64,000 nucleotides of DNA from Chloroflexota bacterium (GTDB taxonomy: Bacteria; Chloroflexota; Dehalococcoidia; GIF9; UBA5629). Shown one piece after another: positions 1 to 64,000 of this stretch. Location of the stretch: NCBI GenBank assembly GCA_037443085.1, contig JBBIPA010000002.1, forward strand, positions 79,658-143,657. Direction: 5' to 3'. The notes under the pieces are model-generated. The model ran no database searches, had not been told where the DNA came from, and was given only the letters and a program-made list of their open reading frames with translations. Position 1 is the stretch's first letter, and each line of letters starts with the position of its first letter. Both the position numbers and the translations under genes were made by a program.

Positions 1-90
1 ATTCTCGTTCTCGCCGATCTCTACCTTGGTATCCATGACTTTGACTACGGGGCAGCAGGAACCTGCTTTGCATAATGATACGATTTTCAT
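1..90 (-). CDS. partial ORF (first 30 codons, MKIVSLCKAGSCCPVVKVMDTKVEIGENEN..., continues past window start); small Cys-containing protein of unknown function
   Basis: ATG at 88-90 (reverse strand) preceded by AAGGAG RBS; frame open to window edge. Confidence 0.3.
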   Translation of the reverse strand, partial: MKIVSLCKAGSCCPVVKVMDTKVEIGENEN

Positions 91-208
91 TTTCACTCCT
101 TACTTTTTAGATTTTTAGAAGTATGCATAGCCCCACCCGCGGGCAGAAACACTCTGTTAATTTTATACTAACTCCAACCCATAAGTACAAACTGTTTCAT
201 TTGCCAGC

Positions 209-481
209 TCAGCCGCCATGTATCAGCGCGACGATGGTAAGCTCGTCACCGTCCTTTACCGGTTTAGCCAGGTCTTCAGGATAGCAACTCGTTGAATTCA
301 CATAAACATCCCAGAGGTCAGCCAGCTTGCCCTCTTTATCATAAAGCTGTTCCTTTATCCCGGGACACTTCGCCTCTAAATCATCGAGGCATTCTCCAAC
401 CGTTTTTCCCTTCACGGCAATCGTCTTCTCCCCCACGGTATATTGCCGTAGAAAGGAATGTATCCGTATGGTCACGCTCAT
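209..481 (-). CDS. MoaD/ThiS-family sulfur-carrier protein (90 aa, C-terminal ...DGDELTIVALIHGG)
   Basis: Internal Met of ORF 209-628 gives a 90 aa product with beta-grasp ThiS/MoaD pattern and C-terminal Gly-Gly; longer ORF would overlap rel. Confidence 0.7.
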   Translation of the reverse strand: MSVTIRIHSFLRQYTVGEKTIAVKGKTVGECLDDLEAKCPGIKEQLYDKEGKLADLWDVYVNSTSCYPEDLAKPVKDGDELTIVALIHGG

Positions 482-558
482 TCTGATATTATACGCCAAG
501 TGCATGATATAACGCATTTGCATCGATTCGTGAATTTGCATTATCATAACCTTTACAG

Positions 559-2727
559 GTGGCGGATATGGATGCGACTCCTCTGATAGAAAAAGCCAAA
601 CAATACCTGCCTCAGGAGAAATTGGCATTAATCGAGGCAGCCTATCAATTTGCCGCTAAAGCGCATGAAGGACAGGTACGCAAATCGGGCGCGCCTTATC
701 TGGAACACCCTGTGGAAACGGCTTCGATTCTGGCAGACCTCCAGCTTGATGCCTCCACTCTAGCTGCCGCCTTGCTCCATGACGTCACTGAAGACTGCAA
801 AGTCCCTCTCTCTGAAATCGAGGCTAAGTTCGGCCCGGAGATAAGCAAGCTGGTGGAAGGCGTCACCAAATTGAGCAGACTGTCCTGGCATAGGAGCGCC
901 GCAGACAAAAAGAATTCCCAGGCGGAGAACCTGCGTAAAATGCTGATCGCCATGGCAGAGGACCTGAGGGTAATATTCATCAAACTTGCGGACCGATTGC
1001 ACAATATGCGGACGCTGTCTCCCCTGTCGCCTGAGAAAAGGCGCCACATTGCTCGTGAGACGCTGGACATATATGCGCCGCTCGCCCACAGGCTGGGCAT
1101 CTGGGAAGTAAAGTGGCAATTGGAAGACCTGTCCTTCCGCTATCTCGAGCCGCAACAGTATCGCCAGGTCGCCAAACTGGTATCGGCGCGTCGTACCGAG
1201 AGAGAAAATTACATGGCGGAAACTACCAGGACACTGGAGCAGGAGCTGGAGAAGGCAGCCGTCAAAGCCAAGGTATTCGGCCGCGCCAAGCACATTTACA
1301 GCATCTATAATAAGATAAACAAGTACGCTGCCCAGGGCAAAGATTTCGGCGATATTCACGACCTCTTTGCCCTGCGAATTCTGGTGGATACCGTCCCTGA
1401 CTGCTACAAAGCGCTCGGCGTCATCCACAATTTATGGCATCCCCTGCCCGAAGAGTTTTCTGACTACATCGCCAATCCTAAAGACAACGGATATCAATCT
1501 CTGCATACCACCGTGCTCCTTCGCGGCACTACCCCGCTCGAAGTTCAAATTCGGACTTACGAGATGCACCGAATTGCTGATTACGGCGTTGCTGCCCACT
1601 GGCGTTACAAGGAGAGCGGTAAACCGGACATACAGTTCGAGGATAAAATCGCCTGGCTGCGCCAGCTTATCGAATGGCAGAGCGAGCTGGACAGCGAGCA
1701 ATTCCTGGAATCGCTGAAAACAGATGTTTTCAGCGACCAGGTCTTTGCCTACACTCCCAAAGGAGAAATTAAGGCTCTGCCGAGAGGCGCTACCCCCCTC
1801 GACTTTGCCTATAGAATCCATACGGAACTGGGACATCGCTGCATCGGCACCAAGGTAAACGGCAAACTGGTGCCGCTGAACCATGAATTGAAAAATGGCG
1901 ATATTATAGAAATCATGGTAACCAAAGCCGACAGAGGTCCCAGCTTGGATTGGCTCAATCCAGACCTGGGCTATGTCAAAACTTCTCATGCCAAAGAGAA
2001 AATCCGCCAGTGGTTTAAGAAACAGGAGCGCACGCTTAACATAGAGCGCGGCCGGCAGCTTCTGGAGAGAGAGGTGAAGCGCTTAGGCATAATCCTGCCC
2101 AATACCGACGATATCGCTCGCTTAATGAACTATGAAACGTACGATGATTTTCTGGCAGCCATCGGCAGCGGCGGCGTCACCGCCCATCAACTGGTGCTCA
2201 AACTAACCGAGGAGCCGGAAGAACCACCGCTGCCCGTAGCCAAAGTCCTGCCTTCAGAAAAACCGAACATCCTGGGAATCCAGGTCCTCGGCGTCGGCGA
2301 TTTGCTTACCCGGCTGGGCGTCTGCTGTAATCCTTTGCCCGGCGATGATATAATTGGTTTCATTACTCGCAGCCAGGGGATTACGGTACATCGTAAAGAC
2401 TGCCCCAACATCATCAACTTAAAAGAAAAGGAACGCTTAATCGAAGTGAAGTGGGGCAAGGTGCACGAGGTATATCCGGTCAATATTGAAATTGAAACAT
2501 GGAACCGGGTAGGAGTGCTGAGGGACATTGCGGCTGTGATTGCTGAGGAGAATATAAATATATCTACTATCAACGTTGAGGAACACGGCGATACCAGCTT
2601 TATGTTTTTTGTCCTGGATATCAACAACATGATACAGCTTAACCATATACTATCGAAGATTCGCAGTGTGCGCGGCGTTATCAATGCCGCAAGGAGCAGC
2701 CGAACCAAGGCTGCCATTAATTCTTAA
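559..2727 (+). CDS. rel: bifunctional (p)ppGpp synthetase/hydrolase RelA/SpoT (HD, synthetase, TGS, ACT domains)
   Basis: 722 aa; HD hydrolase motif region, RelA_SpoT synthetase region, C-terminal TGS/ACT pattern. Confidence 0.95.
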   Translation: MADMDATPLIEKAKQYLPQEKLALIEAAYQFAAKAHEGQVRKSGAPYLEHPVETASILADLQLDASTLAAALLHDVTEDCKVPLSEIEAKFGPEISKLVEGVTKLSRLSWHRSAADKKNSQAENLRKMLIAMAEDLRVIFIKLADRLHNMRTLSPLSPEKRRHIARETLDIYAPLAHRLGIWEVKWQLEDLSFRYLEPQQYRQVAKLVSARRTERENYMAETTRTLEQELEKAAVKAKVFGRAKHIYSIYNKINKYAAQGKDFGDIHDLFALRILVDTVPDCYKALGVIHNLWHPLPEEFSDYIANPKDNGYQSLHTTVLLRGTTPLEVQIRTYEMHRIADYGVAAHWRYKESGKPDIQFEDKIAWLRQLIEWQSELDSEQFLESLKTDVFSDQVFAYTPKGEIKALPRGATPLDFAYRIHTELGHRCIGTKVNGKLVPLNHELKNGDIIEIMVTKADRGPSLDWLNPDLGYVKTSHAKEKIRQWFKKQERTLNIERGRQLLEREVKRLGIILPNTDDIARLMNYETYDDFLAAIGSGGVTAHQLVLKLTEEPEEPPLPVAKVLPSEKPNILGIQVLGVGDLLTRLGVCCNPLPGDDIIGFITRSQGITVHRKDCPNIINLKEKERLIEVKWGKVHEVYPVNIEIETWNRVGVLRDIAAVIAEENINISTINVEEHGDTSFMFFVLDINNMIQLNHILSKIRSVRGVINAARSSRTKAAINS

Positions 2728-2741
2728 GAAAGGAGACAGGT

Positions 2742-3059
2742 TTGCCTAAAAGTACATCAGCTGAAAAAGCAGCCCGAGCCAGCGAAAGGAAACGGTTACG
2801 CAACCGTTCCATAAAAAGTGCCTCGAAGACGTACGTTGCCAAAGCAGAGGGCATGATTCAAGGCAACGAGCTTGATTCAGCCCAAGCAGTGGTAACAGAA
2901 GCGATAAGTGTCTTGGATAAGGCAGCCAAGAAGAGGGTGATTCATCCACATACTGCCAGCAGACGCAAGTCCCGGCTCATGAAGAAACTGCAAAAGGCGA
3001 AAGCCGCTGCCAAAACCACTGCAACCACGGCTGAGGCCAAAACAAAGAAGAAAAACTAG
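2742..3059 (+). CDS. rpsT: 30S ribosomal protein S20
   Basis: 105 aa basic Ala/Lys-rich protein typical of S20; TTG start 6 nt after AGGAGA. Confidence 0.9.
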   Translation: MPKSTSAEKAARASERKRLRNRSIKSASKTYVAKAEGMIQGNELDSAQAVVTEAISVLDKAAKKRVIHPHTASRRKSRLMKKLQKAKAAAKTTATTAEAKTKKKN

Positions 3060-3070
3060 GCTATAAATTA

Positions 3071-3130
3071 AAGCCCGTTCTCAGAGTATTCGGTAATAAC
3101 ACCTTTATCGGAGAACGGGCTTTGATTTTG
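3071..3130 (+). terminator. intrinsic terminator after rpsT (12-bp stem AAGCCCGTTCTC...GAGAACGGGCTT then TGATTTTGG)
   Basis: perfect 12 bp inverted repeat 3071-3082/3111-3122 followed by T-rich tract; also lies 3' of convergent ilvE. Confidence 0.55.
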
Positions 3131-3145
3131 GTGATGATGAGACTG

Positions 3146-4065
3146 CTATCGATGTGACGCCTTAGACACTTTAGAGTATACCGGGCTGCACCAATCTCGA
3201 TATTTCGAATTCTTGCCCTGTATCACCTGGAAGTAAATCTTCTGTAGCTCCCCGGTGATTTTTCCGGTCTTACCATTGCCCACTGGCCGCTCATCAACCT
3301 CTATTATCGGAGTGACATGGGCGGCAGTGCCGGTGAAAAATGCTTCATCAGCAATATAAAGCTCACTGCGGTCAATAGACCTCTCTATGGTCTCTATGCC
3401 CAGCTCCTTCCTGGCCAGTTGCATCACCGTATCCCGGGTGATGCCCATCAATATATTATCAGGGCTTGGCGGTGTTACCAGCTTATCTTTAAGCACAATG
3501 AAAATATTCTCGCCACTACCCTCGGCAACATGACCGTCGTGACTCAACAGGATAGCCTCATCAAAACCTCTTTCGATAGCCTCGCTCTTTGCCAGGGCGC
3601 TGTTCACATAAATGCCGGTAATCTTGCCCCTGGCGGGAATCATGGTATCATCAACACGTCGCCATGAAGACGTGCAGCAGCGCACCCCCTTATCGGCATC
3701 GAGATATGCCGGCAAGATTACCACCAGGATGAAAAAATCATCTTCTATATCATGGAGACGAACTCCCACTCTCTCAGCACTTTTATATGCCAGAGGACGT
3801 ATGTACACATCCTCCTTGTACCCGCTTTTTTCCACCAGTTTCACGGTGAGGTCACATAATTCCTCGACGGTGTACGGCAGCCCTGATGGAGACGCTCATA
3901 ATGCTCTTTGGCACGGAATACAAAAACTTGCTCCTGTTCAGCATTCCAGTTACCGCGTATGCCCTCAAAGCAGGCAGTGCCATAATGCAGGGCATGGGTC
4001 AGAATTCCAATTTTGGCCTCCTCCAGAGGCATGAACTGTTTTCGGAAAAAAGCATACGGAGGCAT
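3146..4065 (-). pseudogene. ilvE: branched-chain amino acid aminotransferase (class IV) with disrupted reading frame (N-terminal 74 aa in one frame, C-terminal 232+ aa in another)
   Basis: ORF 3841-4065 encodes ...EAKIGILTHALHYGTACFEGIRG...FRAKEHYERLHQ; ORF 3146-3844 frame encodes LPYTVEELCDLTVKLVEKSGYKEDVYIRPL...SSWRR...NYVNS...EGSGENIF; frames switch near 3850-3880 with about 5 residues missing relative to E. coli IlvE. Confidence 0.7.
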
Positions 4066-4438
4066 TACCGTTCCTCCCCCCTTTCAATTTTGCTGCAAAA
4101 GTGAAAGTTATTATAGCTTTTGATTCTCACAAAAACAAGATTTTTGCCAGTTTTCCCTGCGGCAACCAAAGTCGCTGCCACTAACCTCAATCATCAGTTC
4201 AGAACCGCACAGCTTACTTTGATTCAGTGGGGGCAGACGAGTAACTGCCGGTATCAACATGTTGCAATAATCCTAAACCTATTGACTATGAGTACGTTAT
4301 GGCATATGATATGTTCAACATACATACGGTATTAGCCACATTAGTTACCATCAGGGGGCAAAAGCCGCAGCTTGCGGTAATGCTTTTTTAATCAGGGGGA
4401 ATGGGGGAAGTACTAGAAGTATTGGAGGGGTAAAAACG

Positions 4439-5515
4439 ATGATTACGATTAAATGTCCCAAATGCCAGACGGATAATCTTTATGATGCCGAATTCTGTCG
4501 CCATTGTGGCTTGAGACTAGCCAAAGACTGCCCCAGTTGCAGCGCCAGCAATCCTCATCAATTCACCTTCTGTACCCAATGCGGGCAGATCCTGGTATCT
4601 CCTCCACTAACCCCCGTAGTAGAGGCGAAGGAGGCAGCAAAGGCCGAAGTATCCGAAGAAATCAAAGAAAAAGTTCAGGTGGCCCCGGAGAAAGAAGCAG
4701 AGGCGCCGGAACCAGTTGCCCAAATAGCACCCCAAGAAATAATTGAGGAGGCGCCGAAGGCAGAAGTCAAAGAGGAAGCCAGAGAAGAAGTAGCCATAGA
4801 TGTGGTGATGCCTGACAGGGTATTGACCGGCATCAGCGGCCTCGACCCCCTTATTGGCGGGGGCTTCTTAGCCGGCAAAGTCTATTTAGTCAGCGGCGAA
4901 TCCGGCACCGGCAAAACCGTGTTCGGCATGCAGTTCCTGTACCAGGGGCTTGTCCTGGGTGAAAACGGCATCTATATTTCAGCAGAGGACAAACCGGCTC
5001 ACCTCATCGTTGATGCCGAGTCTTTGGGCTGGGACTTGAGGAAATACGTCCGGGAACGAAAGCTGGGGCTGATGGACATATCATCCTATTTTGCTGAGAT
5101 GCGTTCTGGCAGGGCAACAACTATTGATGTTGACGCTGTGATTATTGACCTCGCCCGTCAGGTCAGGGAGCTTAATGCCCAACGTATCGTCATTGATACC
5201 ATTGCACCTCCGGTATGCGCGCAGGAGCACTACTCGTATATACAGGAATATGTGCGGCATCTGGTAGCTGCTATCGAGGATAACCTGGGCTGTACCGTAG
5301 TGGTCACCTCCGGCATACCTGCCGGCTCCGCGGCTCTCTCCCGCTATGGCATTGAGGAGTTCGTGGCTGAGGGAGTCATCGTTCTGGGAATGGCTAGTTT
5401 CAACGGTTATTGGTTTCGCACGCTGTCTATCAGGAAAATGCGCAGCACTTTTTCCGACCTCAATAACCATTTCTTCGATATCCTTCCTCAAAGAGGTATG
5501 GTAATCAGGGGATAA
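4439..5515 (+). CDS. KaiC/RecA-superfamily ATPase with N-terminal double zinc ribbon and acidic Glu/Ala/Lys/Pro linker
   Basis: N-terminal CPKC...CRHC...CPSC...CTQC; Walker A GESGTGKT after GISGLDPLIGGG (KaiC/Rad55-like). Confidence 0.75.
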   Translation: MITIKCPKCQTDNLYDAEFCRHCGLRLAKDCPSCSASNPHQFTFCTQCGQILVSPPLTPVVEAKEAAKAEVSEEIKEKVQVAPEKEAEAPEPVAQIAPQEIIEEAPKAEVKEEAREEVAIDVVMPDRVLTGISGLDPLIGGGFLAGKVYLVSGESGTGKTVFGMQFLYQGLVLGENGIYISAEDKPAHLIVDAESLGWDLRKYVRERKLGLMDISSYFAEMRSGRATTIDVDAVIIDLARQVRELNAQRIVIDTIAPPVCAQEHYSYIQEYVRHLVAAIEDNLGCTVVVTSGIPAGSAALSRYGIEEFVAEGVIVLGMASFNGYWFRTLSIRKMRSTFSDLNNHFFDILPQRGMVIRG

Positions 5516-5638
5516 CCGTAGCAGTAAACTTCACCACCATCATCACCCGAAATAAGGGCTGGCATAGCTCTCCCCATCAATGCTATAGTATAGCCAGTTC
5601 ATGCCATAAATCAGGCAGCATAAAGCAGGAATCAACGT

Positions 5639-7081
5639 ATGGAACGTTACCCACTCATCGAAGAAATCAGCACACCCCTGGCTCCCCCTGCGGTTTTCGA
5701 CCTGTTTCATCAGGAGACGAATAGCTGCTTTCTCGATAGCGGCATGGACCCCCAGCGGCTGGGCAGGTATTCCTTCATCGGTGTCGACCCGTTTGTGGTG
5801 ATGCGGAGCTACGGCAGGGATATTGAGCTTTCTTGGAAACACAGTCGCAGGTTGGAGCAGGGCAATCCCTTCGATGTCCTGGACAGGTTGCTGAATCTGT
5901 ACAGTCTGGACCCCGCTCCGGCGCCGGTACCCTTTCTCGGCGGAGCCATAGGTTATCTCAGCTATGACCTGTGCCATTTCATCGAGCGCCTGCCGGCAAC
6001 TGCCAAAGACGACCTGGAGTTCCCCGAAAGCTATTTCGCCTTTTATGACACTATCCTCGCCTTCGATAACCTGGAAAACAAAGCGTATATCGTCTCCACC
6101 GGTTTTCCTGAGCTTCAGGAAGAGGCAAGGGTGAAAAGGGCCAGGGAGCGGCTGGAGGAGATGAAACAAAGGCTGACGGCGCCGCCGGCACCGGCCGCGG
6201 CAAGCAGCCTCCCCGCCGCCAGGGAAAACAGCGAGGCCGTGCTCAAGTCAAACTTCACCCATGAAGACTACATCAAGGCAGTACAAAAAGCCCGGGACTA
6301 TATTATCGCTGGCGATATTTTCCAGGTGAACCTTTCGCAGCGTTTCGAGACCGCTTTAACTGTCCCTCCCTACGAGCTTCACCAGCGCCTGCGGCAGATT
6401 AATGCCGTCCCCTTTGCCGCCTATCTTAACTTCGATGAGATTACTGTTATCAGCGCTTCTCCGGAAAGGTTCCTCCGCGTTGCCGGCGACCAGGTGGAGA
6501 CCCGCCCCATCAAGGGCACCAAACCGCGCGGCAAAGACCCACAGCAGGACGCCACGCTCGCCCAGGAGCTGCTCGAAAGCGTTAAGGATAGAGCAGAGAA
6601 TGTGATGATTGTAGACCTGGAGCGAAATGACCTGGGCCGGGTCTGCCAGTATGGCTCGGTGAAAGTTACCGAGCTGGCGATACTGGAAACATTCCCCACG
6701 ATTTTTCATCTCACCTCTACCGTGGTCGGCAGGCTGCGGTCTGATATTAATCGTATCGATTTGCTCCGCGCTTCTTTCCCCGGTGGCTCTATCACCGGCG
6801 CCCCCAAGGTGCGGGCTATGGAAATTATCGACGAACTGGAACCTACCCGAAGGAGCGTGTACACCGGGGCTATTGGATATTTGAGCTTCAGCGAGCATCT
6901 CGACCTCAACATTGTCATCCGCACCTTTTTGGTCAAGGGGAATAAAGTCTATTTCCAGCTTGGCGGCGCCATAGTGTATGATTCCGACCCGCAGGCTGAG
7001 TACGAGGAAACGCTGCACAAGGGCAAAGCGCTGATTCAGGCGCTCCGCCTGGCTCCCAGCGTAGCCATACAAACCAAATGA
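5639..7081 (+). CDS. pabB: aminodeoxychorismate synthase component I
   Basis: chorismate-binding enzyme; PIKGT motif (Lys, not Ala as in TrpE); followed by amidotransferase and class IV lyase. Confidence 0.8.
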   Translation: MERYPLIEEISTPLAPPAVFDLFHQETNSCFLDSGMDPQRLGRYSFIGVDPFVVMRSYGRDIELSWKHSRRLEQGNPFDVLDRLLNLYSLDPAPAPVPFLGGAIGYLSYDLCHFIERLPATAKDDLEFPESYFAFYDTILAFDNLENKAYIVSTGFPELQEEARVKRARERLEEMKQRLTAPPAPAAASSLPAARENSEAVLKSNFTHEDYIKAVQKARDYIIAGDIFQVNLSQRFETALTVPPYELHQRLRQINAVPFAAYLNFDEITVISASPERFLRVAGDQVETRPIKGTKPRGKDPQQDATLAQELLESVKDRAENVMIVDLERNDLGRVCQYGSVKVTELAILETFPTIFHLTSTVVGRLRSDINRIDLLRASFPGGSITGAPKVRAMEIIDELEPTRRSVYTGAIGYLSFSEHLDLNIVIRTFLVKGNKVYFQLGGAIVYDSDPQAEYEETLHKGKALIQALRLAPSVAIQTK

Positions 7082-7668
7082 TTCTGGTAATCGATAATTA
7101 CGATTCTTTCGTGTACAACCTGGCGCAGTACCTGGGTGAGCTGGGCTGGGAGCCGGTGGTATTCCGCAACGATATGATTACGCTGGACAAAATCCAGGCG
7201 CTGATCCCCAGCCACATCGTTATTTCTCCAGGTCCCAAGACGCCATCTGATTCCGGCATTTCCAATGACGTGGTAAAACACTTCGGCGGCAAAATACCTA
7301 TCCTCGGCGTCTGCCTGGGACATCAATGCATCGGTCATGTCTATGGCGGCATTATCGATAAAGCCATGGTGCCGGTGCATGGCAAGACCTGGCTCATCCA
7401 TCACGATGGTGAAACCATCTATCGAAACATACCCAATCCCTTCAGCGCAGCCCGTTATCATTCGCTGGTCATCAAGAAGGATAATCTGCCCTCCTGCCTC
7501 AAAATCACTGCCTGGACGGAGGAGGGGGAGATAATGGGCGTCAGGCATAACGAATTCGTGGTCGAGGGCATCCAGGTGCATCCCGAATCCATACTGACCC
7601 CTGCTGGGCATGACCTGCTCACCAACTTCCTCAGCTATACCGGGGCAACCTGGCCCAGAGGCGTGTAG
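7078..7668 (+). CDS. pabA: aminodeoxychorismate/anthranilate synthase glutamine amidotransferase component II
   Basis: class I GATase (GVCLGHQ catalytic Cys); ATGA start/stop overlap with pabB. Confidence 0.8.
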   Translation: MILVIDNYDSFVYNLAQYLGELGWEPVVFRNDMITLDKIQALIPSHIVISPGPKTPSDSGISNDVVKHFGGKIPILGVCLGHQCIGHVYGGIIDKAMVPVHGKTWLIHHDGETIYRNIPNPFSAARYHSLVIKKDNLPSCLKITAWTEEGEIMGVRHNEFVVEGIQVHPESILTPAGHDLLTNFLSYTGATWPRGV

Positions 7669-8550
7669 ATGGCAGAGATTGTGTACCTCAATGGGGTTCT
7701 GGTTCCGCTGTCACTGACGAACATCTCGCCGTTCGACCATGGCTTCCTCTACGGCTATGGCCTGTTTGAAACTATGCGTGCCTATAACGGTATTATTTTT
7801 CGCTTGGAACGCCATCTGGACAGGCTGCGCCAGGCTGCCGAAATGCTGGGACTGCATAGCCGGCTGGCTAACTTCGACCTGGAAAGTGCCTGTTACCATG
7901 TTCTATCCACCAACGAACTGAGCGATGCCCGCCTCAGGCTTACCGTATCGGCGGGCGAAGGCGACATCGTCCCCAACCCGACTGCCTGCCAGGGCATAAC
8001 TGTTTTCATCGTGGCTCGCAAGCTGACACCGCTACCACTGGAACAGTATGAGAAAGGCTACACGGCGATAGTCTCTTCGTTGCGACGCAATAGCCAGTCG
8101 CTGCTGTCACGACTCAAGACCAGCTGTTATCTGGAGAATGTTCTGGCCAGGCAGGAGGCTAAAGCTGCGGGTGCTGATGAAGCGGTGCTGTTAAATGAGC
8201 AAGAGCTGGTTGCCGAAGGTAGCGGCAGTAATATCTTCTTAGTGCATAAAGGGCAGCTAGTTACTCCCTCGATAGACTGCGGCGCACTTCCCGGCATTAC
8301 CCGCCAGGCGGTGCTGGAACTGGCATCATCACTGGGCATCAGGGCAACTGAAACTGAACTAAAACCAGAGAAGCTCTTCGAGGCCGATGAGGCTTTCTTT
8401 ACCAACTCCATCATCGAGATTATGCCGCTGACGCGCCTCGACGACAAACCAATTGGCTCAGGAAAACCCGGTGACCTGACCCTGCGTCTCATGGAAACCT
8501 ACACCAAGCTGGTGGCAGGGTATCAGCGTGCGCAAGCAGGCAATAGCTGA
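7669..8550 (+). CDS. pabC: aminodeoxychorismate lyase (class IV aminotransferase fold)
   Basis: 293 aa fold-type IV PLP enzyme immediately after pabBA; start codon abuts pabA stop. Confidence 0.7.
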   Translation: MAEIVYLNGVLVPLSLTNISPFDHGFLYGYGLFETMRAYNGIIFRLERHLDRLRQAAEMLGLHSRLANFDLESACYHVLSTNELSDARLRLTVSAGEGDIVPNPTACQGITVFIVARKLTPLPLEQYEKGYTAIVSSLRRNSQSLLSRLKTSCYLENVLARQEAKAAGADEAVLLNEQELVAEGSGSNIFLVHKGQLVTPSIDCGALPGITRQAVLELASSLGIRATETELKPEKLFEADEAFFTNSIIEIMPLTRLDDKPIGSGKPGDLTLRLMETYTKLVAGYQRAQAGNS

Positions 8551-8626
8551 CGTCAATAAAGGGGTATTTCAATCAACCGTTCAGTTTGATATACTACGTT
8601 ATCCCCGGAAAAAAAAGGAGGTATTG

Positions 8627-9193
8627 ATGGCGGATTCCACATCACTTATCAACAAAATGGTACGGGCGGCAAAATTAGATGTCAACCTCTACGAATCAGT
8701 CGAAGCCGATACAAAGGCAACCAAAGAAGCGTTAATCGTAGTCATCATCGTGAGCGTGCTCAGCGGCATTGGTGCTGGCATCGCCGGCCTTATCGGTGGC
8801 TCAGGAGCGCTCAATTTCATCTGGGGTCTGCTGGGTGGCATTGTCAGCGCGCTGATAGGCTGGATTATCTGGTCATGGCTGACCTGGCTTATCGGCACCA
8901 AGCTGCTGAAAGGTCACCAGACTTCAGCCACCTGGGGGGAACTGCTGCGCACCATCGGCTTTGCACATTCACCGGGCGTGCTCCGCCTCTTCGTCTTCAT
9001 CCCGGTTATCGGCGGCATCATCGCCTTCGCCGTGATGATATGGTCGCTCATTGCTGCAGTCATCGCAGTAAGGCAGGCGCTGGACTTTTCTACCTGGCGC
9101 GCCCTGGGCACCTGCATACTGGGATGGATAATCATGGTGGTGATTGTTGCGCTGGTGGGACTGTTGATACCAGGCGCCAGATGGCTTTTCTAA
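8627..9193 (+). CDS. Yip1-domain integral membrane protein
   Basis: ATG 8627 follows AAAAAAAGGAGG; 5 predicted TM helices rich in Gly/Ile/Trp. Confidence 0.6.
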   Translation: MADSTSLINKMVRAAKLDVNLYESVEADTKATKEALIVVIIVSVLSGIGAGIAGLIGGSGALNFIWGLLGGIVSALIGWIIWSWLTWLIGTKLLKGHQTSATWGELLRTIGFAHSPGVLRLFVFIPVIGGIIAFAVMIWSLIAAVIAVRQALDFSTWRALGTCILGWIIMVVIVALVGLLIPGARWLF

Positions 9194-9218
9194 ATCGCCG
9201 AGCATCACGCAGAAATAG

Positions 9219-11039
9219 CTAGCTGAGCTTGAGCACGCTGAGGAATGCCTCCTTGGGCACCTCGACGCGGCCGATGCTCTTCAACTTGCGCTTGCCCTCT
9301 TTCTGTTTCTCCAGCAGCTTGCGCTTGCGGGTGATATCGCCGCCATAGCATTTGGCCAGCACGTCTTTGCGCTTGGCTGGTATATCCGCCCTGGCCACAA
9401 TGCGCCCGCCCACTGCCGCCTGGATGGGCACATTGAACAACTGGCGGGGAATGGCTTCCTTCAGCTTATGCACCATGGACTTGCCCACGTCCTGCACCTT
9501 GTCTGGCGGCACGATGCGGCTGAAGGCATCCACCACCACCTGGTTGACCAGCACGTCAATCTTGACCAGTTTGGCTTCGCGATAGCCCACAAACTCATAA
9601 TCCAGAGAGGCATACCCCTGGCTGCGGCTTTTCAACTGGTCGTAGAAGGTAGTCAGCATCGACCGCAGCGGAATATCATACTCAAGCTGCACACGCTGTC
9701 CCAGTTCGCTTACTGTCCTGGCGTGCCCCAGGTATTCCGTGCGTTTATACACGCCTTCATACTCCATGACCAGGTCCATCAGGGGGCCGATAAACTTCGA
9801 TGGGGTAATAATCGAGATGCTGACCCAGGGCTCTTCCAGCCTTGCGATTTCCGTGGGCTGCGGCAAATCAGAGGGATTAATCACGGTCACTGTCTGCCCA
9901 TCGGTCCTGGTCACGATATAGCTCACGCCGGGTGCCGTCACCACCAGCGCCAGATTGAACTCCCGTTCCAGGCGCTCGGAGACAATATCCAGGTGCAATA
10001 GGCCCAGGAAACCGCAGCGGAAGCCATTGCCCAGAATAGGACTGGACTCCGGCTCATAGGACAGCGAGGCGTCGTTGAGGCTCAGCTTTTCGATAGCCTC
10101 GCGGAGTTCCTGATAGTCATTGGCATCAGCCGGATAAATACCGGCGAATACCATCGGCTTGGCCGGCCGGTAGCCGATGAGCGGCTCGGTGGCGCCATTG
10201 GCAATACTGGTTACTGTATCGCCGACACGGCATTCGCCCACCGACTTCAGCCCGGTGGCAATGTAGCCCACTTCACCCGCAGCCAGACTGTCTGCAGGAT
10301 ATTGCCGTGGCGCAAAATAGCCCACCTCGATTGCTTCCAGCTCGGTGCCCTGCCCCATCAAGCGAAGCCGGCTACCCCGGGCAATCTGGCCGTCAGCGAC
10401 GCGTACATAGGCAATGACGCCCTTATACGAGTCATAGTGTGAGTCGAATATCAATGCCCGCAGCGGCAGGCTGGCATCGCCCTTAGGGGGCGGCACCCGC
10501 CTTACCAGCTCCTCGAGCAACTGCGGCACCCCCTGCCCGGTCTTGGCGCTGATGGATACCACCGTGTCCGGGCTGTAGCCGAGCACGCTCTTGATTTCGG
10601 CTAATACATGCTCCGGTTCTCTGGACGGCAGGTCGATTTTATTCAGAACAGGAAGCACTTCCAGATTATGCTCCATTGCCAGATAGACATTCGCCAGCGT
10701 CTGCGCCTGTATCCCCTGGGTGACATCTATGACCAGCAGCGCCCCTTCGCAGGCAGCGATGGTGCGGGAAACCTCATAGGAAAAGTCCACATGCCCCGGC
10801 GTATCGATGAGATTGAGCCGATAGGTCTGACCATCCTTAGCCCGGTAATGGAGCCGGATGGCCTTCGCCTTGATGGTGATGCCGCGCTCCCGCTCCAGGT
10901 CCATGCTGTCCAGCACCTGCTCGCCTATCTCCTCCCGGCTCATGGTGCCGGTTAGCTCGATAAGGCGGTCAGCCAGCGTGGACTTGCCATGGTCGATATG
11001 AGCAATGATGCAGAAATTTCTGAGCATCGACTGGTCCAT
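9219..11039 (-). CDS. lepA: elongation factor 4 (LepA)
   Basis: 606 aa; N-terminal IIAHIDHGKSTL GTPase motif; LepA C-terminal domain. Confidence 0.95.
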   Translation of the reverse strand: MDQSMLRNFCIIAHIDHGKSTLADRLIELTGTMSREEIGEQVLDSMDLERERGITIKAKAIRLHYRAKDGQTYRLNLIDTPGHVDFSYEVSRTIAACEGALLVIDVTQGIQAQTLANVYLAMEHNLEVLPVLNKIDLPSREPEHVLAEIKSVLGYSPDTVVSISAKTGQGVPQLLEELVRRVPPPKGDASLPLRALIFDSHYDSYKGVIAYVRVADGQIARGSRLRLMGQGTELEAIEVGYFAPRQYPADSLAAGEVGYIATGLKSVGECRVGDTVTSIANGATEPLIGYRPAKPMVFAGIYPADANDYQELREAIEKLSLNDASLSYEPESSPILGNGFRCGFLGLLHLDIVSERLEREFNLALVVTAPGVSYIVTRTDGQTVTVINPSDLPQPTEIARLEEPWVSISIITPSKFIGPLMDLVMEYEGVYKRTEYLGHARTVSELGQRVQLEYDIPLRSMLTTFYDQLKSRSQGYASLDYEFVGYREAKLVKIDVLVNQVVVDAFSRIVPPDKVQDVGKSMVHKLKEAIPRQLFNVPIQAAVGGRIVARADIPAKRKDVLAKCYGGDITRKRKLLEKQKEGKRKLKSIGRVEVPKEAFLSVLKLS

Positions 11040-11072
11040 AACTTCTACTCTAGCTCTCCTAAAGAAATGTAG

Positions 11073-11115
11073 GGACAGGCCTTCAGGTCTGTCCGTCCGC
11101 CATTGGCGGAAAAAA
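11073..11115. repeat. structured repeat copy 1: 9-bp stem hairpin GGACAGGCC-TTCA-GGTCTGTCC plus mini-hairpin TCCGCC-ATT-GGCGGA plus A-run
   Basis: read directly; same architecture recurs inverted at 14782-14825. Confidence 0.5.
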
Positions 11116-11136
11116 TATGAGTACTTGTATCAAACA

Positions 11137-12336
11137 TCATATAGCACGTTCCGCTGGCAGAAACCGCCAGAACACCTCATTCCCCAATAACCTGCCCCGC
11201 CTCGTCAGGCGGATATTGTCATCCACAGATTCCAGCAGCCCCAGACCGGCGAGGGCATCGACCTGTTTTCCGTACCTGCCCAGCAAATCCATGCCAAACC
11301 TGCTGCGGATGCTGCCCGGGCTAATCCCCCGGCTCAGCCTCAAGCCCAGGATAACCGCCTCAGCCAGCCGCAGCTCCGGGCTAATCTCTTCATCCCAGTC
11401 CAGGGCTGTGCGGCTGCCGCCACGAAAAGCATTCAAATATTCATCCAGGTCCGCGGTATTAGCGCAGCGGTGACCATCAATATACGAATGTGCCGCCACA
11501 CCTGCGCCGATGTAAGGCAAACCCTGCCAGTAGACCAGGTTATGCCGGCATTCGTATCCCTGTTTCGCCCAGTTCGATATCTCGTAGTGACCATAGCCGT
11601 GCGCTGCCAGCAGGTCCTCCGCCAGCTCGTAATGCTCGGCGGCGAGGTCGGGATTGAGTGATGATAGCTCCCCCCTCTCGATGGCAACGCATATCGGCTC
11701 ATCGCCCTCAAGAGTCAATGGATACAGCGAGATATGTTCAGGGGCAAGTTCAACTACCCCCTTTAGAGTTTTTTTCCAGCTAGCCAATGATTGCCCCGGC
11801 AAGCTATAAATCAAGTCTACATTGAGATTAGCAAATCCAGCATTTCGGGCAAATTGCACTGCCTCCCTTGCCTCAGCCGCACTATGAATACGACCCAGCA
11901 TAACCAACCCGGTATCATCCAGGCTCTGCATGCCCAGGCTCAGCCGGTTGATACCCAGCTTCCTGACAACAGCAAGGTACGCCTCATCCACGGTGCCGGG
12001 GTTCGCCTCGATGGTTATCTCAGCGTCCTTATCAACAGGACAGAGCGAATGGATGGTTGACATGATGTCGTTCAACTGTTCATGAGCCAGCAGGCTGGGG
12101 GTACCCCCGCCGAAGTAGACAGTGTTCAGGCAATTGCCCGCCACCCGCAGCGTCAACTCCTTCTTCAGCGCCTCGACATAGGCTGAAATGTCAGCTTCGC
12201 GACCGGCGTGCGACACAAAGGAGCAGTAGCCGCACTTTTGCCGACAGAAGGGTATATGCAGGTAAAGCGATATGCCGCCGCTCATGCTATTCCATTGCTC
12301 ATTATAGTTGCCCATTCGATTCAAAACGACCTTCAA
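11137..12336 (-). CDS. hemW: radical SAM heme chaperone HemW (HemN-like, oxygen-independent coproporphyrinogen oxidase family)
   Basis: CRQKCGYCSF radical SAM motif near N-terminus; 399 aa HemN-like C-terminal domain. Confidence 0.8.
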   Translation of the reverse strand: MKVVLNRMGNYNEQWNSMSGGISLYLHIPFCRQKCGYCSFVSHAGREADISAYVEALKKELTLRVAGNCLNTVYFGGGTPSLLAHEQLNDIMSTIHSLCPVDKDAEITIEANPGTVDEAYLAVVRKLGINRLSLGMQSLDDTGLVMLGRIHSAAEAREAVQFARNAGFANLNVDLIYSLPGQSLASWKKTLKGVVELAPEHISLYPLTLEGDEPICVAIERGELSSLNPDLAAEHYELAEDLLAAHGYGHYEISNWAKQGYECRHNLVYWQGLPYIGAGVAAHSYIDGHRCANTADLDEYLNAFRGGSRTALDWDEEISPELRLAEAVILGLRLSRGISPGSIRSRFGMDLLGRYGKQVDALAGLGLLESVDDNIRLTRRGRLLGNEVFWRFLPAERAI

Positions 12337-12458
12337 TTATAACAGAGATACCGAACAGCACTCCAAAAGTGCACCTTCGCCGTTTGCTGAGGGGAGGTTG
12401 TAATAATTTCCCCACGAAAGCAACTGCACCCGGAATAAGGTATAATGTCTAGTGGAGG

Positions 12459-12677
12459 TTGTTGATGCTCATTAAAATAGAAACCTATTTCGATGGCGAA
12501 TTTTGGTGCGCTCGTGGTATAGGGGAAGATATTTTCACCCAGGGCAAAACCCTGGATGAGTTGCACCATAACATTAAAGAAGCTATTACAGTCCACTTTG
12601 GTGACACAGTCGAGCCTATTACCATCCTCACCCTGTCTGAGGTACAACTGACAAATGCCAAAACTCCCACAGGTTAG
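12459..12677 (+). CDS. hicB: HicB-family antitoxin (small UPF0150 type)
   Basis: 72 aa; overlaps hicA-like gene by 23 nt. Confidence 0.65.
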   Translation: MLMLIKIETYFDGEFWCARGIGEDIFTQGKTLDELHHNIKEAITVHFGDTVEPITILTLSEVQLTNAKTPTG

Positions 12678-12897
12678 TGGCAACTCAGTTATCAATCTTC
12701 TTAGAACTATGGGCGACGCAGTCCTGAGACAGAAAGGCAGTCATGTCAGACTGCAAAAAGTCACCCCTCTAGGAGAGCATAATGTTACCGTTCCTATTCA
12801 TAAGGTTCTTGCCAAAGGGACATTAAACGATATTCTTAATAAAGTGAGTCTGTGGAATAATGTCAGCAAAGACGAACTTCTAAGTAAGTTACGATGA
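12655..12897 (+). CDS. hicA: HicA-family mRNA interferase toxin
   Basis: 80 aa; ...LRQKGSHVRLQK...HKVLAKGTL matches HicA dsRBD-like pattern with catalytic His. Confidence 0.7.
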   Translation: MPKLPQVSGNSVINLLRTMGDAVLRQKGSHVRLQKVTPLGEHNVTVPIHKVLAKGTLNDILNKVSLWNNVSKDELLSKLR

Positions 12898-13109
12898 TTC
12901 AACATGATGTAGAAATGCCCAGCATTAATGCCTTCTTCACCAATATGTCCGTCCCCATGCCTGTTCATCGCAAACTGTACCTGGTGTTCCGCAATAACTT
13001 CATCAAGCTGCGGAATGGACAGAGCTGCTGCGGGCATCATGGCGAGCCCGGCTGCTGACAGGTGGCCGACGAGGCTCCTGGTCAAGGAGAAATCACCGGA
13101 CAACAATAG

Positions 13110-13784
13110 ATGACCACCACGGAACTGGAAGTAAACGGCAAGACGCTGACCTGCACCATACGGTATAAGCGCATTCGTCATGCCTATTTGAGGATAAAAC
13201 CGAACTTCCACCTCGATATCAGCCTCCCCCGCAACAACAGCATTACCGCCGATAGCATCCTCAGCGAGAAACGCCGCTGGCTGGAAAAGAAGGTTAGAGA
13301 GCTATCGCGGATAAACAAAATTTTCAAAGACGGCACGGTGCTGTTCCAGGGCGACTACGTCAAGGTGGTGATGCAGATGGCGGTGCAGCCTCATGCTGAG
13401 GTGAAGCTGGATAACAGGGCTCTTACTGTCTTCGGGAAGGCGGGGCAGAAAACCGATAAGCTATTAGCCGAGTTCATCACCAGCCAGACCCTGTCATATG
13501 TGAAGCCAAAAGCGGTGGAATACGCCAGGGAGCTGGGGGTCACCTATCATAACATTGCCACCAAAGAGACCCGGAGCTGGGGCTACTGCACCCGCCAGGG
13601 CATCTTATTCTTCAACTGGCGGCTGATTTGCCTACCGCCACGCCTGGTGGACTTCATCGTGTTCCACGAGCTGCTCCACCTCAAGCACTTCAACCACTCC
13701 AAGCGCTTCAAAAACGCCATGGCACAACAGTTTACCGACTGCAAAGAGCTGGAAGCTCTATTGAAAACGTATTCGGCACATTAA
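13110..13784 (+). CDS. YgjP-like metal-dependent hydrolase (DUF45/M48-like, HExxH)
   Basis: 224 aa with FHELLHLKHFNHSKRF zinc-binding motif typical of YgjP/SprT-like hydrolases. Confidence 0.75.
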   Translation: MTTTELEVNGKTLTCTIRYKRIRHAYLRIKPNFHLDISLPRNNSITADSILSEKRRWLEKKVRELSRINKIFKDGTVLFQGDYVKVVMQMAVQPHAEVKLDNRALTVFGKAGQKTDKLLAEFITSQTLSYVKPKAVEYARELGVTYHNIATKETRSWGYCTRQGILFFNWRLICLPPRLVDFIVFHELLHLKHFNHSKRFKNAMAQQFTDCKELEALLKTYSAH

Positions 13785-13793
13785 GGTTTTATA

Positions 13794-13828
13794 CTGTGGG
13801 GGTCACCTCTGGGGAGCGTGGCTCCCAC
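13794..13828. repeat. imperfect palindrome CTGTGGGGGTCACCT...GGGAGCGTGGCTCCCACA followed by A-rich tract
   Basis: left arm shares 14/15 nt with the perfect palindrome at 14611-14641. Confidence 0.45.
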
Positions 13829-13853
13829 AAAAAATAAATAAAAAGGGGGTAAA

Positions 13854-14588
13854 ATGAAAGGGATCCCAATTTTAGTCTTGATTATTATATTGTTGGCAGT
13901 CGGGATGATTTGATCTTGTGCTTCACCTCCGACAAGTACAAGCCCGTCTTCCACAGCCCCTACACCTGAACAAATACCTGCCCCAACTCCTATCCCTCCT
14001 ACACCAGATCTACCTCCAAAACAAGCTCCTTTGCCAAAAGAAATAGAGCTAAAGTATGATGACGGTGCGGGTAATATCCTCTCTCAGACTTTTGCAACGA
14101 CTTTGGCAGTCAGAAAAAACGGATATCTTGTTGATTTCGTGCCATCAGTCAAACCTTTTACAGTAAAGAAAGTTAAACTCTATGGAACTGTCAAACTATG
14201 CCCAATTTGACCTAGGCCTGCAACTGGCCTGGAAGGTCAGTTTTTCACAGTGGAGACTTGGGATAGAGACTTAAATTCACTAAATAGTACCAGTTATCCA
14301 CTAAATAAGCTTGTCGAAAATAATCTCACCTGGATAGAATTGGAGCTCCCAAATGTGGAGGTAAACGATAAATTCTATATTCACATACGTCCTGATTTTC
14401 GTCAAGACACATTCCCTCGGGTTATATTTATTGGAACTGACGATAGTATTCCGAACGACCATTCTAATTTTTCGGATTTGCAAAGCAGTGGTAGAAAAGG
14501 AAAAATCAGCGTCTGGCCCTATGAGACTGTGGATAAAAGCAAGGTTAACTGGATGATAAGAGTTGTAGGTACTTACTTGGAACCATAG
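13854..14588 (+). pseudogene. putative lipoprotein reading frame (244 codons) interrupted by two in-frame TGA codons (13911-13913 and 14208-14210)
   Basis: ATG 13854 after AAAAGGGGG; MKGIPILVLIIILLAVGMI-TGA-SCASPPTSTSPSSTAPTPEQIP... gives signal peptide plus lipobox I-X-S-C only if TGA is read through; second TGA joins ...KLYGTVKLCPI to PRPATGLEGQFFTVETWDRD...; all three segments share one frame. Confidence 0.45.
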
Positions 14589-14614
14589 CGCCACTAACAT
14601 TATTAACTTTCTGT

Positions 14615-14641
14615 GGGAGTCACCTGCCTCAGGTGACTCCC
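14615..14641. repeat. perfect 12-bp inverted repeat GGGAGTCACCTG-CCT-CAGGTGACTCCC
   Basis: read directly; lies 27 nt after the lipoprotein ORF stop. Confidence 0.6.
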
Positions 14642-14781
14642 AATCGCTACGCGGGAGCCGAAAGGCGACCCATTCCCAACCCAACAAACCAGGAATGGTG
14701 ATGGGAATGGGTGGGGTAGTGAAGTGAAGAGATCGCCACGCCCCGATTGCATCGTGGCCCACGATGATAGTGAGGGAAGGG

Positions 14782-14825
14782 TTTTTCTCCGCCGGAGGCG
14801 GACGGGCGGACCTTCAGGTCCGCCC
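14782..14825. repeat. structured repeat copy 2, inverted: T-run, CCGCC-GGA-GGCGG mini-hairpin, GGGCGGACC-TTCA-GGTCCGCCC hairpin
   Basis: reverse-complement arrangement of the element at 11073-11115, including the CC-TTCA-GG loop. Confidence 0.5.
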
Positions 14826-15350
14826 CTACACTATCTTAGGTTTCCCGGGGCGGCAGATTTCCATGAGGATGAAGCTGTAGCCGTCACGGACAAGCTGGCC
14901 GCAGGGGATAAAGCCGCATTTCTGGAAGCATTTCTGCGCCCGGGTATTCCATTTCAGCGTCTTGAGGTAAACCCTGTTCAGCCTGGTATGTGAAAATATA
15001 TAGTCCACAACCGTCTGTATGGCATCGGCACCATAACCCTGGTCCCAGTATGCTTTGTTGCCGAGCATGATGCCCATCTCTGTCTCGCCGTTCTCCTCGT
15101 CCATATCGAAACAGCTACAGTTGCCGATATGCTTGCCGCTGAAGGTTTCGATGGCAAAATGGCAGGAGCGGCTGGTCTGAGACGGCGCCTCCGCCGCCAG
15201 CCGCAAATACTCTTCAAAGGAACTGCTAGTAGGCTGCGTGGCATCAAGACGGCACAGCTCAGTATCCTGCCGCCACTGATAATCCTCGATGGCATCGTAG
15301 AGACGCTTGGGTCGCAGCTTGACTTTATTGCCAGTAAGTATCGGCAGCAT
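14826..15350 (-). CDS. GNAT-family N-acetyltransferase (RimJ/RimL-like)
   Basis: 174 aa with acetyl-CoA binding pattern ...GYGADAIQTVVDYIF... Confidence 0.75.
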   Translation of the reverse strand: MLPILTGNKVKLRPKRLYDAIEDYQWRQDTELCRLDATQPTSSSFEEYLRLAAEAPSQTSRSCHFAIETFSGKHIGNCSCFDMDEENGETEMGIMLGNKAYWDQGYGADAIQTVVDYIFSHTRLNRVYLKTLKWNTRAQKCFQKCGFIPCGQLVRDGYSFILMEICRPGKPKIV

Positions 15351-15352
15351 GG

Positions 15353-16285
15353 TTAAGAGCCAAATGGTAATGGTTCATCGTCAAAATCAAGGTCTTTCAG
15401 TGCCGTGCGGGCTGCCTGACGGACTCGCTGCTGTGAACTTTTGGCGAGCCTGGTCAGAGCCTGCCTGGCTTCCTCACTGCCGATTTCACCCAGCCCCTTG
15501 ATGGCTACCTCCTGCACCCGGCTGTCTTTATCGGCGGCCAGTTTGATCAGGTGTGGCAATGCATCCTCGGCGCCCAGCTCACTGAGGGCATGGGCTGCCT
15601 CATAGCGTATCTCGGCATTATCGTTGTCGAGCTCCCTGACTAATAGCGACAGCCAGGACTCATTGCAATTGCGTCCCATGGCACGGAGGGCGCATAGTTT
15701 ACGCTCAGCACTTTTGCTGCGGTAGGCTGCCTTTATCAAGTCAGGTACCCGCGGCAGGTTCAGCGTGGCGATGGCCTCCAGCGCCAGGCACTGCAATTCA
15801 CCGCCTGCCGAGGTATCATCCAGCACTGCCAGCAATGCCTGGTACACCTCATTGGTCGAGGCAGTGGACAGCTTTCCTATCTCCCCGAGCAGGGCGAATT
15901 TACCCAGAGCCAGCACGGCAGCCTCTTTCACGGCAGCCGAGCTATCCTTGGCTAATAACTGGGTCAGCGGTGCAATATGGCGATAGTCCTCCTCATCGGC
16001 TAAACCGGAAATAGCCTCGGCTCTTACCTGGGCATCGAGGTCTTGAAGGCAAAAGAAAAATATCTCGCTGAAGTTCACCCGGAAGTTGGTCTGGCTGAGC
16101 TTTACCAGTTGCATAATAACCTGCCGCCGGCGCTCTGTCATAGTTCTCGCCCAGGACTGTTTCATGAAGTCGAGGTCACTCTCATTGAGGTTGGACAGGT
16201 GAATCAGCTTAGACGGCACCAGCAGCTCGTTGGGGTCGAGGGTGGCGGCAATATACTTCTTATTGGAAGCGGCTTCCTGCCTCAC
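15353..16285 (-). CDS. HEAT-repeat (PBS lyase-like) protein
   Basis: tandem ~30 aa repeats with ...VRxxAAxALGxIG... pattern. Confidence 0.7.
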   Translation of the reverse strand: MRQEAASNKKYIAATLDPNELLVPSKLIHLSNLNESDLDFMKQSWARTMTERRRQVIMQLVKLSQTNFRVNFSEIFFFCLQDLDAQVRAEAISGLADEEDYRHIAPLTQLLAKDSSAAVKEAAVLALGKFALLGEIGKLSTASTNEVYQALLAVLDDTSAGGELQCLALEAIATLNLPRVPDLIKAAYRSKSAERKLCALRAMGRNCNESWLSLLVRELDNDNAEIRYEAAHALSELGAEDALPHLIKLAADKDSRVQEVAIKGLGEIGSEEARQALTRLAKSSQQRVRQAARTALKDLDFDDEPLPFGS

Positions 16286-17134
16286 CTAGTTCTCCTTGTG
16301 TTCCTCTTCGTCGTCCTCTTCATCTTCCTCCTCTTCTTCTTCGTACTCCTCCACATCTTCCGGCGGCCATACCGGCTTGGTATAGCTGGTGATGAACTCC
16401 TCCATGGCTTCAGCAGCTAATTTCTTCATCTCTTCATCCGTCTGTTTGGCCACCACCGCCAGCTCCGCCAGGTCGATATCGATGTCGAGTATCTTCACCA
16501 TGACGCCCAGGATAGCCAGCGCCGCTTTGGGATTGGGTATGCGCGTGGTATACATGGGTACCTCGCCTAGCAGGCAGATGCCATCCATCTCCCGCTCCTT
16601 GGCTACTCCCAGGAACAAGCCGTTGAGGCCGGCAATCTGAATGTCTCCGCGGAGCACCACGTCATATTTCTTTAGCTCGTCAACCAGATTCTGATTGGTC
16701 GCCGCCGCCCAGACACGGGGCATTTCAGTGTGATGAATCTTGGCAATGGCGGCGGCGCAGGTGTATACCCGCTTAATGCGGAGCTTTTTACCCATGTCCA
16801 GAACGCAGTTCGCCAGCTCATAGCCCTTGGTACCGGGCTGTTCATCGCTGATAAACAGCAGCAACCCCCGGTCCGATTTGGGATTGTGCCAGTAATAGAA
16901 TTTGCTTTCGGGAAACTGGGGAGCTTCGACGATGTTGTTCTTGACCATGACGCCAATGGGATTGTAGAACTCAAAGGGCTCGATAGTGCCGACCTCTTCA
17001 GCCTTCAGCTTATCCTTCAGATACCGAGCCAGTATCAGCGACACATTGCCGATGCCGGGCCATGAGGCAAACAGGTCGTAATCCTTTGACTTCAACTCCT
17101 TGGAGAGCCTGATGGCATTCTTCATGGTATTCAT
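16286..17134 (-). CDS. PAC2-family protein (archaeal PbaA/proteasome-assembly-chaperone-like) with poly-acidic C-terminal tail
   Basis: WPGIGNVSLILARYLKDKLKAEEVGTIE matches PAC2 N-terminal signature; C-terminus EDVEEYEEEEEEDEEDDEEEHKEN; no HbYX motif. Confidence 0.65.
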   Translation of the reverse strand: MNTMKNAIRLSKELKSKDYDLFASWPGIGNVSLILARYLKDKLKAEEVGTIEPFEFYNPIGVMVKNNIVEAPQFPESKFYYWHNPKSDRGLLLFISDEQPGTKGYELANCVLDMGKKLRIKRVYTCAAAIAKIHHTEMPRVWAAATNQNLVDELKKYDVVLRGDIQIAGLNGLFLGVAKEREMDGICLLGEVPMYTTRIPNPKAALAILGVMVKILDIDIDLAELAVVAKQTDEEMKKLAAEAMEEFITSYTKPVWPPEDVEEYEEEEEEDEEDDEEEHKEN

Positions 17135-17156
17135 GGTGATTGAAGCCAGCCTCTCA

Positions 17157-18458
17157 TTACTCTTTAGTCGCTACCGCTAGATTGGCACAGTAGATGCTGG
17201 GGGTCTTCAAGAACCCTTCCACCCATCTCACGTCGCTGCCGATGGTTTCAACCTGCTTCAGTACCTGGTATACATTACCAGAAACCATGGTATCTTTCAC
17301 CCTGCCGACTATCTCCCCGTTCTCAATCTTGTAGCCGAGCAGGACATTGCCGCTGAAGTCGCCGTTTAAGACATTGCCCTGAGTGGCGCCGATAAGTTGC
17401 TCCACCACCAACCCCAGCTTGATATCCGCCACCATGTCAGAGAAAGAGGTGTCATCTTCCTTAATAATCAGCGAATTGGTGGATGGTGACGGCAAACCGC
17501 CGTTGCGGCTGCCATTGCCAGTGCTCCTGGCATTGGCCAGCCCGGCAGTTTGCAGGTCATAGAGAAATTGCGACACCACGCCCTGTTCGATGAGCGGCGT
17601 CCGTTGCCCTGGCACTCCCTCGTCATCGCAGGGACAACTGGCTACCTGATAGGGCAGGGTGGCATCATCATACAGGGAAAGCCTGTTATCAAAAACCAGC
17701 GTTCCCAGTTTATCCTTCAATGGTGAAGCCCCCATAAACACTATCTTACCATTAAATGCCATCATCAGGGGACTGATTAAGGCGCTGGCCACGCCGCTGG
17801 GCTTGAAAATCACCGGCATGGGCTGGGTGGCTAAACGGACTTTCTTCTTGGCCAGCTCCAGTTGCAGGGTTACTTCGTCAGCCAGCTCTTTGCTATCCAG
17901 CAGCGGATGGCATGAGCTCTGGCTATTGCCAACAAAGAGCATATCGCTATCCTGTACCAGAATGCCTTCGATGCCCATGGAGAAAAAGCTTTTTTCGTAG
18001 CCGGCTTCGCCGCCCCGGGAGTTGATGATGCGCACTGAGGCCACGCCTTTGCCCACCGAAGCTTCGCATAAAATCTCCGGGGAATGATCCCTTACCGTGG
18101 CGATAAGCTGCTCGCCGAGCTGCACCATGGCATCTATAGGCACCTGCTCTACCTGCGGGTCATAGATGGCTACCTCGGGATAGGATTGTGCAGCGGGGAA
18201 ATCGAATTTAGCTACAGCACCGAAGCGGCACGTCTCCAGCGCCATGGTGACCAGCGCCTCGGGGTCAACCGGACCAGCCACCTGGGCGAAGCCCACTCTG
18301 CCATCCTTGATAAGCCGCAAGGCGGTGGTAGTGCTCTCCTTGGTCAGTATCTGTTTCAACTGGTTAGCTTCAAACTTGACCGGCGTCCTGCGGGAAGTAA
18401 CCTGAAACACCTCGGCCTGTTCAGCTACCTTTTTAGCTCTGGCCAGTATCTGTTCCAT
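17157..18458 (-). CDS. pmbA: TldE/PmbA metalloprotease subunit
   Basis: 433 aa TldD/PmbA family; adjacent to tldD. Confidence 0.85.
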   Translation of the reverse strand: MEQILARAKKVAEQAEVFQVTSRRTPVKFEANQLKQILTKESTTTALRLIKDGRVGFAQVAGPVDPEALVTMALETCRFGAVAKFDFPAAQSYPEVAIYDPQVEQVPIDAMVQLGEQLIATVRDHSPEILCEASVGKGVASVRIINSRGGEAGYEKSFFSMGIEGILVQDSDMLFVGNSQSSCHPLLDSKELADEVTLQLELAKKKVRLATQPMPVIFKPSGVASALISPLMMAFNGKIVFMGASPLKDKLGTLVFDNRLSLYDDATLPYQVASCPCDDEGVPGQRTPLIEQGVVSQFLYDLQTAGLANARSTGNGSRNGGLPSPSTNSLIIKEDDTSFSDMVADIKLGLVVEQLIGATQGNVLNGDFSGNVLLGYKIENGEIVGRVKDTMVSGNVYQVLKQVETIGSDVRWVEGFLKTPSIYCANLAVATKE

Positions 18459-19820
18459 CTAGCTGCCACCACCCACCAGGCAATGGCGGATTCTGATATG
18501 GGGGCTGCCATTGGAAACAGGCAACGGCGACTGGCCGCCTTTGCCGCAGCCGCCACCCTGGTTCATATCTAGGTCATTGCCGATGGCATCGATGTTATGG
18601 AGCGTGGTGAACACATTGCCGCTGAGTACCACCGGCTGCACCAGTTCAGCCACCTTGCCGTTGCGAATCATATAGGCTTCGGCAGCAGAAAAGGTGAACA
18701 TCTCCAGGCTGGTGGTGCCACCGTACCAGTCTTTGGCATAGATGCCTTCTTTAATGTCGCTGAGCATATCCTCAAAAGACATATCGCCCGGCTCGATGTA
18801 GGTATTGGTCATGCGCACGATGGGAGGAAAAGCATAGCTGATGGCGCGGGCATTGCCGGTAACCTCTTCCCCCATCTTGGCAGCAGTTTCGCGGGAATGA
18901 AGCCTGCCTTCCAGTATGCCCTCACGAATCAGATAGGTTTTGGTGGCGGGAACGCCTTCATCATCGTACTTATAGCTGCCGCGCAAGCCGGGAACCGCAG
19001 CGCCGTCGACGATATTGAGGTGGCTGCCGCCAAATTCCCGCCCCAGCACCATAAGCTCGCACAGTTTCTGGTTCTCATAGACATGGTCGGACTCGGATAA
19101 ATGCCCGAAAGCCTCGTGGACGAAGACGCCGGCCAGCACCGGGTCCAGCACCACGGTATAATCACCGCCAGCTGCCTGGGGTGCCGAAAGCAGGTTAACC
19201 GCCCGCTGCGCCATATCCCTGACCTGGTCTTGCAGACCTTCTACGGCGGCATAGTCGCCGCGGCTGCCCAAGCTCAATCCCACCTGCCTCACCGTGCCAT
19301 CCTGCGAGGCAATAGCAGTGAGCCGCAGGCTGAGGTCTACTCGGTTCTGCTCGATATAGGCGCCTTCGGAGCTGGCAAAGATGACCTTTTTTCGACCGTC
19401 AATGTAGCTGATATTCGATGTCTGGATTTTGGGTGTGCGCAGAATAAGGTCGTTGTACTCATCAAGCAACTGTTTTTTAGATTCCAGCGGGATAGCAGTG
19501 GGGTCTTTCCCGGTTTCCGCTGCCACCATGTCCACCGCTGGTTCCACCGGGCTGAGCTTGCTCTCGCCCCTGCCCACCAGCCTGGCCTGCTTTACCGCCA
19601 ACTCTACCTTACCCCGCAATTTTTCCAGGTTATTGAAGCTGACAAATCCCCAACCGCCCCTGACCAGAGCGCGGACATTGCCGCCGACGCCGGAGGTTCG
19701 GCCTATCTCTTCCAGCCGCTCGCCGCGGTAGACAATCCGCGTCGCCTGTCCCTCATCGAGCCGAATCTCGATGTAGTCAGCATCATGTCCTTTTAAGATA
19801 TTGGTAATTTCATCACGCAT
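18459..19820 (-). CDS. tldD: TldD metalloprotease subunit
   Basis: 453 aa; HEAFGH zinc-binding motif; start abuts pmbA. Confidence 0.9.
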   Translation of the reverse strand: MRDEITNILKGHDADYIEIRLDEGQATRIVYRGERLEEIGRTSGVGGNVRALVRGGWGFVSFNNLEKLRGKVELAVKQARLVGRGESKLSPVEPAVDMVAAETGKDPTAIPLESKKQLLDEYNDLILRTPKIQTSNISYIDGRKKVIFASSEGAYIEQNRVDLSLRLTAIASQDGTVRQVGLSLGSRGDYAAVEGLQDQVRDMAQRAVNLLSAPQAAGGDYTVVLDPVLAGVFVHEAFGHLSESDHVYENQKLCELMVLGREFGGSHLNIVDGAAVPGLRGSYKYDDEGVPATKTYLIREGILEGRLHSRETAAKMGEEVTGNARAISYAFPPIVRMTNTYIEPGDMSFEDMLSDIKEGIYAKDWYGGTTSLEMFTFSAAEAYMIRNGKVAELVQPVVLSGNVFTTLHNIDAIGNDLDMNQGGGCGKGGQSPLPVSNGSPHIRIRHCLVGGGS

Positions 19821-19957
19821 AGTGAGGTCTCCAGAATCTCTCTATTGTAGCCCGATAGACTATGCAGAGGCAAGATGCTTTCGTGGTTTTGAAGGGGCGA
19901 AGTCCCGGTGGAGAAAAAAACACCAAAATTATATACTTATAGATGGAGGGGGTCACC

Positions 19958-20215
19958 ATGCAATCAAGTCTCATCGGGAAGATCGAGAAAGCCAAGCGCT
20001 ACGCTCAAGAGCCGGAACGAATCACCTTCAATGACCTCGCCGTCGATTTCCGTGGAGAAAACAATACGTATAAGGTGAGCTATGAAGCTGGGAAGTGGCA
20101 ATGCGCCTGTTTATTCTTCTCGCAGAGGGGAATTTGCAGCCATACCATGGCATTGCAGCGACTGCTCGGCAGCATGTTGCCCAAGGAAGCCCTTACCGCG
20201 CCGATAACCGAGTAG
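19958..20215 (+). CDS. SWIM-type zinc-finger small protein
   Basis: ATG 19958 six nt after GGAGGGGG; CxC-x11-CxH (WQCACLFFSQRGICSH) matches SWIM motif. Confidence 0.5.
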   Translation: MQSSLIGKIEKAKRYAQEPERITFNDLAVDFRGENNTYKVSYEAGKWQCACLFFSQRGICSHTMALQRLLGSMLPKEALTAPITE

Positions 20216-20240
20216 CTTGCCTTCACACAGAACATTGGCA

Positions 20241-20645
20241 TCAGCCACTTTGGGCTAAGGCGAACTTCTCTATGCCCGCCTTTTTTATGGTCTTGATGTT
20301 TTTGAGATAGTCTTTCTTCAGCTTATCGCAAATGGCAAAATCGGCACACTCCCAGCAACCGACCAGTTCTTTTTTCTGGCAGCATTTTCGAATCTTGCAC
20401 CAGGGATTACCTCCTCCCCCACGACAAGCCTTAGGGCAATGCAACATGGCAAGGCCATCGAGAGCCTTCTTGAATGGCCCGTAGTCGCCCAGAAAGGGAA
20501 TCTCCGGCCAGGCTTCTTTCATCTTAGCAGCGCGCAGTTCTCGCCTCAGCGCTTTGGCTGCCTCAGAAACGGTCTGCCTGTAACCAAAACACTGGGTACA
20601 GTTCAAGCCGCAATACCCAATCAGAGTGATAGCTTCCTGACTCAT
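20241..20645 (-). CDS. DUF3795-family cysteine-rich protein
   Basis: 134 aa; GYCGLNCTQCFGY N-terminal motif and further Cys pairs typical of DUF3795. Confidence 0.6.
   Translation of the reverse strand: MSQEAITLIGYCGLNCTQCFGYRQTVSEAAKALRRELRAAKMKEAWPEIPFLGDYGPFKKALDGLAMLHCPKACRGGGGNPWCKIRKCCQKKELVGCWECADFAICDKLKKDYLKNIKTIKKAGIEKFALAQSG
20252..20288 (+). terminator. possible intrinsic terminator for SWIM gene (hairpin AAGGCG...CGCCTT then TTTTTTAT), embedded in 3' end of convergent DUF3795 gene
   Basis: stem 20257-20262/20277-20282 followed by T-run. Confidence 0.35.
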
Positions 20646-20661
20646 TTTTCAAAATACCTTA

Positions 20662-21978
20662 CTATCTCTGGTAGTAGCTTATGGTCTCAGCCACCACAAA
20701 CAGTGAGCCGGTAACCAGAATTAAATCGCTTTTTTGAGCCAGAGACAGCGCTTGAGCTATAGCCTCAGCAACGCTTTTGGCGATGGCAACTTCACGCCCC
20801 TGTTGGGAAAATGCTTCAACGATGACAGGAATTCGTGCTGCCCTGGGATGAGCCGAGCTGGTGACGATGATATGCGGAGTGAAAGCTGACAGCTCCTGTG
20901 CCATCCCCGGAGTATCTTTATCGCATGACGTGCCGAAGATGACGAAACACCTGTCATAGGTAAAATATTTCCTTGTTGCCTCGATAAGCTTCTGCATGGA
21001 ATAGGCATTATGAGCGCCATCAACCACCACCAAAGGCTTGTCTCGTAGAATCTGAAGCCGGCCCGGCCAGTCCACACGGTTGAGTCCCTGAATAATAGCT
21101 TCCCTGGGAATCTTTGCCCCGAGATGGTTTAATGCCTCAAGGGCAGCCACCGCCGCTGCGGCGTTTTCAAGTTGATAGTCGCCGATGAGCGGAATAGTGA
21201 GGCTATAGTCAGCATCTTTGCCGGTAACTAGCAACGATTGATGGCTGAGGTCTCCGCCGGTTCGGCGCCAGGTAATATCCCTGCCTACCTGTATCATTTT
21301 TGTTTTTTGCTGGTGGGAGGTCTGCTCAATTATTTCCAGTGCCTCCGGCTGCTGGGGGAAATTGACCACAGTACTTCCCGGCTTGATAATGCCCGCCTTT
21401 TCCGCAGCTATTTTGGCTATGGTATTGCCCAGCACTTCGGTATGGTCGAGGCTGATGGAAGTGATAACGCAGACATCGCCCCTGGCGACATTGGTGGCGT
21501 CAAGCCTGCCCCCCAGACCCACCTCCAGCACCTGGAAATCAACGCTATTCTGCTGGAAATAGGCAAAGGCGGCAGCAGTCAATATCTCGAAGGTGGTCAG
21601 GGCACCATAAGCAGCTTCTTTATTCATTCTCTCCACAAGCGGTTGCAGCCTGGTCACGATGGAGGCGAATTCAGCTTCAGAAATGAGAGCATTATTAATC
21701 TTGGCGCGCTCTCTCAGGGTGAGGAGGTGGGGGGAGGTGAACAGACCTGTCTTATAGCCAGCGGTGTGCAGTACCTGGGCGATCATTGCGGCAGTGCTAC
21801 CCTTGCCCTTGGTGCCGGCGATATGCACCGTCTTCGTGCTCAAATGGGGATTGCCCAGTGGCTCCAGCAGCTTCTCCATTCGCCTCAGGTCATAGTTCGC
21901 CGAGGTATAGGCAATGCCCGGAGTTTTTTCATAATCGGTGAAGCTCAAGACATAGGCTTCAGCCTGACGGTAATCCAT
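20662..21978 (-). CDS. folC: bifunctional folylpolyglutamate synthase/dihydrofolate synthase
   Basis: 438 aa Mur ligase family; GTKGKGS P-loop. Confidence 0.9.
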   Translation of the reverse strand: MDYRQAEAYVLSFTDYEKTPGIAYTSANYDLRRMEKLLEPLGNPHLSTKTVHIAGTKGKGSTAAMIAQVLHTAGYKTGLFTSPHLLTLRERAKINNALISEAEFASIVTRLQPLVERMNKEAAYGALTTFEILTAAAFAYFQQNSVDFQVLEVGLGGRLDATNVARGDVCVITSISLDHTEVLGNTIAKIAAEKAGIIKPGSTVVNFPQQPEALEIIEQTSHQQKTKMIQVGRDITWRRTGGDLSHQSLLVTGKDADYSLTIPLIGDYQLENAAAAVAALEALNHLGAKIPREAIIQGLNRVDWPGRLQILRDKPLVVVDGAHNAYSMQKLIEATRKYFTYDRCFVIFGTSCDKDTPGMAQELSAFTPHIIVTSSAHPRAARIPVIVEAFSQQGREVAIAKSVAEAIAQALSLAQKSDLILVTGSLFVVAETISYYQR

Positions 21979-22209
21979 GGTGATATTATAGCATGGTAGA
22001 AATAATAACGGGAGCTAAAGCCGTTTTGGCTCAGTGCAAAATGGCTATTGATTCAACCCCGCTCACCTCTGGTAACATGGCAATATTTGCTATAGAGTAT
22101 GGTAGGGATATACTATTTGTGATAACAGCAGGAAAAAGGATAACAGCTGAAAACTGAGATTGCTGTAGCAGGTTTATGCAGCCAGAGAAAGTCAGGAGAG
22201 AATTCGCCG

Positions 22210-22914
22210 ATGAACCCATGTATTAAGCTGGAACGAGTTTCTAAAATTTACCAGATGGGACAAGTGCAGGTGAATGCACTGAGAGATGTCTCCCTGGAGA
22301 TTTTCCCGGGTGAGTTCATCGTTATACTGGGGCCCAGCGGCTCAGGTAAAACCACGATGCTAAATATCATCGGCGGCCTCGATATTCCTACCTCTGGCAT
22401 GGTACAGGTTAATAACATTGACGTTTCCACATTGAAGAATCACCAGCTTACGATGTACCGTCGTACCCAGGTGGGCTTCATTTTTCAGTTTTTCAACCTG
22501 ATTCCCACGCTTACGGCGCGGGAAAACGTGGAATTTGCCGGCGAGCTGGTAAAGCGACGACGTGATGCCGACGAGTTGCTGGCGGAGGTAGGATTGAGTG
22601 AGAGAATAGACCATTTCCCCAGCCAGCTATCCGGCGGTGAAAACCAGCGAGTAGCCATTGCGCGGGCACTGGCTACTGACCCACCGCTCATGCTCTGCGA
22701 TGAGCCTACCGGCAGCCTGGACTTTGAGACCGGCAAACGTATTTTCAAATTGCTCCGTGAGCTGAACAAAACACATCAAAAAACGATAGTAATTGTTACT
22801 CATAATGCGCCGGTTGGTGAAATCGCCGACCGCGTTATCCGCATGCGTGATGGTCAAGTATTCCAGGAAATCACCCATGACCAGCCACTTGACCCAGAGG
22901 CGCTGGAATGGTAA
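22210..22914 (+). CDS. ABC transporter ATP-binding protein (MacB/LolD/FtsE-like)
   Basis: GPSGSGKTT Walker A, LSGGENQRVAIARA signature, Walker B DEPTGSLD. Confidence 0.9.
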   Translation: MNPCIKLERVSKIYQMGQVQVNALRDVSLEIFPGEFIVILGPSGSGKTTMLNIIGGLDIPTSGMVQVNNIDVSTLKNHQLTMYRRTQVGFIFQFFNLIPTLTARENVEFAGELVKRRRDADELLAEVGLSERIDHFPSQLSGGENQRVAIARALATDPPLMLCDEPTGSLDFETGKRIFKLLRELNKTHQKTIVIVTHNAPVGEIADRVIRMRDGQVFQEITHDQPLDPEALEW

Positions 22915-25370
22915 GAATTCCACGACTATATCTTAAGCTGTTCCGCGATATCAGGGCAGCCAGGATGCAATTCGGTGCGGTGATACTGATTATCTTCCTG
23001 GGCGTAGCCATCTTTATCGGCGCTTATGGCGCCTACCTCAACCTCCAGATTTCCTATAACACTACTTTCGAACGTCTCGCCATGGCTGACTACTGGATAA
23101 CAGTTGATGCTCTGGGAGAGAGCGCAGTACGCAAAATAAATGCCATTCCCGGCGTGCAGGCGATTGGTCGCATTACAGGCGAAGTGAGCATCGACCTGGC
23201 TAATGAACAGGGTGAAAAGGTGAGCGCCCGGGTAGTATCACTGCCTCTGCGCTCCTACCCTTCTATTAATACCATCAGGATAGTTAAGGGTAACTACTTC
23301 AGTGCTGCATCCTACCGCGAGATACTGCTGGAAAAACGTTTTGCCGAGTATCACAAGTTTCAACCCGGCGATTCGCTTACCATTCAACGGGACAACCTCA
23401 GGACTAACTTCACCATAGCCGGTATCGTCACCAGCCCCGAGTTTATCTGGGTGGTGAAGAATGAGCGTGAGGCAATGCCCTCACCACGCATCTTCGGCAT
23501 TATTTTCATGGCACAACCCATGGCAGAAAACATTTTCGATATGAAGGGAATGAACAATGAGCTGCTCCTCAGGATTGCCGATAACGGTGACCATGGCACT
23601 GCCATTGCCGAGGTAAAACAGGTACTGCATACTAATGCGATTTCCCGGGTTACCTCCAAGAACGACCTGACCGCAATAAAAACCCGGAAGCTCGATATTA
23701 TCAAAGGGGTACGTTCAGCCTATCTGGTAGCAAGAGAAGACCAGGCAACCAACCGCATGCTCCGGCAGGACCTGGAAGGATTGGCATCTATTGCCTTCCT
23801 CTTTCCGGTAATGTTCCTCTCTATGGCTTCGCTCACCATCTATGTACTGATGAACCGCATGATAGAGTCACAGCGCATACAGATAGGCATCATGAGAGCG
23901 ATGGGGTATACCCGGCTGCAAGTACTGTTTCATTACCTGGGCTACGGGCTTTTTGTGGGCATCATCGGCTCAGTAATTGGTGGCGTCCTGGGACATTTAA
24001 TGAGTGATGGCTGGACATCTGTGTACGTTGACCAGCTTAACATACCGTTTACGGTAACTGCGGTACACTGGGATATCATACTTATTGGTGTGCTCATCGG
24101 GGTGTCAGTACCGCTGATTGCTGGCCTTATACCTGCCTGGGCGACTCTGCGCATACGCCCTGTAGAAGCGATGCGCCCACCGGTCCCGGCAACGGGTAAC
24201 CGCGGCTTGCTTCGTATCAGCGAACTGCTACTGCACTGGCTTCCTCACACACTAAAACTGCCCCTGCGCAATATCTTTCGCAACGTAAAGCGCAGCCTGT
24301 TCATGGTGATGGGGATAGTATCAGCCATTGTTCTTATACTGGTTGTCATGTCCTTTGTTGATGCCATGGATGAACTTATTCGCGTCCAATGGGATACTAT
24401 CGAGGACTACGATGCCCGCATCATATTTCAGGGTACTGGTACTGCCTCTACGGCAAATTACATCAAGCATTTTGACGGTATCAGCGAAGCGGAGGCAATA
24501 CTGGAGGTCCCCTACCGCATACGATTTGGTAAGAACATTGTTGATAGCAGCGTTATGGGCATACCTGCAGGCTCATCGATGTATCATCTGGTCGCAGCAA
24601 ATGACGAGCCAATTGATGTGGTCAAAGATGGCATATTGCTGCCGGAATCGTTTCAGAAAAAACTCGGCGCCAGGGTTGGAGATATACTCCAGCTTGAGCC
24701 TATGGTGGGAACGGTCGGTGCTACAGAAAAAAAGCTCGCAGGCATCGCCAGGATTCCCATTGGCGCCAGGACTTTCATGCCGCTCGATGAAGTGCAAGCA
24801 TTGATACGGGAACCGGGAACCGCATCCAGTATCCTGGTCAGGTTTAATGGCGAACCTTCAGATACATTGATGAAACGGCTTTATAACCTGCCTAATGTCT
24901 CATCTGTAGAATTAGCCCGTGACACACGTGCCCTGATTGACGAACAGATGGGCTTCTTCTGGATATTTGTTACCGTCATGTTCATAATGGGGGCAACGTT
25001 AGGTGCCGCCATTATATTCAACGGGGTTACCGTGAATGTCTTGCAGCGTACCAGGGAGATAGCCATTATGCGCGCAATTGGTAAGAGCCGGGCTGGGATT
25101 GCCGCCATGCTTACCCTGGAGAATTTTGCCATCGGCTGCATCGGGATTTTGCTTGGCATCCCTGCCGGTAGGTATCTGGCTCAGCAATTTATGGATTCCA
25201 TGATGACCTCAACTGAAGACCTGTTCAGCTACACTATGATGCTGTTGCCCAGGTCATATATAATAGCGATTGCATTTGCACTCGTTGTTCTTTTTCTGTC
25301 ACAACTGCCAGCCATACGGCAGGTTTACAGGCTCAGCCTGGCTACCGCCACCAAGGAGTGGTGCGAATAA
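22908..25370 (+). CDS. ABC transporter permease with two FtsX-type domains (MacB/DevC-like)
   Basis: 820 aa; two 4-TM FtsX modules separated by large extracytoplasmic domains; 7-nt overlap with ATPase gene. Confidence 0.85.
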   Translation: MVRIPRLYLKLFRDIRAARMQFGAVILIIFLGVAIFIGAYGAYLNLQISYNTTFERLAMADYWITVDALGESAVRKINAIPGVQAIGRITGEVSIDLANEQGEKVSARVVSLPLRSYPSINTIRIVKGNYFSAASYREILLEKRFAEYHKFQPGDSLTIQRDNLRTNFTIAGIVTSPEFIWVVKNEREAMPSPRIFGIIFMAQPMAENIFDMKGMNNELLLRIADNGDHGTAIAEVKQVLHTNAISRVTSKNDLTAIKTRKLDIIKGVRSAYLVAREDQATNRMLRQDLEGLASIAFLFPVMFLSMASLTIYVLMNRMIESQRIQIGIMRAMGYTRLQVLFHYLGYGLFVGIIGSVIGGVLGHLMSDGWTSVYVDQLNIPFTVTAVHWDIILIGVLIGVSVPLIAGLIPAWATLRIRPVEAMRPPVPATGNRGLLRISELLLHWLPHTLKLPLRNIFRNVKRSLFMVMGIVSAIVLILVVMSFVDAMDELIRVQWDTIEDYDARIIFQGTGTASTANYIKHFDGISEAEAILEVPYRIRFGKNIVDSSVMGIPAGSSMYHLVAANDEPIDVVKDGILLPESFQKKLGARVGDILQLEPMVGTVGATEKKLAGIARIPIGARTFMPLDEVQALIREPGTASSILVRFNGEPSDTLMKRLYNLPNVSSVELARDTRALIDEQMGFFWIFVTVMFIMGATLGAAIIFNGVTVNVLQRTREIAIMRAIGKSRAGIAAMLTLENFAIGCIGILLGIPAGRYLAQQFMDSMMTSTEDLFSYTMMLLPRSYIIAIAFALVVLFLSQLPAIRQVYRLSLATATKEWCE

Positions 25371-25451
25371 AAAAGTAGTGGGGAAGAGGCAAGGGAGGAT
25401 TATTACTCTGATAACCCTGTGAAAATAATATGGCGACTCATCTGCATCAGG

Positions 25452-25853
25452 TCAGGCGCTTCGCCGCACCTCCATCCCATCGCCCGGGAATCGCTCATCT
25501 AGGGAGCAGACTACATGACTGCCAGCGGAACGTGCCGCCGCCCATACCATAGCATCGGCAAAGGACACCCTTCCCGAGGGGCGGCACAGGAGTAGAGCGT
25601 GGAGCACCAGGCTCTTGTCCAGGGCGAAAGTTGAGATATTCTCCTTCTGCAAGAAAGCTATCAAGTGGTCCACTGCTACTTCCCGGGGAACCTGGTATAC
25701 TGATGTCAGGACGTATGCTGTCTCGGTCAGCACCACATCAGTTATCAACAGGGCATCCACTTTGTCTATGATTTTGGCGGCTTGTTCCGCTAATTCAGGT
25801 GGGTTGCCGGTAAGGTAACGAACTACGACGCTGGTGTCCAGAAAGCCGCTCAA
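25452..25853 (-). CDS. vapC: PIN-domain toxin VapC
   Basis: 133 aa; N-terminal FLDTSVVV acidic PIN signature. Confidence 0.8.
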   Translation of the reverse strand: MSGFLDTSVVVRYLTGNPPELAEQAAKIIDKVDALLITDVVLTETAYVLTSVYQVPREVAVDHLIAFLQKENISTFALDKSLVLHALLLCRPSGRVSFADAMVWAAARSAGSHVVCSLDERFPGDGMEVRRSA

Positions 25854-25858
25854 GATAG

Positions 25859-26128
25859 CTACTCCCCCGCGCCCATTTTTTGCTTCGCTGCTTTGCCCCA
25901 GGCCATATCACGGGCTTTATCCCACTCCTGTCCCGGAGGCACATGCGCTCTCATGTGCTTTGCCAAACTACCTTTCAGGGATTTCCGGTGTTCCGGCGGC
26001 AGGAAATAGACCTCCACATGGTCATCCACTAGGCGCTGTAGAGCTAACCAACCGGCCCCTATACCGAGCCGGTCACGTATCTCCTTGGCAATAACAATCT
26101 GCCCTTTAAATCCTACCACATGTGCCAC
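25859..26128 (-). CDS. vapB: AbrB/MazE-type antitoxin VapB
   Basis: 89 aa; N-terminal swapped-hairpin pattern VGFKGQIVIAKEIRDRLGI; 5 nt upstream of vapC. Confidence 0.7.
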   Translation of the reverse strand: MAHVVGFKGQIVIAKEIRDRLGIGAGWLALQRLVDDHVEVYFLPPEHRKSLKGSLAKHMRAHVPPGQEWDKARDMAWGKAAKQKMGAGE

Positions 26129-26161
26129 AGTATTACCTTAATGTTTTCAGTATAACTTAGA

Positions 26162-26419
26162 TTAACACAAATACAATTGATGGTCAAGAGAAAAGTTGCT
26201 GCTGGCGACTGGGTAAGTTTGGGAGATGCCGTTATCTTGCATATTTTTCTTCACAGAGTCTAAGGCCGAGAGAGGCAGTTTCTCTCCAACGGCTAGAAAC
26301 AGCGGGTCTATATTTTGTGGTCTTCCACGGCTAGTAAGTTTCCCGCGGTGAATTGTCCACGATTCGTTGTCAGTCCATACCTGCTCTTTTAGGCTTTTGG
26401 ATGCATAGGTTTTGCTCAT
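26162..26419 (-). CDS. hypothetical protein (85 aa) within TA island
   Basis: ATG 26419 six nt after GGAGGTG; no recognised family. Confidence 0.3.
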   Translation of the reverse strand: MSKTYASKSLKEQVWTDNESWTIHRGKLTSRGRPQNIDPLFLAVGEKLPLSALDSVKKNMQDNGISQTYPVASSNFSLDHQLYLC

Positions 26420-26717
26420 ATGGTACACCTCCACACAATAGGTAATCGATTAGAATAATACCATCTAACCTTCAAGGCAACAATCGTCAGGGTCATATGC
26501 AGAGTAAGTATTTGCGGCACTACGATATTATCATAGGTTATAAATTGTAATAGTTAAATTCTATTTGGAACCAGCCATCGTGTTGCCATAGTGGGATAAA
26601 ATCACTATGAACATAATATCAGATATTCAAAAGCTTAGTTACACTTCACTGCACTTATAGCGTTTTCTCCAATCCCATCCATAAGCAGCCTTCATGTCTA
26701 GGATACCACGCTCGTAA

Positions 26718-26990
26718 CTATGTCTGATATGTAGTCTCGGAGCGGCGTGCCACCTGTAATATCAAGACCAGTTTCTGGTCATCATATATCTCATAAACGA
26801 TTCGATAATAACCCGCCCTTATTCTATAGGCTTTCTCGGCTCCCTCTATTTTCCTTGCCCCATAAGGACGTGGTTCTTGAGCTAAGTTATTGATAGTAGT
26901 GCGCAAACGGTCAAAATCATGGCGTTGAATATGCTTCTTCAGCTTATCCAAGTCGCGGTCAGCGGACGGTGATACCTCAAGCCTGTACAC
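26718..26990 (-). CDS. RelE/ParE-family toxin
   Basis: 90 aa with RelE/ParE pattern ...KAYRIRAGYYRIVYEIYDDQKLVLILQVARRSE. Confidence 0.8.
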   Translation of the reverse strand: MYRLEVSPSADRDLDKLKKHIQRHDFDRLRTTINNLAQEPRPYGARKIEGAEKAYRIRAGYYRIVYEIYDDQKLVLILQVARRSETTYQT

Positions 26991-27258
26991 CTTTTGCCCC
27001 GGCTGCTTTTTCTCGTTCGGCTATTGCTTCCTCCAGTTCACTCTCCACTTCAGACCAGGGACGTCCACCCTTTTGACGCCATTCGGCATGGGCGATTTCG
27101 ATTGCAGGGAGCAGCTCGGCGTCTTCCCGGCTCTCCAGCCATTCACGCACAGCCTCAGCCACAATATCACTTGCCGGCTTATGCCGTCTTGCCGCCTCCA
27201 CTTTTAAATAGGTGTAGAGGTCTTCATTATGAAATACTACAGTCATCTTTCTGCTCAT
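26977..27258 (-). CDS. antitoxin partner of RelE/ParE toxin (RHH/ParD-like)
   Basis: 93 aa acidic protein overlapping toxin start by 14 nt. Confidence 0.55.
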   Translation of the reverse strand: MSRKMTVVFHNEDLYTYLKVEAARRHKPASDIVAEAVREWLESREDAELLPAIEIAHAEWRQKGGRPWSEVESELEEAIAEREKAAGAKGVQA

Positions 27259-27384
27259 ATCCTATCTCCTGGACGTATGTACGCCTATATGTATGCATGG
27301 CATTTTAGCGGACTAATGGATAGAAGTCAATAGTTGTGCTCTGTTACAGTCGTCATATAGGGCGGGTGGCGGGGGTAAGCGAAC

Positions 27385-28641
27385 TTACTGGCTGTTTCTG
27401 TCAGGTCGCTTCAATAAAGCAGCGAGCACGGAGCCGGCAATGGCCAGAACGCCGGCGAAGAGAAAGGCAAGGTAATAGCTATCGGTGAGGTCAAACAAGT
27501 AGCCGGTAACATATGGCCCGGACGCACCACCAATGGTATAGGCGAAAGAGAGCAATCCCAGGAGAGCCGCCGGTGAACGCAAACCGAAAAGCTCAGCCAT
27601 CATCAAAGCCTGCAGTGACATGATGCCACCGTAGGCCAGGGCAAACAGGGCGCCGAACAGGTAAAACATCCACAACTGGCCTGTAGCGAATCGCAACCAG
27701 GCGAAGGCCAGGAATAGCAGCACGAAGCTGCCAATTAAAGAAGGCTTGACGCCCAGCTTATCGCTGCCGCTGCCGATGATGAGCTTGCCCAAAATGTTCA
27801 ATATGCCGATAAACGAGATAATGCTGGCGGCGGTCATCGCCGTGATGCCAAACTCCATAGCATGGGGTACGATATGCACCATGACCGAGTGGAGGCAGAA
27901 ACCGAAGCAAAAGTATATGGCGCACATGAGAGCAAATTGTCTGGTGCGGATTGCCTCTTTGAAATCGAACCCGTTATCTGCGGTAACAATAGCCTCTGTT
28001 GCCACCCTGTTTTCTCCAAAGGGATGCTGCCCTGCCTGTTTTGGTTCGTTCTTGAGAAATTGCGACGCCACCACAATCAATATCAACCCCATAGCCCCGA
28101 CGATGATGTAGGCCATGCGCCATCCCAAAGTGGCGATGAGCCAGCTTGCCAGAGGAGGAATAACAATGATGCCAAAACCGACGCCAGAGGCAAGGATGCC
28201 GCTCATTAGCCCTTTTCTGGCGATAAACCAGCGGGGCGCCAGTGGCATTACTATAGGCCAGCAGGCGCCTATGCCTGCCGCCACAATCACGCCGTAGACC
28301 AGATATACCTGCCATATGGTGTTCACCTGTGACATGAACATAAAACCGAGACCCAGGAAGATGCCGCTCCCCGTAGAGACTATCCGGCTGCCAAATCTGT
28401 CACTCAGCCTGCCGGCAATGATGCCCAGCAAGCCGGCTATAATCGTCATTATGGAATAAGCCGCCGATGTCACTGCCCGGGACCAGCCAAATTCAGCAAT
28501 CAGCGGTTTGAAGAAAACACCGTAAGTGTAGTTCAATCCAAAGACGGTGGTGAAGATGATGAAACCGGCAATAACTATGACATAGCCATAGAAAAAGCGA
28601 GGCTTACCCTGGGACGATCGGCCAGTTTTTCTGTCAGTCAT
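27385..28641 (-). CDS. MFS transporter (12 TM)
   Basis: 418 aa; GRLSDRFGSR MFS signature between TM2 and TM3. Confidence 0.85.
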   Translation of the reverse strand: MTDRKTGRSSQGKPRFFYGYVIVIAGFIIFTTVFGLNYTYGVFFKPLIAEFGWSRAVTSAAYSIMTIIAGLLGIIAGRLSDRFGSRIVSTGSGIFLGLGFMFMSQVNTIWQVYLVYGVIVAAGIGACWPIVMPLAPRWFIARKGLMSGILASGVGFGIIVIPPLASWLIATLGWRMAYIIVGAMGLILIVVASQFLKNEPKQAGQHPFGENRVATEAIVTADNGFDFKEAIRTRQFALMCAIYFCFGFCLHSVMVHIVPHAMEFGITAMTAASIISFIGILNILGKLIIGSGSDKLGVKPSLIGSFVLLFLAFAWLRFATGQLWMFYLFGALFALAYGGIMSLQALMMAELFGLRSPAALLGLLSFAYTIGGASGPYVTGYLFDLTDSYYLAFLFAGVLAIAGSVLAALLKRPDRNSQ

Positions 28642-28675
28642 TTGTCAGGTTCTTAGCTCAGCTAAACGATACTGG

Positions 28676-29824
28676 TTACGTGGGAATTTTAAGGGTGCCG
28701 TTCTCCTCCACTAAATCAAACCACCATTTCATTTTCTTGTCCGGTTTACCGTATCCCCAGACATCATCCATTTTGACAATGAGGCTATTCAATGCGGGAG
28801 CATGCTGAATGAGCCAGCGCACGGTATCGTGAATCCCTCCCTGCGGCTTGTTCCAGGGGCAGACCTTGATGCATACTCCACAGCTGGAGCCTTTCTGGTT
28901 GGTAACTCTAAATTTAGTGCAGCGCTCCACATCGAGCTTCCACACCTCGTAGCCATTGTAAACGACCTTATCGCCGGTCGAAATTGCTTTCGAGGGACAT
29001 TTATAGGCACACTTCAGGCATTTCTTGCAGAAGTTCTGGAGGCCGAAGTCGATTGGTTTATCTGGAACCAGGGGCAGGTCGGTAGTGACCACTGCTCCCT
29101 TAAACCGGGTGCCCAGGAAGGGGTTGAGAGCAGCATCACCCAGGCGGCATATCTCGCCCAGTCCTGACAGCACTACTAAAGGAGGCAAAATAACCTGGTA
29201 GTGACGGGCATGGTGAGCCCGTGCTGGATAGCCCAGCTTCCGTATGTAGTCTGCTACCGTGCAGGCGATAAAAGCAGTGGTGGAGTAGCTCATATAGCTC
29301 TGTGACCCGGAAATCCAGTCACGTCCGTTGGAGCCGAGCATGGTGCTGTAATCCTGGTCAACTATGATGACGATGGCATACTGGTGATTGAGCTCAATGG
29401 GCTTGCCATCTCTGGCATGCGTATACACAGCGTACTGAGGCAACTGGCAAATTCCGACCATATCCGCCCGGAGAAAGTAGCACAGACACTTGATATGACG
29501 GCTCAGCATTTCGGGGTCATCGGGAATCGGTGCTTTCTGTGCCGCTACCGGCCCGTCAATGACAGGGCTGAGGTAAGCACACATATTACGCAGGGCAGCG
29601 CCTAAAGGATGCTTCAGCACAAACCGGTCGCCTTCCCGTTTTGCTAGGGTGCCAAAGTCACCACGAATTGCCCGATTAAATCCAGTTTCCCGTTCATCCG
29701 TTCTCTGAATCGGTCCAACGATTCGGGTAGTAATCTGGTCCACCCGTCTCAGCTTTTCCAGTAGAAAGGGGCCTAGCTGCGTTTCCCCGGAGAGGATTTC
29801 GGGATAATCTGCTCGGTTTTTCAT
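28676..29824 (-). CDS. reductive-dehalogenase-family (RdhA/QueG superfamily) corrinoid/FeS protein, cytoplasmic type
   Basis: 382 aa; FCKKCLKCAYKCP and C-x13-CGVCIKVCPWN motifs; RdhA-like middle region (DPEMLSRHIKCLCYFLRADMVGIC); no Tat signal; no adjacent rdhB. Confidence 0.7.
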   Translation of the reverse strand: MKNRADYPEILSGETQLGPFLLEKLRRVDQITTRIVGPIQRTDERETGFNRAIRGDFGTLAKREGDRFVLKHPLGAALRNMCAYLSPVIDGPVAAQKAPIPDDPEMLSRHIKCLCYFLRADMVGICQLPQYAVYTHARDGKPIELNHQYAIVIIVDQDYSTMLGSNGRDWISGSQSYMSYSTTAFIACTVADYIRKLGYPARAHHARHYQVILPPLVVLSGLGEICRLGDAALNPFLGTRFKGAVVTTDLPLVPDKPIDFGLQNFCKKCLKCAYKCPSKAISTGDKVVYNGYEVWKLDVERCTKFRVTNQKGSSCGVCIKVCPWNKPQGGIHDTVRWLIQHAPALNSLIVKMDDVWGYGKPDKKMKWWFDLVEENGTLKIPT

Positions 29825-29942
29825 GAGGCTCTCCTTGGTTTGTGTGCCAGAGATTATATCTCAAAACACATTCAAAAGATAGAGAGCGCCCGTTTCTGCT
29901 GGGAACGCTGTTTCTAATCACGTGGTTGACACCAGCACAGGC

Positions 29943-29971
29943 TTGGATACCTTGACCTCATGAGCTATAAT
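29943..29971 (+). promoter_or_regulatory. candidate sigma70-type promoter for pyrF (TTGGAT, 17 nt, TATAAT)
   Basis: perfect -10 TATAAT at 29966-29971 overlaps ATG 29970; second ATG 29979 lies about 7 nt downstream. Confidence 0.35.
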
Positions 29972-30785
29972 GCAGGCTATGAAATTCGTGGATAAGCTGC
30001 TGGCTGTCAGCCGCAACAATAAAAGCCTGCTGTGCATAGGTCTGGACCCCGACGCAGTCCTGATGCCCAAGGTGAGCATTGCAGAGTTCAACAAGGCTAT
30101 CGTGGCTGCTACCAGCGAGCTGGTGTGCGCCTATAAGCCGAACCTCGCCTTCTATGAAGCACTGGGCATAGAAGGGCTGGAAGCGCTGCGGGAGACCATT
30201 GAATGTATACCCGACCATATCCCCATCATCGGCGATGCCAAACGCGGTGACATCGGCAACACCGCCAAAGCCTATGCCAGGAGCCTGTTTGAAAGCTTCG
30301 GCTTTGATGCTGCCACCGTCAACCCCTATCTCGGTTCTGATTCTATCGAACCATTCCTAAAGTACGAGGATAAGGGAGTGTTCATCCTGTGCCGCACCTC
30401 GAATCCGGGGTCCATGGATTTCCAAAATATAGTCGATGCCAGCGGCAAGCCGCTGTACGAGATAGTGGCGGGAAAAGCCCGGGAATGGAATGCGAAGGGC
30501 AATATCGGGCTGGTGGTCGGCGCCACCTATCCTCAGGAGTTGCAGAAAATCCGCCGGATATGCCCCGATATGCCGCTGCTGATACCGGGCGTCGGCGCAC
30601 AGGGAGGCGACCTGGCGCTGGCGGTGAAAGACGGCGTTGATGCTCATGGCGAGAAGGCTATTATCAATGTCTCGCGGCAGGTGCTCTACGCTTCGGCTGG
30701 CAAAGATTTTGCCGAGGCCGCCTGGCAGGTTGCCCGGGAGCTGCGCGACCGCATTAACTACGTTGTCGACCAGATAAAGGGCTAA
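29970..30785 (+). CDS. pyrF: orotidine 5'-phosphate decarboxylase (type 2); possible true start ATG 29979
   Basis: 271 aa; LCIGLDPD and IIGDAKRGDIGNT motifs. Confidence 0.9.
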   Translation: MQAMKFVDKLLAVSRNNKSLLCIGLDPDAVLMPKVSIAEFNKAIVAATSELVCAYKPNLAFYEALGIEGLEALRETIECIPDHIPIIGDAKRGDIGNTAKAYARSLFESFGFDAATVNPYLGSDSIEPFLKYEDKGVFILCRTSNPGSMDFQNIVDASGKPLYEIVAGKAREWNAKGNIGLVVGATYPQELQKIRRICPDMPLLIPGVGAQGGDLALAVKDGVDAHGEKAIINVSRQVLYASAGKDFAEAAWQVARELRDRINYVVDQIKG

Positions 30786-30796
30786 GTAACAGTATC

Positions 30797-31012
30797 ATGG
30801 ATATCAAGCCTGGCGATGTGGTTCGCCTGCGTAAACAGCATCCCTGCGGCAGCGCGGAATGGGAGGTAATCAGCGTCGGCATCGACATCAGGGTAAGATG
30901 CCTCGGCTGTCAGCGATATGTCCTCATGGACAGGTTTGTGCTGGAGCGCAAGATAAAGGCGGTGGTCTCCAGGAGCAGCCCGGCAAGCGATGGCGATAAA
31001 TCCTCTGCATAA
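30797..31012 (+). CDS. DUF951-family small protein
   Basis: 71 aa; PGDVVRLRKQHPCGSAEWEVISVGIDIRVRCLGCQRYV matches DUF951 pattern. Confidence 0.65.
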   Translation: MDIKPGDVVRLRKQHPCGSAEWEVISVGIDIRVRCLGCQRYVLMDRFVLERKIKAVVSRSSPASDGDKSSA

Positions 31013-31059
31013 ACCAGTGGTGCTTCGCTATGAGTAGGTAGAGCATCTTAGGAACTAAT

Positions 31060-32277
31060 ATGATTCGTGGTGTTCTCCATATCGACCTTGACGCCTTTTT
31101 CGTTTCGGTGGAGCAGGCGTTGACCCCTGAGCTCAAGGGCAAACCGGTTATCGTTGGGGGGCAGCCGGACCGCCGTGGTGTGGTGGCTTCGGCTTCGTAT
31201 GAAGCGCGCGCCTTCGGCGTACGCTCTGCCATGCCGCTGGCCAAAGCCTATCGACTCTGTCCGCAGGCTATTTTCCTGCAGGGTAACTTCTCCCGCTATC
31301 AGGAAGCATCGGATAAATTCATGGCAATCCTGGCTGACTTTTCCCCTTACCTGGAGCCGGGAGGGCTGGAGGAAGCCTATCTGGACGTTACCGGCTGTGA
31401 TATTTACGGTTCGCCGCGGCAAATCGCTTTAACCATAAAAGAACGCGTCAGGAAAGAGCTTGACCTCATCGCCTCAATAGGCATTGCCAGTTGCAAAGTG
31501 GTGGCGAAAATCGCCTCTGATATGAGCAAGCCGGACGGCTTGCTCGAAGTGCCGGCAGGACAGGAGAAGCAATTCCTGGCGCCACTGCCTATCAGCAAGC
31601 TGCCCGGCGTTGGTCCTAAAACCGAGCAGTCATTGAAAGCTGTGGGCATCACCACCATAGGACAGCTTGCCGCTTTACCTCCGAATTCCGCCAGGAGGCT
31701 TCTCGGCGATTCAGGTATGGCGCTGTATCGCCACGCCAATGGCATAGACAACCGGAAGGTAGAAGTGCGCGGTGAAGTGAAATCCATCAGCCGCGAAACC
31801 ACATTCGCCGAGGATACCCTGGACCGCCGCGTGCTTCATGCCATCCTGCGTTATCTCTGCGAGCGCGTCGGCGCGGAGCTGCGGCAACAGAATAAGCAGG
31901 CGAAAAGCGTGTCTCTGAAGCTGAGATATGCCGATTTCGACACCATTAACCGCAGCCATAGCACTAAAGAAGCCTTCGACTCCGACAATATCATCTTTGA
32001 CACCGCTGTGCACTTGCTGGATAAGGCTCTGGCGGGGAAGCAGAAACTGGTGCGGCTGATTGGTGTCGAGGTGGCAAACCTGGTCAGTGACGCCAAGCAG
32101 CTTTATCTGTTCGATTACCGGGCACAGCGCCAGGAGCGTTTAGACAAAGCCATCGACCGCATCCGCAACAAGTATGGATTCAGCTCCATCCAGACGGGAC
32201 GTACCCTGGCTCTCAAAGATATATTTGAATCCGATAAGAAAGGCTATTCGCTGCATACGCCGTCGCTGTCGCGATGA
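31060..32277 (+). CDS. dinB: DNA polymerase IV (Y-family)
   Basis: 405 aa; N-terminal HIDLDAFFVSVE catalytic motif, little-finger C-terminus. Confidence 0.9.
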   Translation: MIRGVLHIDLDAFFVSVEQALTPELKGKPVIVGGQPDRRGVVASASYEARAFGVRSAMPLAKAYRLCPQAIFLQGNFSRYQEASDKFMAILADFSPYLEPGGLEEAYLDVTGCDIYGSPRQIALTIKERVRKELDLIASIGIASCKVVAKIASDMSKPDGLLEVPAGQEKQFLAPLPISKLPGVGPKTEQSLKAVGITTIGQLAALPPNSARRLLGDSGMALYRHANGIDNRKVEVRGEVKSISRETTFAEDTLDRRVLHAILRYLCERVGAELRQQNKQAKSVSLKLRYADFDTINRSHSTKEAFDSDNIIFDTAVHLLDKALAGKQKLVRLIGVEVANLVSDAKQLYLFDYRAQRQERLDKAIDRIRNKYGFSSIQTGRTLALKDIFESDKKGYSLHTPSLSR

Positions 32278-32426
32278 ACTAATAGCTTCCCTGCAGGCGC
32301 AAAACATTATTAGCTTAACACTGGATTGTAACATTAGTTCTATCGTGTTTGGGTAATTTGGACTAATATTAGATTAATGAAAGCGATTTACTCGCAACGC
32401 CGTGAAATACGCCAGGAGGTAAAGTA

Positions 32427-32783
32427 ATGAACAAGAACATAAAGACAGCGGTCATCGTCGGCAGCATCGCCATCTTCATCCTGTTTGTGGTGCCAGCTAT
32501 CTGGGGAGCCGTAGCAGGTTGGAATGGTAGGAGCTGGGGTATGATGGGGCCGGGGATGATGGGTGGTTTTGGTTTTGGCTGGTTCATGCCCATATTCATG
32601 ATTATTTTCTGGGGTCTGATCATCTGGGGCATTGTGGCTTTGATACGTGGCCTGACATCTTCGGGAGGTTCCGGTGCATCAGGAGAGGCTGATTCTGCGC
32701 TGGAAATACTGAAGAGACGATATGCCCGTGGTGAAATCAGCAAGCAGGAATTCGAAGAGAGGAAGAAAGACCTGACAGAATAG
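32427..32783 (+). CDS. SHOCT-domain membrane protein
   Basis: two TM segments plus C-terminal LEILKRRYARGEISKQEFEERKKDL (SHOCT). Confidence 0.65.
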   Translation: MNKNIKTAVIVGSIAIFILFVVPAIWGAVAGWNGRSWGMMGPGMMGGFGFGWFMPIFMIIFWGLIIWGIVALIRGLTSSGGSGASGEADSALEILKRRYARGEISKQEFEERKKDLTE

Positions 32784-32811
32784 TAATAAGCGGCTGAGAG
32801 GCTAAAGAGCG

Positions 32812-33963
32812 ATGTTCCGTACCAATCAACCGATTTACCTGGACTATAATGCTACCACCCCCATCGACCCTCACGTTAGGGAGGCGATGCAGCCCTTTTT
32901 AGGGGAACACTTTGGCAATCCCTCCACCACCTATATCTATGGGTTACAGGCTCGGCATGCCCTGGAACATGCCAGGGGACAGGTGGCAGCTCTCGTTAAT
33001 GCTGCCCCCGACGAGATAGTGTTCACCAGCGGCGGGAGCGAGAGCGACAATCATGCCATCATCGGTGTGGCGCTGGCTAATATGCCAAGAGGCAAACATA
33101 TCATTACCTCTGGCATCGAACATCCTGCCGTCCTCAATGCCTGCCGTTATCTGGAACAGAGGCTGGGCTTCACCATTACCTATATCCCGGTGGACCAATA
33201 TGGGCTGGTGAATCCGGATGTGGTTCGCAGTGCTATCGGCAAAGATACCATACTCATTACTATAATGCATGCCAACAACGAGGTGGGCACAATTGAGCCT
33301 GTCGAAAAAATCGGTGAGATAGCTAGAGAGCATGGTATCCTGTTTCATACCGATGCCGCCCAGTCCTGTGGCAAAGTTACTGTAGATGTGAAACGACTGA
33401 ACGTAGATTTGCTGACCATAGCCGGCCACAAGCTTTATGCACCCAAGGGCATCGGGGTGCTTTTTATCAGCAAGGGAACTACTATCGACCCCTTTGTGCA
33501 TGGTGCCGGGCAAGAAAAAAGCAGGAGAGCCGGTACGGAGAACATGCCCTATATTGTGGGGCTAGGTGCTGCCTGCGAGATGGCTCAAAAATCCCTGCCC
33601 TATTTTGAGAACAGGGTTAAGCAGCTAAGGGACAGGCTGCATACCAAACTCGAGCTGGGACTGGTGAAAGTTCATCTCAATGGACATCCTGAGTACAGGC
33701 TGCCCAATACTCTTAATGTCAGTATAGAGGGAGTAATCGGAGAAGAGCTGCTCAGCCTGGTTCCGGAGATAGCTGCCTCCGCTGGCGCTGCCTGTCATGC
33801 CGGCTCCACGGAACCGTCCCAAGTGCTGCTGGAGATGGGTATCAGCCGCGATCTGGCTCTGGGTGCGCTGCGGCTATCCCTGGGACGCTGGACAACAGAG
33901 AAGGAGATTGACACTGCCAGCGAGCTTATCGTGCAGCGAGTCAAACAACTCCTGGAAATATAG
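32812..33963 (+). CDS. cysteine desulfurase (NifS/IscS, class V aminotransferase)
   Basis: 383 aa; SGGSESDN..., PLP-Lys region (HKLYAPKGIG), conserved Cys loop. Confidence 0.85.
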   Translation: MFRTNQPIYLDYNATTPIDPHVREAMQPFLGEHFGNPSTTYIYGLQARHALEHARGQVAALVNAAPDEIVFTSGGSESDNHAIIGVALANMPRGKHIITSGIEHPAVLNACRYLEQRLGFTITYIPVDQYGLVNPDVVRSAIGKDTILITIMHANNEVGTIEPVEKIGEIAREHGILFHTDAAQSCGKVTVDVKRLNVDLLTIAGHKLYAPKGIGVLFISKGTTIDPFVHGAGQEKSRRAGTENMPYIVGLGAACEMAQKSLPYFENRVKQLRDRLHTKLELGLVKVHLNGHPEYRLPNTLNVSIEGVIGEELLSLVPEIAASAGAACHAGSTEPSQVLLEMGISRDLALGALRLSLGRWTTEKEIDTASELIVQRVKQLLEI

Positions 33964-33998
33964 CACCATTGAGACAGGGAGCGTTGTTTACCTGGCGA

Positions 33999-34871
33999 CT
34001 ATTCTCCCAGTACCTTCTTAACTGTAAGACCTATATCAGCCGGTCCTTTAGCAATAGTGGCGCCGGCAGCTTCAAGCGCTGCCATCTTATCCCGGGCTGT
34101 ACCCGAACTGCCGCTGATGATGGCGCCGGCATGTCCCATTCGCTTTCCCGGGGGAGCTGTGGCGCCGGCGATGAAGGCAATCACCGGCTTGCTCATTTCC
34201 TCTTTGATGAACCTGGCAGCATCTTGCTCCATGGTGCCGCCAATCTCGCCGATAAGCACCACTGCCTCAGTGCCACGGTCTTTCTCGAATAGCTCCAGTA
34301 TATCGACAAAGGTGCTCCCCGGTAACGGGTCGCCGCCGATACCAACGCAGGTTGATTGCCCGATACCCAGTGAGGTGAGCTGAGCCACCGTCTCGTAGGT
34401 CAGAGTGCCGCTGCGAGAGACAACACCCACCGTGCCCGGCAGATGAATCTCTCCTGCCATCAGCCCTGCCCGGCATTTGCCCGGTGAAATGACACCAGAG
34501 CAATTGGGGCCGATGAACCGTGTCGACTTGCCTTTGAGATGCTCATGCACAATCACCATATCCTTGACCGGAATACCTTCAGTAATACAGATAACTATTG
34601 GAATACTGGCATCGACAGACTCCATAATAGAATCAGTAGCGAAGGGTGGTGGTACGAAAATCACGCTGGCATTAGCGCCGGTCTCTCTCACGGCACGCTC
34701 CACTGTATTGAACACTGGCACCCCCAATACATGGGTACCCCCTTTGCCTGGGGTAACGCCCGCTACCACATTAGTACCATATTCAATAGACCTCTGTGCA
34801 TGAAAAGTGCCTTCCCTGCCGGTGATGCCTGAAACCAGTAGCCGTGTTTTCTTATCGATTAAAATGCTCAT
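33999..34871 (-). CDS. sucD: succinyl-CoA synthetase alpha subunit
   Basis: 290 aa; CoA-binding and phosphohistidine loop (GHAGAII). Confidence 0.9.
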
Positions 34872-36041
34872 CTAGTTTACTCCCCTCGCTGCAGCCACTG
34901 CCCTGCGTGCTGCATCAAAGAAATCATTCGCCTCGATAAAGGGTATGCCTGATTCGACCAGGATACGTTTACCCTCATTCGCATTTGTCCCCGCCAGCCT
35001 GATCACCAGAGGAACCTTGACGTTAATTTCCCTGTGAGCCTCCACGATGCCCTGGGCAACGACATCCACACGTGCTATACCACCAAATATGTTTATTAGA
35101 ATCGCCTTAACATCATGGTCAGCAGCAAAAACCTTGAAGGCATGGACCACGCGCTTGGGGACGTTCACCGTGCCGATGTCGAGGAAGTTTGCTGGCCTGC
35201 CACCAGCCTGGGTAATCAAATCCATAACTGCCATAGCCAGGCCAGCGCCGTTGACCAGACAACCGATATCGCCATCTGTCTTGATATAGTTGTTGATGCC
35301 TAGTTTCCTGGCTTTTGCTTCCAGCGGGTCTTCCTGGTCCAAGTCTTTGAGCTGCTCGATGTCGCTGTGACGGAAAAGGGCATTATCATCGAAGTTCAAC
35401 TTGGCATCAAGGGCTAACAACTCACCGGAGGCAGTTATCACCAGAGGGTTGATTTCAGCCAGGGAGCAATCCTTCTCCATGAACAAACGATAGAGGTTTG
35501 CCATGAGATTGGTAGCCTGTTTGAGCTGTGATGCTTCCAGATTTAGCCCATATGCCAGCTTGCGCCCACGGTAACCCTGGAAGCCGGTGCACACATCAAT
35601 ATAAACTTTCTTAATCTTATCCGGGCTAACCTTGGCCACCTCTTCAATATCCATACCGCCATTTTCGCTGGCCATCATCATGGGCATACGGCTGGCACTG
35701 TCAATCACCATACTTAAATAGAGCTCGCGCTTAACATCCACTGCCTTTTCCACCAGCACCTTGTGCACTGGCACACCCTCTTTGGTAGTCTGAGGAGTAA
35801 CCAGTCTGGTACCGATGAGCTGGCCGGTTAGTTGCTCTGCTTCTTTGGGCGAGTTGGCGATTTTAATGCCCCCTGCCTTGCCCCTGCCCCCAGCGTAGAC
35901 CTGTACTTTTATGACCACTTTGCCGCCGAGGTCTTCGGCAATATGCTTCGCCTCTGTCGGAGTGAAAGCCACTCCGCCTCTGGGTACGGGTATACCAAAC
36001 GAAGACACCAATGTCTTTGCCTGGTATTCGTGGATTTGCAC
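34872..36041 (-). CDS. sucC: succinyl-CoA synthetase beta subunit
   Basis: 389 aa ATP-grasp; abuts sucD. Confidence 0.9.
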   Translation of the reverse strand: MQIHEYQAKTLVSSFGIPVPRGGVAFTPTEAKHIAEDLGGKVVIKVQVYAGGRGKAGGIKIANSPKEAEQLTGQLIGTRLVTPQTTKEGVPVHKVLVEKAVDVKRELYLSMVIDSASRMPMMMASENGGMDIEEVAKVSPDKIKKVYIDVCTGFQGYRGRKLAYGLNLEASQLKQATNLMANLYRLFMEKDCSLAEINPLVITASGELLALDAKLNFDDNALFRHSDIEQLKDLDQEDPLEAKARKLGINNYIKTDGDIGCLVNGAGLAMAVMDLITQAGGRPANFLDIGTVNVPKRVVHAFKVFAADHDVKAILINIFGGIARVDVVAQGIVEAHREINVKVPLVIRLAGTNANEGKRILVESGIPFIEANDFFDAARRAVAAARGVN

Positions 36042-36113
36042 CTCTTTTCCTCCTTCGCTACATCGAAAGGCTTACAGGTGGTTGCTGCGCATAATGCTAT
36101 CGCCTGGTCACTC

Positions 36114-36202
36114 TGGCGGAGGGGGTGGGATTCGAACCCACGTTCGCTGAAAGCGAAAACGGTTTTCAAGACCGTCGCCATCGTCCACTCGGCCACCCCT
36201 CC
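36114..36202 (-). tRNA. tRNA-Ser (anticodon UGA), type II with long variable arm, CCA encoded
   Basis: rc reads GGAGGGGTGGCCGAGTGGAC...ACGGTCTTGAAAACCGT...TTTCGCTTTCAGCGAAC...GTGGGTTCGAATCCCACCCCCTCCGCCA. Confidence 0.9.
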
Positions 36203-36377
36203 AGAGCCACTCCAGTATATAAAAATTAGGCTACACTTGACAACTTATTAGACATATTTCGCATTTACACGTAGACATTAAAACGAAAATAGCCTAATAA
36301 GCAGATCTGGATAATGGCAAATTGAGGCAATCAGGCAAAGGAAAGACGAATTATGCTAGCAATAAACTAGCGCTTGA

Positions 36378-38243
36378 TTACTGCAGCAGATTGAGGATGC
36401 TCTCTATGGCAGCCTTGCTGGCGAATGGCTGGTTCTTTTCTATCTTCCTGATGATGCCGGTACTATCGAGAAAGAAGGTTTGAGGCCAACTGGTGATATT
36501 ATAGGTGGATTTCACTACCCCGTCGGAGTCAAGCAAGACCGGGAAGGTATAGCTATTGCTAGTTATATAAGCCTGCGCCTGCGCCTGCGCTGCTGCTGCA
36601 GTCTCCCCAGACCTGACCAAATGAACTGTAAGTACCACCAATGGCTTGGCAGAATATGTTGTGGAAACTGATTGAATATGCGGCATCTCGGTTTTACATG
36701 GGCCACAATCCCAGTGCCAGAAATTAATCATCACCAGCTTGCCTTTGAAGCTGCTTAATGTTACATCCGCACCCTGAAGGTTTTTCAATTTAATATCGGG
36801 AGCTCGATTACCCACCTGGGTACCTACGGGAGTAGTATCTGGCGGTTGCCCTTGTTTCCCAGGAACAAAAGTATAGTCCATTTCATAGATGCCTTTATTG
36901 CCGCTGGCATCCATCGATTCAATGGTAATATGGTATTTTGTATTGAGCTGGATTTTAAGTTTATCAAAAGCTAACACTATAAAATGGTTTTTGACCAAGG
37001 TGGCATCAGGTTCTGCATAAATACACAATTTATCTGGATCACACAGCATGATTTGGCTGGTTGCCTTCTCGTTAGTAGTCCATTCGATAGTGGCAGAGGA
37101 AGCAGTAACATCGGTGACATTTACCTCTGAAACTACCGGCGGAGTTTTATCCAGGGTAGGCGTCGTTGGCGTTGACGGCGGGGAGATTATCTGGCTGACC
37201 ACGAACATTACCATGGCAACGAGCACTGCGGCAACCACAAAAACGGCAGCCAGAAGCCCTATGGGGAAACCACCCCTGCGCTCCCCGCGATACGGCCGTT
37301 CCTTCTTCTCTTTGACCTTAGCTTTTCTTTCTCTTTCAGGATATTCCCCCTCTGCAACAGGAGAGCCTCCCATTTCCGGCGCATACGGTCCATACAAATC
37401 CCGAACCAGACCGCCTGATGAGGCAGTTTCCATTGATGGTGTCATCTGCCCCATTCCCATTGGCGTACCACTTCTTGCCTTCTCTGCCGCGCCGATATTG
37501 TAGCCCTGGGCGCCTGTATGGCGGCTGGGGCCGGAATAGTTGCCGCACTGACGACAAAACCGAGAATCGGCGGGCACAATAGCACCACAGAAGGGACAGG
37601 GACGTCCCACATCCTGCGGATGGGAGAGCTGCTGTTGACCGGCAAAGCTTTGCTGCCGGGGCGGTGGTCCGGTGACATATCCCTGAGATGTGCCGCCAGG
37701 CGGGTGCTGTTGTGGTATCTCATATGTTAGCGAACCAATATAGCCACAATTCTGGCAGCTTCCGGTACGGGGGTCAGCTCTGGCGCCACACCTGGGGCAG
37801 ACATATGCCAGCTTGGCATCATGCGTGCCTGGATATTGCTGCTGAACCGCATACTGCTGGCCTGCCGGTGCAAAATGCCCACCCGTTCCGGGAGCTTGAG
37901 CCGGTGCTGGCTGCTGTTCTCCTCGGGATTGCCCCCCACCAAGGATAAAGCCGCAGTTATGGCAACGCCCGTAGGAAACTATGGTTTTAACCTTGCACCT
38001 GGGGCAAATATTTTCCTTCACTTCAGGAATGCCCGGGGCATGATGAACTGCAGACTCTAATGAGAAACCTCTTGCTTGAGGTTTCCAGGTACGGTCTTCA
38101 AAGCCACAGTAACGACAAATTTTAGAATCGATAATATGCCCACTGGGACATGACCTGGTACCGCACTGGCTACAGACTACCTCGCTGGGCTGCTTGGGCG
38201 CTCGGCAGGCGGGACAAAAGGCGACCTTAGGTCCCAGCGGCAT
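36378..38243 (-). CDS. membrane protein: cytoplasmic multi-zinc-ribbon region, one TM, FN3 domain, C-terminal TlpA/ResA-like thioredoxin (WDCGPC)
   Basis: 621 aa; about six CxxC...CxxC ribbons and a Gln/Pro-rich region; positive-inside TM; FN3 signature VTASSATIEWTTNEKATSQI; KLVMINFWHWDCGPCKTEMP. Confidence 0.7.
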   Translation of the reverse strand: MPLGPKVAFCPACRAPKQPSEVVCSQCGTRSCPSGHIIDSKICRYCGFEDRTWKPQARGFSLESAVHHAPGIPEVKENICPRCKVKTIVSYGRCHNCGFILGGGQSRGEQQPAPAQAPGTGGHFAPAGQQYAVQQQYPGTHDAKLAYVCPRCGARADPRTGSCQNCGYIGSLTYEIPQQHPPGGTSQGYVTGPPPRQQSFAGQQQLSHPQDVGRPCPFCGAIVPADSRFCRQCGNYSGPSRHTGAQGYNIGAAEKARSGTPMGMGQMTPSMETASSGGLVRDLYGPYAPEMGGSPVAEGEYPERERKAKVKEKKERPYRGERRGGFPIGLLAAVFVVAAVLVAMVMFVVSQIISPPSTPTTPTLDKTPPVVSEVNVTDVTASSATIEWTTNEKATSQIMLCDPDKLCIYAEPDATLVKNHFIVLAFDKLKIQLNTKYHITIESMDASGNKGIYEMDYTFVPGKQGQPPDTTPVGTQVGNRAPDIKLKNLQGADVTLSSFKGKLVMINFWHWDCGPCKTEMPHIQSVSTTYSAKPLVVLTVHLVRSGETAAAAQAQAQAYITSNSYTFPVLLDSDGVVKSTYNITSWPQTFFLDSTGIIRKIEKNQPFASKAAIESILNLLQ

Positions 38244-38315
38244 GCTACCGTCCCTCCCTGATCAGACTACTCTGGTAAACCGCTATTGGTTTAGTCGTTT
38301 TCATTTTCCTCGATA

Positions 38316-38708
38316 CTACTGGTTACTATTATTAATTACTTTCGCTGATTGCATGATACATCCACAGGTGGTGCAAAATCCAGAAGCCAGGTCAACAATG
38401 GCACCACATTGAGTGCAGGGAACACCCAATCTAGCGCCGCAACCGGTGCAGAACCGCCTACCTGAACTGTCCTGCAACCCACATTGGGGGCAGTTGACCA
38501 CTTTGTTAGTAGCTTCAACCTTATGCTGTGCTTTGCCAAACCGGCCTGAGCCACAGAGCGCAGCACAATACGGGCAGAATCTGGAATCCGGGGGGACAAT
38601 CTTACTACACTGAGGACAGGACAAACCCAATCTGGTGCCGCAATTAATGCAGAAATTCAAGCCTTTGGCATTCAAGGAATTGCAATTAGTGCATTTAACT
38701 TCTTGCAT
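38316..38708 (-). CDS. multi-zinc-ribbon protein (four ribbons, 130 aa)
   Basis: CTNC...CINC, CPQC...CPYC, CPQC...CTGC, CTQC...CTTC. Confidence 0.6.
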   Translation of the reverse strand: MQEVKCTNCNSLNAKGLNFCINCGTRLGLSCPQCSKIVPPDSRFCPYCAALCGSGRFGKAQHKVEATNKVVNCPQCGLQDSSGRRFCTGCGARLGVPCTQCGAIVDLASGFCTTCGCIMQSAKVINNSNQ

Positions 38709-38929
38709 TGTACTAGCTATCGTACTTTGATACTTTCCCTCTCCCGATATTCATATCTCCGCTCTTTGTATTAGTATATACCATAATACCACATGACTGT
38801 ACTACAATAAATACAGGCAAAGCAAATTGGTCAACTATTTTATCAGACTCTTGACAACCTTAACTAAACTGTGGCATCAGTGCTTACTAATACAGAATGC
38901 TGAGAGGTGAAACTGGCAGCAGCGGTAGA

Positions 38930-40699
38930 TTAGGGGAGAGCATCAAGTGCCTCTTTTATTTGCTGCTGGTTATCGAAACTCCCCAGTTGTATTTTCCGGA
39001 TGATACCGCTGCTATCGATGAAGAAGGTTCGGGGGATTAGGGAAATCTGGTAGTCCCTGACTGCAGTCCTATCAGGATCAATGAAGATGGGCAGGGTCGT
39101 TTTCTGTTCCTGGATAAAATTCCGAATATAGATAGGATGGTCACCAGCATTAATCGCCAGGATTCTTAACCCCTTGGTACCTGCCCATGTTTTATAGACT
39201 GCTTCAATATCAGGCATCTCGGCAACGCAGGCGCCACAGCCTATTGTCCAGAAGTTGACCATCACTATCTTGCCCCGCAACTGGCTCAAGGTGACCGCAG
39301 CACCATCGATGGTATAGACGGTGAAATCGGGGGCACGCTTGCCTACCTCAGGACCTGTGGGAACGGGCGCTTGTGTTCTGAATGGCTGGCTGGCAGCGGC
39401 CACTGCCTCATTTTTCTTAGCATCGCTGGACTTCACTTTGAAGTAGTAGCTTTTGTCAGACTCAAGACCGCTGATAGTAACAGTATGATTGGTAACCAAG
39501 TTTTCATTGGCAGACGTGGTGGAACCGTAAGAAGTGCTCGTTCCGTATTCAATCTGGCTGGTGGCTTTTTCATCCGTCATCCAGGCGATGGTGACGGTAG
39601 TGTCAGAAACATCGATAATCTTAATCCCGGTAATCAGCGGTGGCGTGGTATCGGGAGGCGCAGCGGTGGTAAAATTTCTATCGGTACTGGATTCAGCTTT
39701 CCCACTAGCGTTTTTTGAACTCACTTTGAAATGATACAGCGTATTAGGATTTAGGGCGTTCAGTCTCATTCTATGCTCAGTTCGTAGTTCGGCATCAATC
39801 TCTGTCGAAATACCATAAGTAGTAGTGGTGCCATATTCCACCTGGCTGGTAGCCTTCTCATTGGTCACCCAACTGATGACCACACTCGACTCAGTAATTT
39901 CGGAAACCCTGATGCTGCTGATGGTGGGTGCCGCTATTTCTACAATCGGTGGCTTTGTTTGTGGTGAGGGGGTAGGGCTAGATGGGGTTGACGAAGCAGT
40001 TTGCGGGATATTAGGTCTCACCATAAAAAGGAACATTACCACCGCAATAACGACCAGCGTAAGCACGCCAGAAACAATCGCCTTTTTTACTTTAGAACTT
40101 TCTGTGGATTGGTAATCCCAATCTCTCCTGGGCTGAGCACTTGTTTTCTCGAATACAGAGGCATCCTTGGTAATAGACTTAAGGAAAGGTTCTTTTGAAG
40201 CCACATCTTGCAGTTGAGACGAAGCATACTCTCTATGGTGCGAAGATGATGCTGGCTGAGGCTGTTGTTGGCTTTGAGCTGGTATTGAATGTGATTTGGG
40301 AGTTGATGATGCCACATCCTGAGGAGTCGTTACAGTTGATAACTGGGTCTTATCGTAAGCCCTCCTGAAACGATGGGGCCCCATGTAGCCGCAATTAACA
40401 GCGGTGCACCTTACGCCATATTTATCTGCGACTGGAGCACCACAGCGACCGCACTCGTACTCTATCTTGTGTGTGGTAGCTTCGCTTTCGGAGCCGGTTA
40501 AACCTGCTCTTGATTGTTGTCTGAAGCCAAGGTCTTTCCATCCGCAAGATGAACAAATTCGGGAAGTCATGATATGGCCTTTGGGGCATGACCTGACACC
40601 GCAATTGGAGCAGGTGACATCGTTAGGGCTTTTAGGCTTGCGGCAACTGGGGCAGAAAGAAACATTCGGTCCTGGCGGCAGATTGGATTTCGGCTGCAA
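38930..40699 (-). CDS. paralogous membrane protein: cytoplasmic zinc ribbons, TM, two FN3 domains, TlpA-like thioredoxin (CGAC)
   Basis: 589 aa; same architecture as 36378-38243; FN3 repeats (VISWVTNEKATSQVEYG / VTIAWMTDEKATSQIEYG); KIVMVNFWTIGCGACVAEMP. Confidence 0.7.
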   Translation of the reverse strand: MQPKSNLPPGPNVSFCPSCRKPKSPNDVTCSNCGVRSCPKGHIMTSRICSSCGWKDLGFRQQSRAGLTGSESEATTHKIEYECGRCGAPVADKYGVRCTAVNCGYMGPHRFRRAYDKTQLSTVTTPQDVASSTPKSHSIPAQSQQQPQPASSSHHREYASSQLQDVASKEPFLKSITKDASVFEKTSAQPRRDWDYQSTESSKVKKAIVSGVLTLVVIAVVMFLFMVRPNIPQTASSTPSSPTPSPQTKPPIVEIAAPTISSIRVSEITESSVVISWVTNEKATSQVEYGTTTTYGISTEIDAELRTEHRMRLNALNPNTLYHFKVSSKNASGKAESSTDRNFTTAAPPDTTPPLITGIKIIDVSDTTVTIAWMTDEKATSQIEYGTSTSYGSTTSANENLVTNHTVTISGLESDKSYYFKVKSSDAKKNEAVAAASQPFRTQAPVPTGPEVGKRAPDFTVYTIDGAAVTLSQLRGKIVMVNFWTIGCGACVAEMPDIEAVYKTWAGTKGLRILAINAGDHPIYIRNFIQEQKTTLPIFIDPDRTAVRDYQISLIPRTFFIDSSGIIRKIQLGSFDNQQQIKEALDALP

Positions 40700-40774
40700 T
40701 CTATACTCTTCCTTGGATTATCACCTTGTTACTATTCTACAACAAAAAAATCATTTTGGGCAGCATACAGTGCT

Positions 40775-42040
40775 CTAATCCCGCCTGATGACATCAGTTC
40801 CCATATATGGTCTCAGCACCTCGGGTACTGTTATGCTCCCGTCAGCCTGCTGATAGTTTTCCAGTATGGCGATAACCACCCTGGGTAGAGCCAGCCCCGA
40901 GCCATTAAGAGTGTGTACTAGTTGTGGCTTGGCATTGGCTTCTGGGCGGTAGCGAATGTTGGCACGGCGGGCTTGAAAATCGCCGCAGTTGCTGCAGGAG
41001 CTTACTTCCAGCCATTCACCACAACCCGGTGCCCACATTTCCAGGTCAAAGGACTTGGTAGAGGCAAATCCCAGGTCGCCGGTACATAATTGTACTATCC
41101 GGTAAGGGATATAAAGCTGGCGGCAGATATCCTCGGCATCGTTCACCATTTTATCCAGCTCGGCTACAGAGGTTTCTGGCTCAACGAACTTGTACATCTC
41201 GACCTTGTCGAACTGATGTCCTCTTTTAATACCCCGGGTATCTTTGCCTGCTGCCATTTTCTCGCGGCGGAAACACGCGGTATAAGCAGCATAGTAAATA
41301 GGTAACGTCCCCGGCGGCAATATCTCGTCACGGTGCAAGTTGGTCAAAGGCACTTCGGCGGTGGGCACAAACCACAAATCATCTTCAGTATCGCGGTACA
41401 GGTTGTCGGCGAATTTAGGCAAATTACTGGAGCCTACCAGGCACTCTCGTTTCACCATAAAAGGTGGATAAATCTCCTGATAGCCATGCTGTTTGACGTG
41501 GAGATCGAGCATAAAGTTAATCAGCGCCCGCTGCAGACGAGACCCCAGTCCTTTCAATACATAGAACCGCGTGCCGGAAAGTTTCACGCCGCGCTGAAAA
41601 TCAATAATGTCCAGCTTCTCGGCCAGCTCCCAATGGGGTAGTGGGGTAAACACAAAGCTCTTTGGCTCACCCCAGGAGCGCACTGTAACATTTTCTGTAG
41701 AATCTTTGCCCACCGGCACAGACGGATTAGGGATATTGGGTAGCCGCAGGAGGTAGTCCTCCAGCTCAGACCACATTCTGGCTGTTGCTGCCTCCAGGGA
41801 ATCGATCTGCTCTCCTACCCGGCGCATTTCAGTGATAAGCTCAGGTGGTTTTTCCTTCATCTTGCTAATCTGCCTGCTCACCTCGTTGCGCTTTGCCCGT
41901 AGTGCCTCTGCTTGCTGGAGGGAGTTACGATAGTGCTCATCAAGAGCCAGTATTTCATCCAGCGGCGCATTATCGTTACGGTTTTTTAATGCCTGGCGGA
42001 CTAGGTCTGGCTTTTCCCGGATGGTCTTTATGTCGAGCAT
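40775..42040 (-). CDS. serS: seryl-tRNA synthetase
   Basis: 421 aa; N-terminal coiled-coil arm plus class II core. Confidence 0.95.
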   Translation of the reverse strand: MLDIKTIREKPDLVRQALKNRNDNAPLDEILALDEHYRNSLQQAEALRAKRNEVSRQISKMKEKPPELITEMRRVGEQIDSLEAATARMWSELEDYLLRLPNIPNPSVPVGKDSTENVTVRSWGEPKSFVFTPLPHWELAEKLDIIDFQRGVKLSGTRFYVLKGLGSRLQRALINFMLDLHVKQHGYQEIYPPFMVKRECLVGSSNLPKFADNLYRDTEDDLWFVPTAEVPLTNLHRDEILPPGTLPIYYAAYTACFRREKMAAGKDTRGIKRGHQFDKVEMYKFVEPETSVAELDKMVNDAEDICRQLYIPYRIVQLCTGDLGFASTKSFDLEMWAPGCGEWLEVSSCSNCGDFQARRANIRYRPEANAKPQLVHTLNGSGLALPRVVIAILENYQQADGSITVPEVLRPYMGTDVIRRD

Positions 42041-42057
42041 AATGAAACGTCTCCCGG

Positions 42058-43536
42058 CTACCTTGTCTTGAGCTGTGGGAACAGGATGACATCACGGATT
42101 GACTGTTTATCAGTGAGCAACATCACTAAACGGTCTATGCCCACGCCCAGACCTCCTGTCGGTGGCATACCATATTCTAAAGCCAGCAGGAAATCATCGT
42201 CAATGACCTCTGCTACTTCATCTGTCTGAGGGCGTCCCTCAAGCTGGTGATGGAATCTCTCTTCCTGCTCCAGGGGATTATTAAGCTCAGTGAAGGAATT
42301 GGCTATTTCCATGCCGCCGATAAAGGCTTCAAAACGTTCCACCAGATTCTGGCTACCTGGCTTCATTTTAGCCAGGGGTGACATCTCCACGGGATAATCT
42401 ATCAAAAAGGTAGGCTGTATCAGATTAGGTTCCACAAAAGTTGATACCAGCTCATCTATGAGCCGGCCCCTATCTTTTTTCGGGTCCACCTCGATTCCTT
42501 TCTGCTCCATCTTCTTTCTCAAGGAATCAGTGTTGGGATATTCTTCGAAATCGACGTCCCCGAATTTCTTGACGGCTTCACGCAGGGGAAGGCGTTGCCA
42601 GGGAGGTTCCAGCTTAATGATGTCAGCGGCGAATGCTATTTCAGCTGTGCCAACAACGTCTCTGGCAATTGCGTACACCATGTTCTCGACCAGCTTCATC
42701 ATGACGTCATAATCGGCGTAAGCCTGGTAACATTCCATCATGGTGAACTCAGGATTATGCTTGATGGATATACCCTCGTTGCGGAACACGCGCCCTACTT
42801 CGTACACTTTATCAAAACCACCCACTATCAGGCGTTTGAGGTAAAGCTCTAGCGCAATACGCATGTAGAGGTCCTGGTCAAGCGCATGGTGATGGGTGAC
42901 AAAGGGTCGAGCCAGTGCACCGCCAGCCATGGGCTGCAATACTGGCGTTTCCACCTCAATAAATCCCTGTCCATTAAGGAAACTACGCAAGGCGTTAATG
43001 ACCCGGCTGCGGCAGACGAACACAGGTTTGGTTTCCTCATTGGATATCAGGTCCAGATAGCGTTGCCGGTAGCGTTTCTCGACATCTACCAGTCCATGCC
43101 ACTTCTCAGGTAACGGGTGAAGAGATTTGGAGAGCAGACTGAAATCGGCTGCCTGCAGCGTTATTTCACCGGTTCTGGTGCGGAAGAGCTTACCGGTAGC
43201 ACCGATAATATCTCCGATATCCAGGTCATGGAGCAACTGATATTTCTCATCACCAAGGAGGTCACGGCCGAAAAGGACCTGAATTTTGCCGGAACCATCG
43301 CGGATATCCATAAAAGCTATCTTGCCCATGAAACGGCTGGCAGTAATCCGCCCGGCCAGGCTAAATTCCAGTTTGGAAACTGCTTCAGCTTCTTTCTCTT
43401 GCTCGGTGAACAGAGCCACTGCTTCCTGCGTGGTGTGACTGCGGTGGTATTGGTTGGGGTAAGGGTTTACGCCCTGAGACTGAAGCTTCTTCAGCTTCTC
43501 CAAGCGCTGCTCGACAATGCGCTCTAACCTCGACAT
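42058..43536 (-). CDS. lysS: lysyl-tRNA synthetase (class II)
   Basis: 492 aa; OB anticodon-binding domain plus class II motifs. Confidence 0.95.
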   Translation of the reverse strand: MSRLERIVEQRLEKLKKLQSQGVNPYPNQYHRSHTTQEAVALFTEQEKEAEAVSKLEFSLAGRITASRFMGKIAFMDIRDGSGKIQVLFGRDLLGDEKYQLLHDLDIGDIIGATGKLFRTRTGEITLQAADFSLLSKSLHPLPEKWHGLVDVEKRYRQRYLDLISNEETKPVFVCRSRVINALRSFLNGQGFIEVETPVLQPMAGGALARPFVTHHHALDQDLYMRIALELYLKRLIVGGFDKVYEVGRVFRNEGISIKHNPEFTMMECYQAYADYDVMMKLVENMVYAIARDVVGTAEIAFAADIIKLEPPWQRLPLREAVKKFGDVDFEEYPNTDSLRKKMEQKGIEVDPKKDRGRLIDELVSTFVEPNLIQPTFLIDYPVEMSPLAKMKPGSQNLVERFEAFIGGMEIANSFTELNNPLEQEERFHHQLEGRPQTDEVAEVIDDDFLLALEYGMPPTGGLGVGIDRLVMLLTDKQSIRDVILFPQLKTR

Positions 43537-43539
43537 ACG

Positions 43540-44007
43540 CTAGCTTACTTCCATTACAAGCAACTTCAGCAATCCTGCGGGAGTTTTGACTTCAACTTTA
43601 TCACCTGTTTTCTTGCCTAACAGGGCACGACCAACGGGTGACTCATTGGAGATCTTTCCCTCCACAGGATTGGCTTCAGCGCTACCAACAATGGTGAATT
43701 GTTCAATCTTCCCATCCTGGTTCTGGATAAGTACTTTATCGCCCAACTCTACCATGCCGGGAGCAGCAGGCGCCTCTATGATAACGGCATTCTTGATCAG
43801 ATTTTCCAGCATGAGGATTCTACCTTCAACAAAAGCCTGCTCATTCTTGGCATCATCGTATTCAGCATTATTCTCGGTACCGCCCACCTCACGCGCCCGC
43901 TTAATCTTTTCAGCAACCTCGGCGCGCTGAACTGTGGTGAGCTGTTTTAGCTCCGCTTCCAGTTTGGTCAGCCCCTCTTTAGTAAGGTGTATTTTTTTCT
44001 GTGCCAT
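43540..44007 (-). CDS. greA: transcription elongation factor GreA
   Basis: 155 aa from ATG 44005-44007 (after GGAGGCAT); coiled-coil N-terminus with acidic tip, FKBP-like C-terminus. Confidence 0.9.
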   Translation of the reverse strand: MAQKKIHLTKEGLTKLEAELKQLTTVQRAEVAEKIKRAREVGGTENNAEYDDAKNEQAFVEGRILMLENLIKNAVIIEAPAAPGMVELGDKVLIQNQDGKIEQFTIVGSAEANPVEGKISNESPVGRALLGKKTGDKVEVKTPAGLLKLLVMEVS

Positions 44008-44153
44008 GTAATGCCTCCGCTTGACAGGTAGTAAAAAAGACTGAGAGCACAAAGCTCTCAGTCGGCGGATAAAACTTGCCTAACATTATAGGCCGCTTTA
44101 AGTTAATTGTAAAGAGTGATATAATACCCAAGCTTTTCTCACAGGAGGATTCC

Positions 44154-45206
44154 ATGGTCAATCTGCTCATAGCTTCTAAGGAAAGCTACGGGAAAACAGC
44201 TTTATGTGCTGGCATCGCCAAGAAGCTGGTCAACCAGGGTAAAAAAGTAGGTTACTTTTTGCCAGTGCGGCTCTCTGAATTCAGCGCGCTGAACGACTAT
44301 AAGGATGCTACCTTTGTGAAGGGAATTCTGGAGCTTGAGGAGTCCCCTGAGCTGATTTCTCCGGTTAGCCTGTCCAGCAGCGAGCTGTGGAAAAGCCTTA
44401 CCGAAACTACCGGTGATTTTATCCAGCAGGTTAAGAAAAACTACGCTCGTATATCGCGGGGCAAAGATGTTGTTGTTATCGAAGGGCTAAGCGGTTTAGC
44501 GATGGATAATGTGGCTACCCTGGCATGCTACCGGATTGCTGAAGCACTGGATGCCAGGGTGGTTGCCGTGCTGCCTTATGCGGCCACCTTATCTCCTTCG
44601 GAGGTGGGGCGGGTTGCTGAGGAGCTGAGGCAAAAATTGCTGGGAGTGGTCATTAACTTTGTGCCTGAGTTCAAAATCGAAGCCGCCAGGCAAAATCTGG
44701 CAGACTCATTCCAGAAAGCTGGAATAAAGGTTCTGGGTGTACTACCGGAAACGCGAAGTTTACTGGGAATCAGTGTTAAAGAATTAGCCGCAGCACTGAA
44801 CGGAGATATTGTAACCTGTCCGGAAAATGCTGACGAGCTAGTAGAAAACATCATGCTGGGAGCGATGACTCTCGACTCAGGAATCGACTATTTCAGTCGT
44901 AAAAAAGATAAGGCAGCTATCATCCGTGGTGAGCGACCTGACATGCAGTTAGCCGCTTTGCAGACTCCCACGAAATGCCTGGTACTGACCAACGCCACGA
45001 AGCCCATCGCCAATGTAGTTGCTGAGGCTGAGAATAAAAAGGTACCGGTAGTGGTTGTGCCCAACGATGCTTCTAGCGCCCTGGCTAATATCGAACAAGC
45101 CTTGGTTCACAGCGCGTTTAATAGTCCTACGAAGCTGAAGAAGCTGGAAGAACTGCTGGATAAATACCTGGACTTTAAATCTCTGTCAGCGGCGCTTGGT
45201 CTCTAG
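44154..45206 (+). CDS. DRTGG-domain protein with CobQ/MinD-like nucleotide-binding domain (phosphotransacetylase N-terminal-domain-like)
   Basis: ATG 44154 after AGGAGGA; SKESYGKTALCAGIAKKL P-loop-like start; DRTGG-type C-terminal domain. Confidence 0.65.
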   Translation: MVNLLIASKESYGKTALCAGIAKKLVNQGKKVGYFLPVRLSEFSALNDYKDATFVKGILELEESPELISPVSLSSSELWKSLTETTGDFIQQVKKNYARISRGKDVVVIEGLSGLAMDNVATLACYRIAEALDARVVAVLPYAATLSPSEVGRVAEELRQKLLGVVINFVPEFKIEAARQNLADSFQKAGIKVLGVLPETRSLLGISVKELAAALNGDIVTCPENADELVENIMLGAMTLDSGIDYFSRKKDKAAIIRGERPDMQLAALQTPTKCLVLTNATKPIANVVAEAENKKVPVVVVPNDASSALANIEQALVHSAFNSPTKLKKLEELLDKYLDFKSLSAALGL

Positions 45207-45424
45207 TTTCCTTGTAGAATTTGTCTCGCCTCGTCGGCAAGAGCAGAGGGTACCTGTACCTCCACCTGCCCCAATCCATCCACAGTAATACCATAGATTA
45301 GGCCGGCGCTCTCATAGCGTAGCACTGCGGGGACCCCTTCGTTCTCCAGACGCCCCTTGATAATTTCTGCTTCTGGCTGCCCTGCGGCAACATATACCGT
45401 GGTCAGCTTGGTTTCTTCAGGCAT
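45203..45424 (-). CDS. DUF2007-family small protein
   Basis: 73 aa; ...VYVAAGQPEAEIIKGRLENEGVPAV... pattern. Confidence 0.5.
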   Translation of the reverse strand: MPEETKLTTVYVAAGQPEAEIIKGRLENEGVPAVLRYESAGLIYGITVDGLGQVEVQVPSALADEARQILQGN

Positions 45425-45574
45425 TTCTAAATATCCGTTTTGATGCTAGTAGTATGAGATAAGGTGGAAACTGTAAACGCTGCATGAAACTGTTATCGAA
45501 AAAGCATAAGCCGTAGCTGGGATGTTTGAATCCCAACTACGGCCTCACTATTCTAAAATGCTTGAAACTGGAAT

Positions 45575-46246
45575 TTATTTCGCGGTGCAAGCAGCATTTT
45601 TATCCAGATTGCACTGGAGGGCCCAGATGTCAGCTTTACACTCTGAATGTGGAGCCCCGGTGATTCCCCAATCGCCACCACCACCGGCACTGCGGCGGTC
45701 GCTGTTGCCGAAGTGGTTCGGATGCTTGTCGGAGAATTTGGGGGTGCTGTTAATGAAGTCACCTTCACTCTTGCCGCCCCAGCTCTTGTTGGCGAAAGCC
45801 AGGCTCACGCCCCAGCACTTGGCACAATGCGCAAAGCCAACGATTGCCTTGGGAGCGCAGCCCTTGTCAGCGGGGGGCAACTGACAGTCACCGGTGCCTG
45901 GGCATTCTTTGGATACTTTGCAGACAACGGGGTCAGTGCAGCCTCCGAGGTTGCCAAACTGGTCATTGCAAGCGGCACAGTTGCCGAAGCAGGAACCGGG
46001 ATTGGGTTCCAAGGTACACCCGGTAAGAACCGCGGGATAGGCACCTCCGGCTAGTCGGGACATGGCAGTGATTGGAGTTTTACCCCAGTTATCCAGATAC
46101 AAGAAGCAGGAAAGAGGGTTATTCTCCCACTTTACAGTCTCCCAGTTGCAATCCTTATCCAGCGAACTCTGCGCCAGGACAGGAGCAGGGAGCACTACCA
46201 GAGACAACGCCAGCACAGCAAACAGAATGCCAGCAACTTTCCTCAT
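45575..46246 (-). CDS. secreted cysteine-rich protein (about 20 Cys) of unknown function
   Basis: ATG 46246 after AAAGGAGGTGA; N-terminal signal peptide MRKVAGILFAVLALSLVVLPAPVLA; many CxxC/CxC spacings. Confidence 0.5.
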   Translation of the reverse strand: MRKVAGILFAVLALSLVVLPAPVLAQSSLDKDCNWETVKWENNPLSCFLYLDNWGKTPITAMSRLAGGAYPAVLTGCTLEPNPGSCFGNCAACNDQFGNLGGCTDPVVCKVSKECPGTGDCQLPPADKGCAPKAIVGFAHCAKCWGVSLAFANKSWGGKSEGDFINSTPKFSDKHPNHFGNSDRRSAGGGGDWGITGAPHSECKADIWALQCNLDKNAACTAK

Positions 46247-46435
46247 GGTTTCGTCACCTCCTTTCATATGGTGTCGCCATTTTACAGGGTAAAAAAACGC
46301 TTGTCAATAGGCGAAGTGGGATTTGTTCTTGAAAATCACAGTAACAAAAGATACAATTACGGCTTGCCGTGTGCAATTTGCCTGCCAGTGAGTTTGAAAC
46401 CTGATCAGGCAAAAATCTTAAGGAGGGAAGGTGAT

Positions 46436-46813
46436 TTGAATGCTCTCGGACGACACTTACTACTAGAACTGAAAGATTGCAACCAGGAGTTAATTAACGA
46501 TGTAGAATCTCTTAAGAATCTTCTTTGCGAAACTGCCGAGCATATCGGTGCCACTGTAGTCAATCAGGCTTTCCATAAATTCAGCCCACAGGGGGTAAGC
46601 GCCGTAGTCGTTATTGCCGAGTCCCATATTTGTATTCACACCTGGCCAGAATATAATTACGCTGCCGTAGACGTTTTTACCTGTGGTAATTCAATTGACC
46701 CCACAGATGCCATAGATTTGCTGGTCGAACGATTAGAAGCCAAAGAGTCGTCGTTCATCGAGCTAAAGCGGGGATTATTGCAGGATGATAAGGTTATTTG
46801 TGGCATAAAATGA
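46436..46813 (+). CDS. speH: S-adenosylmethionine decarboxylase proenzyme (small SpeH type)
   Basis: TTG start 8 nt after AAGGAGGG; ...AESHICIHTWPE... processing-site Ser motif; followed by speE. Confidence 0.8.
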   Translation: MNALGRHLLLELKDCNQELINDVESLKNLLCETAEHIGATVVNQAFHKFSPQGVSAVVVIAESHICIHTWPEYNYAAVDVFTCGNSIDPTDAIDLLVERLEAKESSFIELKRGLLQDDKVICGIK

Positions 46814-47733
46814 GCCATTCAGATAATTTTGATAGTGCTATTTGGCTGCATGATAAGGTCACTCCTGACCTCATTCAGATTCACAGCATCAAGCAGGTGC
46901 TGTACTCAGGACGTACCGACTTTCAATCGGTAGAGATTATCGATTCTACCACCTTCGGCATTTGTCTGGTGCTGGATGGTAAAATCCAATCGAGCGAGCG
47001 TGATGAGTTTATTTACCATGAAGCACTGGTGCACCCTGCCATGCTCAGTCACCCCAATCCTGAGACTGTGTTCATTGCTGGTGGTGGCGAGGGCGCTACA
47101 TTGCGTGACGTGCTCTACCATAAGAGCGTAAAAAAAGCGGTCATGGTGGATATTGATAAACAGGTAGTGGAGATTTGCCGCCGCTCTCTCCCCGCCATAC
47201 ATCAGAATTCCTTTGACGACCGCCGAGCAGAGATTCATTTTACTGATGCCCGGAAATATCTGGAGGAAACCAAAAATAAATTCGACATTATCATCATTGA
47301 CCTGGTCGAGCCTCTGGAAGTCGGACCTGCCTGCTTGCTTTATACTCAAGAGTTCTACCAGCTAATAAAAGACAGGTTGCATAATGGAGGCATTATGTCT
47401 GTCCAATCTGGAGCCTCCGGCTGGACCAACCTGGAGAACTTTATTGCTATTGTGAACACTCTGAAAAGTGTCTTTACTACAGTCTGTCCCTACCAGGTTT
47501 ATGTTCCGTCATTTGTTGACCTGTGGGGTTTTGCCACTGCTTCCCAGAGCCTCAATCCAGCAATGCTTTCGCCAGACGAAATAGACCGCAGAATCTCTCA
47601 AAGGCTCTCTCAAGAATTGAAATCTTATGATGGGCTTAGCCACCGATCGCTGTTTGGTCTCTCCAAGCATCTGCGCCAGATGCTGGCGAAAGCAGATAAA
47701 ATCATCACCGATGCCAATCCGCTTTTTATGTAA
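46798..47733 (+). CDS. speE: spermidine synthase
   Basis: 311 aa; GGGEGATLR and VDIDKQVVE motifs. Confidence 0.85.
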   Translation: MWHKMSHSDNFDSAIWLHDKVTPDLIQIHSIKQVLYSGRTDFQSVEIIDSTTFGICLVLDGKIQSSERDEFIYHEALVHPAMLSHPNPETVFIAGGGEGATLRDVLYHKSVKKAVMVDIDKQVVEICRRSLPAIHQNSFDDRRAEIHFTDARKYLEETKNKFDIIIIDLVEPLEVGPACLLYTQEFYQLIKDRLHNGGIMSVQSGASGWTNLENFIAIVNTLKSVFTTVCPYQVYVPSFVDLWGFATASQSLNPAMLSPDEIDRRISQRLSQELKSYDGLSHRSLFGLSKHLRQMLAKADKIITDANPLFM

Positions 47734-47868
47734 GGCAGCACAAGCTTCTTGAGCTGCCCCTTTGTAGTTGAGGTATTTCATCTGATAGCATCATGTCATG
47801 TTCCTGCTTCAAAATGGTTAAGCCAGTGAATACTACATAACATAAATAGTAAGATAATCGTTTTTGTA

Positions 47869-47898
47869 TTTGACAAAAGCCTAATATAAAGGCTAATA
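47869..47898 (+). promoter_or_regulatory. candidate sigma70 promoter of the 13-gene operon (TTGACA, 18 nt, TAATAT); direct repeat CTAATATA x2 in spacer
   Basis: -35 at 47869-47874, -10 at 47893-47898, about 75 nt before ATG 47975 (RBS GGAGAA). Confidence 0.35.
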
Positions 47899-47974
47899 TA
47901 TGTCGGTTTTCGTGGTCTCTGTATTTCAATAATACGCCTTACGTACTAACCCATACCAGAACCCGGAGAATTGT

Positions 47975-49294
47975 ATGGATTGGAAAACGCAACATAAAGA
48001 AAAACTCACCACCGCAGAAGAAGCCATTAACATCATCAAGTCGGGAGACTATGTTGCTTTTGCCTATGGGGTCGAACCTTTCGCCCTGGGGCTGGCGGTG
48101 CTTAACAGAGGCATAGAACTGGGTGGTCTGAAGGTATTGGTGCCAGCGCCGGGAAGAGATTTCGGCTGGTATGACCCCGGTATGGAGAGTCTCTTTCAGG
48201 TAGAAGTGGCTCACGTGCTTCCCGTAATGCAGCAAACAATGGCGGAGCGAAGGTGCGACTTCGTGGTCGGCTCCTTATCCTGGTCACATGAGCCTGGTGT
48301 CCGCAGGCGACCGGACGTGCTGATAACTCAGCTTTCGCCTCCCGATGAGCATGGCTATTGCAGCATGGGCGCCTCGCTGTGGAACAAGAAGAAAGCCATC
48401 ATGGACGCTAAGGTAGTGCTGGCTGAAATCAACGAAAGCCTGGTCAGAACCTACGGAGATAACTTTATCCATATCTCCGAAATCGACTACTGCGTGGAGC
48501 ATATTCCCAGTGGTCGAGTGCCCGGTGCTACTGATATGCTGGGGCGTAAGACTACCGAGCCGGGCGAGAGAGAAAAAAATATTAAGAAGTATGTCGCTTC
48601 TTTAATCCAAGATGGCGATTGTTTGGAGATCGGCGTTGGCGGCGTTGCCGAATGGCTATTTAAGCTGGATGCCTTCGAAGGCAAGAATGACCTGGGGATT
48701 CACTCGGAGAATCTGCCGCCAGGGATTGTTGATTTGGTCCGACGGGGCATTATCACCGGCCAGAGAAAGCAAATCCATAAAGGTAAGGTAGTATCCACTG
48801 CCTGCGGTGGCAGCAGTAAAGAGGACATGGATTTCATCAATATGAACCCTACCTTTGAACTCTATAGTTCAGACTATGTCCTCGACCCCAGAGTGATCTC
48901 AACGAATGACGATGTAGTGGCAATTAACAGTGCCCTCTCCATAGACCTGACCGGCCAGATTGCTGCGGAATCCATAGGCTCCCGCATGGTCAGCAGCACC
49001 GGAGGGCAACTGGCTTTTGCCATTGGCGCTAACCTATCCAAAGGCGGGCGCAATGTCACCTTGCTCACCTCCACTGCCAGCGGAGATACTATCTCACGCG
49101 TGGTACCCTCGCTCACGCCGGGCACAATCATTACTGTCCCTCGGACTCTTGCTGACATAGTGGTTACGGAGTACGGCATAGCTTATCTCAAGGGCAGGAC
49201 GCAGCGGGAGCGAGCGGAGGCGCTCATTGCCGTTGCCCACCCCAAATTCAGGGACGGATTGAAGGAACAAGCGCAGAATCTGTTTTATCCTTAA
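47975..49294 (+). CDS. acetyl-CoA hydrolase/transferase-family CoA-transferase (4-hydroxybutyrate/succinyl-CoA:acetate type)
   Basis: 439 aa; paralog at 59927-61183 (shared ...ITAHPKFR... C-terminus). Confidence 0.8.
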   Translation: MDWKTQHKEKLTTAEEAINIIKSGDYVAFAYGVEPFALGLAVLNRGIELGGLKVLVPAPGRDFGWYDPGMESLFQVEVAHVLPVMQQTMAERRCDFVVGSLSWSHEPGVRRRPDVLITQLSPPDEHGYCSMGASLWNKKKAIMDAKVVLAEINESLVRTYGDNFIHISEIDYCVEHIPSGRVPGATDMLGRKTTEPGEREKNIKKYVASLIQDGDCLEIGVGGVAEWLFKLDAFEGKNDLGIHSENLPPGIVDLVRRGIITGQRKQIHKGKVVSTACGGSSKEDMDFINMNPTFELYSSDYVLDPRVISTNDDVVAINSALSIDLTGQIAAESIGSRMVSSTGGQLAFAIGANLSKGGRNVTLLTSTASGDTISRVVPSLTPGTIITVPRTLADIVVTEYGIAYLKGRTQRERAEALIAVAHPKFRDGLKEQAQNLFYP

Positions 49295-49323
49295 GCTAAT
49301 ATTATCAGGAGGCTATAAACTAT

Positions 49324-49500
49324 ATGAAATGTCCATTCTGCCAGGAAGAGGTCGATAATTTTATCGAAAAGACCAAAGGCAATGTCACTGAATGTCGTTG
49401 CCCTCGCTGCAGCAGCGTGACAGCAGCTTATCAGAAAGGGATGGAGGAGAAACTGAAGAATCTGGTATCACTGGAAAGGTTTGAAAGGAGTGCCAAATGA
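49324..49500 (+). CDS. small zinc-ribbon protein (58 aa, CPFC...CPRC), translationally coupled to next gene
   Basis: not in ORF track (<60 aa); ATG 49324 after AGGAGG; stop TGA overlaps ATG 49497 (ATGA). Confidence 0.5.
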   Translation: MKCPFCQEEVDNFIEKTKGNVTECRCPRCSSVTAAYQKGMEEKLKNLVSLERFERSAK

Positions 49501-50669
49501 CACGGGAAACCACCGCTCAAATCTCGGAAGGACATATCACCAGCGAAGCTCTTGAGGAGTGGGAGAAGCGCATCGGAGTGAAGCTTCGTATTGGTAACAT
49601 CTTTAATCAGTATGTCTCCAAAGAAGCAATTAGGAACTATGCCTGGGGCGTAGGAGACCCCAATCCACTATGGCTGGATGAAGAATATGCCAAGAAGACC
49701 CGGTATAAAAGGCTGGTAGCTCCGCCTAACTGGCTCTATAGTGTTTTCCCAACCTGGGTTCTCCAGGGCTTGCCCGGGGTTCATGCCTTTCATTCAGGAA
49801 ATGATTGGACATTCCTCAAGCCGGTGTTTATGGGTGATACCATTACACCGGAGGCCATTTTCACCGGCTTCGACGTCAAGGCCAGCAAATTTGCTGGCAA
49901 AATGGTCAGAGAATACCAGAGAGCAAACTTCTACAATCAGAGGGGTGAGTTAGTTGCCTATACCGACCTGTGGCTGGTCCGTGCCGAGAGGGCTGCTGCC
50001 AGAAGCACTGGCAAATATTCAACCCTGAAACTCCCCCATCCCTGGACAGAAGAAGAGCTGAAAAATGTTGACCAGGAAGTGCTCAACGAGCAAATTCGCG
50101 GCAGCAATCCCAGATACTGGGAGGACGTCAATGTGGGAGATGAATTGCCACCGGTAATCAAAGGTGTTTTTGGCTTAACAGACATGATCGCCTATACGCT
50201 GGGTGCCGCCCCGGTGCAGGTAATGGCACATAGAGTATCACTGGAGCTTTATAGCAAACATCCCGCCTGGGCACTGCGCGACCCCAATACCTATGCCTGG
50301 GAACCAGTCTATGCCGTCCACTATAACAAATCAGTGGCCAATGCCGTTGGTTTACCTTATCCCTATAATGCTGGCGCTCAAAGCCAGAGCTGGTTAATCA
50401 ACCTGCTCACCAATTGGATGGGCGATGATGGCTGGCTGAAGAAAAATTACGCTCAGTACAATCACTTTGTCTACCTCTCCGATGCCGTCTGGTTCAGGGG
50501 CAAAGTTGTCAGAAAATATATCGATGACGAGGGCGAATACTGCGTCGATATTAAAACCAGTGCCATAAACCAGAGAGGCGAGGATACAGTGCCCGGCTTT
50601 GCCACCATTGCACTGCCATCGCGCGACAAAAAGGTCTGGCCAGTGGATAGAAGGATGCCTAAGAAGTAA
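49497..50669 (+). CDS. MaoC-like double-hotdog (R)-hydratase/dehydratase
   Basis: 390 aa with two hotdog-fold halves. Confidence 0.65.
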   Translation: MTRETTAQISEGHITSEALEEWEKRIGVKLRIGNIFNQYVSKEAIRNYAWGVGDPNPLWLDEEYAKKTRYKRLVAPPNWLYSVFPTWVLQGLPGVHAFHSGNDWTFLKPVFMGDTITPEAIFTGFDVKASKFAGKMVREYQRANFYNQRGELVAYTDLWLVRAERAAARSTGKYSTLKLPHPWTEEELKNVDQEVLNEQIRGSNPRYWEDVNVGDELPPVIKGVFGLTDMIAYTLGAAPVQVMAHRVSLELYSKHPAWALRDPNTYAWEPVYAVHYNKSVANAVGLPYPYNAGAQSQSWLINLLTNWMGDDGWLKKNYAQYNHFVYLSDAVWFRGKVVRKYIDDEGEYCVDIKTSAINQRGEDTVPGFATIALPSRDKKVWPVDRRMPKK

Positions 50670-50719
50670 GAATTGCAGCAGGGCGCTAAATCATTAAATA
50701 AATTAAAGGAGGAGGCATA

Positions 50720-51733
50720 ATGACAGCAGAGCGTGTCGTCAAGGATGATTACTTCAAGTTTGACGTCGAGGCGCATTTATGGCCGGATACCAGTGATATA
50801 AAATTTTATCCTGGCTTCCAATGGGAAGAGCCGGCATTCCAGGGCGTCACCCGTATTTTAGGCATTTCCAAGGTGTGGGAAACTAAGACCAAACACGGTG
50901 ATGTGGAGTTTCCCAAGTCCAATGACCCCGAGGTACTCATTGAACGGATGAACAAGTACGGAGTGGATATGGCATGCATTGTTCCCGAATCAGGCTGGGG
51001 GAAAACCCATACGCGAGCCATTTCCACCAATGGTTACATTTTGCAGGCCTACGAGAAATTTCCTGACAGGTTCGTCTTTACTGCCAATGTCGGCCCGATA
51101 ACTGTCAGGGGCATCGACCATGCTATGTGGGAAGCCGAGTTCCTGGTTAAAGAGAAAAACTGCAAAATGATAAAAATGTATACCCCTGAGGATACCTATA
51201 TCGATGACAGGCAACTATGGCCCTTTTACCAGAAAATTTCCGACCTGGGCGTGCCAATTGCCGTTCACCTGGGCTGGTGCTGGGTGCCGCCTAACTTATC
51301 CAAATATTGCCTCACCGAACAACTGGATGAGGTAGCTACTGCTTTCCCCAAGTTGAACTTTATTGCTTACCACGCTGGTTGGCCCCGTTTTCATGAGTTG
51401 AACATGATTGCGGCTGTCCATCCCAATGTGTACATCAGCCTGAGCGTATTGCTGGCATGGTGCATCACCGCGCCGAGGAGAATAGCCGAGATTATCGGTG
51501 AAGCCATTCAGTTTGCTACTGCCGACAAGGTTATGTTTGGCACTGACTACTGCAATTCCGAGATTATGATAAAGTATGCCGTGGAAGGCTTCCGCAACTT
51601 CCAGATTCCCAAGGATATGCAGGAAGGCTATGGATTTGAACCAATTACCGAGGAGGATAGGCGTAAAATTTTTGGTCTTAACCTGGCTAAATTGATGGGC
51701 ATTGATCCCAGAAGGAGGGTACCGAAGATATAG
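50720..51733 (+). CDS. amidohydrolase-2 family metal-dependent hydrolase/decarboxylase (ACMSD/LigW/LigJ-like)
   Basis: 337 aa TIM-barrel metallo-enzyme pattern with His/Asp ligand positions. Confidence 0.7.
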   Translation: MTAERVVKDDYFKFDVEAHLWPDTSDIKFYPGFQWEEPAFQGVTRILGISKVWETKTKHGDVEFPKSNDPEVLIERMNKYGVDMACIVPESGWGKTHTRAISTNGYILQAYEKFPDRFVFTANVGPITVRGIDHAMWEAEFLVKEKNCKMIKMYTPEDTYIDDRQLWPFYQKISDLGVPIAVHLGWCWVPPNLSKYCLTEQLDEVATAFPKLNFIAYHAGWPRFHELNMIAAVHPNVYISLSVLLAWCITAPRRIAEIIGEAIQFATADKVMFGTDYCNSEIMIKYAVEGFRNFQIPKDMQEGYGFEPITEEDRRKIFGLNLAKLMGIDPRRRVPKI

Positions 51734-51780
51734 TCTTGGACAAGGTAAATTGCTATTTGTTAGTTTAGAGGAGGCAGGAA

Positions 51781-53007
51781 ATGGCTTACGAAAGTTTATT
51801 TAAACCCATAAAGATAAAGGATGTGGAAATACCGAACCGGCTGGGCATGGCCCCCATGAATATCAATTTCACCAGAGAAGGCCATATCAGTGAACAGCAC
51901 ATGGCTTATTTCGGTGCCAGAGCCAAAGGTGGAACAGGTCTGATCATGACCGAGGCGGTCAGAACCAGTGAAGAGGGTACCAACCGGACATTTTATGATA
52001 ATCCCCATATGTGGAAACCAGCACATCAGAAAGGCTTGGCGGAGCTATGTGAAACGGTGCATTATTTTGGTGCCAAAATATTTGCCCAGATGAATATTGG
52101 CCCAGGACCCCAGGGCTCTTCCAAGAAGATGGGCTTGCAGCCCAGGGCAGCATCTGCCAGGCCATTCAACGTAGCTAAGGAAATGGTGCCCAAACAAATG
52201 CTGCCATGGATAGAACGCGGCCAGGTATATATTAGTTTCCAGGGCGAAATGCCGCGTGAGATGACCAAAGATGAAATTAAAAAGGAAACTGAACAGTTTG
52301 CCAAATCAGCCAGCATGGCATTTGTAGCCGGGGTTGACGGCGTCGAGATTCATGCCGCACATGGCTATCTCCTTCATAGCTTTCTGTCACCCCTGTTTAA
52401 CCTCCGTAAAGATGAGTACGGCGGCAGCCTGGAAAACCGTATGAGATTCTTGATGGAGGTGGTCAAAGCAGCCAGAGAGCTATGTGGCTCCAAGGCAATT
52501 ATCGGCGTCCGCGCTAGCTCAGATGAACATATGCCTGGAGGCACTACACTGGAGGACATGAAATTTGTAGTCAAGGAGCTGGAGAAAGCCGGTATGGACT
52601 TTTTCCATCTCTCCGGCGGTTCTTATGAAGCCATGAAATACCTCTTCCCCGATGAAGACGGTACTATGATGGCAGACGGCAAAGCGCTCAAGCAGACAGT
52701 GAAAATCCCTATCATTATCTCCAGCATTCATGACCCCGATATGGTAGATAAGGCGGTAAGAGAGGGGTATTGTGACATAATGGCTCATGGTCGCCCGCTT
52801 ATTGCTGACCCGGAATGGGCGAATAAGGTAAAAGAAGGTAGAGTGAAGGATATTAATAAGTGCACTAGAGACCTCATGTGCCTGGTCAGACTGTTCCAGG
52901 GGTTGCCTGGCAGGTGCACGGTAAATCCCAACTTTGGCAGAGAAAAATACATGCCTGAGTACTGGCGTGGTCCCACCAAGCCAATGCACTGGCGGCGTGT
53001 CGCTTAA
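51781..53007 (+). CDS. Old Yellow Enzyme-family NAD(P)H:flavin ene-reductase
   Basis: 408 aa; OYE TIM barrel (HAAHGYLLHSFLSPLFNLRKDEYGGSLENRMRF). Confidence 0.85.
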   Translation: MAYESLFKPIKIKDVEIPNRLGMAPMNINFTREGHISEQHMAYFGARAKGGTGLIMTEAVRTSEEGTNRTFYDNPHMWKPAHQKGLAELCETVHYFGAKIFAQMNIGPGPQGSSKKMGLQPRAASARPFNVAKEMVPKQMLPWIERGQVYISFQGEMPREMTKDEIKKETEQFAKSASMAFVAGVDGVEIHAAHGYLLHSFLSPLFNLRKDEYGGSLENRMRFLMEVVKAARELCGSKAIIGVRASSDEHMPGGTTLEDMKFVVKELEKAGMDFFHLSGGSYEAMKYLFPDEDGTMMADGKALKQTVKIPIIISSIHDPDMVDKAVREGYCDIMAHGRPLIADPEWANKVKEGRVKDINKCTRDLMCLVRLFQGLPGRCTVNPNFGREKYMPEYWRGPTKPMHWRRVA

Positions 53008-53026
53008 ACGGAAAACAAAAGCTATA

Positions 53027-53063
53027 ATGATAAACGGGCAATTTGCCCGTTTATCATTATAAG
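53027..53063. repeat. perfect 37-bp palindrome ATAATGATAAACGGGCAA-T-TTGCCCGTTTATCATTAT between OYE and mutase genes (terminator/attenuator or operator)
   Basis: 18-bp arms exact reverse complements around a single T. Confidence 0.55.
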
Positions 53064-53101
53064 ACTATGATTGGGAACCAGTTCTAAAGGCTGCAAGCGG
53101 T

Positions 53102-54775
53102 ATGAAAGACAATTTGCGAAAGCTCAAGGAAGCATGGGAGAGGGGACCTGCAGAGGAAGCTAAGAAGCAGCAGAAGGAACGCCAGGATAGATTCCAAACC
53201 GACTCCGGTAATGAAGTTAAAGCTCTTTATACTCCCCTTGACCTGGAAGAGAACGGTTTTGATTATGTAGACGCCCTCGGTTTTCCCGGCAGATTCCCTT
53301 TCACCAGAGGTCGTGATACTCTCGGCTACCGGCAGAAATTCTGGCAGTTCGGTCAATACGCAGCCTACGGAAATGCTGAGGAGACCAATAAAAGATATCG
53401 TTTTCTTTTGGAACATGGTGGCACCAATATTAGTGTAGCGCTGGACATGCCCACCCAGATGGGCTATGATTCCGACAACCCCTTAGCTGAAGGCGAGGTG
53501 GGCAAAGTGGGAGTTTCCGTTGATTCCCTGGAAGATATGGAAACTCTGTTCCAGGGTATTCCCCTCAACAAGCTGAGCCAGATAAGCACCACTGCTAACT
53601 CTATTGCTCCTATCTGGATAGCCATGATTCTGGTGCTCGCTGAAAAACAGGGGGTATCTCCCAAAAGCTTTGTTATCAGACTTCAGAACGATATTTTGAA
53701 GGAATATGTTGCCAGGGGCACCTATATCTTTCCTCCCCAGCCATCGGTTAATATGGCTACCGACGTTATCGCTTATTGCGTAAAAAACCATCCGCACTGG
53801 TTTCCTATGAGTGTTTCCGGCTACCATATTCGGGAAGCTGGCGCCAGCGCCGCACAGGAGATCGCCTTTACCATCGCCAATGCTATTGCCTACAGCGATG
53901 ATTGTGTGGCAAAAAGGATAAAAGCAGAGGACTATCTTTCTAAGCTGGCGGTGTTTTTCAACTGCGGCATGGATTTCTTCGAGGAAATTGCCAAGTTCCG
54001 AGCCATGCGCCGCCTCTGGGCACGAACGCTCAACAAGCGATACAGCATCTCCGACCCCAATGTACTAAACTATTTTATGAGCTGCATGACCGCTGGCAGC
54101 AGTCTGACTGCCCAGCAGCCGATGAATAACACCGTCCGCGTCGCTATTGAATCGCTGGCAGCCGTTTTAGGTGGGGTTCAGGTGCTGTATCCCTGCTCAA
54201 TGGATGAAGCCTATTGTACCCCTACTGAAAAGGCAGTGAAGGTGGCACTGAGAACCCAGCAGATTATCGCCCATGAGTCCGGGGTAACCAGAACAATCGA
54301 CCCGATGGCAGGCTCATATTTCGTAGAGCACCTCACTTCGGAACTGGAAAGGAAGGCTCAGGAATATCTGGACAGGATAGAGAAAATGGGTGGGGCGGTT
54401 CGAGCTGTGGAACTCGGCTATTATCAGGATGAAATTGCCAAGTCCTCTTACCGGATCAAGCAGGATATCGAGAAAAATGAACGCATCATCGTCGGAGTGA
54501 ATCAATACATAGATGAGGAAGAGTTGCCCATAGAGATTTTGAAGGTCGACCCTGCTCTGGAAGAGAAGCAGAAACAAAAGTTGAAAAAGCTACGAAGTTC
54601 TCGAGATAATACAGGCGTCAAGAATGCTCTTAAAAAAGTGAAGCAGGCTGCCGAAAACAATGAGACACTGATTCCTTCGATTATCGATGCAGTAAGAGTT
54701 TATGCTACACTTGGTGAGATGTGTGACATCCTCAGAGGCGTATATGGCGAATATACCGCCCGTAGCGGTTTCTAA
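53102..54775 (+). CDS. methylmalonyl-CoA mutase-type acyl-CoA mutase, large catalytic subunit (split form)
   Basis: 557 aa; FPFTRG motif; Tyr (GQYAAYG) and Arg (VARGTYIFPP) at positions aligning with MCM Tyr89/Arg207. Confidence 0.85.
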   Translation: MKDNLRKLKEAWERGPAEEAKKQQKERQDRFQTDSGNEVKALYTPLDLEENGFDYVDALGFPGRFPFTRGRDTLGYRQKFWQFGQYAAYGNAEETNKRYRFLLEHGGTNISVALDMPTQMGYDSDNPLAEGEVGKVGVSVDSLEDMETLFQGIPLNKLSQISTTANSIAPIWIAMILVLAEKQGVSPKSFVIRLQNDILKEYVARGTYIFPPQPSVNMATDVIAYCVKNHPHWFPMSVSGYHIREAGASAAQEIAFTIANAIAYSDDCVAKRIKAEDYLSKLAVFFNCGMDFFEEIAKFRAMRRLWARTLNKRYSISDPNVLNYFMSCMTAGSSLTAQQPMNNTVRVAIESLAAVLGGVQVLYPCSMDEAYCTPTEKAVKVALRTQQIIAHESGVTRTIDPMAGSYFVEHLTSELERKAQEYLDRIEKMGGAVRAVELGYYQDEIAKSSYRIKQDIEKNERIIVGVNQYIDEEELPIEILKVDPALEEKQKQKLKKLRSSRDNTGVKNALKKVKQAAENNETLIPSIIDAVRVYATLGEMCDILRGVYGEYTARSGF

Positions 54776-54793
54776 CATAATTGCGGAAAGAAA

Positions 54794-55195
54794 ATGGCGA
54801 AGAAGATCAGAGTCTTGGTAGCCAAGCCGGGACTGGATGGGCATGACCGTGGTGCCAAAGTAGTGGCACGTTCGCTTGCCGATGCCGGCATGGAGGTTAT
54901 TTATACCGGCATCAGGCAGACTCCAGAGCAGATTGCCAATACGGCAATACAGGAGGATGTGGACGTTGTTGGTTTGAGCATTCTTTCTGGTGCTCATAAT
55001 ACACTATTCCCCAGAGTGGTAGACTTATTAAAGAAGAAGGGGCGAGAGGATATCGCTGTAATTGGTGGTGGCATTATTCCCCCCGATGATGCCAGAAAAC
55101 TAAAAGAGCATGGCATCGCCGAGGTCTTTGGTCCGGGAACCGACACACGGCGAATAGTAGATTTTATTAAGAAAACGGTTATCAGAGGCAGCTAG
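54794..55195 (+). CDS. acyl-CoA mutase small subunit, cobalamin-binding domain
   Basis: 133 aa; DxHxxG motif ([10 protein letters not shown]), Rossmann B12-binding fold. Confidence 0.85.
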
Positions 55196-55239
55196 AATAT
55201 AGTATTTATCCAAAATATATCAGCTAACGAAGGGAAACA

Positions 55240-55653
55240 ATGTTCCAAAAGATTGACCATATTGGCATAGCGGTCTCAGACTTGAATAAAGCGGTAGAAG
55301 AGTACCAGCAGAAGTTTAGTATAGCTACAAAATACATAGAGGAGCTGGCAGACATCTCCGTGCGAATCGCCTTTATGCCAGTGGGAGAAGTGATGCTGGA
55401 ATTGATTGAGCCGCTCACGCCGGGTGAGGGGCGCGTTGCTGAATTTCTGAAAAAGCACGGTGAGGGGCTTCATCATATAGCCTACAGGGTTGACGACCTG
55501 GAAGCCGTGTTAGCCAAAATGAAGAAAGAAGGTGTTAAGCTAATAGATGAAAAGCCCAGACCCGGTGGTGGCGATTCCTGGATTGCTTTCTTAAGTCCCC
55601 AAGAAACCAATAATGTGCTGACAGAGCTGGTGCAGAGGGAAAGAGAACTGTAA
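55240..55653 (+). CDS. methylmalonyl-CoA epimerase (VOC/glyoxalase family)
   Basis: 137 aa; IDHIGIAV...HHIAY metal-ligand pattern; directly after mutase subunits. Confidence 0.75.
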   Translation: MFQKIDHIGIAVSDLNKAVEEYQQKFSIATKYIEELADISVRIAFMPVGEVMLELIEPLTPGEGRVAEFLKKHGEGLHHIAYRVDDLEAVLAKMKKEGVKLIDEKPRPGGGDSWIAFLSPQETNNVLTELVQREREL

Positions 55654-55672
55654 AGCAGAAAGGAAAAAGCCT

Positions 55673-57259
55673 ATGAACATCCGAGAGCTGCTGGAAAGCC
55701 GTGCCAAATCGACTCCACAAAAGGTCTACCTCTATTTCCAGGACAAGAAGATAACCTATGGCGATTTCAACCAGCAGGTAAACAGGGCGGCAAATAGCTT
55801 CCTGCGCCTGGGGATTAAAAAGGGAGACAATTTCGCCATTATGGCCCCCAATTCTCCTGAATTCCTTTATGCCTGGTTTGGCTTGAACAAAATAGGCGCT
55901 GTGGAAGTGCCGGTAAATCTCAACCTGAAAGGTCCGGAACTGGCGTATATCTTCAATCATTCTGAGGCAAAGGGAGTTGTGATACACTCCAACTATATTG
56001 CTACCTTCGAGGAAATTCTGGCGCATCTTCCTGGGGTGAAACACATAATAGTGGTGGGAGGTGAAACGCCAGCGCCCAGAGGGGCAACTCTCTACAAGGA
56101 CTGGGTAGCAGGAGCATCTGGAGAACTCCAGCAGGTCACTATAGCAGACGATGACCCGGCGGTTATCATTTACACTTCAGGAACCACCGGTAATCCCAAA
56201 GGTGTTCTCCTATCTCATCGTGGTTGGGTGCTCACTGGAGAATCCTGGGCATATATGATTGGGGCTAAATCAGATGACCGCATCATGACCTCTAACCCTC
56301 TATTCCATGCCAATGCTCAATGCTACTCTACCATGGGCAGCCTGGCGGCAAATGCCAGCTTAATTCTCCTAGAGCAATTCAGCCGGTCTCGTATTCTAGA
56401 GCAGTCACGACACTACGGTTCAACAATTGTTGTCTTGGTTGGACCAGCCATGCCGATGGTCTGGAGTCGACCGGTTCAGACTGACGATGGCGATAACCCC
56501 ATAAGGACAATTATGGCTGGAGGGGTGCCTGCGGAATATTACTATGACTTTGAAAAGCGGTTTCAGGTGAAGATTCACACGGCATATACGCTAACCGAGG
56601 CAACCTATGCTATCATGTCGCCACGGGAAGGCACCCAGCCCAGAAAACCCACTCCCGGCGTGGGCTTTGCCATGGAGCATCCTGACCCTTCTATCCGTAA
56701 TGAAATCAGGATTATTGATGATAATGATGCTGATGTGACACGAGGTTCGCAGGGGCAGTTTATTGTGAAAAACCCGGCAGTGATGCTTGGTTACTTTAAG
56801 GATGCCGAAAAAACTGCCGAGGCCAAGCGTAATGGCTGGATTTATACCGGTGATATCGGCTATCAGGACGCGGACGGTTACTATTTCTTTGTGGGGCGGA
56901 GCAAGGATGTGCTCCGCAGGAGAGGAGAGCTTATCTCGCCAGCTCAAATAGAAGGAGTCATTAATACGCATCCAGAAGTGGCTGATTCTGCAGTCATCGG
57001 TGTTCCCTCGGGACTGGGCACCGCCGAGGAAGAGGTCAAAGCCTATGTGATTCTAAAACCCGGCGAATCGGTGACGCCGCAGGAAATAGTTGCCTGGTGC
57101 CAGAAGAGCCTGGCTGATTTCAAGGTGCCCCGCTACATTGAGTTTCGCACCGAGTTTCCCAGAACGCCTCTGGGGAAAATACAAAAGAATGTTTTCAAGA
57201 CCGAGAAGAAAGACCTCACTGAAGGCTGTTACGACCGCGAGAAAGACATTAAGAAGTAG
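55673..57259 (+). CDS. AMP-forming acyl-CoA synthetase/ligase
   Basis: 528 aa; IYTSGTTGNPKGV AMP-binding motif, YTGD hinge, C-terminal catalytic Lys. Confidence 0.85.
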   Translation: MNIRELLESRAKSTPQKVYLYFQDKKITYGDFNQQVNRAANSFLRLGIKKGDNFAIMAPNSPEFLYAWFGLNKIGAVEVPVNLNLKGPELAYIFNHSEAKGVVIHSNYIATFEEILAHLPGVKHIIVVGGETPAPRGATLYKDWVAGASGELQQVTIADDDPAVIIYTSGTTGNPKGVLLSHRGWVLTGESWAYMIGAKSDDRIMTSNPLFHANAQCYSTMGSLAANASLILLEQFSRSRILEQSRHYGSTIVVLVGPAMPMVWSRPVQTDDGDNPIRTIMAGGVPAEYYYDFEKRFQVKIHTAYTLTEATYAIMSPREGTQPRKPTPGVGFAMEHPDPSIRNEIRIIDDNDADVTRGSQGQFIVKNPAVMLGYFKDAEKTAEAKRNGWIYTGDIGYQDADGYYFFVGRSKDVLRRRGELISPAQIEGVINTHPEVADSAVIGVPSGLGTAEEEVKAYVILKPGESVTPQEIVAWCQKSLADFKVPRYIEFRTEFPRTPLGKIQKNVFKTEKKDLTEGCYDREKDIKK

Positions 57260-57294
57260 CTATACAATTCACTCTGGCGAATTAGGGAGATAAC

Positions 57295-58704
57295 ATGATA
57301 GGGATAACATCATACGGAGCTTATATACCCTTCCACCGCCTGGGGAAGGAAACCAAAAACTGGAACTCAGCCACAGAAAAAGCCGTGGCTAATTTTGATG
57401 AAGACAGTATCACCATGGCCGTGGCTGCGGCCAATAATTGCCTTAATGGCTTTCCGCTCGAGGGTGTGGGCACAGTCTTTTTCGCCTCGACCACTGCCCC
57501 CTATAAAGAAAAGAGCAATGCCGGCATTGTTGCCATCGCCAGCGACCTTCCCTCTGATACATTCTGCCTGGATGTCACCGGTTCGCTAAGAGCAGGAACC
57601 AATGCCCTAAAGTCCGCTATTGATGCTGTGAGCAGCAAGCCAGAGAGGCAAGCGCTGGTAGTTGCCTCAGACCTGCGTATTGCGCAACCTCGCTCTGACA
57701 TGGAAGGGGTTATCGGCGATGGGGCTGCTGCCCTGTTGCTGGGGGACGATAACGTCATTGCTGAGTTTATAGATTGCTGCTGCACCTCCCAGGAGATAGT
57801 GGATGTCTGGCGAGCCGAACAGGATAGTTACATCCGCACTTGGGAAGATCGGTTCGTTGCCGAGCAAGGTTATTTGAAGTTACTGCCCGAGGTTGTCACC
57901 CATCTCATGAATAAGCACAAACTGAGCGTCAAGGACTTTGCCAGAGTAGCGCTCTATGGTATGGATGTTAGAAGGCATCAGCAAATGGCTACCAAGCTTG
58001 GCTTTGACGCCAAGACACAGGTGCAGAATCCCCTGCTTAATTCGGCAGGCAATACTGGCGCTGCCTCGGTTCCGATGATGCTGGTGGCTGCTCTGGAAGA
58101 GGCTAAACAGGGAGACCTGATTCTGCTGGCAAACTATGGCAATGGCGCTGACGCATTTATTTTCAAGGTAACAGAGCAGATCGAAGCGATTAGGAAAAAT
58201 AGACGCGGTGTGGGAGCTTATCTTAATTCTAAGAGGATACTTCCTGACTATGAAACCTATCTCACCTGGCGGGGATTGTTTGATAAAGCACCGCTGCAAC
58301 GGCGTCCCCCCATGCGCACACCATCTCCCGCCGCTATGGCGAGGGAAATCAGCAAAAACCTGCGGTTTCACGGCACTAGGTGTCAACACTGTGGCTATCC
58401 ACAGTATCCGCCGCAAAGAATATGTACCAGATGTCATACCAGAGACAAGTTCGAAGACTATCGCTTTTCCGACAAACGAGCCAGCGTATTTACTTATACC
58501 ATGGATGCTCTGGCTCCTACTCTGGACCCGCCTATGGTGGTGGCGGTGATTAACTTTGAAGGCGGCGGCAGGGCATTTTGTGTCATGACCGACCGTGACA
58601 CCAGCAAATTAGAAGTGGGCATACCAGTCGAAATGAGCTTCCGCAAATTATCTTCTTCGGAAGGAATTCATAACTATTTCTGGAAATGCTTACCCATAAG
58701 ATAA
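57295..58704 (+). CDS. HMG-CoA-synthase-like (KAS III fold) domain lacking catalytic Cys/His, fused to C-terminal DUF35 zinc-ribbon/OB-fold domain
   Basis: residues 1-330 align with HMGCS but nucleophile position reads GSLRAGT (Leu) and His position reads ALYGMD (Tyr); C-terminal CQHCGYPQYPPQRICTRCH plus OB fold. Confidence 0.7.
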   Translation: MIGITSYGAYIPFHRLGKETKNWNSATEKAVANFDEDSITMAVAAANNCLNGFPLEGVGTVFFASTTAPYKEKSNAGIVAIASDLPSDTFCLDVTGSLRAGTNALKSAIDAVSSKPERQALVVASDLRIAQPRSDMEGVIGDGAAALLLGDDNVIAEFIDCCCTSQEIVDVWRAEQDSYIRTWEDRFVAEQGYLKLLPEVVTHLMNKHKLSVKDFARVALYGMDVRRHQQMATKLGFDAKTQVQNPLLNSAGNTGAASVPMMLVAALEEAKQGDLILLANYGNGADAFIFKVTEQIEAIRKNRRGVGAYLNSKRILPDYETYLTWRGLFDKAPLQRRPPMRTPSPAAMAREISKNLRFHGTRCQHCGYPQYPPQRICTRCHTRDKFEDYRFSDKRASVFTYTMDALAPTLDPPMVVAVINFEGGGRAFCVMTDRDTSKLEVGIPVEMSFRKLSSSEGIHNYFWKCLPIR

Positions 58705-58713
58705 GGAGACTCT

Positions 58714-59907
58714 ATGGCAGAAGGAATCAAAGATAAAGTCGCTGTAATCGGCATGGGTTGCGTGAAATTTGGCGAGAACTGGGAACAAAGCGCTGCCGAT
58801 ATGATCATTGAGGCTGCCTACGAAGCCTATGAGGATGCCGGTGTAGATTCTAAAGATATTAAAGCTGCCTGGGTAGGAACCACTCAGGCTGGGGTCCGCG
58901 GCAATCAACTGGCAGTCCCGCTAAAATTAGAGTATATACCCATAACCAGGGTAGAAAACGCGTGCGCTACCGGAACCGATGCCTTTCGCAATGCCTGCTA
59001 TTCTGTGGCCGCCGGGGTATATGACATGGCTCTGGCTGTAGGCGTAGAAAAGATTAAAGATACCGGCTACAGTGGCCTGGAAACATCCTTTGCCCGCCAT
59101 AAGGCGCAGGATACCTGGGTCGACCCCGAAGCCTTTATGGGTATGCCGGCTCAATTCGCCATGGCAGCCACCCGGTATTTCTACCGTTATAAATTGGGTT
59201 ATGATGAAGGCAAGCGAATACTGGCTAAAATCTCGGTCAAGAGCCATCACAATGGAACTCTCTCACCTAAAGCCCATCTCCACCGCGAGATCACCGTGGA
59301 ACAGGCGGTGAATGCCCCCATGATTGCCTGGCCTCTGGGGCTATTTGACTGCTGCGGCGTCAGCGACGGCGCTGCGGCGGCCATAGTGACCACTCCTGAG
59401 ATAGCCAGGAAATACCGTGATGACTATATTCTGGTAAAAGGTCTGGGCTTCTCCTGCGGTGCTGACCAGGCACAATTGCAGGATGACTATGACTTCACCC
59501 ATTTCGAAGAAACGGTAACCGCTGCCAAGCTGGCATATCAGGAAGCCGGCGTGAAGCAACCTCGCAAAGAAATCAGCCTTGCCTCCGTCCATGACTGTTT
59601 CAGTATCACCGAGCTGATAACCTATGAAGACCTCGGCTTCAGCCCTGCCGGCAAGGGAAAAGAAGATGTGGACGCTGACACCTTCACCTTGCAAGGAGCA
59701 TTACCCGTGAATACTGACGGTGGACTCAAGTGTTTCGGACATCCCGTGGGCGCCAGCGGCATACGCATGATTTACGAAATCTACAAGCAGCTTCAGGGCA
59801 AGGCTGGACCACGTCAACTGAAAGACCCCAAGCTGGGCTTAACCCATAATCTGGGCGGTTTGCCCGGTCGATTTGTTTGCTCGGTGGCTATATTCGGTCG
59901 GAAATAG
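58714..59907 (+). CDS. thiolase (SCP2/archaeal type, the kind that partners DUF35 proteins)
   Basis: 397 aa; N-terminal VAVIGMGCVKFGE; catalytic Cys in ENACATGTDAF; C-terminal GHPVGASG. Confidence 0.85.
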   Translation: MAEGIKDKVAVIGMGCVKFGENWEQSAADMIIEAAYEAYEDAGVDSKDIKAAWVGTTQAGVRGNQLAVPLKLEYIPITRVENACATGTDAFRNACYSVAAGVYDMALAVGVEKIKDTGYSGLETSFARHKAQDTWVDPEAFMGMPAQFAMAATRYFYRYKLGYDEGKRILAKISVKSHHNGTLSPKAHLHREITVEQAVNAPMIAWPLGLFDCCGVSDGAAAAIVTTPEIARKYRDDYILVKGLGFSCGADQAQLQDDYDFTHFEETVTAAKLAYQEAGVKQPRKEISLASVHDCFSITELITYEDLGFSPAGKGKEDVDADTFTLQGALPVNTDGGLKCFGHPVGASGIRMIYEIYKQLQGKAGPRQLKDPKLGLTHNLGGLPGRFVCSVAIFGRK

Positions 59908-59926
59908 GCCGCTCTGACTGACTTCC

Positions 59927-61183
59927 ATGTCCAAATTTGTCAGCGCTCAACAGGCTATACAAGCTATAGAGCCGGGAGGGACCGTCTTCCTGGGCGAGTC
60001 CTGCGGTGAACCCCAGACGCTGGTAGAAGCATTAGTTGAAGACAGAGAGCGGCTGAGAGGCACCCGTATCCTCGACTCCAGGCGCATCAATGGTTCCAAG
60101 CTGATTCCCTTCTGCTATTACTTCAAGGTTATTAGCTTCCAGTTCGCTGCTGATATTGCCCGGGCAGCCGAGAAAGGTCTGATTGACCACCTGCCGCTAA
60201 AGCTTTCCGAAATGCACCGACTGTTCTCACCAAAGGGTCCTGTTCAGGTTGACGTTGCCCTGGTGCAGGTTTCTCCTCCCGACAGCGAAGGCTACTGCAG
60301 CTTTGGAGTCTGCGTGGGATACACCTTGGAAGCAGCGCTGAGCGCTAGGATGATCATCGCTGAGGTAAATCAGCAGATGCCCAGAACCTATGGCGGTAAT
60401 GCACTGCCCATAGAGAAGTTCGACTATGTCGTTCGCTCCTCCCGACCGCTGCTGGAATATCCTGTGCCCAAAGTCGAGGATGTGCATATGGAAGTGGCTA
60501 AAAATGCGGCGCGGCTTATCGGCGATGGAGCTACCCTCTGCCTCGGCCTTGGTTCAGTACCGGAAGCGATATTAAAGTGCTTACAGGGGAAGCGCGATTT
60601 AGGGCTGCATTCAGGGTTGATAACCGATGGCATTATCCAGCCTATCAAGGATGGCATCATCACCAACAAAAAGAAGAGCCGGGATAGAGGAAAAACAATC
60701 TCGGCGCAGGCAATGGGCAGCAGAGAGCTGTTCCAGTTTCTGCATGAAAATCCACAGGTAGAAATGCGACCCTATTCTTATACGCATGATATCAACATAC
60801 TGGCAAAAACGAACAACTTTACCCTGATTAATTCAGCAATCGAGGTTGACCTCACCGGACAGCTCAATGTCGAGTCTATCGGTGATGTCCAGTTTGGCGC
60901 CGTGGGTGGACAGGCTGACTATATCCGGGGAACCGCCTTATCCCAGGGCGGCAAGAGCATAACCGCCCTCACCTCTACCACTAAGAACGGCAAAACCTCC
61001 AGAATCGTGCCCCAGTTCAGCGCCGGCACCGTGGTTAGCATCCCGCGCTACGATGTCCAGTACGTGGTCACTGAATATGGCATTGCCGAGCTATGGGGCA
61101 AAACGCTCGCCGAAAGACGTGAAGCCCTCATCACCATCGCCCACCCCAAATTCCGCGGCGAACTCTATCCCCCTGCCAGTTAA
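59927..61183 (+). CDS. second acetyl-CoA hydrolase/transferase-family CoA-transferase
   Basis: 418 aa paralog of 47975-49294. Confidence 0.8.
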   Translation: MSKFVSAQQAIQAIEPGGTVFLGESCGEPQTLVEALVEDRERLRGTRILDSRRINGSKLIPFCYYFKVISFQFAADIARAAEKGLIDHLPLKLSEMHRLFSPKGPVQVDVALVQVSPPDSEGYCSFGVCVGYTLEAALSARMIIAEVNQQMPRTYGGNALPIEKFDYVVRSSRPLLEYPVPKVEDVHMEVAKNAARLIGDGATLCLGLGSVPEAILKCLQGKRDLGLHSGLITDGIIQPIKDGIITNKKKSRDRGKTISAQAMGSRELFQFLHENPQVEMRPYSYTHDINILAKTNNFTLINSAIEVDLTGQLNVESIGDVQFGAVGGQADYIRGTALSQGGKSITALTSTTKNGKTSRIVPQFSAGTVVSIPRYDVQYVVTEYGIAELWGKTLAERREALITIAHPKFRGELYPPAS

Positions 61184-61516
61184 AAGAGCAGCCCGTTGCC
61201 GATTGAGCTACAGGGATTCGTACCCATCAGAGATACGCCTATACTGTCACCATAGCCCTGATGAATAGCGACCTTGCCCTGAAGCAACATTCCGATGTAT
61301 TGTTATTCTTGGGTACTGGCTATCGAGACTGTTAATAGCCCGGCCTCGGTTGAGGGTAATTTGTTGAACCTTTGTTTTGGAGCTGCGGTTGTCTGTCTAG
61401 TGAATAATAACTTGGAACGTTGACCAATTGTCTAACTACCCGGTCGAGATGCTACCAGGAAACTATTGGCATGGGGAACGAACCTGGTTTAGGAAGAATG
61501 GCTGGAGGTATGGCAT

Positions 61517-62176
61517 ATGAGAAAGCTTTTCAAAATTGAGGGGATTCCCAGACCCGGCGCCATAGTCTATTCGGCAGTCGTGGCCAAGAGCCCTGTCATG
61601 CAGGACTTCTACCACATAGTGGCGGAAGAAGTGCTATCAAAGATATCTTCTGGCAGAATACTGGATATAGGAACAGGTCCAGGGTATCTTCCGCTCGAGA
61701 TTGGTCAGAAATCCAAAGACATCGAGATTAAGGCTATCGATATTTCACCTGCCATGGTAGAGATAGCCAGGCGGAATGCCCGGGAAATAGGGTTACAAGA
61801 GCGTGTGGAGTTCCTCTTCGGCAGTGCTGATAACATGCCATTTACCGAGGGATACTTTGATTTAATCGTGAGCACCGGCAGTTTCCATCATTGGGCGGAG
61901 CCTGAAGCGTGTCTTAAGGAAATATATCGGGTACTCAAGAATGGCGGCGAAGCCTGGATTTACGACCTGAGGCGAGATATCTCGAAAGAGGCGAGGCTGG
62001 AGGCGAGAAGGAGGTATGGCTGGCTATTATCTTCTCTGTTCTTGTATGTTGTCAGACTCCATTCCTCAATAGGCGCAAAGGAGGTACAGGAACTCCTTTC
62101 CTCTCCAGAGCTATATTTCTCTTCAAAGAGGGTGGAAGATAGAGGAGTTATCCTCAAACAAGCACTGCAGAAATGA
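61517..62176 (+). CDS. class I SAM-dependent methyltransferase (UbiE/COQ5-like)
   Basis: 219 aa; ILDIGTGPGYL SAM motif I. Confidence 0.8.
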   Translation: MRKLFKIEGIPRPGAIVYSAVVAKSPVMQDFYHIVAEEVLSKISSGRILDIGTGPGYLPLEIGQKSKDIEIKAIDISPAMVEIARRNAREIGLQERVEFLFGSADNMPFTEGYFDLIVSTGSFHHWAEPEACLKEIYRVLKNGGEAWIYDLRRDISKEARLEARRRYGWLLSSLFLYVVRLHSSIGAKEVQELLSSPELYFSSKRVEDRGVILKQALQK

Positions 62177-62184
62177 AATATCAG

Positions 62185-62994
62185 CTACGATAATGGTATA
62201 TCGCCTAAGTTCACGTCCTTTTCAGTGTTGATTGAATCTATGGCCTTGGTTTTGCCGCCCTTCTCTATCTTCAAGGAAAAGGTGCCTGTCTTCAATCCTT
62301 CAAACCAGAAGTCTCCGAAGCCATCTGTGGTGGTAGTCAGCTTTTCTCCGCTCTTGGCATTTGTCAAAGTGCATGTTGCGCCGATGACAACATCCTCCTC
62401 AACGGGATAATAAACCGTACCAGCCACAAATTTCTTGGGAATGTTCAAATAATATACCTTTGGCTGGGCGTTAAGCTCGGGATGCAGTACCTCGGCTTTG
62501 CTTATCAGGGTGCGCAGTTCGAACTCTTCGCCGAATTTTATCGCTTCGTGGGGGCAGGCATCGGCGCATCTGGGCTCCTGCCATCCCTTATCGAGTAGAT
62601 GAGCACAGCCGGTGCACTTTTGAGCCAGGTTGAGGTCCTCGTTGAAGTAGATGACGCCGTAGGGGCAGGCGTCCACGCAGAGCTTGCAGCCGGTACACTT
62701 GGCCGGGTCGATGATAACCAGTCCGTCGTCTCTGCGGTATATAGCACCCTTGGCAGGACATGCCGGGATACAGGGAGCATTGGCGCAATGCATACATATC
62801 CTGGGGACATAGTGCATCTTGACCTTGGGCACGGTTCCCCTGACAAACTCATTAATCTTCAGCCAGAACTGCCCGGTATCGGGTTGAGGCTTGGCATAGG
62901 GTGCCCAGTCATTGCCCACATGCTCGTCCTTGCAGGCAATCTGGCAGTTGTAGCATCCGTTACATTTGGAAACATCGATAACAAAGGCTTTCAT
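62185..62994 (-). CDS. FeS (beta) subunit of a DMSO-reductase-family molybdoenzyme: four ferredoxin-type Cys motifs plus C-terminal beta-sandwich domain
   Basis: 269 aa; CNGCYNCQIAC, CMHCANAPCIPACP, CTGCKLCVDACP, CTGCAHLL...CADACP; about 100 aa extra C-terminal domain. Confidence 0.85.
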   Translation of the reverse strand: MKAFVIDVSKCNGCYNCQIACKDEHVGNDWAPYAKPQPDTGQFWLKINEFVRGTVPKVKMHYVPRICMHCANAPCIPACPAKGAIYRRDDGLVIIDPAKCTGCKLCVDACPYGVIYFNEDLNLAQKCTGCAHLLDKGWQEPRCADACPHEAIKFGEEFELRTLISKAEVLHPELNAQPKVYYLNIPKKFVAGTVYYPVEEDVVIGATCTLTNAKSGEKLTTTTDGFGDFWFEGLKTGTFSLKIEKGGKTKAIDSINTEKDVNLGDIPLS

Positions 62995-64000
62995 TTATTC
63001 CATCCCTCCTTCGACCCAGGCGTTGAAGCGTAATCCAGAAGCCGGGTCATACTCTCTTTCGAATGCTGCAGGGTGTTGCTGCCGCCACTCTTCCATCTGA
63101 GCCATGCTGACCCTCTCCACCTCGACCAGGTAGCCACTGGTAGCCATGCCGCCACAATGCTTGGAGGTTATTCCTTTGGGAGATATTAGGTTAATGGCTC
63201 CGCCGCGGTCGAGCTTTCCCGGCATGATATAGTCGACCCGTGCTCCGTGGTCCATGGACAAAACGCCGGGCATTATCCTTTCCCACACCAATGCGCCGCC
63301 AAGAACCGCTCCTCTTTCGTTATATATCTTCACGATGTCGCCATTCTTTATGCCTCTCCTGGCGGCATCTGAGGGATGCATCCACAGAGGCTCGTACATG
63401 TATCCATCAGGCCCTTTCACCTTGCAGGTTGGGGCTTCCCTTGACCATGATATGTCATCACATTGAGCATGAACACGCCACCTGCCGTGATTGGAGATAA
63501 TGAGCAGTGGATACTTCTTAGCTCTTTCACTGGAGAGCCTTTCATCGTGCGTTTCGCTTTTTTCAATCCACTTCGGCACTGGCGGTCTTTCCTTGTCATC
63601 GGGGAAGTGCTTGGCCAGCCTCTCGGAGTAGAACTCTATCTTGCCGCTGGGTGTTTGCAGTGGATTCTTTTCAGGGTCTTTATAGAATGCTATCAGACCG
63701 GCCGGGTCATTTTCCCAGTCAGTTCTCTGCGGAATCACGTAGTATCCTTTTTCGTTAAGCTCTTCCCAGCTAATCAGGTCGGCCACTCTGGACTTCTCAT
63801 AGCCGAGTTTTATCCATTCCTCAACAGTCTTGCCTTCGGTCATCTCATCATACATATCCAGCTTCTTGGCTACTTCGCAGACAATGTCATAGTCGCTCTT
63901 GGACTCCCCCAGGGGTTCAATGCATTTGCGTTCCGGGAAGAGTAATGAATATTGCATGCTGCCAGTGTCTCCACCGATATCCTCTTCTTCGAATTTAGTA
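62995..64000 (-). CDS. molybdopterin (Mo-bisPGD) oxidoreductase catalytic alpha subunit, C-terminal part only (gene continues beyond window end)
   Basis: frame open to 64000; C-terminal molybdopterin dinucleotide-binding barrel pattern; stop abuts beta subunit start. Confidence 0.8.
   Translation of the reverse strand, partial: TKFEEEDIGGDTGSMQYSLLFPERKCIEPLGESKSDYDIVCEVAKKLDMYDEMTEGKTVEEWIKLGYEKSRVADLISWEELNEKGYYVIPQRTDWENDPAGLIAFYKDPEKNPLQTPSGKIEFYSERLAKHFPDDKERPPVPKWIEKSETHDERLSSERAKKYPLLIISNHGRWRVHAQCDDISWSREAPTCKVKGPDGYMYEPLWMHPSDAARRGIKNGDIVKIYNERGAVLGGALVWERIMPGVLSMDHGARVDYIMPGKLDRGGAINLISPKGITSKHCGGMATSGYLVEVERVSMAQMEEWRQQHPAAFEREYDPASGLRFNAWVEGGME

Follow-up and report, generated by a model that had tools for sequence, protein, structure and literature searches.

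An AthL/BthL-clade molybdoenzyme faces a mosaic of CoA-dependent gene modules in an uncultured member of the Dehalococcoidia

Within a 64,000-nucleotide stretch of an uncultured Dehalococcoidia chromosome (the window, i.e. all of the DNA analysed here), 13 plus-strand genes (47975-62176) lie tail-to-tail with the beta and alpha genes of a molybdoenzyme (62185 to the window end). The placement in Dehalococcoidia (Chloroflexota) comes from relatives of LepA. The original prediction had joined all of these genes into one oxygen-independent degradation pathway, which raises the question of what kind of molybdoenzyme this is and whether it works with the genes that it faces. All 13 plus-strand and both minus-strand ORFs, together with their Pfam families, agree with that prediction (Table 1), and the gene block is a real and moderately interesting catabolic region built from known families. 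Intergenic spacing runs from -4 to 50 nt, as tight as had been claimed, except for a 94-nt gap that holds a hairpin and a 333-nt gap 5' of the methyltransferase gene. The stop codons of the beta and methyltransferase genes are 8 nt apart, and alpha ends directly next to the start of beta, which leaves no room for an anchor gene between them, as had been predicted. A succinyl-CoA synthetase is encoded 12 kb upstream of the block.

Table 1. Features of the gene block and the opposing molybdoenzyme genes
Feature	Position	Strand	Basis and remarks
Promoter-like site, TTGACA-18 nt-TAATAT	47870..47899	+	10/12 matches; best-scoring; in 241-nt gap after speE
CoAT1, family I (Cat1/4-hydroxybutyrate type) CoA-transferase	47975..49294	+	Pfam AcetylCoA_hydro, AcetylCoA_hyd_C
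Zn-ribbon peptide, 58 aa, KCPxC...RCPxC...AAY	49324..49500	+	stop overlaps hydratase start by 4 nt
MaoC2, 390-aa double-hotdog MaoC/FAS1-DH-type acyl-CoA (de)hydratase	49497..50669	+	Pfam
AH2, amidohydrolase-2 enzyme, rare subfamily	50720..51733	+	Pfam
OYE-family flavin ene-reductase, FadH/BaiCD-like branch	51781..53007	+	Pfam Oxidored_FMN 227 bits; NCBIfam partial matches
Perfect 19-bp-stem hairpin/palindrome, OYE-mutase gap	53022..53062		dG -26 kcal/mol
Methylmalonyl-CoA mutase large (substrate-binding) subunit, split type	53102..54775	+	Pfam 643 bits
Mutase small B12-binding subunit, DxHxxG	54794..55195	+	TIGR00640 188.8 bits, cut-off 57
Methylmalonyl-CoA epimerase	55240..55653	+	TIGR03081 123.3 bits, curated cut-off 114.95
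AMP-forming acyl-CoA ligase	55673..57259	+	Pfam; no NCBIfam model at cut-off
HMG-CoA-synthase-like (PhlA-like) domain fused to DUF35 zinc-ribbon/OB domain, 469 aa	57295..58704	+	Pfam
SCP-x/archaeal-type thiolase	58714..59907	+	NF004810 574 bits, cut-off 403; nucleophile Cys84 retained
CoAT2, family I CoA-transferase paralogue	59927..61183	+	Pfam, motif alignment
Class I SAM methyltransferase	61517..62176	+	Pfam; no NCBIfam cut-off reached
BthL-like FeS beta subunit	62185..62994	-	Pfam; PDB 4v4c_B 4.3e-58 over residues 4-267
AthL-like Mo-bisPGD alpha subunit, C-terminal 334 codons	62995..64000	-	gene runs off window; ORF open to end

The beta subunit aligns with BthL over its whole length, including the C-terminal CarboxypepD_reg beta-sandwich that had been predicted as a trait of hydroxylating and transhydroxylating members, and it scored 199.9 bits against BthL versus 91 against EbdB. 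As the alpha N-terminus lies outside the window, full-length properties were read from the 91% identical alpha subunit of contig L051, which scored 449.6 bits against AthL versus 276 against DMSO reductase, keeps His144, Asp174, and Ser175, and shares the PF21423 AhtL-like_1st domain with other relatives of the window alpha. This full-length protein has neither an FS0 Cys motif nor a twin-arginine (Tat) signal, and past its gene the L051 contig continues with a gene fragment and the trp operon. Neither the window nor the L051 flank beyond alpha holds a membrane anchor, cytochrome, or gamma gene near the molybdoenzyme. A respiratory reductase had been named beforehand as the outcome that would count against the original prediction; what we found is an AthL-like alpha with no membrane anchor beyond it. 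In favor of a DMSO/TMAO-type reductase of S- or N-oxides, serving respiration or detoxification, one could cite the nearly equal scores of the window's C-terminal alpha fragment against DMSO reductase (127.8 bits) and AthL (127.6 bits), the automatic JGI naming of homologues as 'trimethylamine-N-oxide reductase', and a four-cluster beta subunit that could supply electrons. However, the full-length scores and AhtL-like first domain, the missing Tat signal and nearby anchor or cytochrome genes, and the fact that no NCBIfam reductase model reached its cut-off for this enzyme make such a reductase very improbable; to our knowledge, DorA and TorA also have no BthL-type beta subunit. An EBDH/C25DH-like enzyme hydroxylating an alkyl-aromatic, isoprenoid, or steroid side chain without oxygen, followed by ChsH/Ltp2-like hydratase and aldolase cleavage to propionyl-CoA, is scarcely credible, even though the MaoC hydratase, DUF35 and thiolase-fold proteins, and methylmalonyl-CoA genes do recall steroid side-chain logic. 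The subunit comparisons contradict it (BthL above EbdB, an alpha of the Ser-ligand, FS0-less clade, no gamma haem subunit), as does a thiolase that keeps its Cys nucleophile and scored 208 bits against the archaeal thiolase 6esq_A, 160 against BbsB, 89.6 against PhlC, and 87.7 against Ltp2, while matches to ChsH1 and ChsH2 were marginal (E about 3e-3). The alkyl-aromatic and steroid substrate classes proposed originally are thus abandoned, whereas the assignment to an alpha/beta enzyme of transhydroxylase/hydroxylase type holds: judged by its sequence, this is a soluble, cytoplasmic, Ser-liganded, FS0-less, and anchor-less member of the AthL/BthL (PgtL/RhL; pyrogallol transhydroxylase/resorcinol hydroxylase) clade.

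The plus-strand genes had been described as one supra-operon behind a single sigma70-like promoter. The site itself is present, but promoter-like sites in the region number 21 against 18.9 +/- 3.5 expected from shuffles, which is no enrichment over chance, and a single promoter for the block is therefore only putative. A hairpin occupies the equivalent place in contig L032; its core is identical, and a T:A pair has become C:G by compensatory change. This conserved element divides the block between the OYE and mutase genes. It also overlaps a weak promoter-like site (53043-53071). Since its parts occur separately elsewhere, the block is a mosaic of separately conserved modules rather than one coherent operon: CoAT1/Zn-ribbon/MaoC2, AH2/OYE, mutase/epimerase, the ligase, thiolase/HMGS-DUF35, CoAT2, and the methyltransferase, the last of these not conserved. 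The methyltransferase gene is missing from the otherwise syntenic L051 and probably lies outside the system. In L032 the order CoAT1, Zn-ribbon gene, MaoC2, AH2, OYE, hairpin, and mutase start is kept, and L033 shares the AH2-OYE order.

CoAT1 keeps its catalytic Glu (HSEN) along with a variant GGQLAF motif; it falls below every NCBIfam cut-off and has orthologues of 72-80% identity in L032, L038, and L056. Both CoA-transferases belong to the family predicted for them, but the whole CoAT2 clade carries Gly at the position of the catalytic Glu (HSG[LM]) and retains GGQADF/Y/W; ThnP is a precedent for a family I enzyme without this residue (PMC11659651). The 58-aa CxxC...CxxC ORF is a real gene, and it is conserved directly 5' of the hydratase gene in eight other loci (L030, L032, L034, L035, L036, L038, L056, and L057). 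Among the matches listed, MaoC2 relatives are 64-88% identical, with named sources that include Chloroflexota, Desulfobacterales, Tectomicrobia, and Eubacteriales, and a CoA-activating enzyme is encoded near MaoC2 wherever the flank is sufficient. The AH2 subfamily has only 29 representatives at E<=1e-30. Its ligands (Glu17-x-His19, His183, Asp276) are conserved, and the solved folds nearest to its AlphaFold model (pLDDT 92.4) are one uncharacterised protein and then dihydroxybenzoate decarboxylases, LigJ, LigY, and LigW, such that all of the characterised ones come from aromatic catabolism, albeit as remote matches (TM about 0.6, 14-18% identity); PMC8187880 supports this reading of the fold and its Glu-x-His/His/Asp ligands. 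The OYE protein ends after a 3-Cys remnant, without the FAD/NAD(P) domain. The mutase large subunit keeps the Tyr and Arg of MutB (Y89 and R207) where HcmA has Ile and Gln, which, with the B12 motif of the small subunit and an epimerase above its curated cut-off, identifies it from these residues as a genuine methylmalonyl-CoA mutase paired with an epimerase, as originally proposed. The Zn-ribbon, hydratase, and thiolase calls were likewise sound, but the supposed DUF35 partner is an HMGS-like/DUF35 fusion, which is accompanied by a thiolase at 22 of the 27 genome loci. Relative to the catalytic residues of archaeal HMGCS (as defined in PMC6392133), its HMGS-like domain has Thr for Glu82 and Leu for Cys114 and is predicted to be catalytically dead, a scaffold for a thiolase that is itself predicted to be active.

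Could the molybdoenzyme be a true pyrogallol-phloroglucinol transhydroxylase? It would then feed a new phloroglucinol pathway in which OYE is the phloroglucinol reductase and AH2 a ring-opening hydrolase, with the CoA-transferase, hydratase, and thiolase forming acetyl-CoA from 3-hydroxy-5-oxohexanoate, much like the CoA-dependent route described for Pelobacter acidigallici. The collinear beta subunit and the three residues retained in the L051 alpha are consistent with this, as are the resemblance of the thiolase complex to archaeal acetoacetyl-CoA thiolase and the CoA transferase and thiolase steps of the classical P. acidigallici scheme (summarised in PMC10470551). However, crystallised BthL has 12 Cys and three clusters, whereas the window beta has four complete Cys motifs (16 Cys, in columns aligned to BthL) and four predicted FeS clusters, and in the L051 alpha Arg153 is replaced by Pro and the segment expected to hold Tyr404 spans 24 residues versus 46 in AthL. 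Nor does Pfam annotation of the block reveal the known phloroglucinol enzymes (SDR-type PGR, cyclase-family DPGC, the dehydrogenase, or the BKACE-type lyase TAL; PMC10470551), and a C6-to-3-acetate pathway would leave the mutase and epimerase without a function. We consider this explanation improbable. The block also contains no propionyl-CoA carboxylase or 3-hydroxyacyl-CoA dehydrogenase, so the originally proposed sequence of hydration, oxidation, thiolysis, and propionyl-CoA disposal is incomplete, and it contains no known ring-cleaving enzyme or electron-transfer partner.

The proposal that the molybdoenzyme and plus-strand genes share a pathway is supported by their recurrence together. 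In L051, CoAT2 again converges on BthL/AthL genes (82.5% DNA identity over beta and alpha), a neighbourhood kept despite loss of the methyltransferase. In L038, a run of CoAT1, Zn-ribbon, MaoC2, and CoAT2 genes is preceded, 135 nt away and in the same orientation, by an AthL-like alpha gene, and a second Mo/FeS pair converges on CoAT2. A functional link between the enzyme and this transferase/hydratase core is thus plausible, although L051 is of the same lineage as the window, which leaves only about two independent co-localisations. The adjacency might instead be fortuitous, with genes of general short-chain acyl-CoA and succinate/propionate metabolism (the CoA-transferase/hydratase unit, the archaeal-type thiolase/DUF35 complex, and the mutase with its epimerase) abutting one of this genome's many AthL/BthL paralogues, which would act on an unrelated substrate. 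The modules do occur independently: in L056 the rplKAJL ribosomal cluster contains the CoAT1/Zn-ribbon/MaoC2 triad (a variant in L030/L031) with no molybdoenzyme nearby, and the thiolase and HMGS-like/DUF35 pair turns up widely in other, unrelated neighbourhoods. Relatives of the molybdoenzyme or of the transferase/hydratase core mostly occur without the other part; AthL-like loci elsewhere accompany ETF, TctAB, IclR, or hydantoinase genes, and four contigs retrieved via AthL-like proteins 70-76% identical to the window alpha (L001, L002, L054, and L055) had no transferase/hydratase match. AthL paralogues are numerous in these genomes (a 12-kb stretch of L002 has three sets), so that chance adjacency becomes more likely, and the convergent orientation means that the two sides are not co-transcribed. 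The upstream succinyl-CoA synthetase fits general metabolism as well, as does the archaeal KT/DUF35/MaoC complex, which serves generic fatty-acid chemistry (bioRxiv 10.1101/2024.07.05.601840). Against this stand the L051 and L038 arrangements and the aromatic-catabolism folds nearest to AH2, and we regard fortuitous adjacency as rather unlikely.

We favor, at a probability of roughly 45%, a catabolic region in which the AthL/BthL-clade enzyme works with a mosaic of CoA-dependent modules. The enzyme would carry out a genuine redox reaction on a phenolic or enolic compound, either hydroxylating or dehydroxylating it. AH2, given its decarboxylase- and LigJ/LigY-like fold and metal ligands, and OYE would handle an aromatic or ring-derived intermediate; the (di)carboxylic acid so formed would be activated by CoAT1, and its CoA ester would be (de)hydrated by the Zn-ribbon/MaoC2 pair. 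CoAT2, by analogy with ThnP, may shift CoA between two carboxyl groups, and the thiolase complex and mutase/epimerase would carry the products to acetyl-CoA and succinyl-CoA. AthL-like genes have already been reported from Chloroflexi (PMC3971608, PMC4959651), and the frequent occurrence of this enzyme family in these bacteria was already known. Unlike the redox-neutral, three-cluster transhydroxylase, the present enzyme would use its four FeS clusters to relay electrons to a soluble partner.

Listing and translation of the open reading frames (ORFs) place 13 genes on the plus strand (47975-62176) and two on the minus strand, the latter running from 62185 to the window end. Together with the Pfam assignments, this bears out the original prediction of 13 plus-strand genes facing a beta/alpha molybdoenzyme pair. 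The window edge cuts off the alpha gene, whose ORF is still open at base 64000. Intergenic distances range from -4 to 50 nt, except for 94 nt between the OYE and mutase genes and 333 nt before the methyltransferase gene. The stop codons of the beta and methyltransferase genes are 8 nt apart, while the alpha stop abuts the beta start. The best promoter-like match is TTGACA-18-TAATAT at 47870, but the region shows no enrichment for sites of this kind (21 observed versus 18.9 +/- 3.5 expected).

Genes and assigned domains of the plus-strand cluster and the facing molybdoenzyme pair
Feature	Coordinates	Strand	Basis
AcetylCoA_hydro CoA-transferase (CoAT1)	47975-49294	+	Pfam
58-aa ORF with two CxxC pairs (Zn-ribbon peptide)	49324-49500	+	sequence
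FAS1_DH/MaoC double hotdog (MaoC2)	49497-50669	+	Pfam
Amidohydro_2 (AH2)	50720-51733	+	Pfam
Oxidored_FMN (OYE)	51781-53007	+	Pfam
MM_CoA_mutase	53102-54775	+	Pfam
B12-binding	54794-55195	+	Pfam
Glyoxalase-fold epimerase	55240-55653	+	Pfam
AMP-binding ligase	55673-57259	+	Pfam
ACP_syn_III_C + zf-ChsH2 + OB_ChsH2_C	57295-58704	+	Pfam
Thiolase	58714-59907	+	Pfam
Second AcetylCoA_hydro protein (CoAT2)	59927-61183	+	Pfam
Class I methyltransferase	61517-62176	+	Pfam
Fer4_11 protein with C-terminal CarboxypepD_reg domain (beta)	62185-62994	-	Pfam
Molydop_binding domain (alpha)	62995-63957	-	Pfam

The rest of the window carries housekeeping genes (relA/spoT, lepA, a hemN-like gene, two pmbA/tldD genes, a Mur ligase gene, pyrF, a dinB-like gene, sucCD, serS, a lysS/asnS-type gene, speD, and speE) together with one tRNA-Ser, and base composition is even throughout. 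Named relatives of the encoded LepA (75-80% identity) are all from Dehalococcoidia or Chloroflexota, with Dehalogenimonas at 76%. Thus, the sequence features identify the region as chromosomal DNA of an uncultured Dehalococcoidia-class bacterium, rather than a mobile island. The succinyl-CoA synthetase genes sucCD (33999-36041, minus strand) lie 12 kb upstream of the cluster, and their product could be either a source or a sink of the succinyl-CoA that the mutase forms. Also on the minus strand, 28676-29824 encodes a 382-aa protein that scores 226 bits against the reductive dehalogenase model TIGR02486 (curated cut-off 160), lacks a twin-arginine signal, and adjoins an MFS transporter gene (27385-28641); from its sequence, it looks like a cytoplasmic RdhA-like protein. 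Other unusual minus-strand products include a Cys-rich protein of 230 aa (45575-46267), whose N-terminus resembles a signal peptide and which has no Pfam or NCBIfam match, and two large proteins of unusual architecture with terminal AhpC/TSA redoxin domains (36378-38243 and 38930-40699), one of which also carries a zinc ribbon and the other fibronectin-III and purple-acid-phosphatase-N domains. On the plus strand, 4439-5515 encodes a double zinc ribbon fused N-terminally to a KaiC-type ATPase.

The alignment of the beta subunit with BthL (4v4c_B) spans the full length of the protein (residues 4-267, 4.3e-58, 199.9 bits); PsrB-type proteins score 121 bits and EbdB 91.3. The CarboxypepD_reg domain of the beta subunit (residues 190-253) forms the C-terminal beta-sandwich. 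By itself, the alpha fragment (334 residues) leaves the family undecided, since its scores against DMSO reductase and AthL are equal. The homologues of this fragment have ORFs with PF21423 (the AhtL-like first domain) before them and BthL-like genes after them. A full-length relative is found on the metagenome contig L051, whose beta and alpha genes share 82.5% DNA identity with those of the window (85% and 91% for the proteins). The L051 alpha (851 aa) scores 449.6 bits against AthL versus 276 against DMSO reductase, carries the AhtL-like domain, lacks both a CxxCxxxC motif and a twin-arginine signal, and keeps His144, Asp174, and Ser175 (NPDSWEGW). The N-terminus and the Asp174/Ser175 positions of the window alpha fall outside the window and both features are read from the L051 protein, whose identity to the window alpha is 91% across the 334 residues that the two have in common; homologues on three further contigs (L001, L002, and L054) likewise have the AhtL-like domain with no [4Fe-4S] motif (FS0) and no Tat signal. 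Hallmarks of the AthL/BthL (PgtL/RhL) enzymes are a beta subunit of ~270 aa, an AthL-like N-terminal domain, no FS0 or Tat signal, a Ser175 Mo ligand, and no membrane anchor. Read in part through the L051 relative, these sequence features place the molybdoenzyme in the PgtL/RhL clade, which is cytoplasmic and Ser-liganded (PMC10100899).

The reading against which the original prediction was to be checked, a respiratory reductase with a membrane anchor, is ruled out by the AthL affinity of the L051 alpha and by its lack of FS0, Tat signal, and anchor: no anchor or cytochrome gene lies beyond the L051 alpha, the DNA upstream carrying just trpEGDC and a 125-aa gene fragment with the FS0 domain. 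This fragment (L051 4311-4688, minus strand), directly upstream of the AthL-like alpha gene, covers just the FS0 (Molybdop_Fe4S4) N-terminal portion of another molybdoenzyme and is probably what remains of a gene. In the type II hydroxylases (EbdABC, C25DH), the alpha subunit is Asp-liganded and has both FS0 and a Tat signal, the beta subunit measures ~350 aa, and a gamma subunit carries haem b. An enzyme of this kind, and with it the alkyl-aromatic or steroid-type substrate class first entertained, was rejected, as the beta subunit is far closer to BthL than to EbdB (199.9 versus 91.3 bits), matches to the EbdA and EbdB models are far under their cut-offs, and no gamma gene is present. No NCBIfam model reached its cut-off for alpha or beta, none names either Mo subunit, the Zn-ribbon peptide, or AH2, and a scan of viral contigs with the beta subunit gave no match. 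Several related alpha genes (L001, L002, L054, and L055) are split. Selenocysteine or other recoding was dismissed as the cause because the pieces overlap or change frame and neighbouring genes are fragmented too; assembly indels are the likely explanation. In the long-read assemblies ERZ25039515 and ERZ25039461, AthL-like alphas and many of their neighbours each appear as two or three ORFs that overlap or are shifted in frame, which accounts for the many 300-575-aa 'alpha' matches in the protein search. One contig from a high-GC organism (L052), matched over only 61 residues, was left out.

Transhydroxylase sensu stricto has three [4Fe-4S] clusters, held by 12 Cys in its beta subunit. The window beta differs in having all 16 Cys of four ferredoxin motifs, a full set that is also present in the L051 and L001 beta subunits and in one from L002. 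In BthL and the L054 beta, precisely the four Cys belonging to a single cluster are missing. Four FeS clusters rather than three are therefore predicted from the window sequence. The substrate pocket, as read from the L051 alpha, also looks divergent. Of the residues that line it in the transhydroxylase (His144, Arg153, and Tyr404), His144 is kept and Arg153 is replaced by Pro, and the segment around Tyr404 is unalignable (24 residues versus 46 in AthL). From these differences, we infer that the subclade comprises electron-transferring hydroxylases or dehydroxylases rather than redox-neutral transhydroxylases. The known phloroglucinol pathway (PGR, DPGC, TfD, and TAL) is not encoded among the ORFs at 47.9-64 kb; in anaerobes it proceeds through an SDR-type reductase, a cyclase-family cyclohydrolase, a dehydrogenase, and a BKACE-type lyase (PMC10470551).

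Of the interpretation first offered for the cluster, the anchor-less molybdoenzyme of hydroxylase/transhydroxylase type stands, while the complete pathway encoded in one operon does not. When 27 genome loci carrying the HMGS-DUF35 fusion were scanned, the fusion and thiolase genes were paired in 22, and no other part of the cluster was found beside them. Since the thiolase pairing is all that is conserved in these loci, the 13 genes do not make up a single conserved operon, and comparative sequence analysis resolves them into a mosaic of modules. The N-terminal domain of the fusion scores almost identically against archaeal HMGCS (112.9 bits) and PhlA (112.6), and its C-terminus is DUF35 (zf-ChsH2 and OB_ChsH2_C). 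The positions of the catalytic residues Glu82 and Cys114 of HMGCS (PMC6392133) are occupied by Thr and Leu; HMG-CoA synthesis is therefore not expected and a true HMG-CoA synthase of the mevalonate pathway was rejected. The thiolase keeps Cys84, aligned with the 'aacasg' motif of the archaeal thiolase, and is closest to archaeal acetoacetyl-CoA thiolase (208 bits), followed by BbsB (160), PhlC (89.6), and Ltp2 (87.7). A PhlACB-type acylphloroglucinol transferase performing Friedel-Crafts chemistry, an attractive candidate beside an enzyme that might form phloroglucinol, was accordingly discarded, the thiolase being archaeal-like (208) rather than PhlC-like (89.6). Two contigs carry the fusion and thiolase genes in two or three tandem copies (L003 5-7561; L006 5073-12595), suggestive of a paralogous family with different acyl-CoA specificities. 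Upstream of this pair, the AMP-binding ligase forms a module of its own (module 4).

For the mutase, the best PDB match is 2-hydroxyisobutyryl-CoA mutase. That identity was rejected on signature residues, as the protein keeps the Tyr and Arg that contact the substrate carboxylate in MutB (Tyr89 and Arg207), where HcmA has Ile and Gln. The small subunit has its DxHxxG motif (DGHDRG at residue 15), and the epimerase scores above its curated cut-off. The sequence thus identifies the enzyme as a methylmalonyl-CoA mutase. No MeaB/ArgK chaperone gene was found among ORFs of at least 125 aa at 46-64 kb or at least 180 aa elsewhere in the window; the association of this chaperone with the mutase is common, though not strictly defining.

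At the 5' end of the cluster, CoAT1, the Zn-ribbon peptide, and MaoC2 form a recurrent triad. The MaoC2 relatives listed are 64-88% identical, and those with named sources come from several phyla. A 48-65-aa Zn-ribbon ORF (KCPxC...RCPxC...AAY) lies directly 5' of the hydratase gene in all eight other loci examined, and a CoA-activating enzyme, either ligase or transferase, is nearby wherever the flank suffices; the other partners vary. Other Chloroflexota contigs place it inside the ribosomal-protein cluster rplKAJL: on L056 (3787-6462), the triad sits between rplA (L1) and rplJ (L10). Such a location is unusual for genes of catabolism and may point to constitutive function. On L030/L031 (7150-11173), a variant triad occupies that rplA-rplJ site, with Fe-ADH and aldehyde dehydrogenase genes between rplK and rplA.

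The AH2 and OYE genes follow the triad as a pair on contigs L032 and L033 as well (87% identical). The AH2 subfamily is rare, with 29 representatives at E<=1e-30 among 1.84 billion. An AlphaFold model of AH2 built from a 55-sequence alignment reached a pLDDT of 92.4 (45 for a single-sequence run), and its nearest solved folds after one uncharacterised protein are the 2,6- and 2,3-dihydroxybenzoate decarboxylases, LigJ, LigY, and LigW, at TM ~0.6 and 14-18% identity. The subfamily keeps Glu17-x-His19, His183, and Asp276, together with a conserved Lys152; the metal ligands of gamma-resorcylate decarboxylase are Glu8, His10, His164, and Asp287 (PMC8187880). The OYE protein has no FAD/NAD(P) domain and stops just past what is left of the FadH/BaiCD-type FeS motif, three Cys spaced C-x5-C-x11-C-TVNP. 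Between the OYE and mutase genes lies a perfect hairpin (53022-53062; 19-bp stem, dG -26 kcal/mol) without a U-tract on the coding strand. A hairpin with the same core and one compensatory base-pair change occupies the same position on L032 (~7765-7800), followed by the start of the mutase gene. The hairpin is conserved and, judging from sequence, probably separates two transcription or stability units; it may terminate transcription, mark a processing site, or serve as an operator.

The two CoA-transferases differ at the active site. In our alignment, canonical family I transferases have the motifs H[TS]EM and GGQxDF. The CoAT1 clade has HSEN, keeping the Glu, and GGQLAF, and the CoAT2 clade (the window and L037-L041) has HSG[LM], the catalytic Glu being replaced by Gly. 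By its spacing to the GVG loop, this column probably corresponds to E238 of 4-HB-CoAT. The role of the catalytic Glu has been described for RipA and 4-HB-CoAT (PMC3180442), where it is E249 and E238, respectively (PMC3180442, PMC11659651). ThnP is a Glu-less family I enzyme that carries out intramolecular CoA transfer on a dicarboxylyl-CoA in anaerobic naphthalene degradation (PMC11659651), and by analogy CoAT2 might have such an intramolecular activity.

Several observations bear upon whether the molybdoenzyme is linked to the plus-strand genes. L051 keeps CoAT2 converging on the beta and alpha genes, and the methyltransferase is not present in this otherwise syntenic contig. In an independent arrangement, one strand of L038 carries two nitroreductase-family genes, an 853-aa AthL-like alpha, CoAT1 (74%), Zn-ribbon, MaoC2 (82%), and CoAT2 (67%), with a second FeS/Mo pair converging on CoAT2. 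We also count in support of a link that the structural neighbours of AH2 all act on aromatic-derived acids. Four contigs found via AthL-like proteins 70-76% identical to the window alpha gave no transferase or hydratase match, and no AthL-like gene is present in seven hydratase contexts (L030/L031, L032/L033 [both short], L034, L035, L036, L056, and L057). AthL paralogues also abound in these genomes; on L002, three sets fit within 12 kb. On balance, a link between the molybdoenzyme and the CoAT2-containing core is more likely than not, weakly established as it is by about two independent observations.

If the parts do act together, the cytoplasmic Mo-bisPGD alpha subunit would hydroxylate, dehydroxylate, or trans-hydroxylate a phenolic or enolic compound, with electrons passing from alpha via the four FeS clusters to a soluble partner. 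AH2 could be a metal-dependent enzyme that decarboxylates, hydrates, or hydrolyses C-C bonds, acting along with OYE on an aromatic acid or ring-derived enone. CoAT1 would then activate the resulting acid, MaoC2 and its Zn-ribbon partner would add or remove water, CoAT2 may shift CoA to a second carboxyl group, and the thiolase complex would cleave a 3-oxoacyl-CoA. The mutase and epimerase, whose enzymatic identities are established, would interconvert methylmalonyl-CoA and succinyl-CoA. The window contains no 3-hydroxyacyl-CoA dehydrogenase, propionyl-CoA carboxylase or transcarboxylase, recognised ring-cleaving enzyme, or electron-transfer partner. Their absence weakens any complete scheme, and the full route from substrate to propionyl-CoA disposal that had been proposed was not borne out. 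By sequence, all components come from known families. We give a probability of only about 15% to the possibility that the AthL-like enzyme with its four clusters and the CoAT2 clade without the Glu represent an undescribed O2-independent pathway of Dehalococcoidia, in which the molybdoenzyme, as a soluble hydroxylase or dehydroxylase, would attack a polyphenol-derived or dicarboxylic substrate and its product would pass through the CoA-transferase, the Zn-ribbon/hydratase pair, and the intramolecular CoA-transferase to the methylmalonyl-CoA route.

Dehalococcoidia are among the most abundant bacteria of anoxic sediments, and their many AthL-like molybdoenzymes are routinely annotated as pyrogallol transhydroxylase or DMSO/TMAO reductase without test. 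The complete four-cluster beta, the divergent pocket, and the lack of phloroglucinol genes argue that such annotations are too specific and that true redox enzymes make up at least one AthL-like subclade. Among the recurring neighbours, the decarboxylase-like amidohydrolase, the Zn-ribbon/hydratase pair, and the CoA-transferase that lacks its Glu provide targets for studying the O2-free breakdown of aromatic or acidic carbon after burial. Should the genes adjoin one another by chance alone, the region would encode ordinary acyl-CoA metabolism. AthL-like genes in Chloroflexi/Dehalococcoidia have been reported earlier and read as pyrogallol hydroxytransferases (PMC3971608, PMC4959651), and thus the family and its presence in the phylum were already known. 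In the literature searched, we found no description of the four-cluster beta subclade, of the recurrent molybdoenzyme plus transferase/Zn-ribbon/hydratase core with its Glu-less transferase clade, or of the dead-HMGS-DUF35 fusion.

Compared with known systems, the mutase module resembles the E. coli sbm operon (scpA-argK-scpB-scpC, succinate to propionate) in clustering a mutase with a family I CoA-transferase, but it has a split mutase and an epimerase and lacks MeaB/ArgK and a methylmalonyl-CoA decarboxylase. All three folds of the thiolase/HMG-CoA synthase/DUF35 complex are present, with a thiolase nearest the archaeal enzyme and an HMGS-like part that is catalytically dead as in PhlA; unlike in that complex, the HMGS-like and DUF35 parts are fused in one 469-aa protein and the thiolase is only distantly PhlC-like. 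AH2 shares its TIM barrel and Glu-x-His/His/Asp ligands with the ortho-hydroxybenzoate decarboxylases (gamma-resorcylate decarboxylase, 2,3-DHBD, and LigW) and with LigJ/LigY, whereas it falls in a small separate subfamily that has no characterised member and adds the conserved Lys152. CoAT2, set beside ThnP by description rather than sequence comparison, likewise has a Cat1-type family I fold without the catalytic Glu, and its setting would match that of ThnP, an anaerobic catabolic cluster acting on a dicarboxylic acid CoA ester, the latter being a feature of ThnP. The molybdoenzyme is most similar to AthL/BthL of Pelobacter acidigallici (PDB 4V4C), with which it shares an alpha/beta architecture, a ~270-aa beta of ferredoxin-like domain plus beta-sandwich, the absence of a membrane anchor, and, in the L051 relative, an alpha with an AhtL-like domain, no FS0 or Tat signal, Asp174-Ser175, and His144. 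It differs from AthL/BthL in its 16 beta Cys, in the lack of phloroglucinol genes alongside, and, again in the L051 relative, in Pro in place of Arg153 and a shorter Tyr404 region. Its clade also includes the resorcinol hydroxylase RhLS of Azoarcus anaerobius (PMC10100899), again compared by description rather than by sequence. The HHQ dehydrogenase and Bqdh complex that neighbour RhLS have no counterpart in the window, but RhLS is a true redox hydroxylase, and a complete FeS wire would suit such an enzyme.

Follow-up and report, generated by a model that had tools for sequence, protein, structure and literature searches.

An HMG-CoA-synthase-like/DUF35 fusion without the catalytic triad, encoded next to an SCP2-type thiolase in a Dehalococcoidia catabolic operon: a probable degradative thiolase complex

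[quoted passage not shown] Inactive HMGS-like subunits have been described in two bacterial thiolase/DUF35 complexes, PhlACB (PpATase) and MucABC (SmaATase) (5M3K/5MG5 and 9VBO/9VBT): PhlA, whose Cys83 and Gly115 stand in place of the catalytic Glu and Cys, in 2018 (PMC6392133), and MucA in 2026 (PMC12960953). There, DUF35 holds the inactive subunit to a thiolase-fold catalytic subunit, and the partners are needed for activity though catalysis maps to the thiolase-like subunit. The components are again separate proteins, the acceptors are phenolic or tetramic, and the genes belong to biosynthetic clusters. Without its partners, the thiolase of the archaeal and Muc complexes is either insoluble or inactive, and all three proteins contribute to the interface that binds CoA (PMC12960953, PMC6392133).

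[quoted passage not shown] This pair cleaves acetoacetyl-CoA thiolytically and makes neither HMG-CoA nor acetoacetyl-CoA; it was suggested to be an 'evolutionary intermediate' still awaiting recruitment into a pathway, and 1,001 of 1,030 bacterial HMGS-ACAT-DUF35 loci were located outside biosynthetic gene clusters (PMC12960953). DUF35 also serves other thiolase-fold enzymes. The benzoylsuccinyl-CoA thiolase BbsAB of G. metallireducens (7PXP), which works in an anaerobic catabolic pathway, is a degradative SCP2-type enzyme with an HDxF motif and requires the stand-alone DUF35 zinc-ribbon subunit BbsA. In the steroid side-chain aldolases Ltp2-ChsH2(DUF35) and Sal-Shy, a DUF35 fused to a MaoC hydratase tethers the thiolase-fold enzyme. 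In the archaeal, biosynthetic fatty-acid-synthase assembly of S. acidocaldarius (bioRxiv 10.1101/2024.07.05.601840), which has no HMGS-like domain, SDR reductase and MaoC dehydratase both bind to a ketothiolase/DUF35 hub.

In the 64,000-nt stretch of Chloroflexota DNA analysed here (the window), a gene for a 469-aa HMGS-like-DUF35 fusion (57295..58704; ORF, Pfam, NCBIfam, HMMER against PDB, AF2 and Foldseek) is followed by one for a 397-aa SCP2-type thiolase (58714..59907; Pfam, NCBIfam and HMMER against PDB), both on the forward strand, as are all features described below. As the earlier note had proposed, the fusion aligns with HMGCS over about 330 aa: aa 2–328 match the archaeal chain 6ESQ_I (HMMER, E=1.9e-31), the alignment delimiting an HMGS/KAS-III-like thiolase-fold domain at aa 1–328 (57295..58278). 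The AF2 model of the fusion (pLDDT 91.7, pTM 0.92) has the same chain as its top Foldseek match (TM 0.89 on target, rmsd 2.1 Å), and in this predicted structure the N-terminal domain has the HMGCS/KAS-III thiolase fold.

The C-terminal DUF35 assignment made in that note also held. The DUF35 part spans aa 352–469, of which aa 352–468 align to chain 6ESQ_E (HMMER, E=2e-15), and consists of a rubredoxin-like zinc ribbon (Pfam PF12172, zf-ChsH2; aa 357–384, 58363..58446) and an OB-fold domain (PF01796, OB_ChsH2_C; aa 393–450, 58471..58644), the latter likewise aligned to 6ESQ_E. The zinc ligands, C363, C366, C377 and C380, are invariant in 120/120 close homologues and kept in 133–134 of the 136 representatives at 50% identity. 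The linker together with the N-terminal helical segment of the DUF35 part (aa 329–356, 58279..58362; pLDDT 74–91) bears a conserved RRPP...PS motif (R336, R337, P338, P343, S344), its columns being nearly invariant. An assembly or frameshift artefact was ruled out, as the length of about 469 aa recurs in hundreds of independent sequences; in the best 150 representatives the fusion is conserved at 460–490 aa.

The spacer GGAGACTCT (58705..58713), whose length of 9 nt was first noted from the sequence, is located between the TAA of the fusion gene and the ATG of the thiolase gene and includes a GGAG ribosome-binding site for the latter, suggesting that the two genes may be translationally coupled. 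Across related loci, most of the pairs are separated by 0–40 nt or overlap.

The downstream protein contains Pfam Thiolase_C_1 and scores 574 bits against NCBIfam NF004810 (cut-off 403), in agreement with the SCP2-type assignment in the earlier note. Its top PDB match is the thiolase of the archaeal complex (6ESQ_A, 2e-60), and thus this complex provides the top or joint-top sequence match for all three modules as well as the best structural match of the fusion model. The catalytic motifs are intact: Cys84 (58963–58965), His293-Asp-Cys-Phe (HDCF; 59590–59601) and Gly-His343-Pro (GHP; His codon at 59740–59742) are all invariant in 82/82 partner thiolases, and His293 corresponds, to within one residue, to His294, an essential residue of PfACAT (PMC12960953).

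The HMGS-like domain, in contrast, has lost its catalytic triad. Counting residues in the gap-free alignment to 6ESQ_I, with the M. thermolithotrophicus enzyme as reference, Cys114 is replaced by Leu98 (context SLRAGT, codon 57586–57588) and His238 by Tyr221 (context VALYGMD, codon 57955–57957), the two substitutions that the initial reading had picked out. Glu82, which that reading had left unchecked, is lost too, being replaced by Thr66 (codon 57490–57492). Asn270, retained as Asn253 (codon 58051–58053), is the sole residue of the tetrad kept. Glu, Cys or His was found at positions 66, 98 or 221 in 0/120 close homologues and 0/136 representatives at 50% identity; the loss of the triad in HMGS-like-DUF35 fusions is thus, from the alignments, family-wide and old.

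The replacing residues are themselves conserved. Thr66, Leu98 and Arg99 are present in 114, 96 and 122 of the 136 representatives, respectively, and in the close clade, where mean column identity is 63%, the counts among 120 are 119 for Thr66, 110 for Leu98, 117 for Arg99, 108 for Tyr221 and 106 for Asn253; Tyr221 and Asn253 vary across the wider family and in cultured homologues. This conservation indicates that the HMGS-like domain is under selection and not decaying. Among the aligned homologues there is no alternative conserved Cys near the former active site. As candidates for a replacement nucleophile, Cys91 and the Cys160–162 run were rejected because they are not conserved, and Cys49, although conserved, because it lies in helix 38–50, away from the catalytic loop.

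Of an active archaeal-type HMG-CoA synthase, the fusion has the fold but neither the full catalytic tetrad nor the family score. The earlier note had held that homologues annotated as active HMGCS would refute its reading. Homologues do carry 'HMG-CoA synthase' names, but these are automatic, and the fusion itself remains below the NCBIfam HMGCS cut-offs (NF003274, 224.4 versus 244 bits; TIGR00748, 154.4 versus 353.35 bits). Since the triad is absent, no substitute Cys is available and the thiolase motifs are intact, the best reading is that the HMGS-like-DUF35 protein has a non-catalytic, structural or CoA-binding role, and the proposal that the HMGS fold is retained as a scaffold only gains support from the two counts (triad in 0/136, partner motifs in 82/82). 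It may be noted that the conserved Thr66, Leu98 and Arg99, with Tyr221 and Asn253 in the clade, could also mean a pocket that does more than scaffolding.

The family comprises 580 clusters at 50% identity (E<=1e-30), and at least 590 loci of the gene pair occur among GTDB species representatives, genomes often carrying several copies. The thiolase gene is directly downstream of the fusion gene in 74–76 of 80 related loci; nearly all the exceptions are cut at contig ends, and only one (L019) has downstream sequence without a thiolase match. The commonest non-housekeeping neighbour is an acyl-CoA dehydrogenase gene (17/80 loci). The clade of the window fusion is centred on Dehalococcoidia and shares 31–36% identity with the retrieved proteobacterial and actinobacterial fusions. 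Homologues in cultured Rhodococcus, Variovorax and Novosphingobium also lack the triad and are surrounded by genes for acyl-CoA dehydrogenase, SDR, hydratase, CoA-ligase and CoA-transferase. In two proteins (P0204 and P0192), SDR dehydrogenase and SCP2 domains are joined to the HMGS-like-DUF35 protein in Rosetta-stone fusions, which, like the MaoC gene of the window, are compatible with the hub arrangement of S. acidocaldarius. A 723-aa protein with ATP-grasp and molybdopterin-binding pieces (P0159) was left out as a probable chimeric gene call.

The pair belongs to a 12-gene catabolic operon (47975–61183). Directly upstream of the fusion gene is an AMP-forming acyl-CoA ligase gene (528 aa, 55673..57259; Pfam, NCBIfam), and 19 nt past the thiolase gene is the second of two genes for CoA-transferases of the acetyl-CoA hydrolase/transferase family (418 aa, 59927..61183; ORF, Pfam, NCBIfam), the other (439 aa, 47975..49294; Pfam, NCBIfam) being at the beginning of the operon. 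Between them are genes for a MaoC-type double hot-dog (R)-specific enoyl-CoA hydratase (390 aa, 49497..50669; Pfam), an Amidohydro_2 metal hydrolase/decarboxylase-family protein (50720–51733; Pfam), an Old-Yellow-Enzyme-type flavin oxidoreductase (51781–53007; Pfam), a split B12-dependent acyl-CoA mutase (large subunit, 53102–54775; B12-binding subunit, 54794–55195; Pfam/NCBIfam) and a methylmalonyl-CoA epimerase (55240–55653; TIGR03081, 123.3 bits, cut-off 114.95). The top PDB match of the mutase is HcmA, but a 2-hydroxyisobutyryl-CoA-type enzyme was rejected, as Tyr and Arg, and not Ile and Gln, are kept at the positions of MCM Tyr89 and Arg207.

In a related operon (L039), genes for mutase, epimerase, ligase, fusion, thiolase, MaoC and CoA-transferase recur as a core, with those for an IclR regulator and ABC importer alongside. 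Its ligase (58% identity) occupies the same position, its MaoC gene (58%) directly follows the thiolase gene and its CoA-transferase is 59% identical to the 439-aa protein; the Amidohydro_2 and Old-Yellow-Enzyme-type genes were not found there. Neither a 3-hydroxyacyl-CoA dehydrogenase nor an acyl-CoA dehydrogenase is encoded in the window operon, so a full turn of beta-oxidation is not encoded locally, a point against a degradative thiolase.

The earlier note had regarded the arrangement as uncharacterised. This view did not hold, given PhlACB (PMC6392133), MucABC and the P. fluorescens fused pair (PMC12960953); pairing of a dead HMGS with a thiolase is already known in bacteria, and the window pair is not a new category of system. 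It is likened to the P. fluorescens pair by architecture, by motif pattern and by the 31–36% identity to other bacterial fusions, no Pseudomonas homologue of the fusion having been retrieved from the plasmid collection. Both pairs combine a DUF35-fused HMGS-like domain without catalytic Glu/Cys/His with an adjacent ACAT/SCP2-type thiolase that has Cys, HDxF (His294 there, His293 here) and GHx, and neither adjoins PKS or NRPS genes, the neighbours in the window being genes of catabolism and CoA metabolism. They differ in that Asn of the E-C-H-N tetrad survives in the window fusion, whose operon contains the B12 mutase, epimerase and ligase. Compared with the archaeal complex, the same three components are present but the HMGS domain is dead, DUF35 is fused to it and the context is catabolic.

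Taking the observed domain architecture, triad loss, intact thiolase motifs and strict gene pairing together, we consider it about 70% probable that the pair is an obligate heteromeric degradative beta-ketoacyl-CoA thiolase responsible for the C-C cleavage step of the operon. The adjacency of the genes and their homology to three solved complexes give indirect support to a putative thiolase/HMGS-like/DUF35 complex. In it, the 397-aa thiolase would do the chemistry: Cys84 would be the nucleophile that takes up the acyl group, with His293-Asp-Cys295-Phe and His343 as probable acid/base and oxyanion residues. The zinc-ribbon/OB module of the 469-aa partner would clamp the thiolase dimer to the HMG-CoA-synthase-shaped domain which, by analogy with the archaeal complex, may still form part of a shared CoA-binding cleft, and which may keep the thiolase folded and soluble. 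BbsAB-type thiolases, which lack an HMGS-shaped domain, manage with DUF35 alone, an observation that weighs against an obligate role for such a domain.

In the operon, an organic acid would be activated by the ligase and the two CoA-transferases, the enoyl-CoA would be hydrated by MaoC, and a carboxylated C3/C4 product would pass through the epimerase and the methylmalonyl-CoA-type B12 mutase to succinyl-CoA. By analogy with the P. fluorescens homologue, and from the gene context, the complex probably runs in the thiolytic direction; the gene surroundings of the cultured homologues, the acyl-CoA dehydrogenase neighbours and the SDR and SCP2 fusions point the same way. Thiolases are reversible enzymes, and the direction assigned here is taken from context only, which counts against the degradative reading.

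The opposite direction would make the pair a biosynthetic condensing complex, supplying acetoacetyl-CoA or longer 3-oxoacyl-CoAs by Claisen condensation for a storage polymer, lipid or isoprenoid; DUF35 would then bring in the following enzyme, as it does in the mevalonate complex of archaea and the fatty-acid-synthase complex of Sulfolobus. This would fit the biosynthetic role of the closest solved relatives, the archaeal thiolase/HMGCS/DUF35 complex, and the placement of the pair amid housekeeping genes in about 20 Dehalococcoidia loci. It is unlikely, however, as the exergonic HMGCS reaction, which would drive the unfavourable condensation, is lost, no synthesis-type reductase or enoyl reductase adjoins the pair, the window operon is made up of genes for activation and catabolism (ligase, CoA-transferases, mutase and epimerase) and the P. 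fluorescens complex yielded no acetoacetyl-CoA (PMC12960953). We give as little weight to a non-canonical catalytic or ligand-binding activity of the HMGS-like domain, in which Thr66, Arg99, Tyr221 and Asn253 would make up a decarboxylase or hydrolase site or a second substrate pocket. The conservation of these residues well above the clade background, the fact that no evident decarboxylase or dehydrogenase completes a pathway in the operon and the retained tetrad Asn, which PhlA, MucA and the P. fluorescens protein as described do not have (PMC12960953), would be in its favour, but Tyr221 and Asn253 are not conserved beyond the clade, the Cys has no replacement nucleophile and catalysis by PhlACB maps wholly to PhlC (PMC6392133).

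A C-acyltransferase of the PhlACB/MucABC type, i.e. a CoA-independent or -dependent Friedel-Crafts acylase/deacylase with a phenolic or cyclic beta-diketone substrate (for instance a phloroglucinol derivative), is very improbable. PhlC and MucB are without HDxF, the hallmark of the acylase switch (PMC12960953), whereas the HDCF here is invariant; the thiolase matches its archaeal counterpart at 208 bits but PhlC at only 90–94, and PKS/NRPS genes are absent nearby. These points stand against a family profile that scores PhlA (189 and 186 bits) as high as archaeal HMGCS (185.5) and against the pyrogallol-phloroglucinol transhydroxylase-like molybdoenzymes that adjoin the module in the window and in three other loci (L022, L049 and L057). 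The Ltp2/Sal-type retro-aldolase bound through DUF35, an alternative raised in the earlier note, is hardly credible because the thiolase keeps the Cys84 nucleophile and HDCF along with all other thiolase motifs. The pairing of DUF35 with a thiolase-fold enzyme and the MaoC gene in the operon do recall ChsH1-ChsH2-Ltp2 and Shy-Sal (PMC11321319, PMC12329534), but the match to Ltp2 (6OK1_A) reaches only 87.7 bits, and DUF35 is carried here by an HMGS-like and not a MaoC domain. Against the BbsB model NF053628, the window thiolase scores 166.6 bits (cut-off 750).

A bolder proposal, possible but rather doubtful, extends the degradative thiolase. The dead HMGS-DUF35 protein would be no evolutionary remnant but the hub around which SCP2-type thiolase, MaoC hydratase and SDR dehydrogenase or SCP2 domain assemble into a peroxisome-like, (R)-specific beta-oxidation metabolon in bacteria, and this hub would have many substrate-specific paralogues in Dehalococcoidia. 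The substrate of the window copy would be an unusual 3-oxoacyl-CoA (branched, dicarboxylic or derived from a polyphenol), its cleavage would feed straight into the B12 mutase/epimerase route, and the HMGS pocket (Thr66/Leu98/Arg99) would have been repurposed for CoA or acyl binding. If so, the cleavage product could be methylmalonyl-CoA, released without a carboxylase.

The family-wide loss of the triad, the strictly conserved thiolase and the beta-oxidation-type and B12-mutase operons argue for a working degradative thiolase, which would differ from the 'evolutionary intermediate' view of the only assayed member, that of P. fluorescens. In uncultured Chloroflexota/Dehalococcoidia, few unassigned thiolase types are commoner than this gene pair, and the automatic 'HMG-CoA synthase' label of its first gene wrongly implies a mevalonate pathway in metabolic reconstructions.

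The gene pair consists of two forward-strand ORFs, encoding the fusion protein (57295–58704, 469 aa) and a thiolase (58714–59907, 397 aa), separated by a 9-nt spacer (TAA-GGAGACTCT-ATG) containing a ribosome-binding site; the coordinates and gap are exactly those of the earlier note. Pfam domains ACP_syn_III_C, zf-ChsH2 (aa 357–384) and OB_ChsH2_C (aa 393–450) were detected in the fusion protein, and Thiolase_N and Thiolase_C_1 in its partner. In HMMER searches against solved structures, aa 2–328 of the fusion protein aligned with the HMGCS chain (6ESQ_I, E=1.9e-31) and aa 352–468 with the DUF35 chain (6ESQ_E, 2e-15) of the M. thermolithotrophicus thiolase/HMGCS/DUF35 complex, whose thiolase was the top match of the window thiolase (6ESQ_A, 2e-60). 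Pfam and these alignments confirm the description of an HMGCS-like part and a C-terminal DUF35 in one protein. An AlphaFold2 model of the fusion protein, with 117 homologues as input, was confident (pLDDT 91.7, pTM 0.92); Foldseek ranked 6ESQ_I first (TM 0.89 on target, rmsd 2.1 Å), followed by PhlA (5MG5/5M3K/9SKH) and then MucA (9VBO/9VBT), the inactive HMGS-like subunits of the acyltransferase complexes PhlACB and MucABC. By bit score, the family profile stands equally far from PhlA (189 and 186 bits) and from archaeal HMGCS (185.5 bits). The top NCBIfam model for the fusion protein was archaeal-type HMG-CoA synthase (NF003274), at 224.4 bits, below the cut-off of 244; the thiolase scored 574 against NF004810 (cut-off 403).

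The catalytic residues of archaeal HMGCS are numbered Glu82/Cys114 (PMC6392133) and E82/C114/H238/N270 (PMC12960953). By counting in the HMMER alignment, which is gap-free around these positions, and with codons verified, Glu82 was found to correspond to Thr66 of the fusion protein, Cys114 to Leu98, His238 to Tyr221 and Asn270 to Asn253. The Leu and Tyr replacements had been read correctly from the sequence alone, and the Glu is lost as well, leaving the Asn but none of the Glu/Cys/His triad. The zinc ligands are C363, C366, C377 and C380, and the thiolase carries Cys84 (NACATG), His293-Asp-Cys-Phe and Gly-His343-Pro. Among 120 proteins of the close clade, Thr66 is present in 119, Leu98 in 110, Arg99 in 117, Tyr221 in 108 and Asn253 in 106. 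In the wider family, Glu, Cys and His are absent from the three catalytic positions in all 136 representatives (50% identity or less); Thr66 (114), Leu98 (96) and Arg99 (122) are widely shared, Tyr221 and Asn253 are variable, and the zinc Cys residues are retained in 133–134. Cys84, HDCF and GHP are present in all 82 partner thiolases. By this residue pattern, inactivation of the HMGS-like domain is ancient and family-wide. Judged from sequence conservation, the thiolase has been kept as the catalyst and selection still acts on the HMGS-like domain. The proposal that the HMGS fold serves as a dead scaffold is supported by the triad loss, here and family-wide, and by the intact thiolase motifs. 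The fusion protein should therefore not be annotated as an HMG-CoA synthase, and conservation throughout the family speaks for a working degradative enzyme and against an evolutionary leftover.

In a search of 5.8 billion proteins, all 120 homologues listed were 429–480 aa long and covered 91–100% of the query (100% in nearly every case), and the DUF35 Pfam domains were present in nearly all. Searched exhaustively, cluster representatives at 50% identity yielded 580 matches at E<=1e-30, and nearly all of the best 150 were 460–490 aa long and matched end to end. Scanning one genome per GTDB species revealed at least 590 fusion loci (L-numbers below). A MAG contig (GCA_034432715.1 DAOUAX010000239.1) matches the window itself. 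Among the best 80 loci, 61 were from Chloroflexota, 47 of them labelled Dehalococcoidia, and the remainder from Desulfobacterota, Bacillota, Nitrospinota and Armatimonadota. A thiolase gene (product 54–82% identical to the window thiolase) lies directly downstream in 74–76 of these 80, with spacers in related loci mostly of 0–40 nt or with overlapping genes. Almost all loci lacking it are cut by contig ends; L019, the sole exception with downstream sequence among the 80, has no thiolase match there. From these comparisons we conclude that the fused architecture is real and its pairing with the thiolase obligate.

Several loci carry more than one copy. Tandem pairs occur in L003, L004, L005, L036, L055 and L066, with the second pair 43–47% and 57–63% identical, and in several MAGs two or more contigs bear the module (e.g. 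L030/L031 and L014/L046), which suggests substrate-specific paralogues. A four-gene set, comprising a divergent second thiolase (31–35% identical), a stand-alone DUF35 (~137 aa), the fusion and its thiolase, recurs in L014, L020, L025, L028, L037, L041, L050 and L052, ~1.4–1.7 kb upstream of the fusion gene, and so places two DUF35-dependent thiolases side by side. In ~20 Dehalococcoidia loci (e.g. L051, L053, L056, L065 and L073), one module copy lies amid conserved housekeeping genes (S41 peptidase, SmpB, MinC/MinD), which suggests that this paralogue has a core function and is not accessory. Full-length homologues (25–27% identity) were also found on haloarchaeal megaplasmids (e.g. NC_013924.1 Natrialba magadii 62065–63495; NZ_CP083667.1 Haloprofundus halobius), annotated as 'zinc ribbon domain-containing protein' and adjoining a 'thiolase domain-containing protein', so that fusions of this architecture also occur outside bacteria.

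In cultured degraders (Rhodococcus, Variovorax and Novosphingobium), full-length fused homologues with 31–36% identity, annotated as 'OB-fold domain-containing protein', lie beside an 'acetyl-CoA acetyltransferase'; they likewise lack the triad, and the motifs of their thiolases are intact. Their clusters encode acyl-CoA dehydrogenases, SDRs, crotonase or MaoC hydratases, CoA ligases and CoA transferases, as well as a ring-hydroxylating dioxygenase, a P450 and a FadD3-family ligase. Acyl-CoA dehydrogenase is the top non-housekeeping neighbour in the best 80 metagenomic loci (17 loci). Two cluster representatives are longer fusions, P0204 (911 aa, HMGS-like-DUF35-SDR-SCP2) and P0192 (722 aa, HMGS-like-DUF35-SCP2-SCP2), in both of which the Glu position holds Thr and the Cys position Leu or Gln. 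SDR and SCP2 domains are typical of (R)-specific, peroxisome-type beta-oxidation. On these data we favour the reading that the pair constitutes a degradative thiolase stabilised by a non-catalytic partner.

Related complexes bear on this reading. PhlA lacks the Cys and Glu, having Gly115 and Cys83 instead; catalysis by PhlACB maps to PhlC, and the functional dodecamer needs PhlA and PhlB (PMC6392133). That the window pair is a Phl-type acylase is very unlikely, as it fails the motif test, HDCF being present; an Ltp2-type aldolase, which fails through the presence of Cys84, is slightly less probable still. Liao et al. 2026 (PMC12960953) solved the MucABC structure, showed that MucA and PhlA have lost the E-C-H-N tetrad, and mined 1,030 bacterial HMGS-ACAT-DUF35 loci, 1,001 of them outside biosynthetic clusters. 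The P. fluorescens representative that was expressed, a fused HMGS-DUF35 protein without the tetrad in its HMGS domain and an ACAT retaining Cys, HDxF and GHx, cleaved acetoacetyl-CoA and made neither HMG-CoA nor acetoacetyl-CoA, and H294Y in the ACAT nearly abolished cleavage (PMC12960953). His293 of the window thiolase is within one residue of this His294. A biosynthetic condensation complex is an improbable alternative, and a new activity of the HMGS-like pocket is about equally so. With the P. fluorescens pair already assayed, the earlier view that the arrangement is uncharacterised is out of date; what is new here is a large Dehalococcoidia-centred clade and a new operon context for a known kind of thiolase complex. 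In the favoured degradative thiolase, the HMGS-like domain may form half of a shared CoA cleft, by analogy with passages on the archaeal complex in PMC12960953 and PMC6392133. Since docking of pathway enzymes was shown for S. acidocaldarius KT/DUF35 (bioRxiv 10.1101/2024.07.05.601840), the non-catalytic partner may also dock neighbouring pathway enzymes.

By Pfam/NCBIfam assignments, the pair belongs to a forward-strand operon (47975–61183) encoding, in order, a CoA-transferase, a MaoC double hot-dog hydratase, an Amidohydro_2 protein, an OYE flavoenzyme, a split acyl-CoA mutase, a methylmalonyl-CoA epimerase (above the TIGR03081 cut-off), an acyl-CoA ligase, the fusion protein, the thiolase and a second CoA-transferase. 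The top PDB match of the split B12 mutase (53102–55195) is the 2-hydroxyisobutyryl-CoA mutase HcmA (4R3U, 462 bits). Since it has Tyr (FGQYAAY) and Arg (VARGTY) at the MCM Tyr89 and Arg207 positions and reads 'SVA' at the place of HcmA Asp117, its substrate is probably carboxylated, of the methylmalonyl/succinyl-CoA type. Among the operon genes, neither a MeaB-type chaperone nor a dehydrogenase was seen. The core of the operon (mutase L/S, epimerase, ligase, fusion, thiolase, MaoC and CoA-transferase; 50–68% identity) recurs in L039, an uncultured Dehalococcoidia contig, with an IclR regulator and a LIV-type ABC importer encoded ahead of it. Five more loci (L006, L011, L012, L048 and L078) also have mutase genes close to the module. 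We infer that the operon serves to break down an imported organic acid: thiolysis would yield acetyl-CoA and a second product, the latter being converted to succinyl-CoA via the epimerase and mutase.

Convergent with the operon, on the reverse strand (62185–64000), are genes for an Fe-S/CarboxypepD_reg small subunit and two molybdopterin large subunits, full-length copies of which occur in L001 (6447–7256, 7257–9911 and 10378–12897). Their top PDB match is pyrogallol hydroxytransferase (Pelobacter transhydroxylase, 4V4C_A, 439 bits). Genes of this kind adjoin the modules in L022, L049 and L057, in the last co-directional and immediately upstream, which hints at a tie between the module and polyphenol (trihydroxybenzene) catabolism. 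Elsewhere on the reverse strand of the window, a 382-aa protein (28676–29824), encoded next to an MFS transporter gene, has a C-terminal double 4Fe-4S domain (Fer4_7/Fer4_16) as its sole Pfam match and is possibly a relative of epoxyqueuosine reductase or reductive dehalogenase. Two large paralogous proteins of 621 and 589 aa (36378–38243 and 38930–40699, reverse strand) end in an AhpC/TSA-redoxin domain, preceded in one by a zinc ribbon and in the other by fibronectin-III/purple-acid-phosphatase-N domains, architectures unusual for peroxiredoxins.
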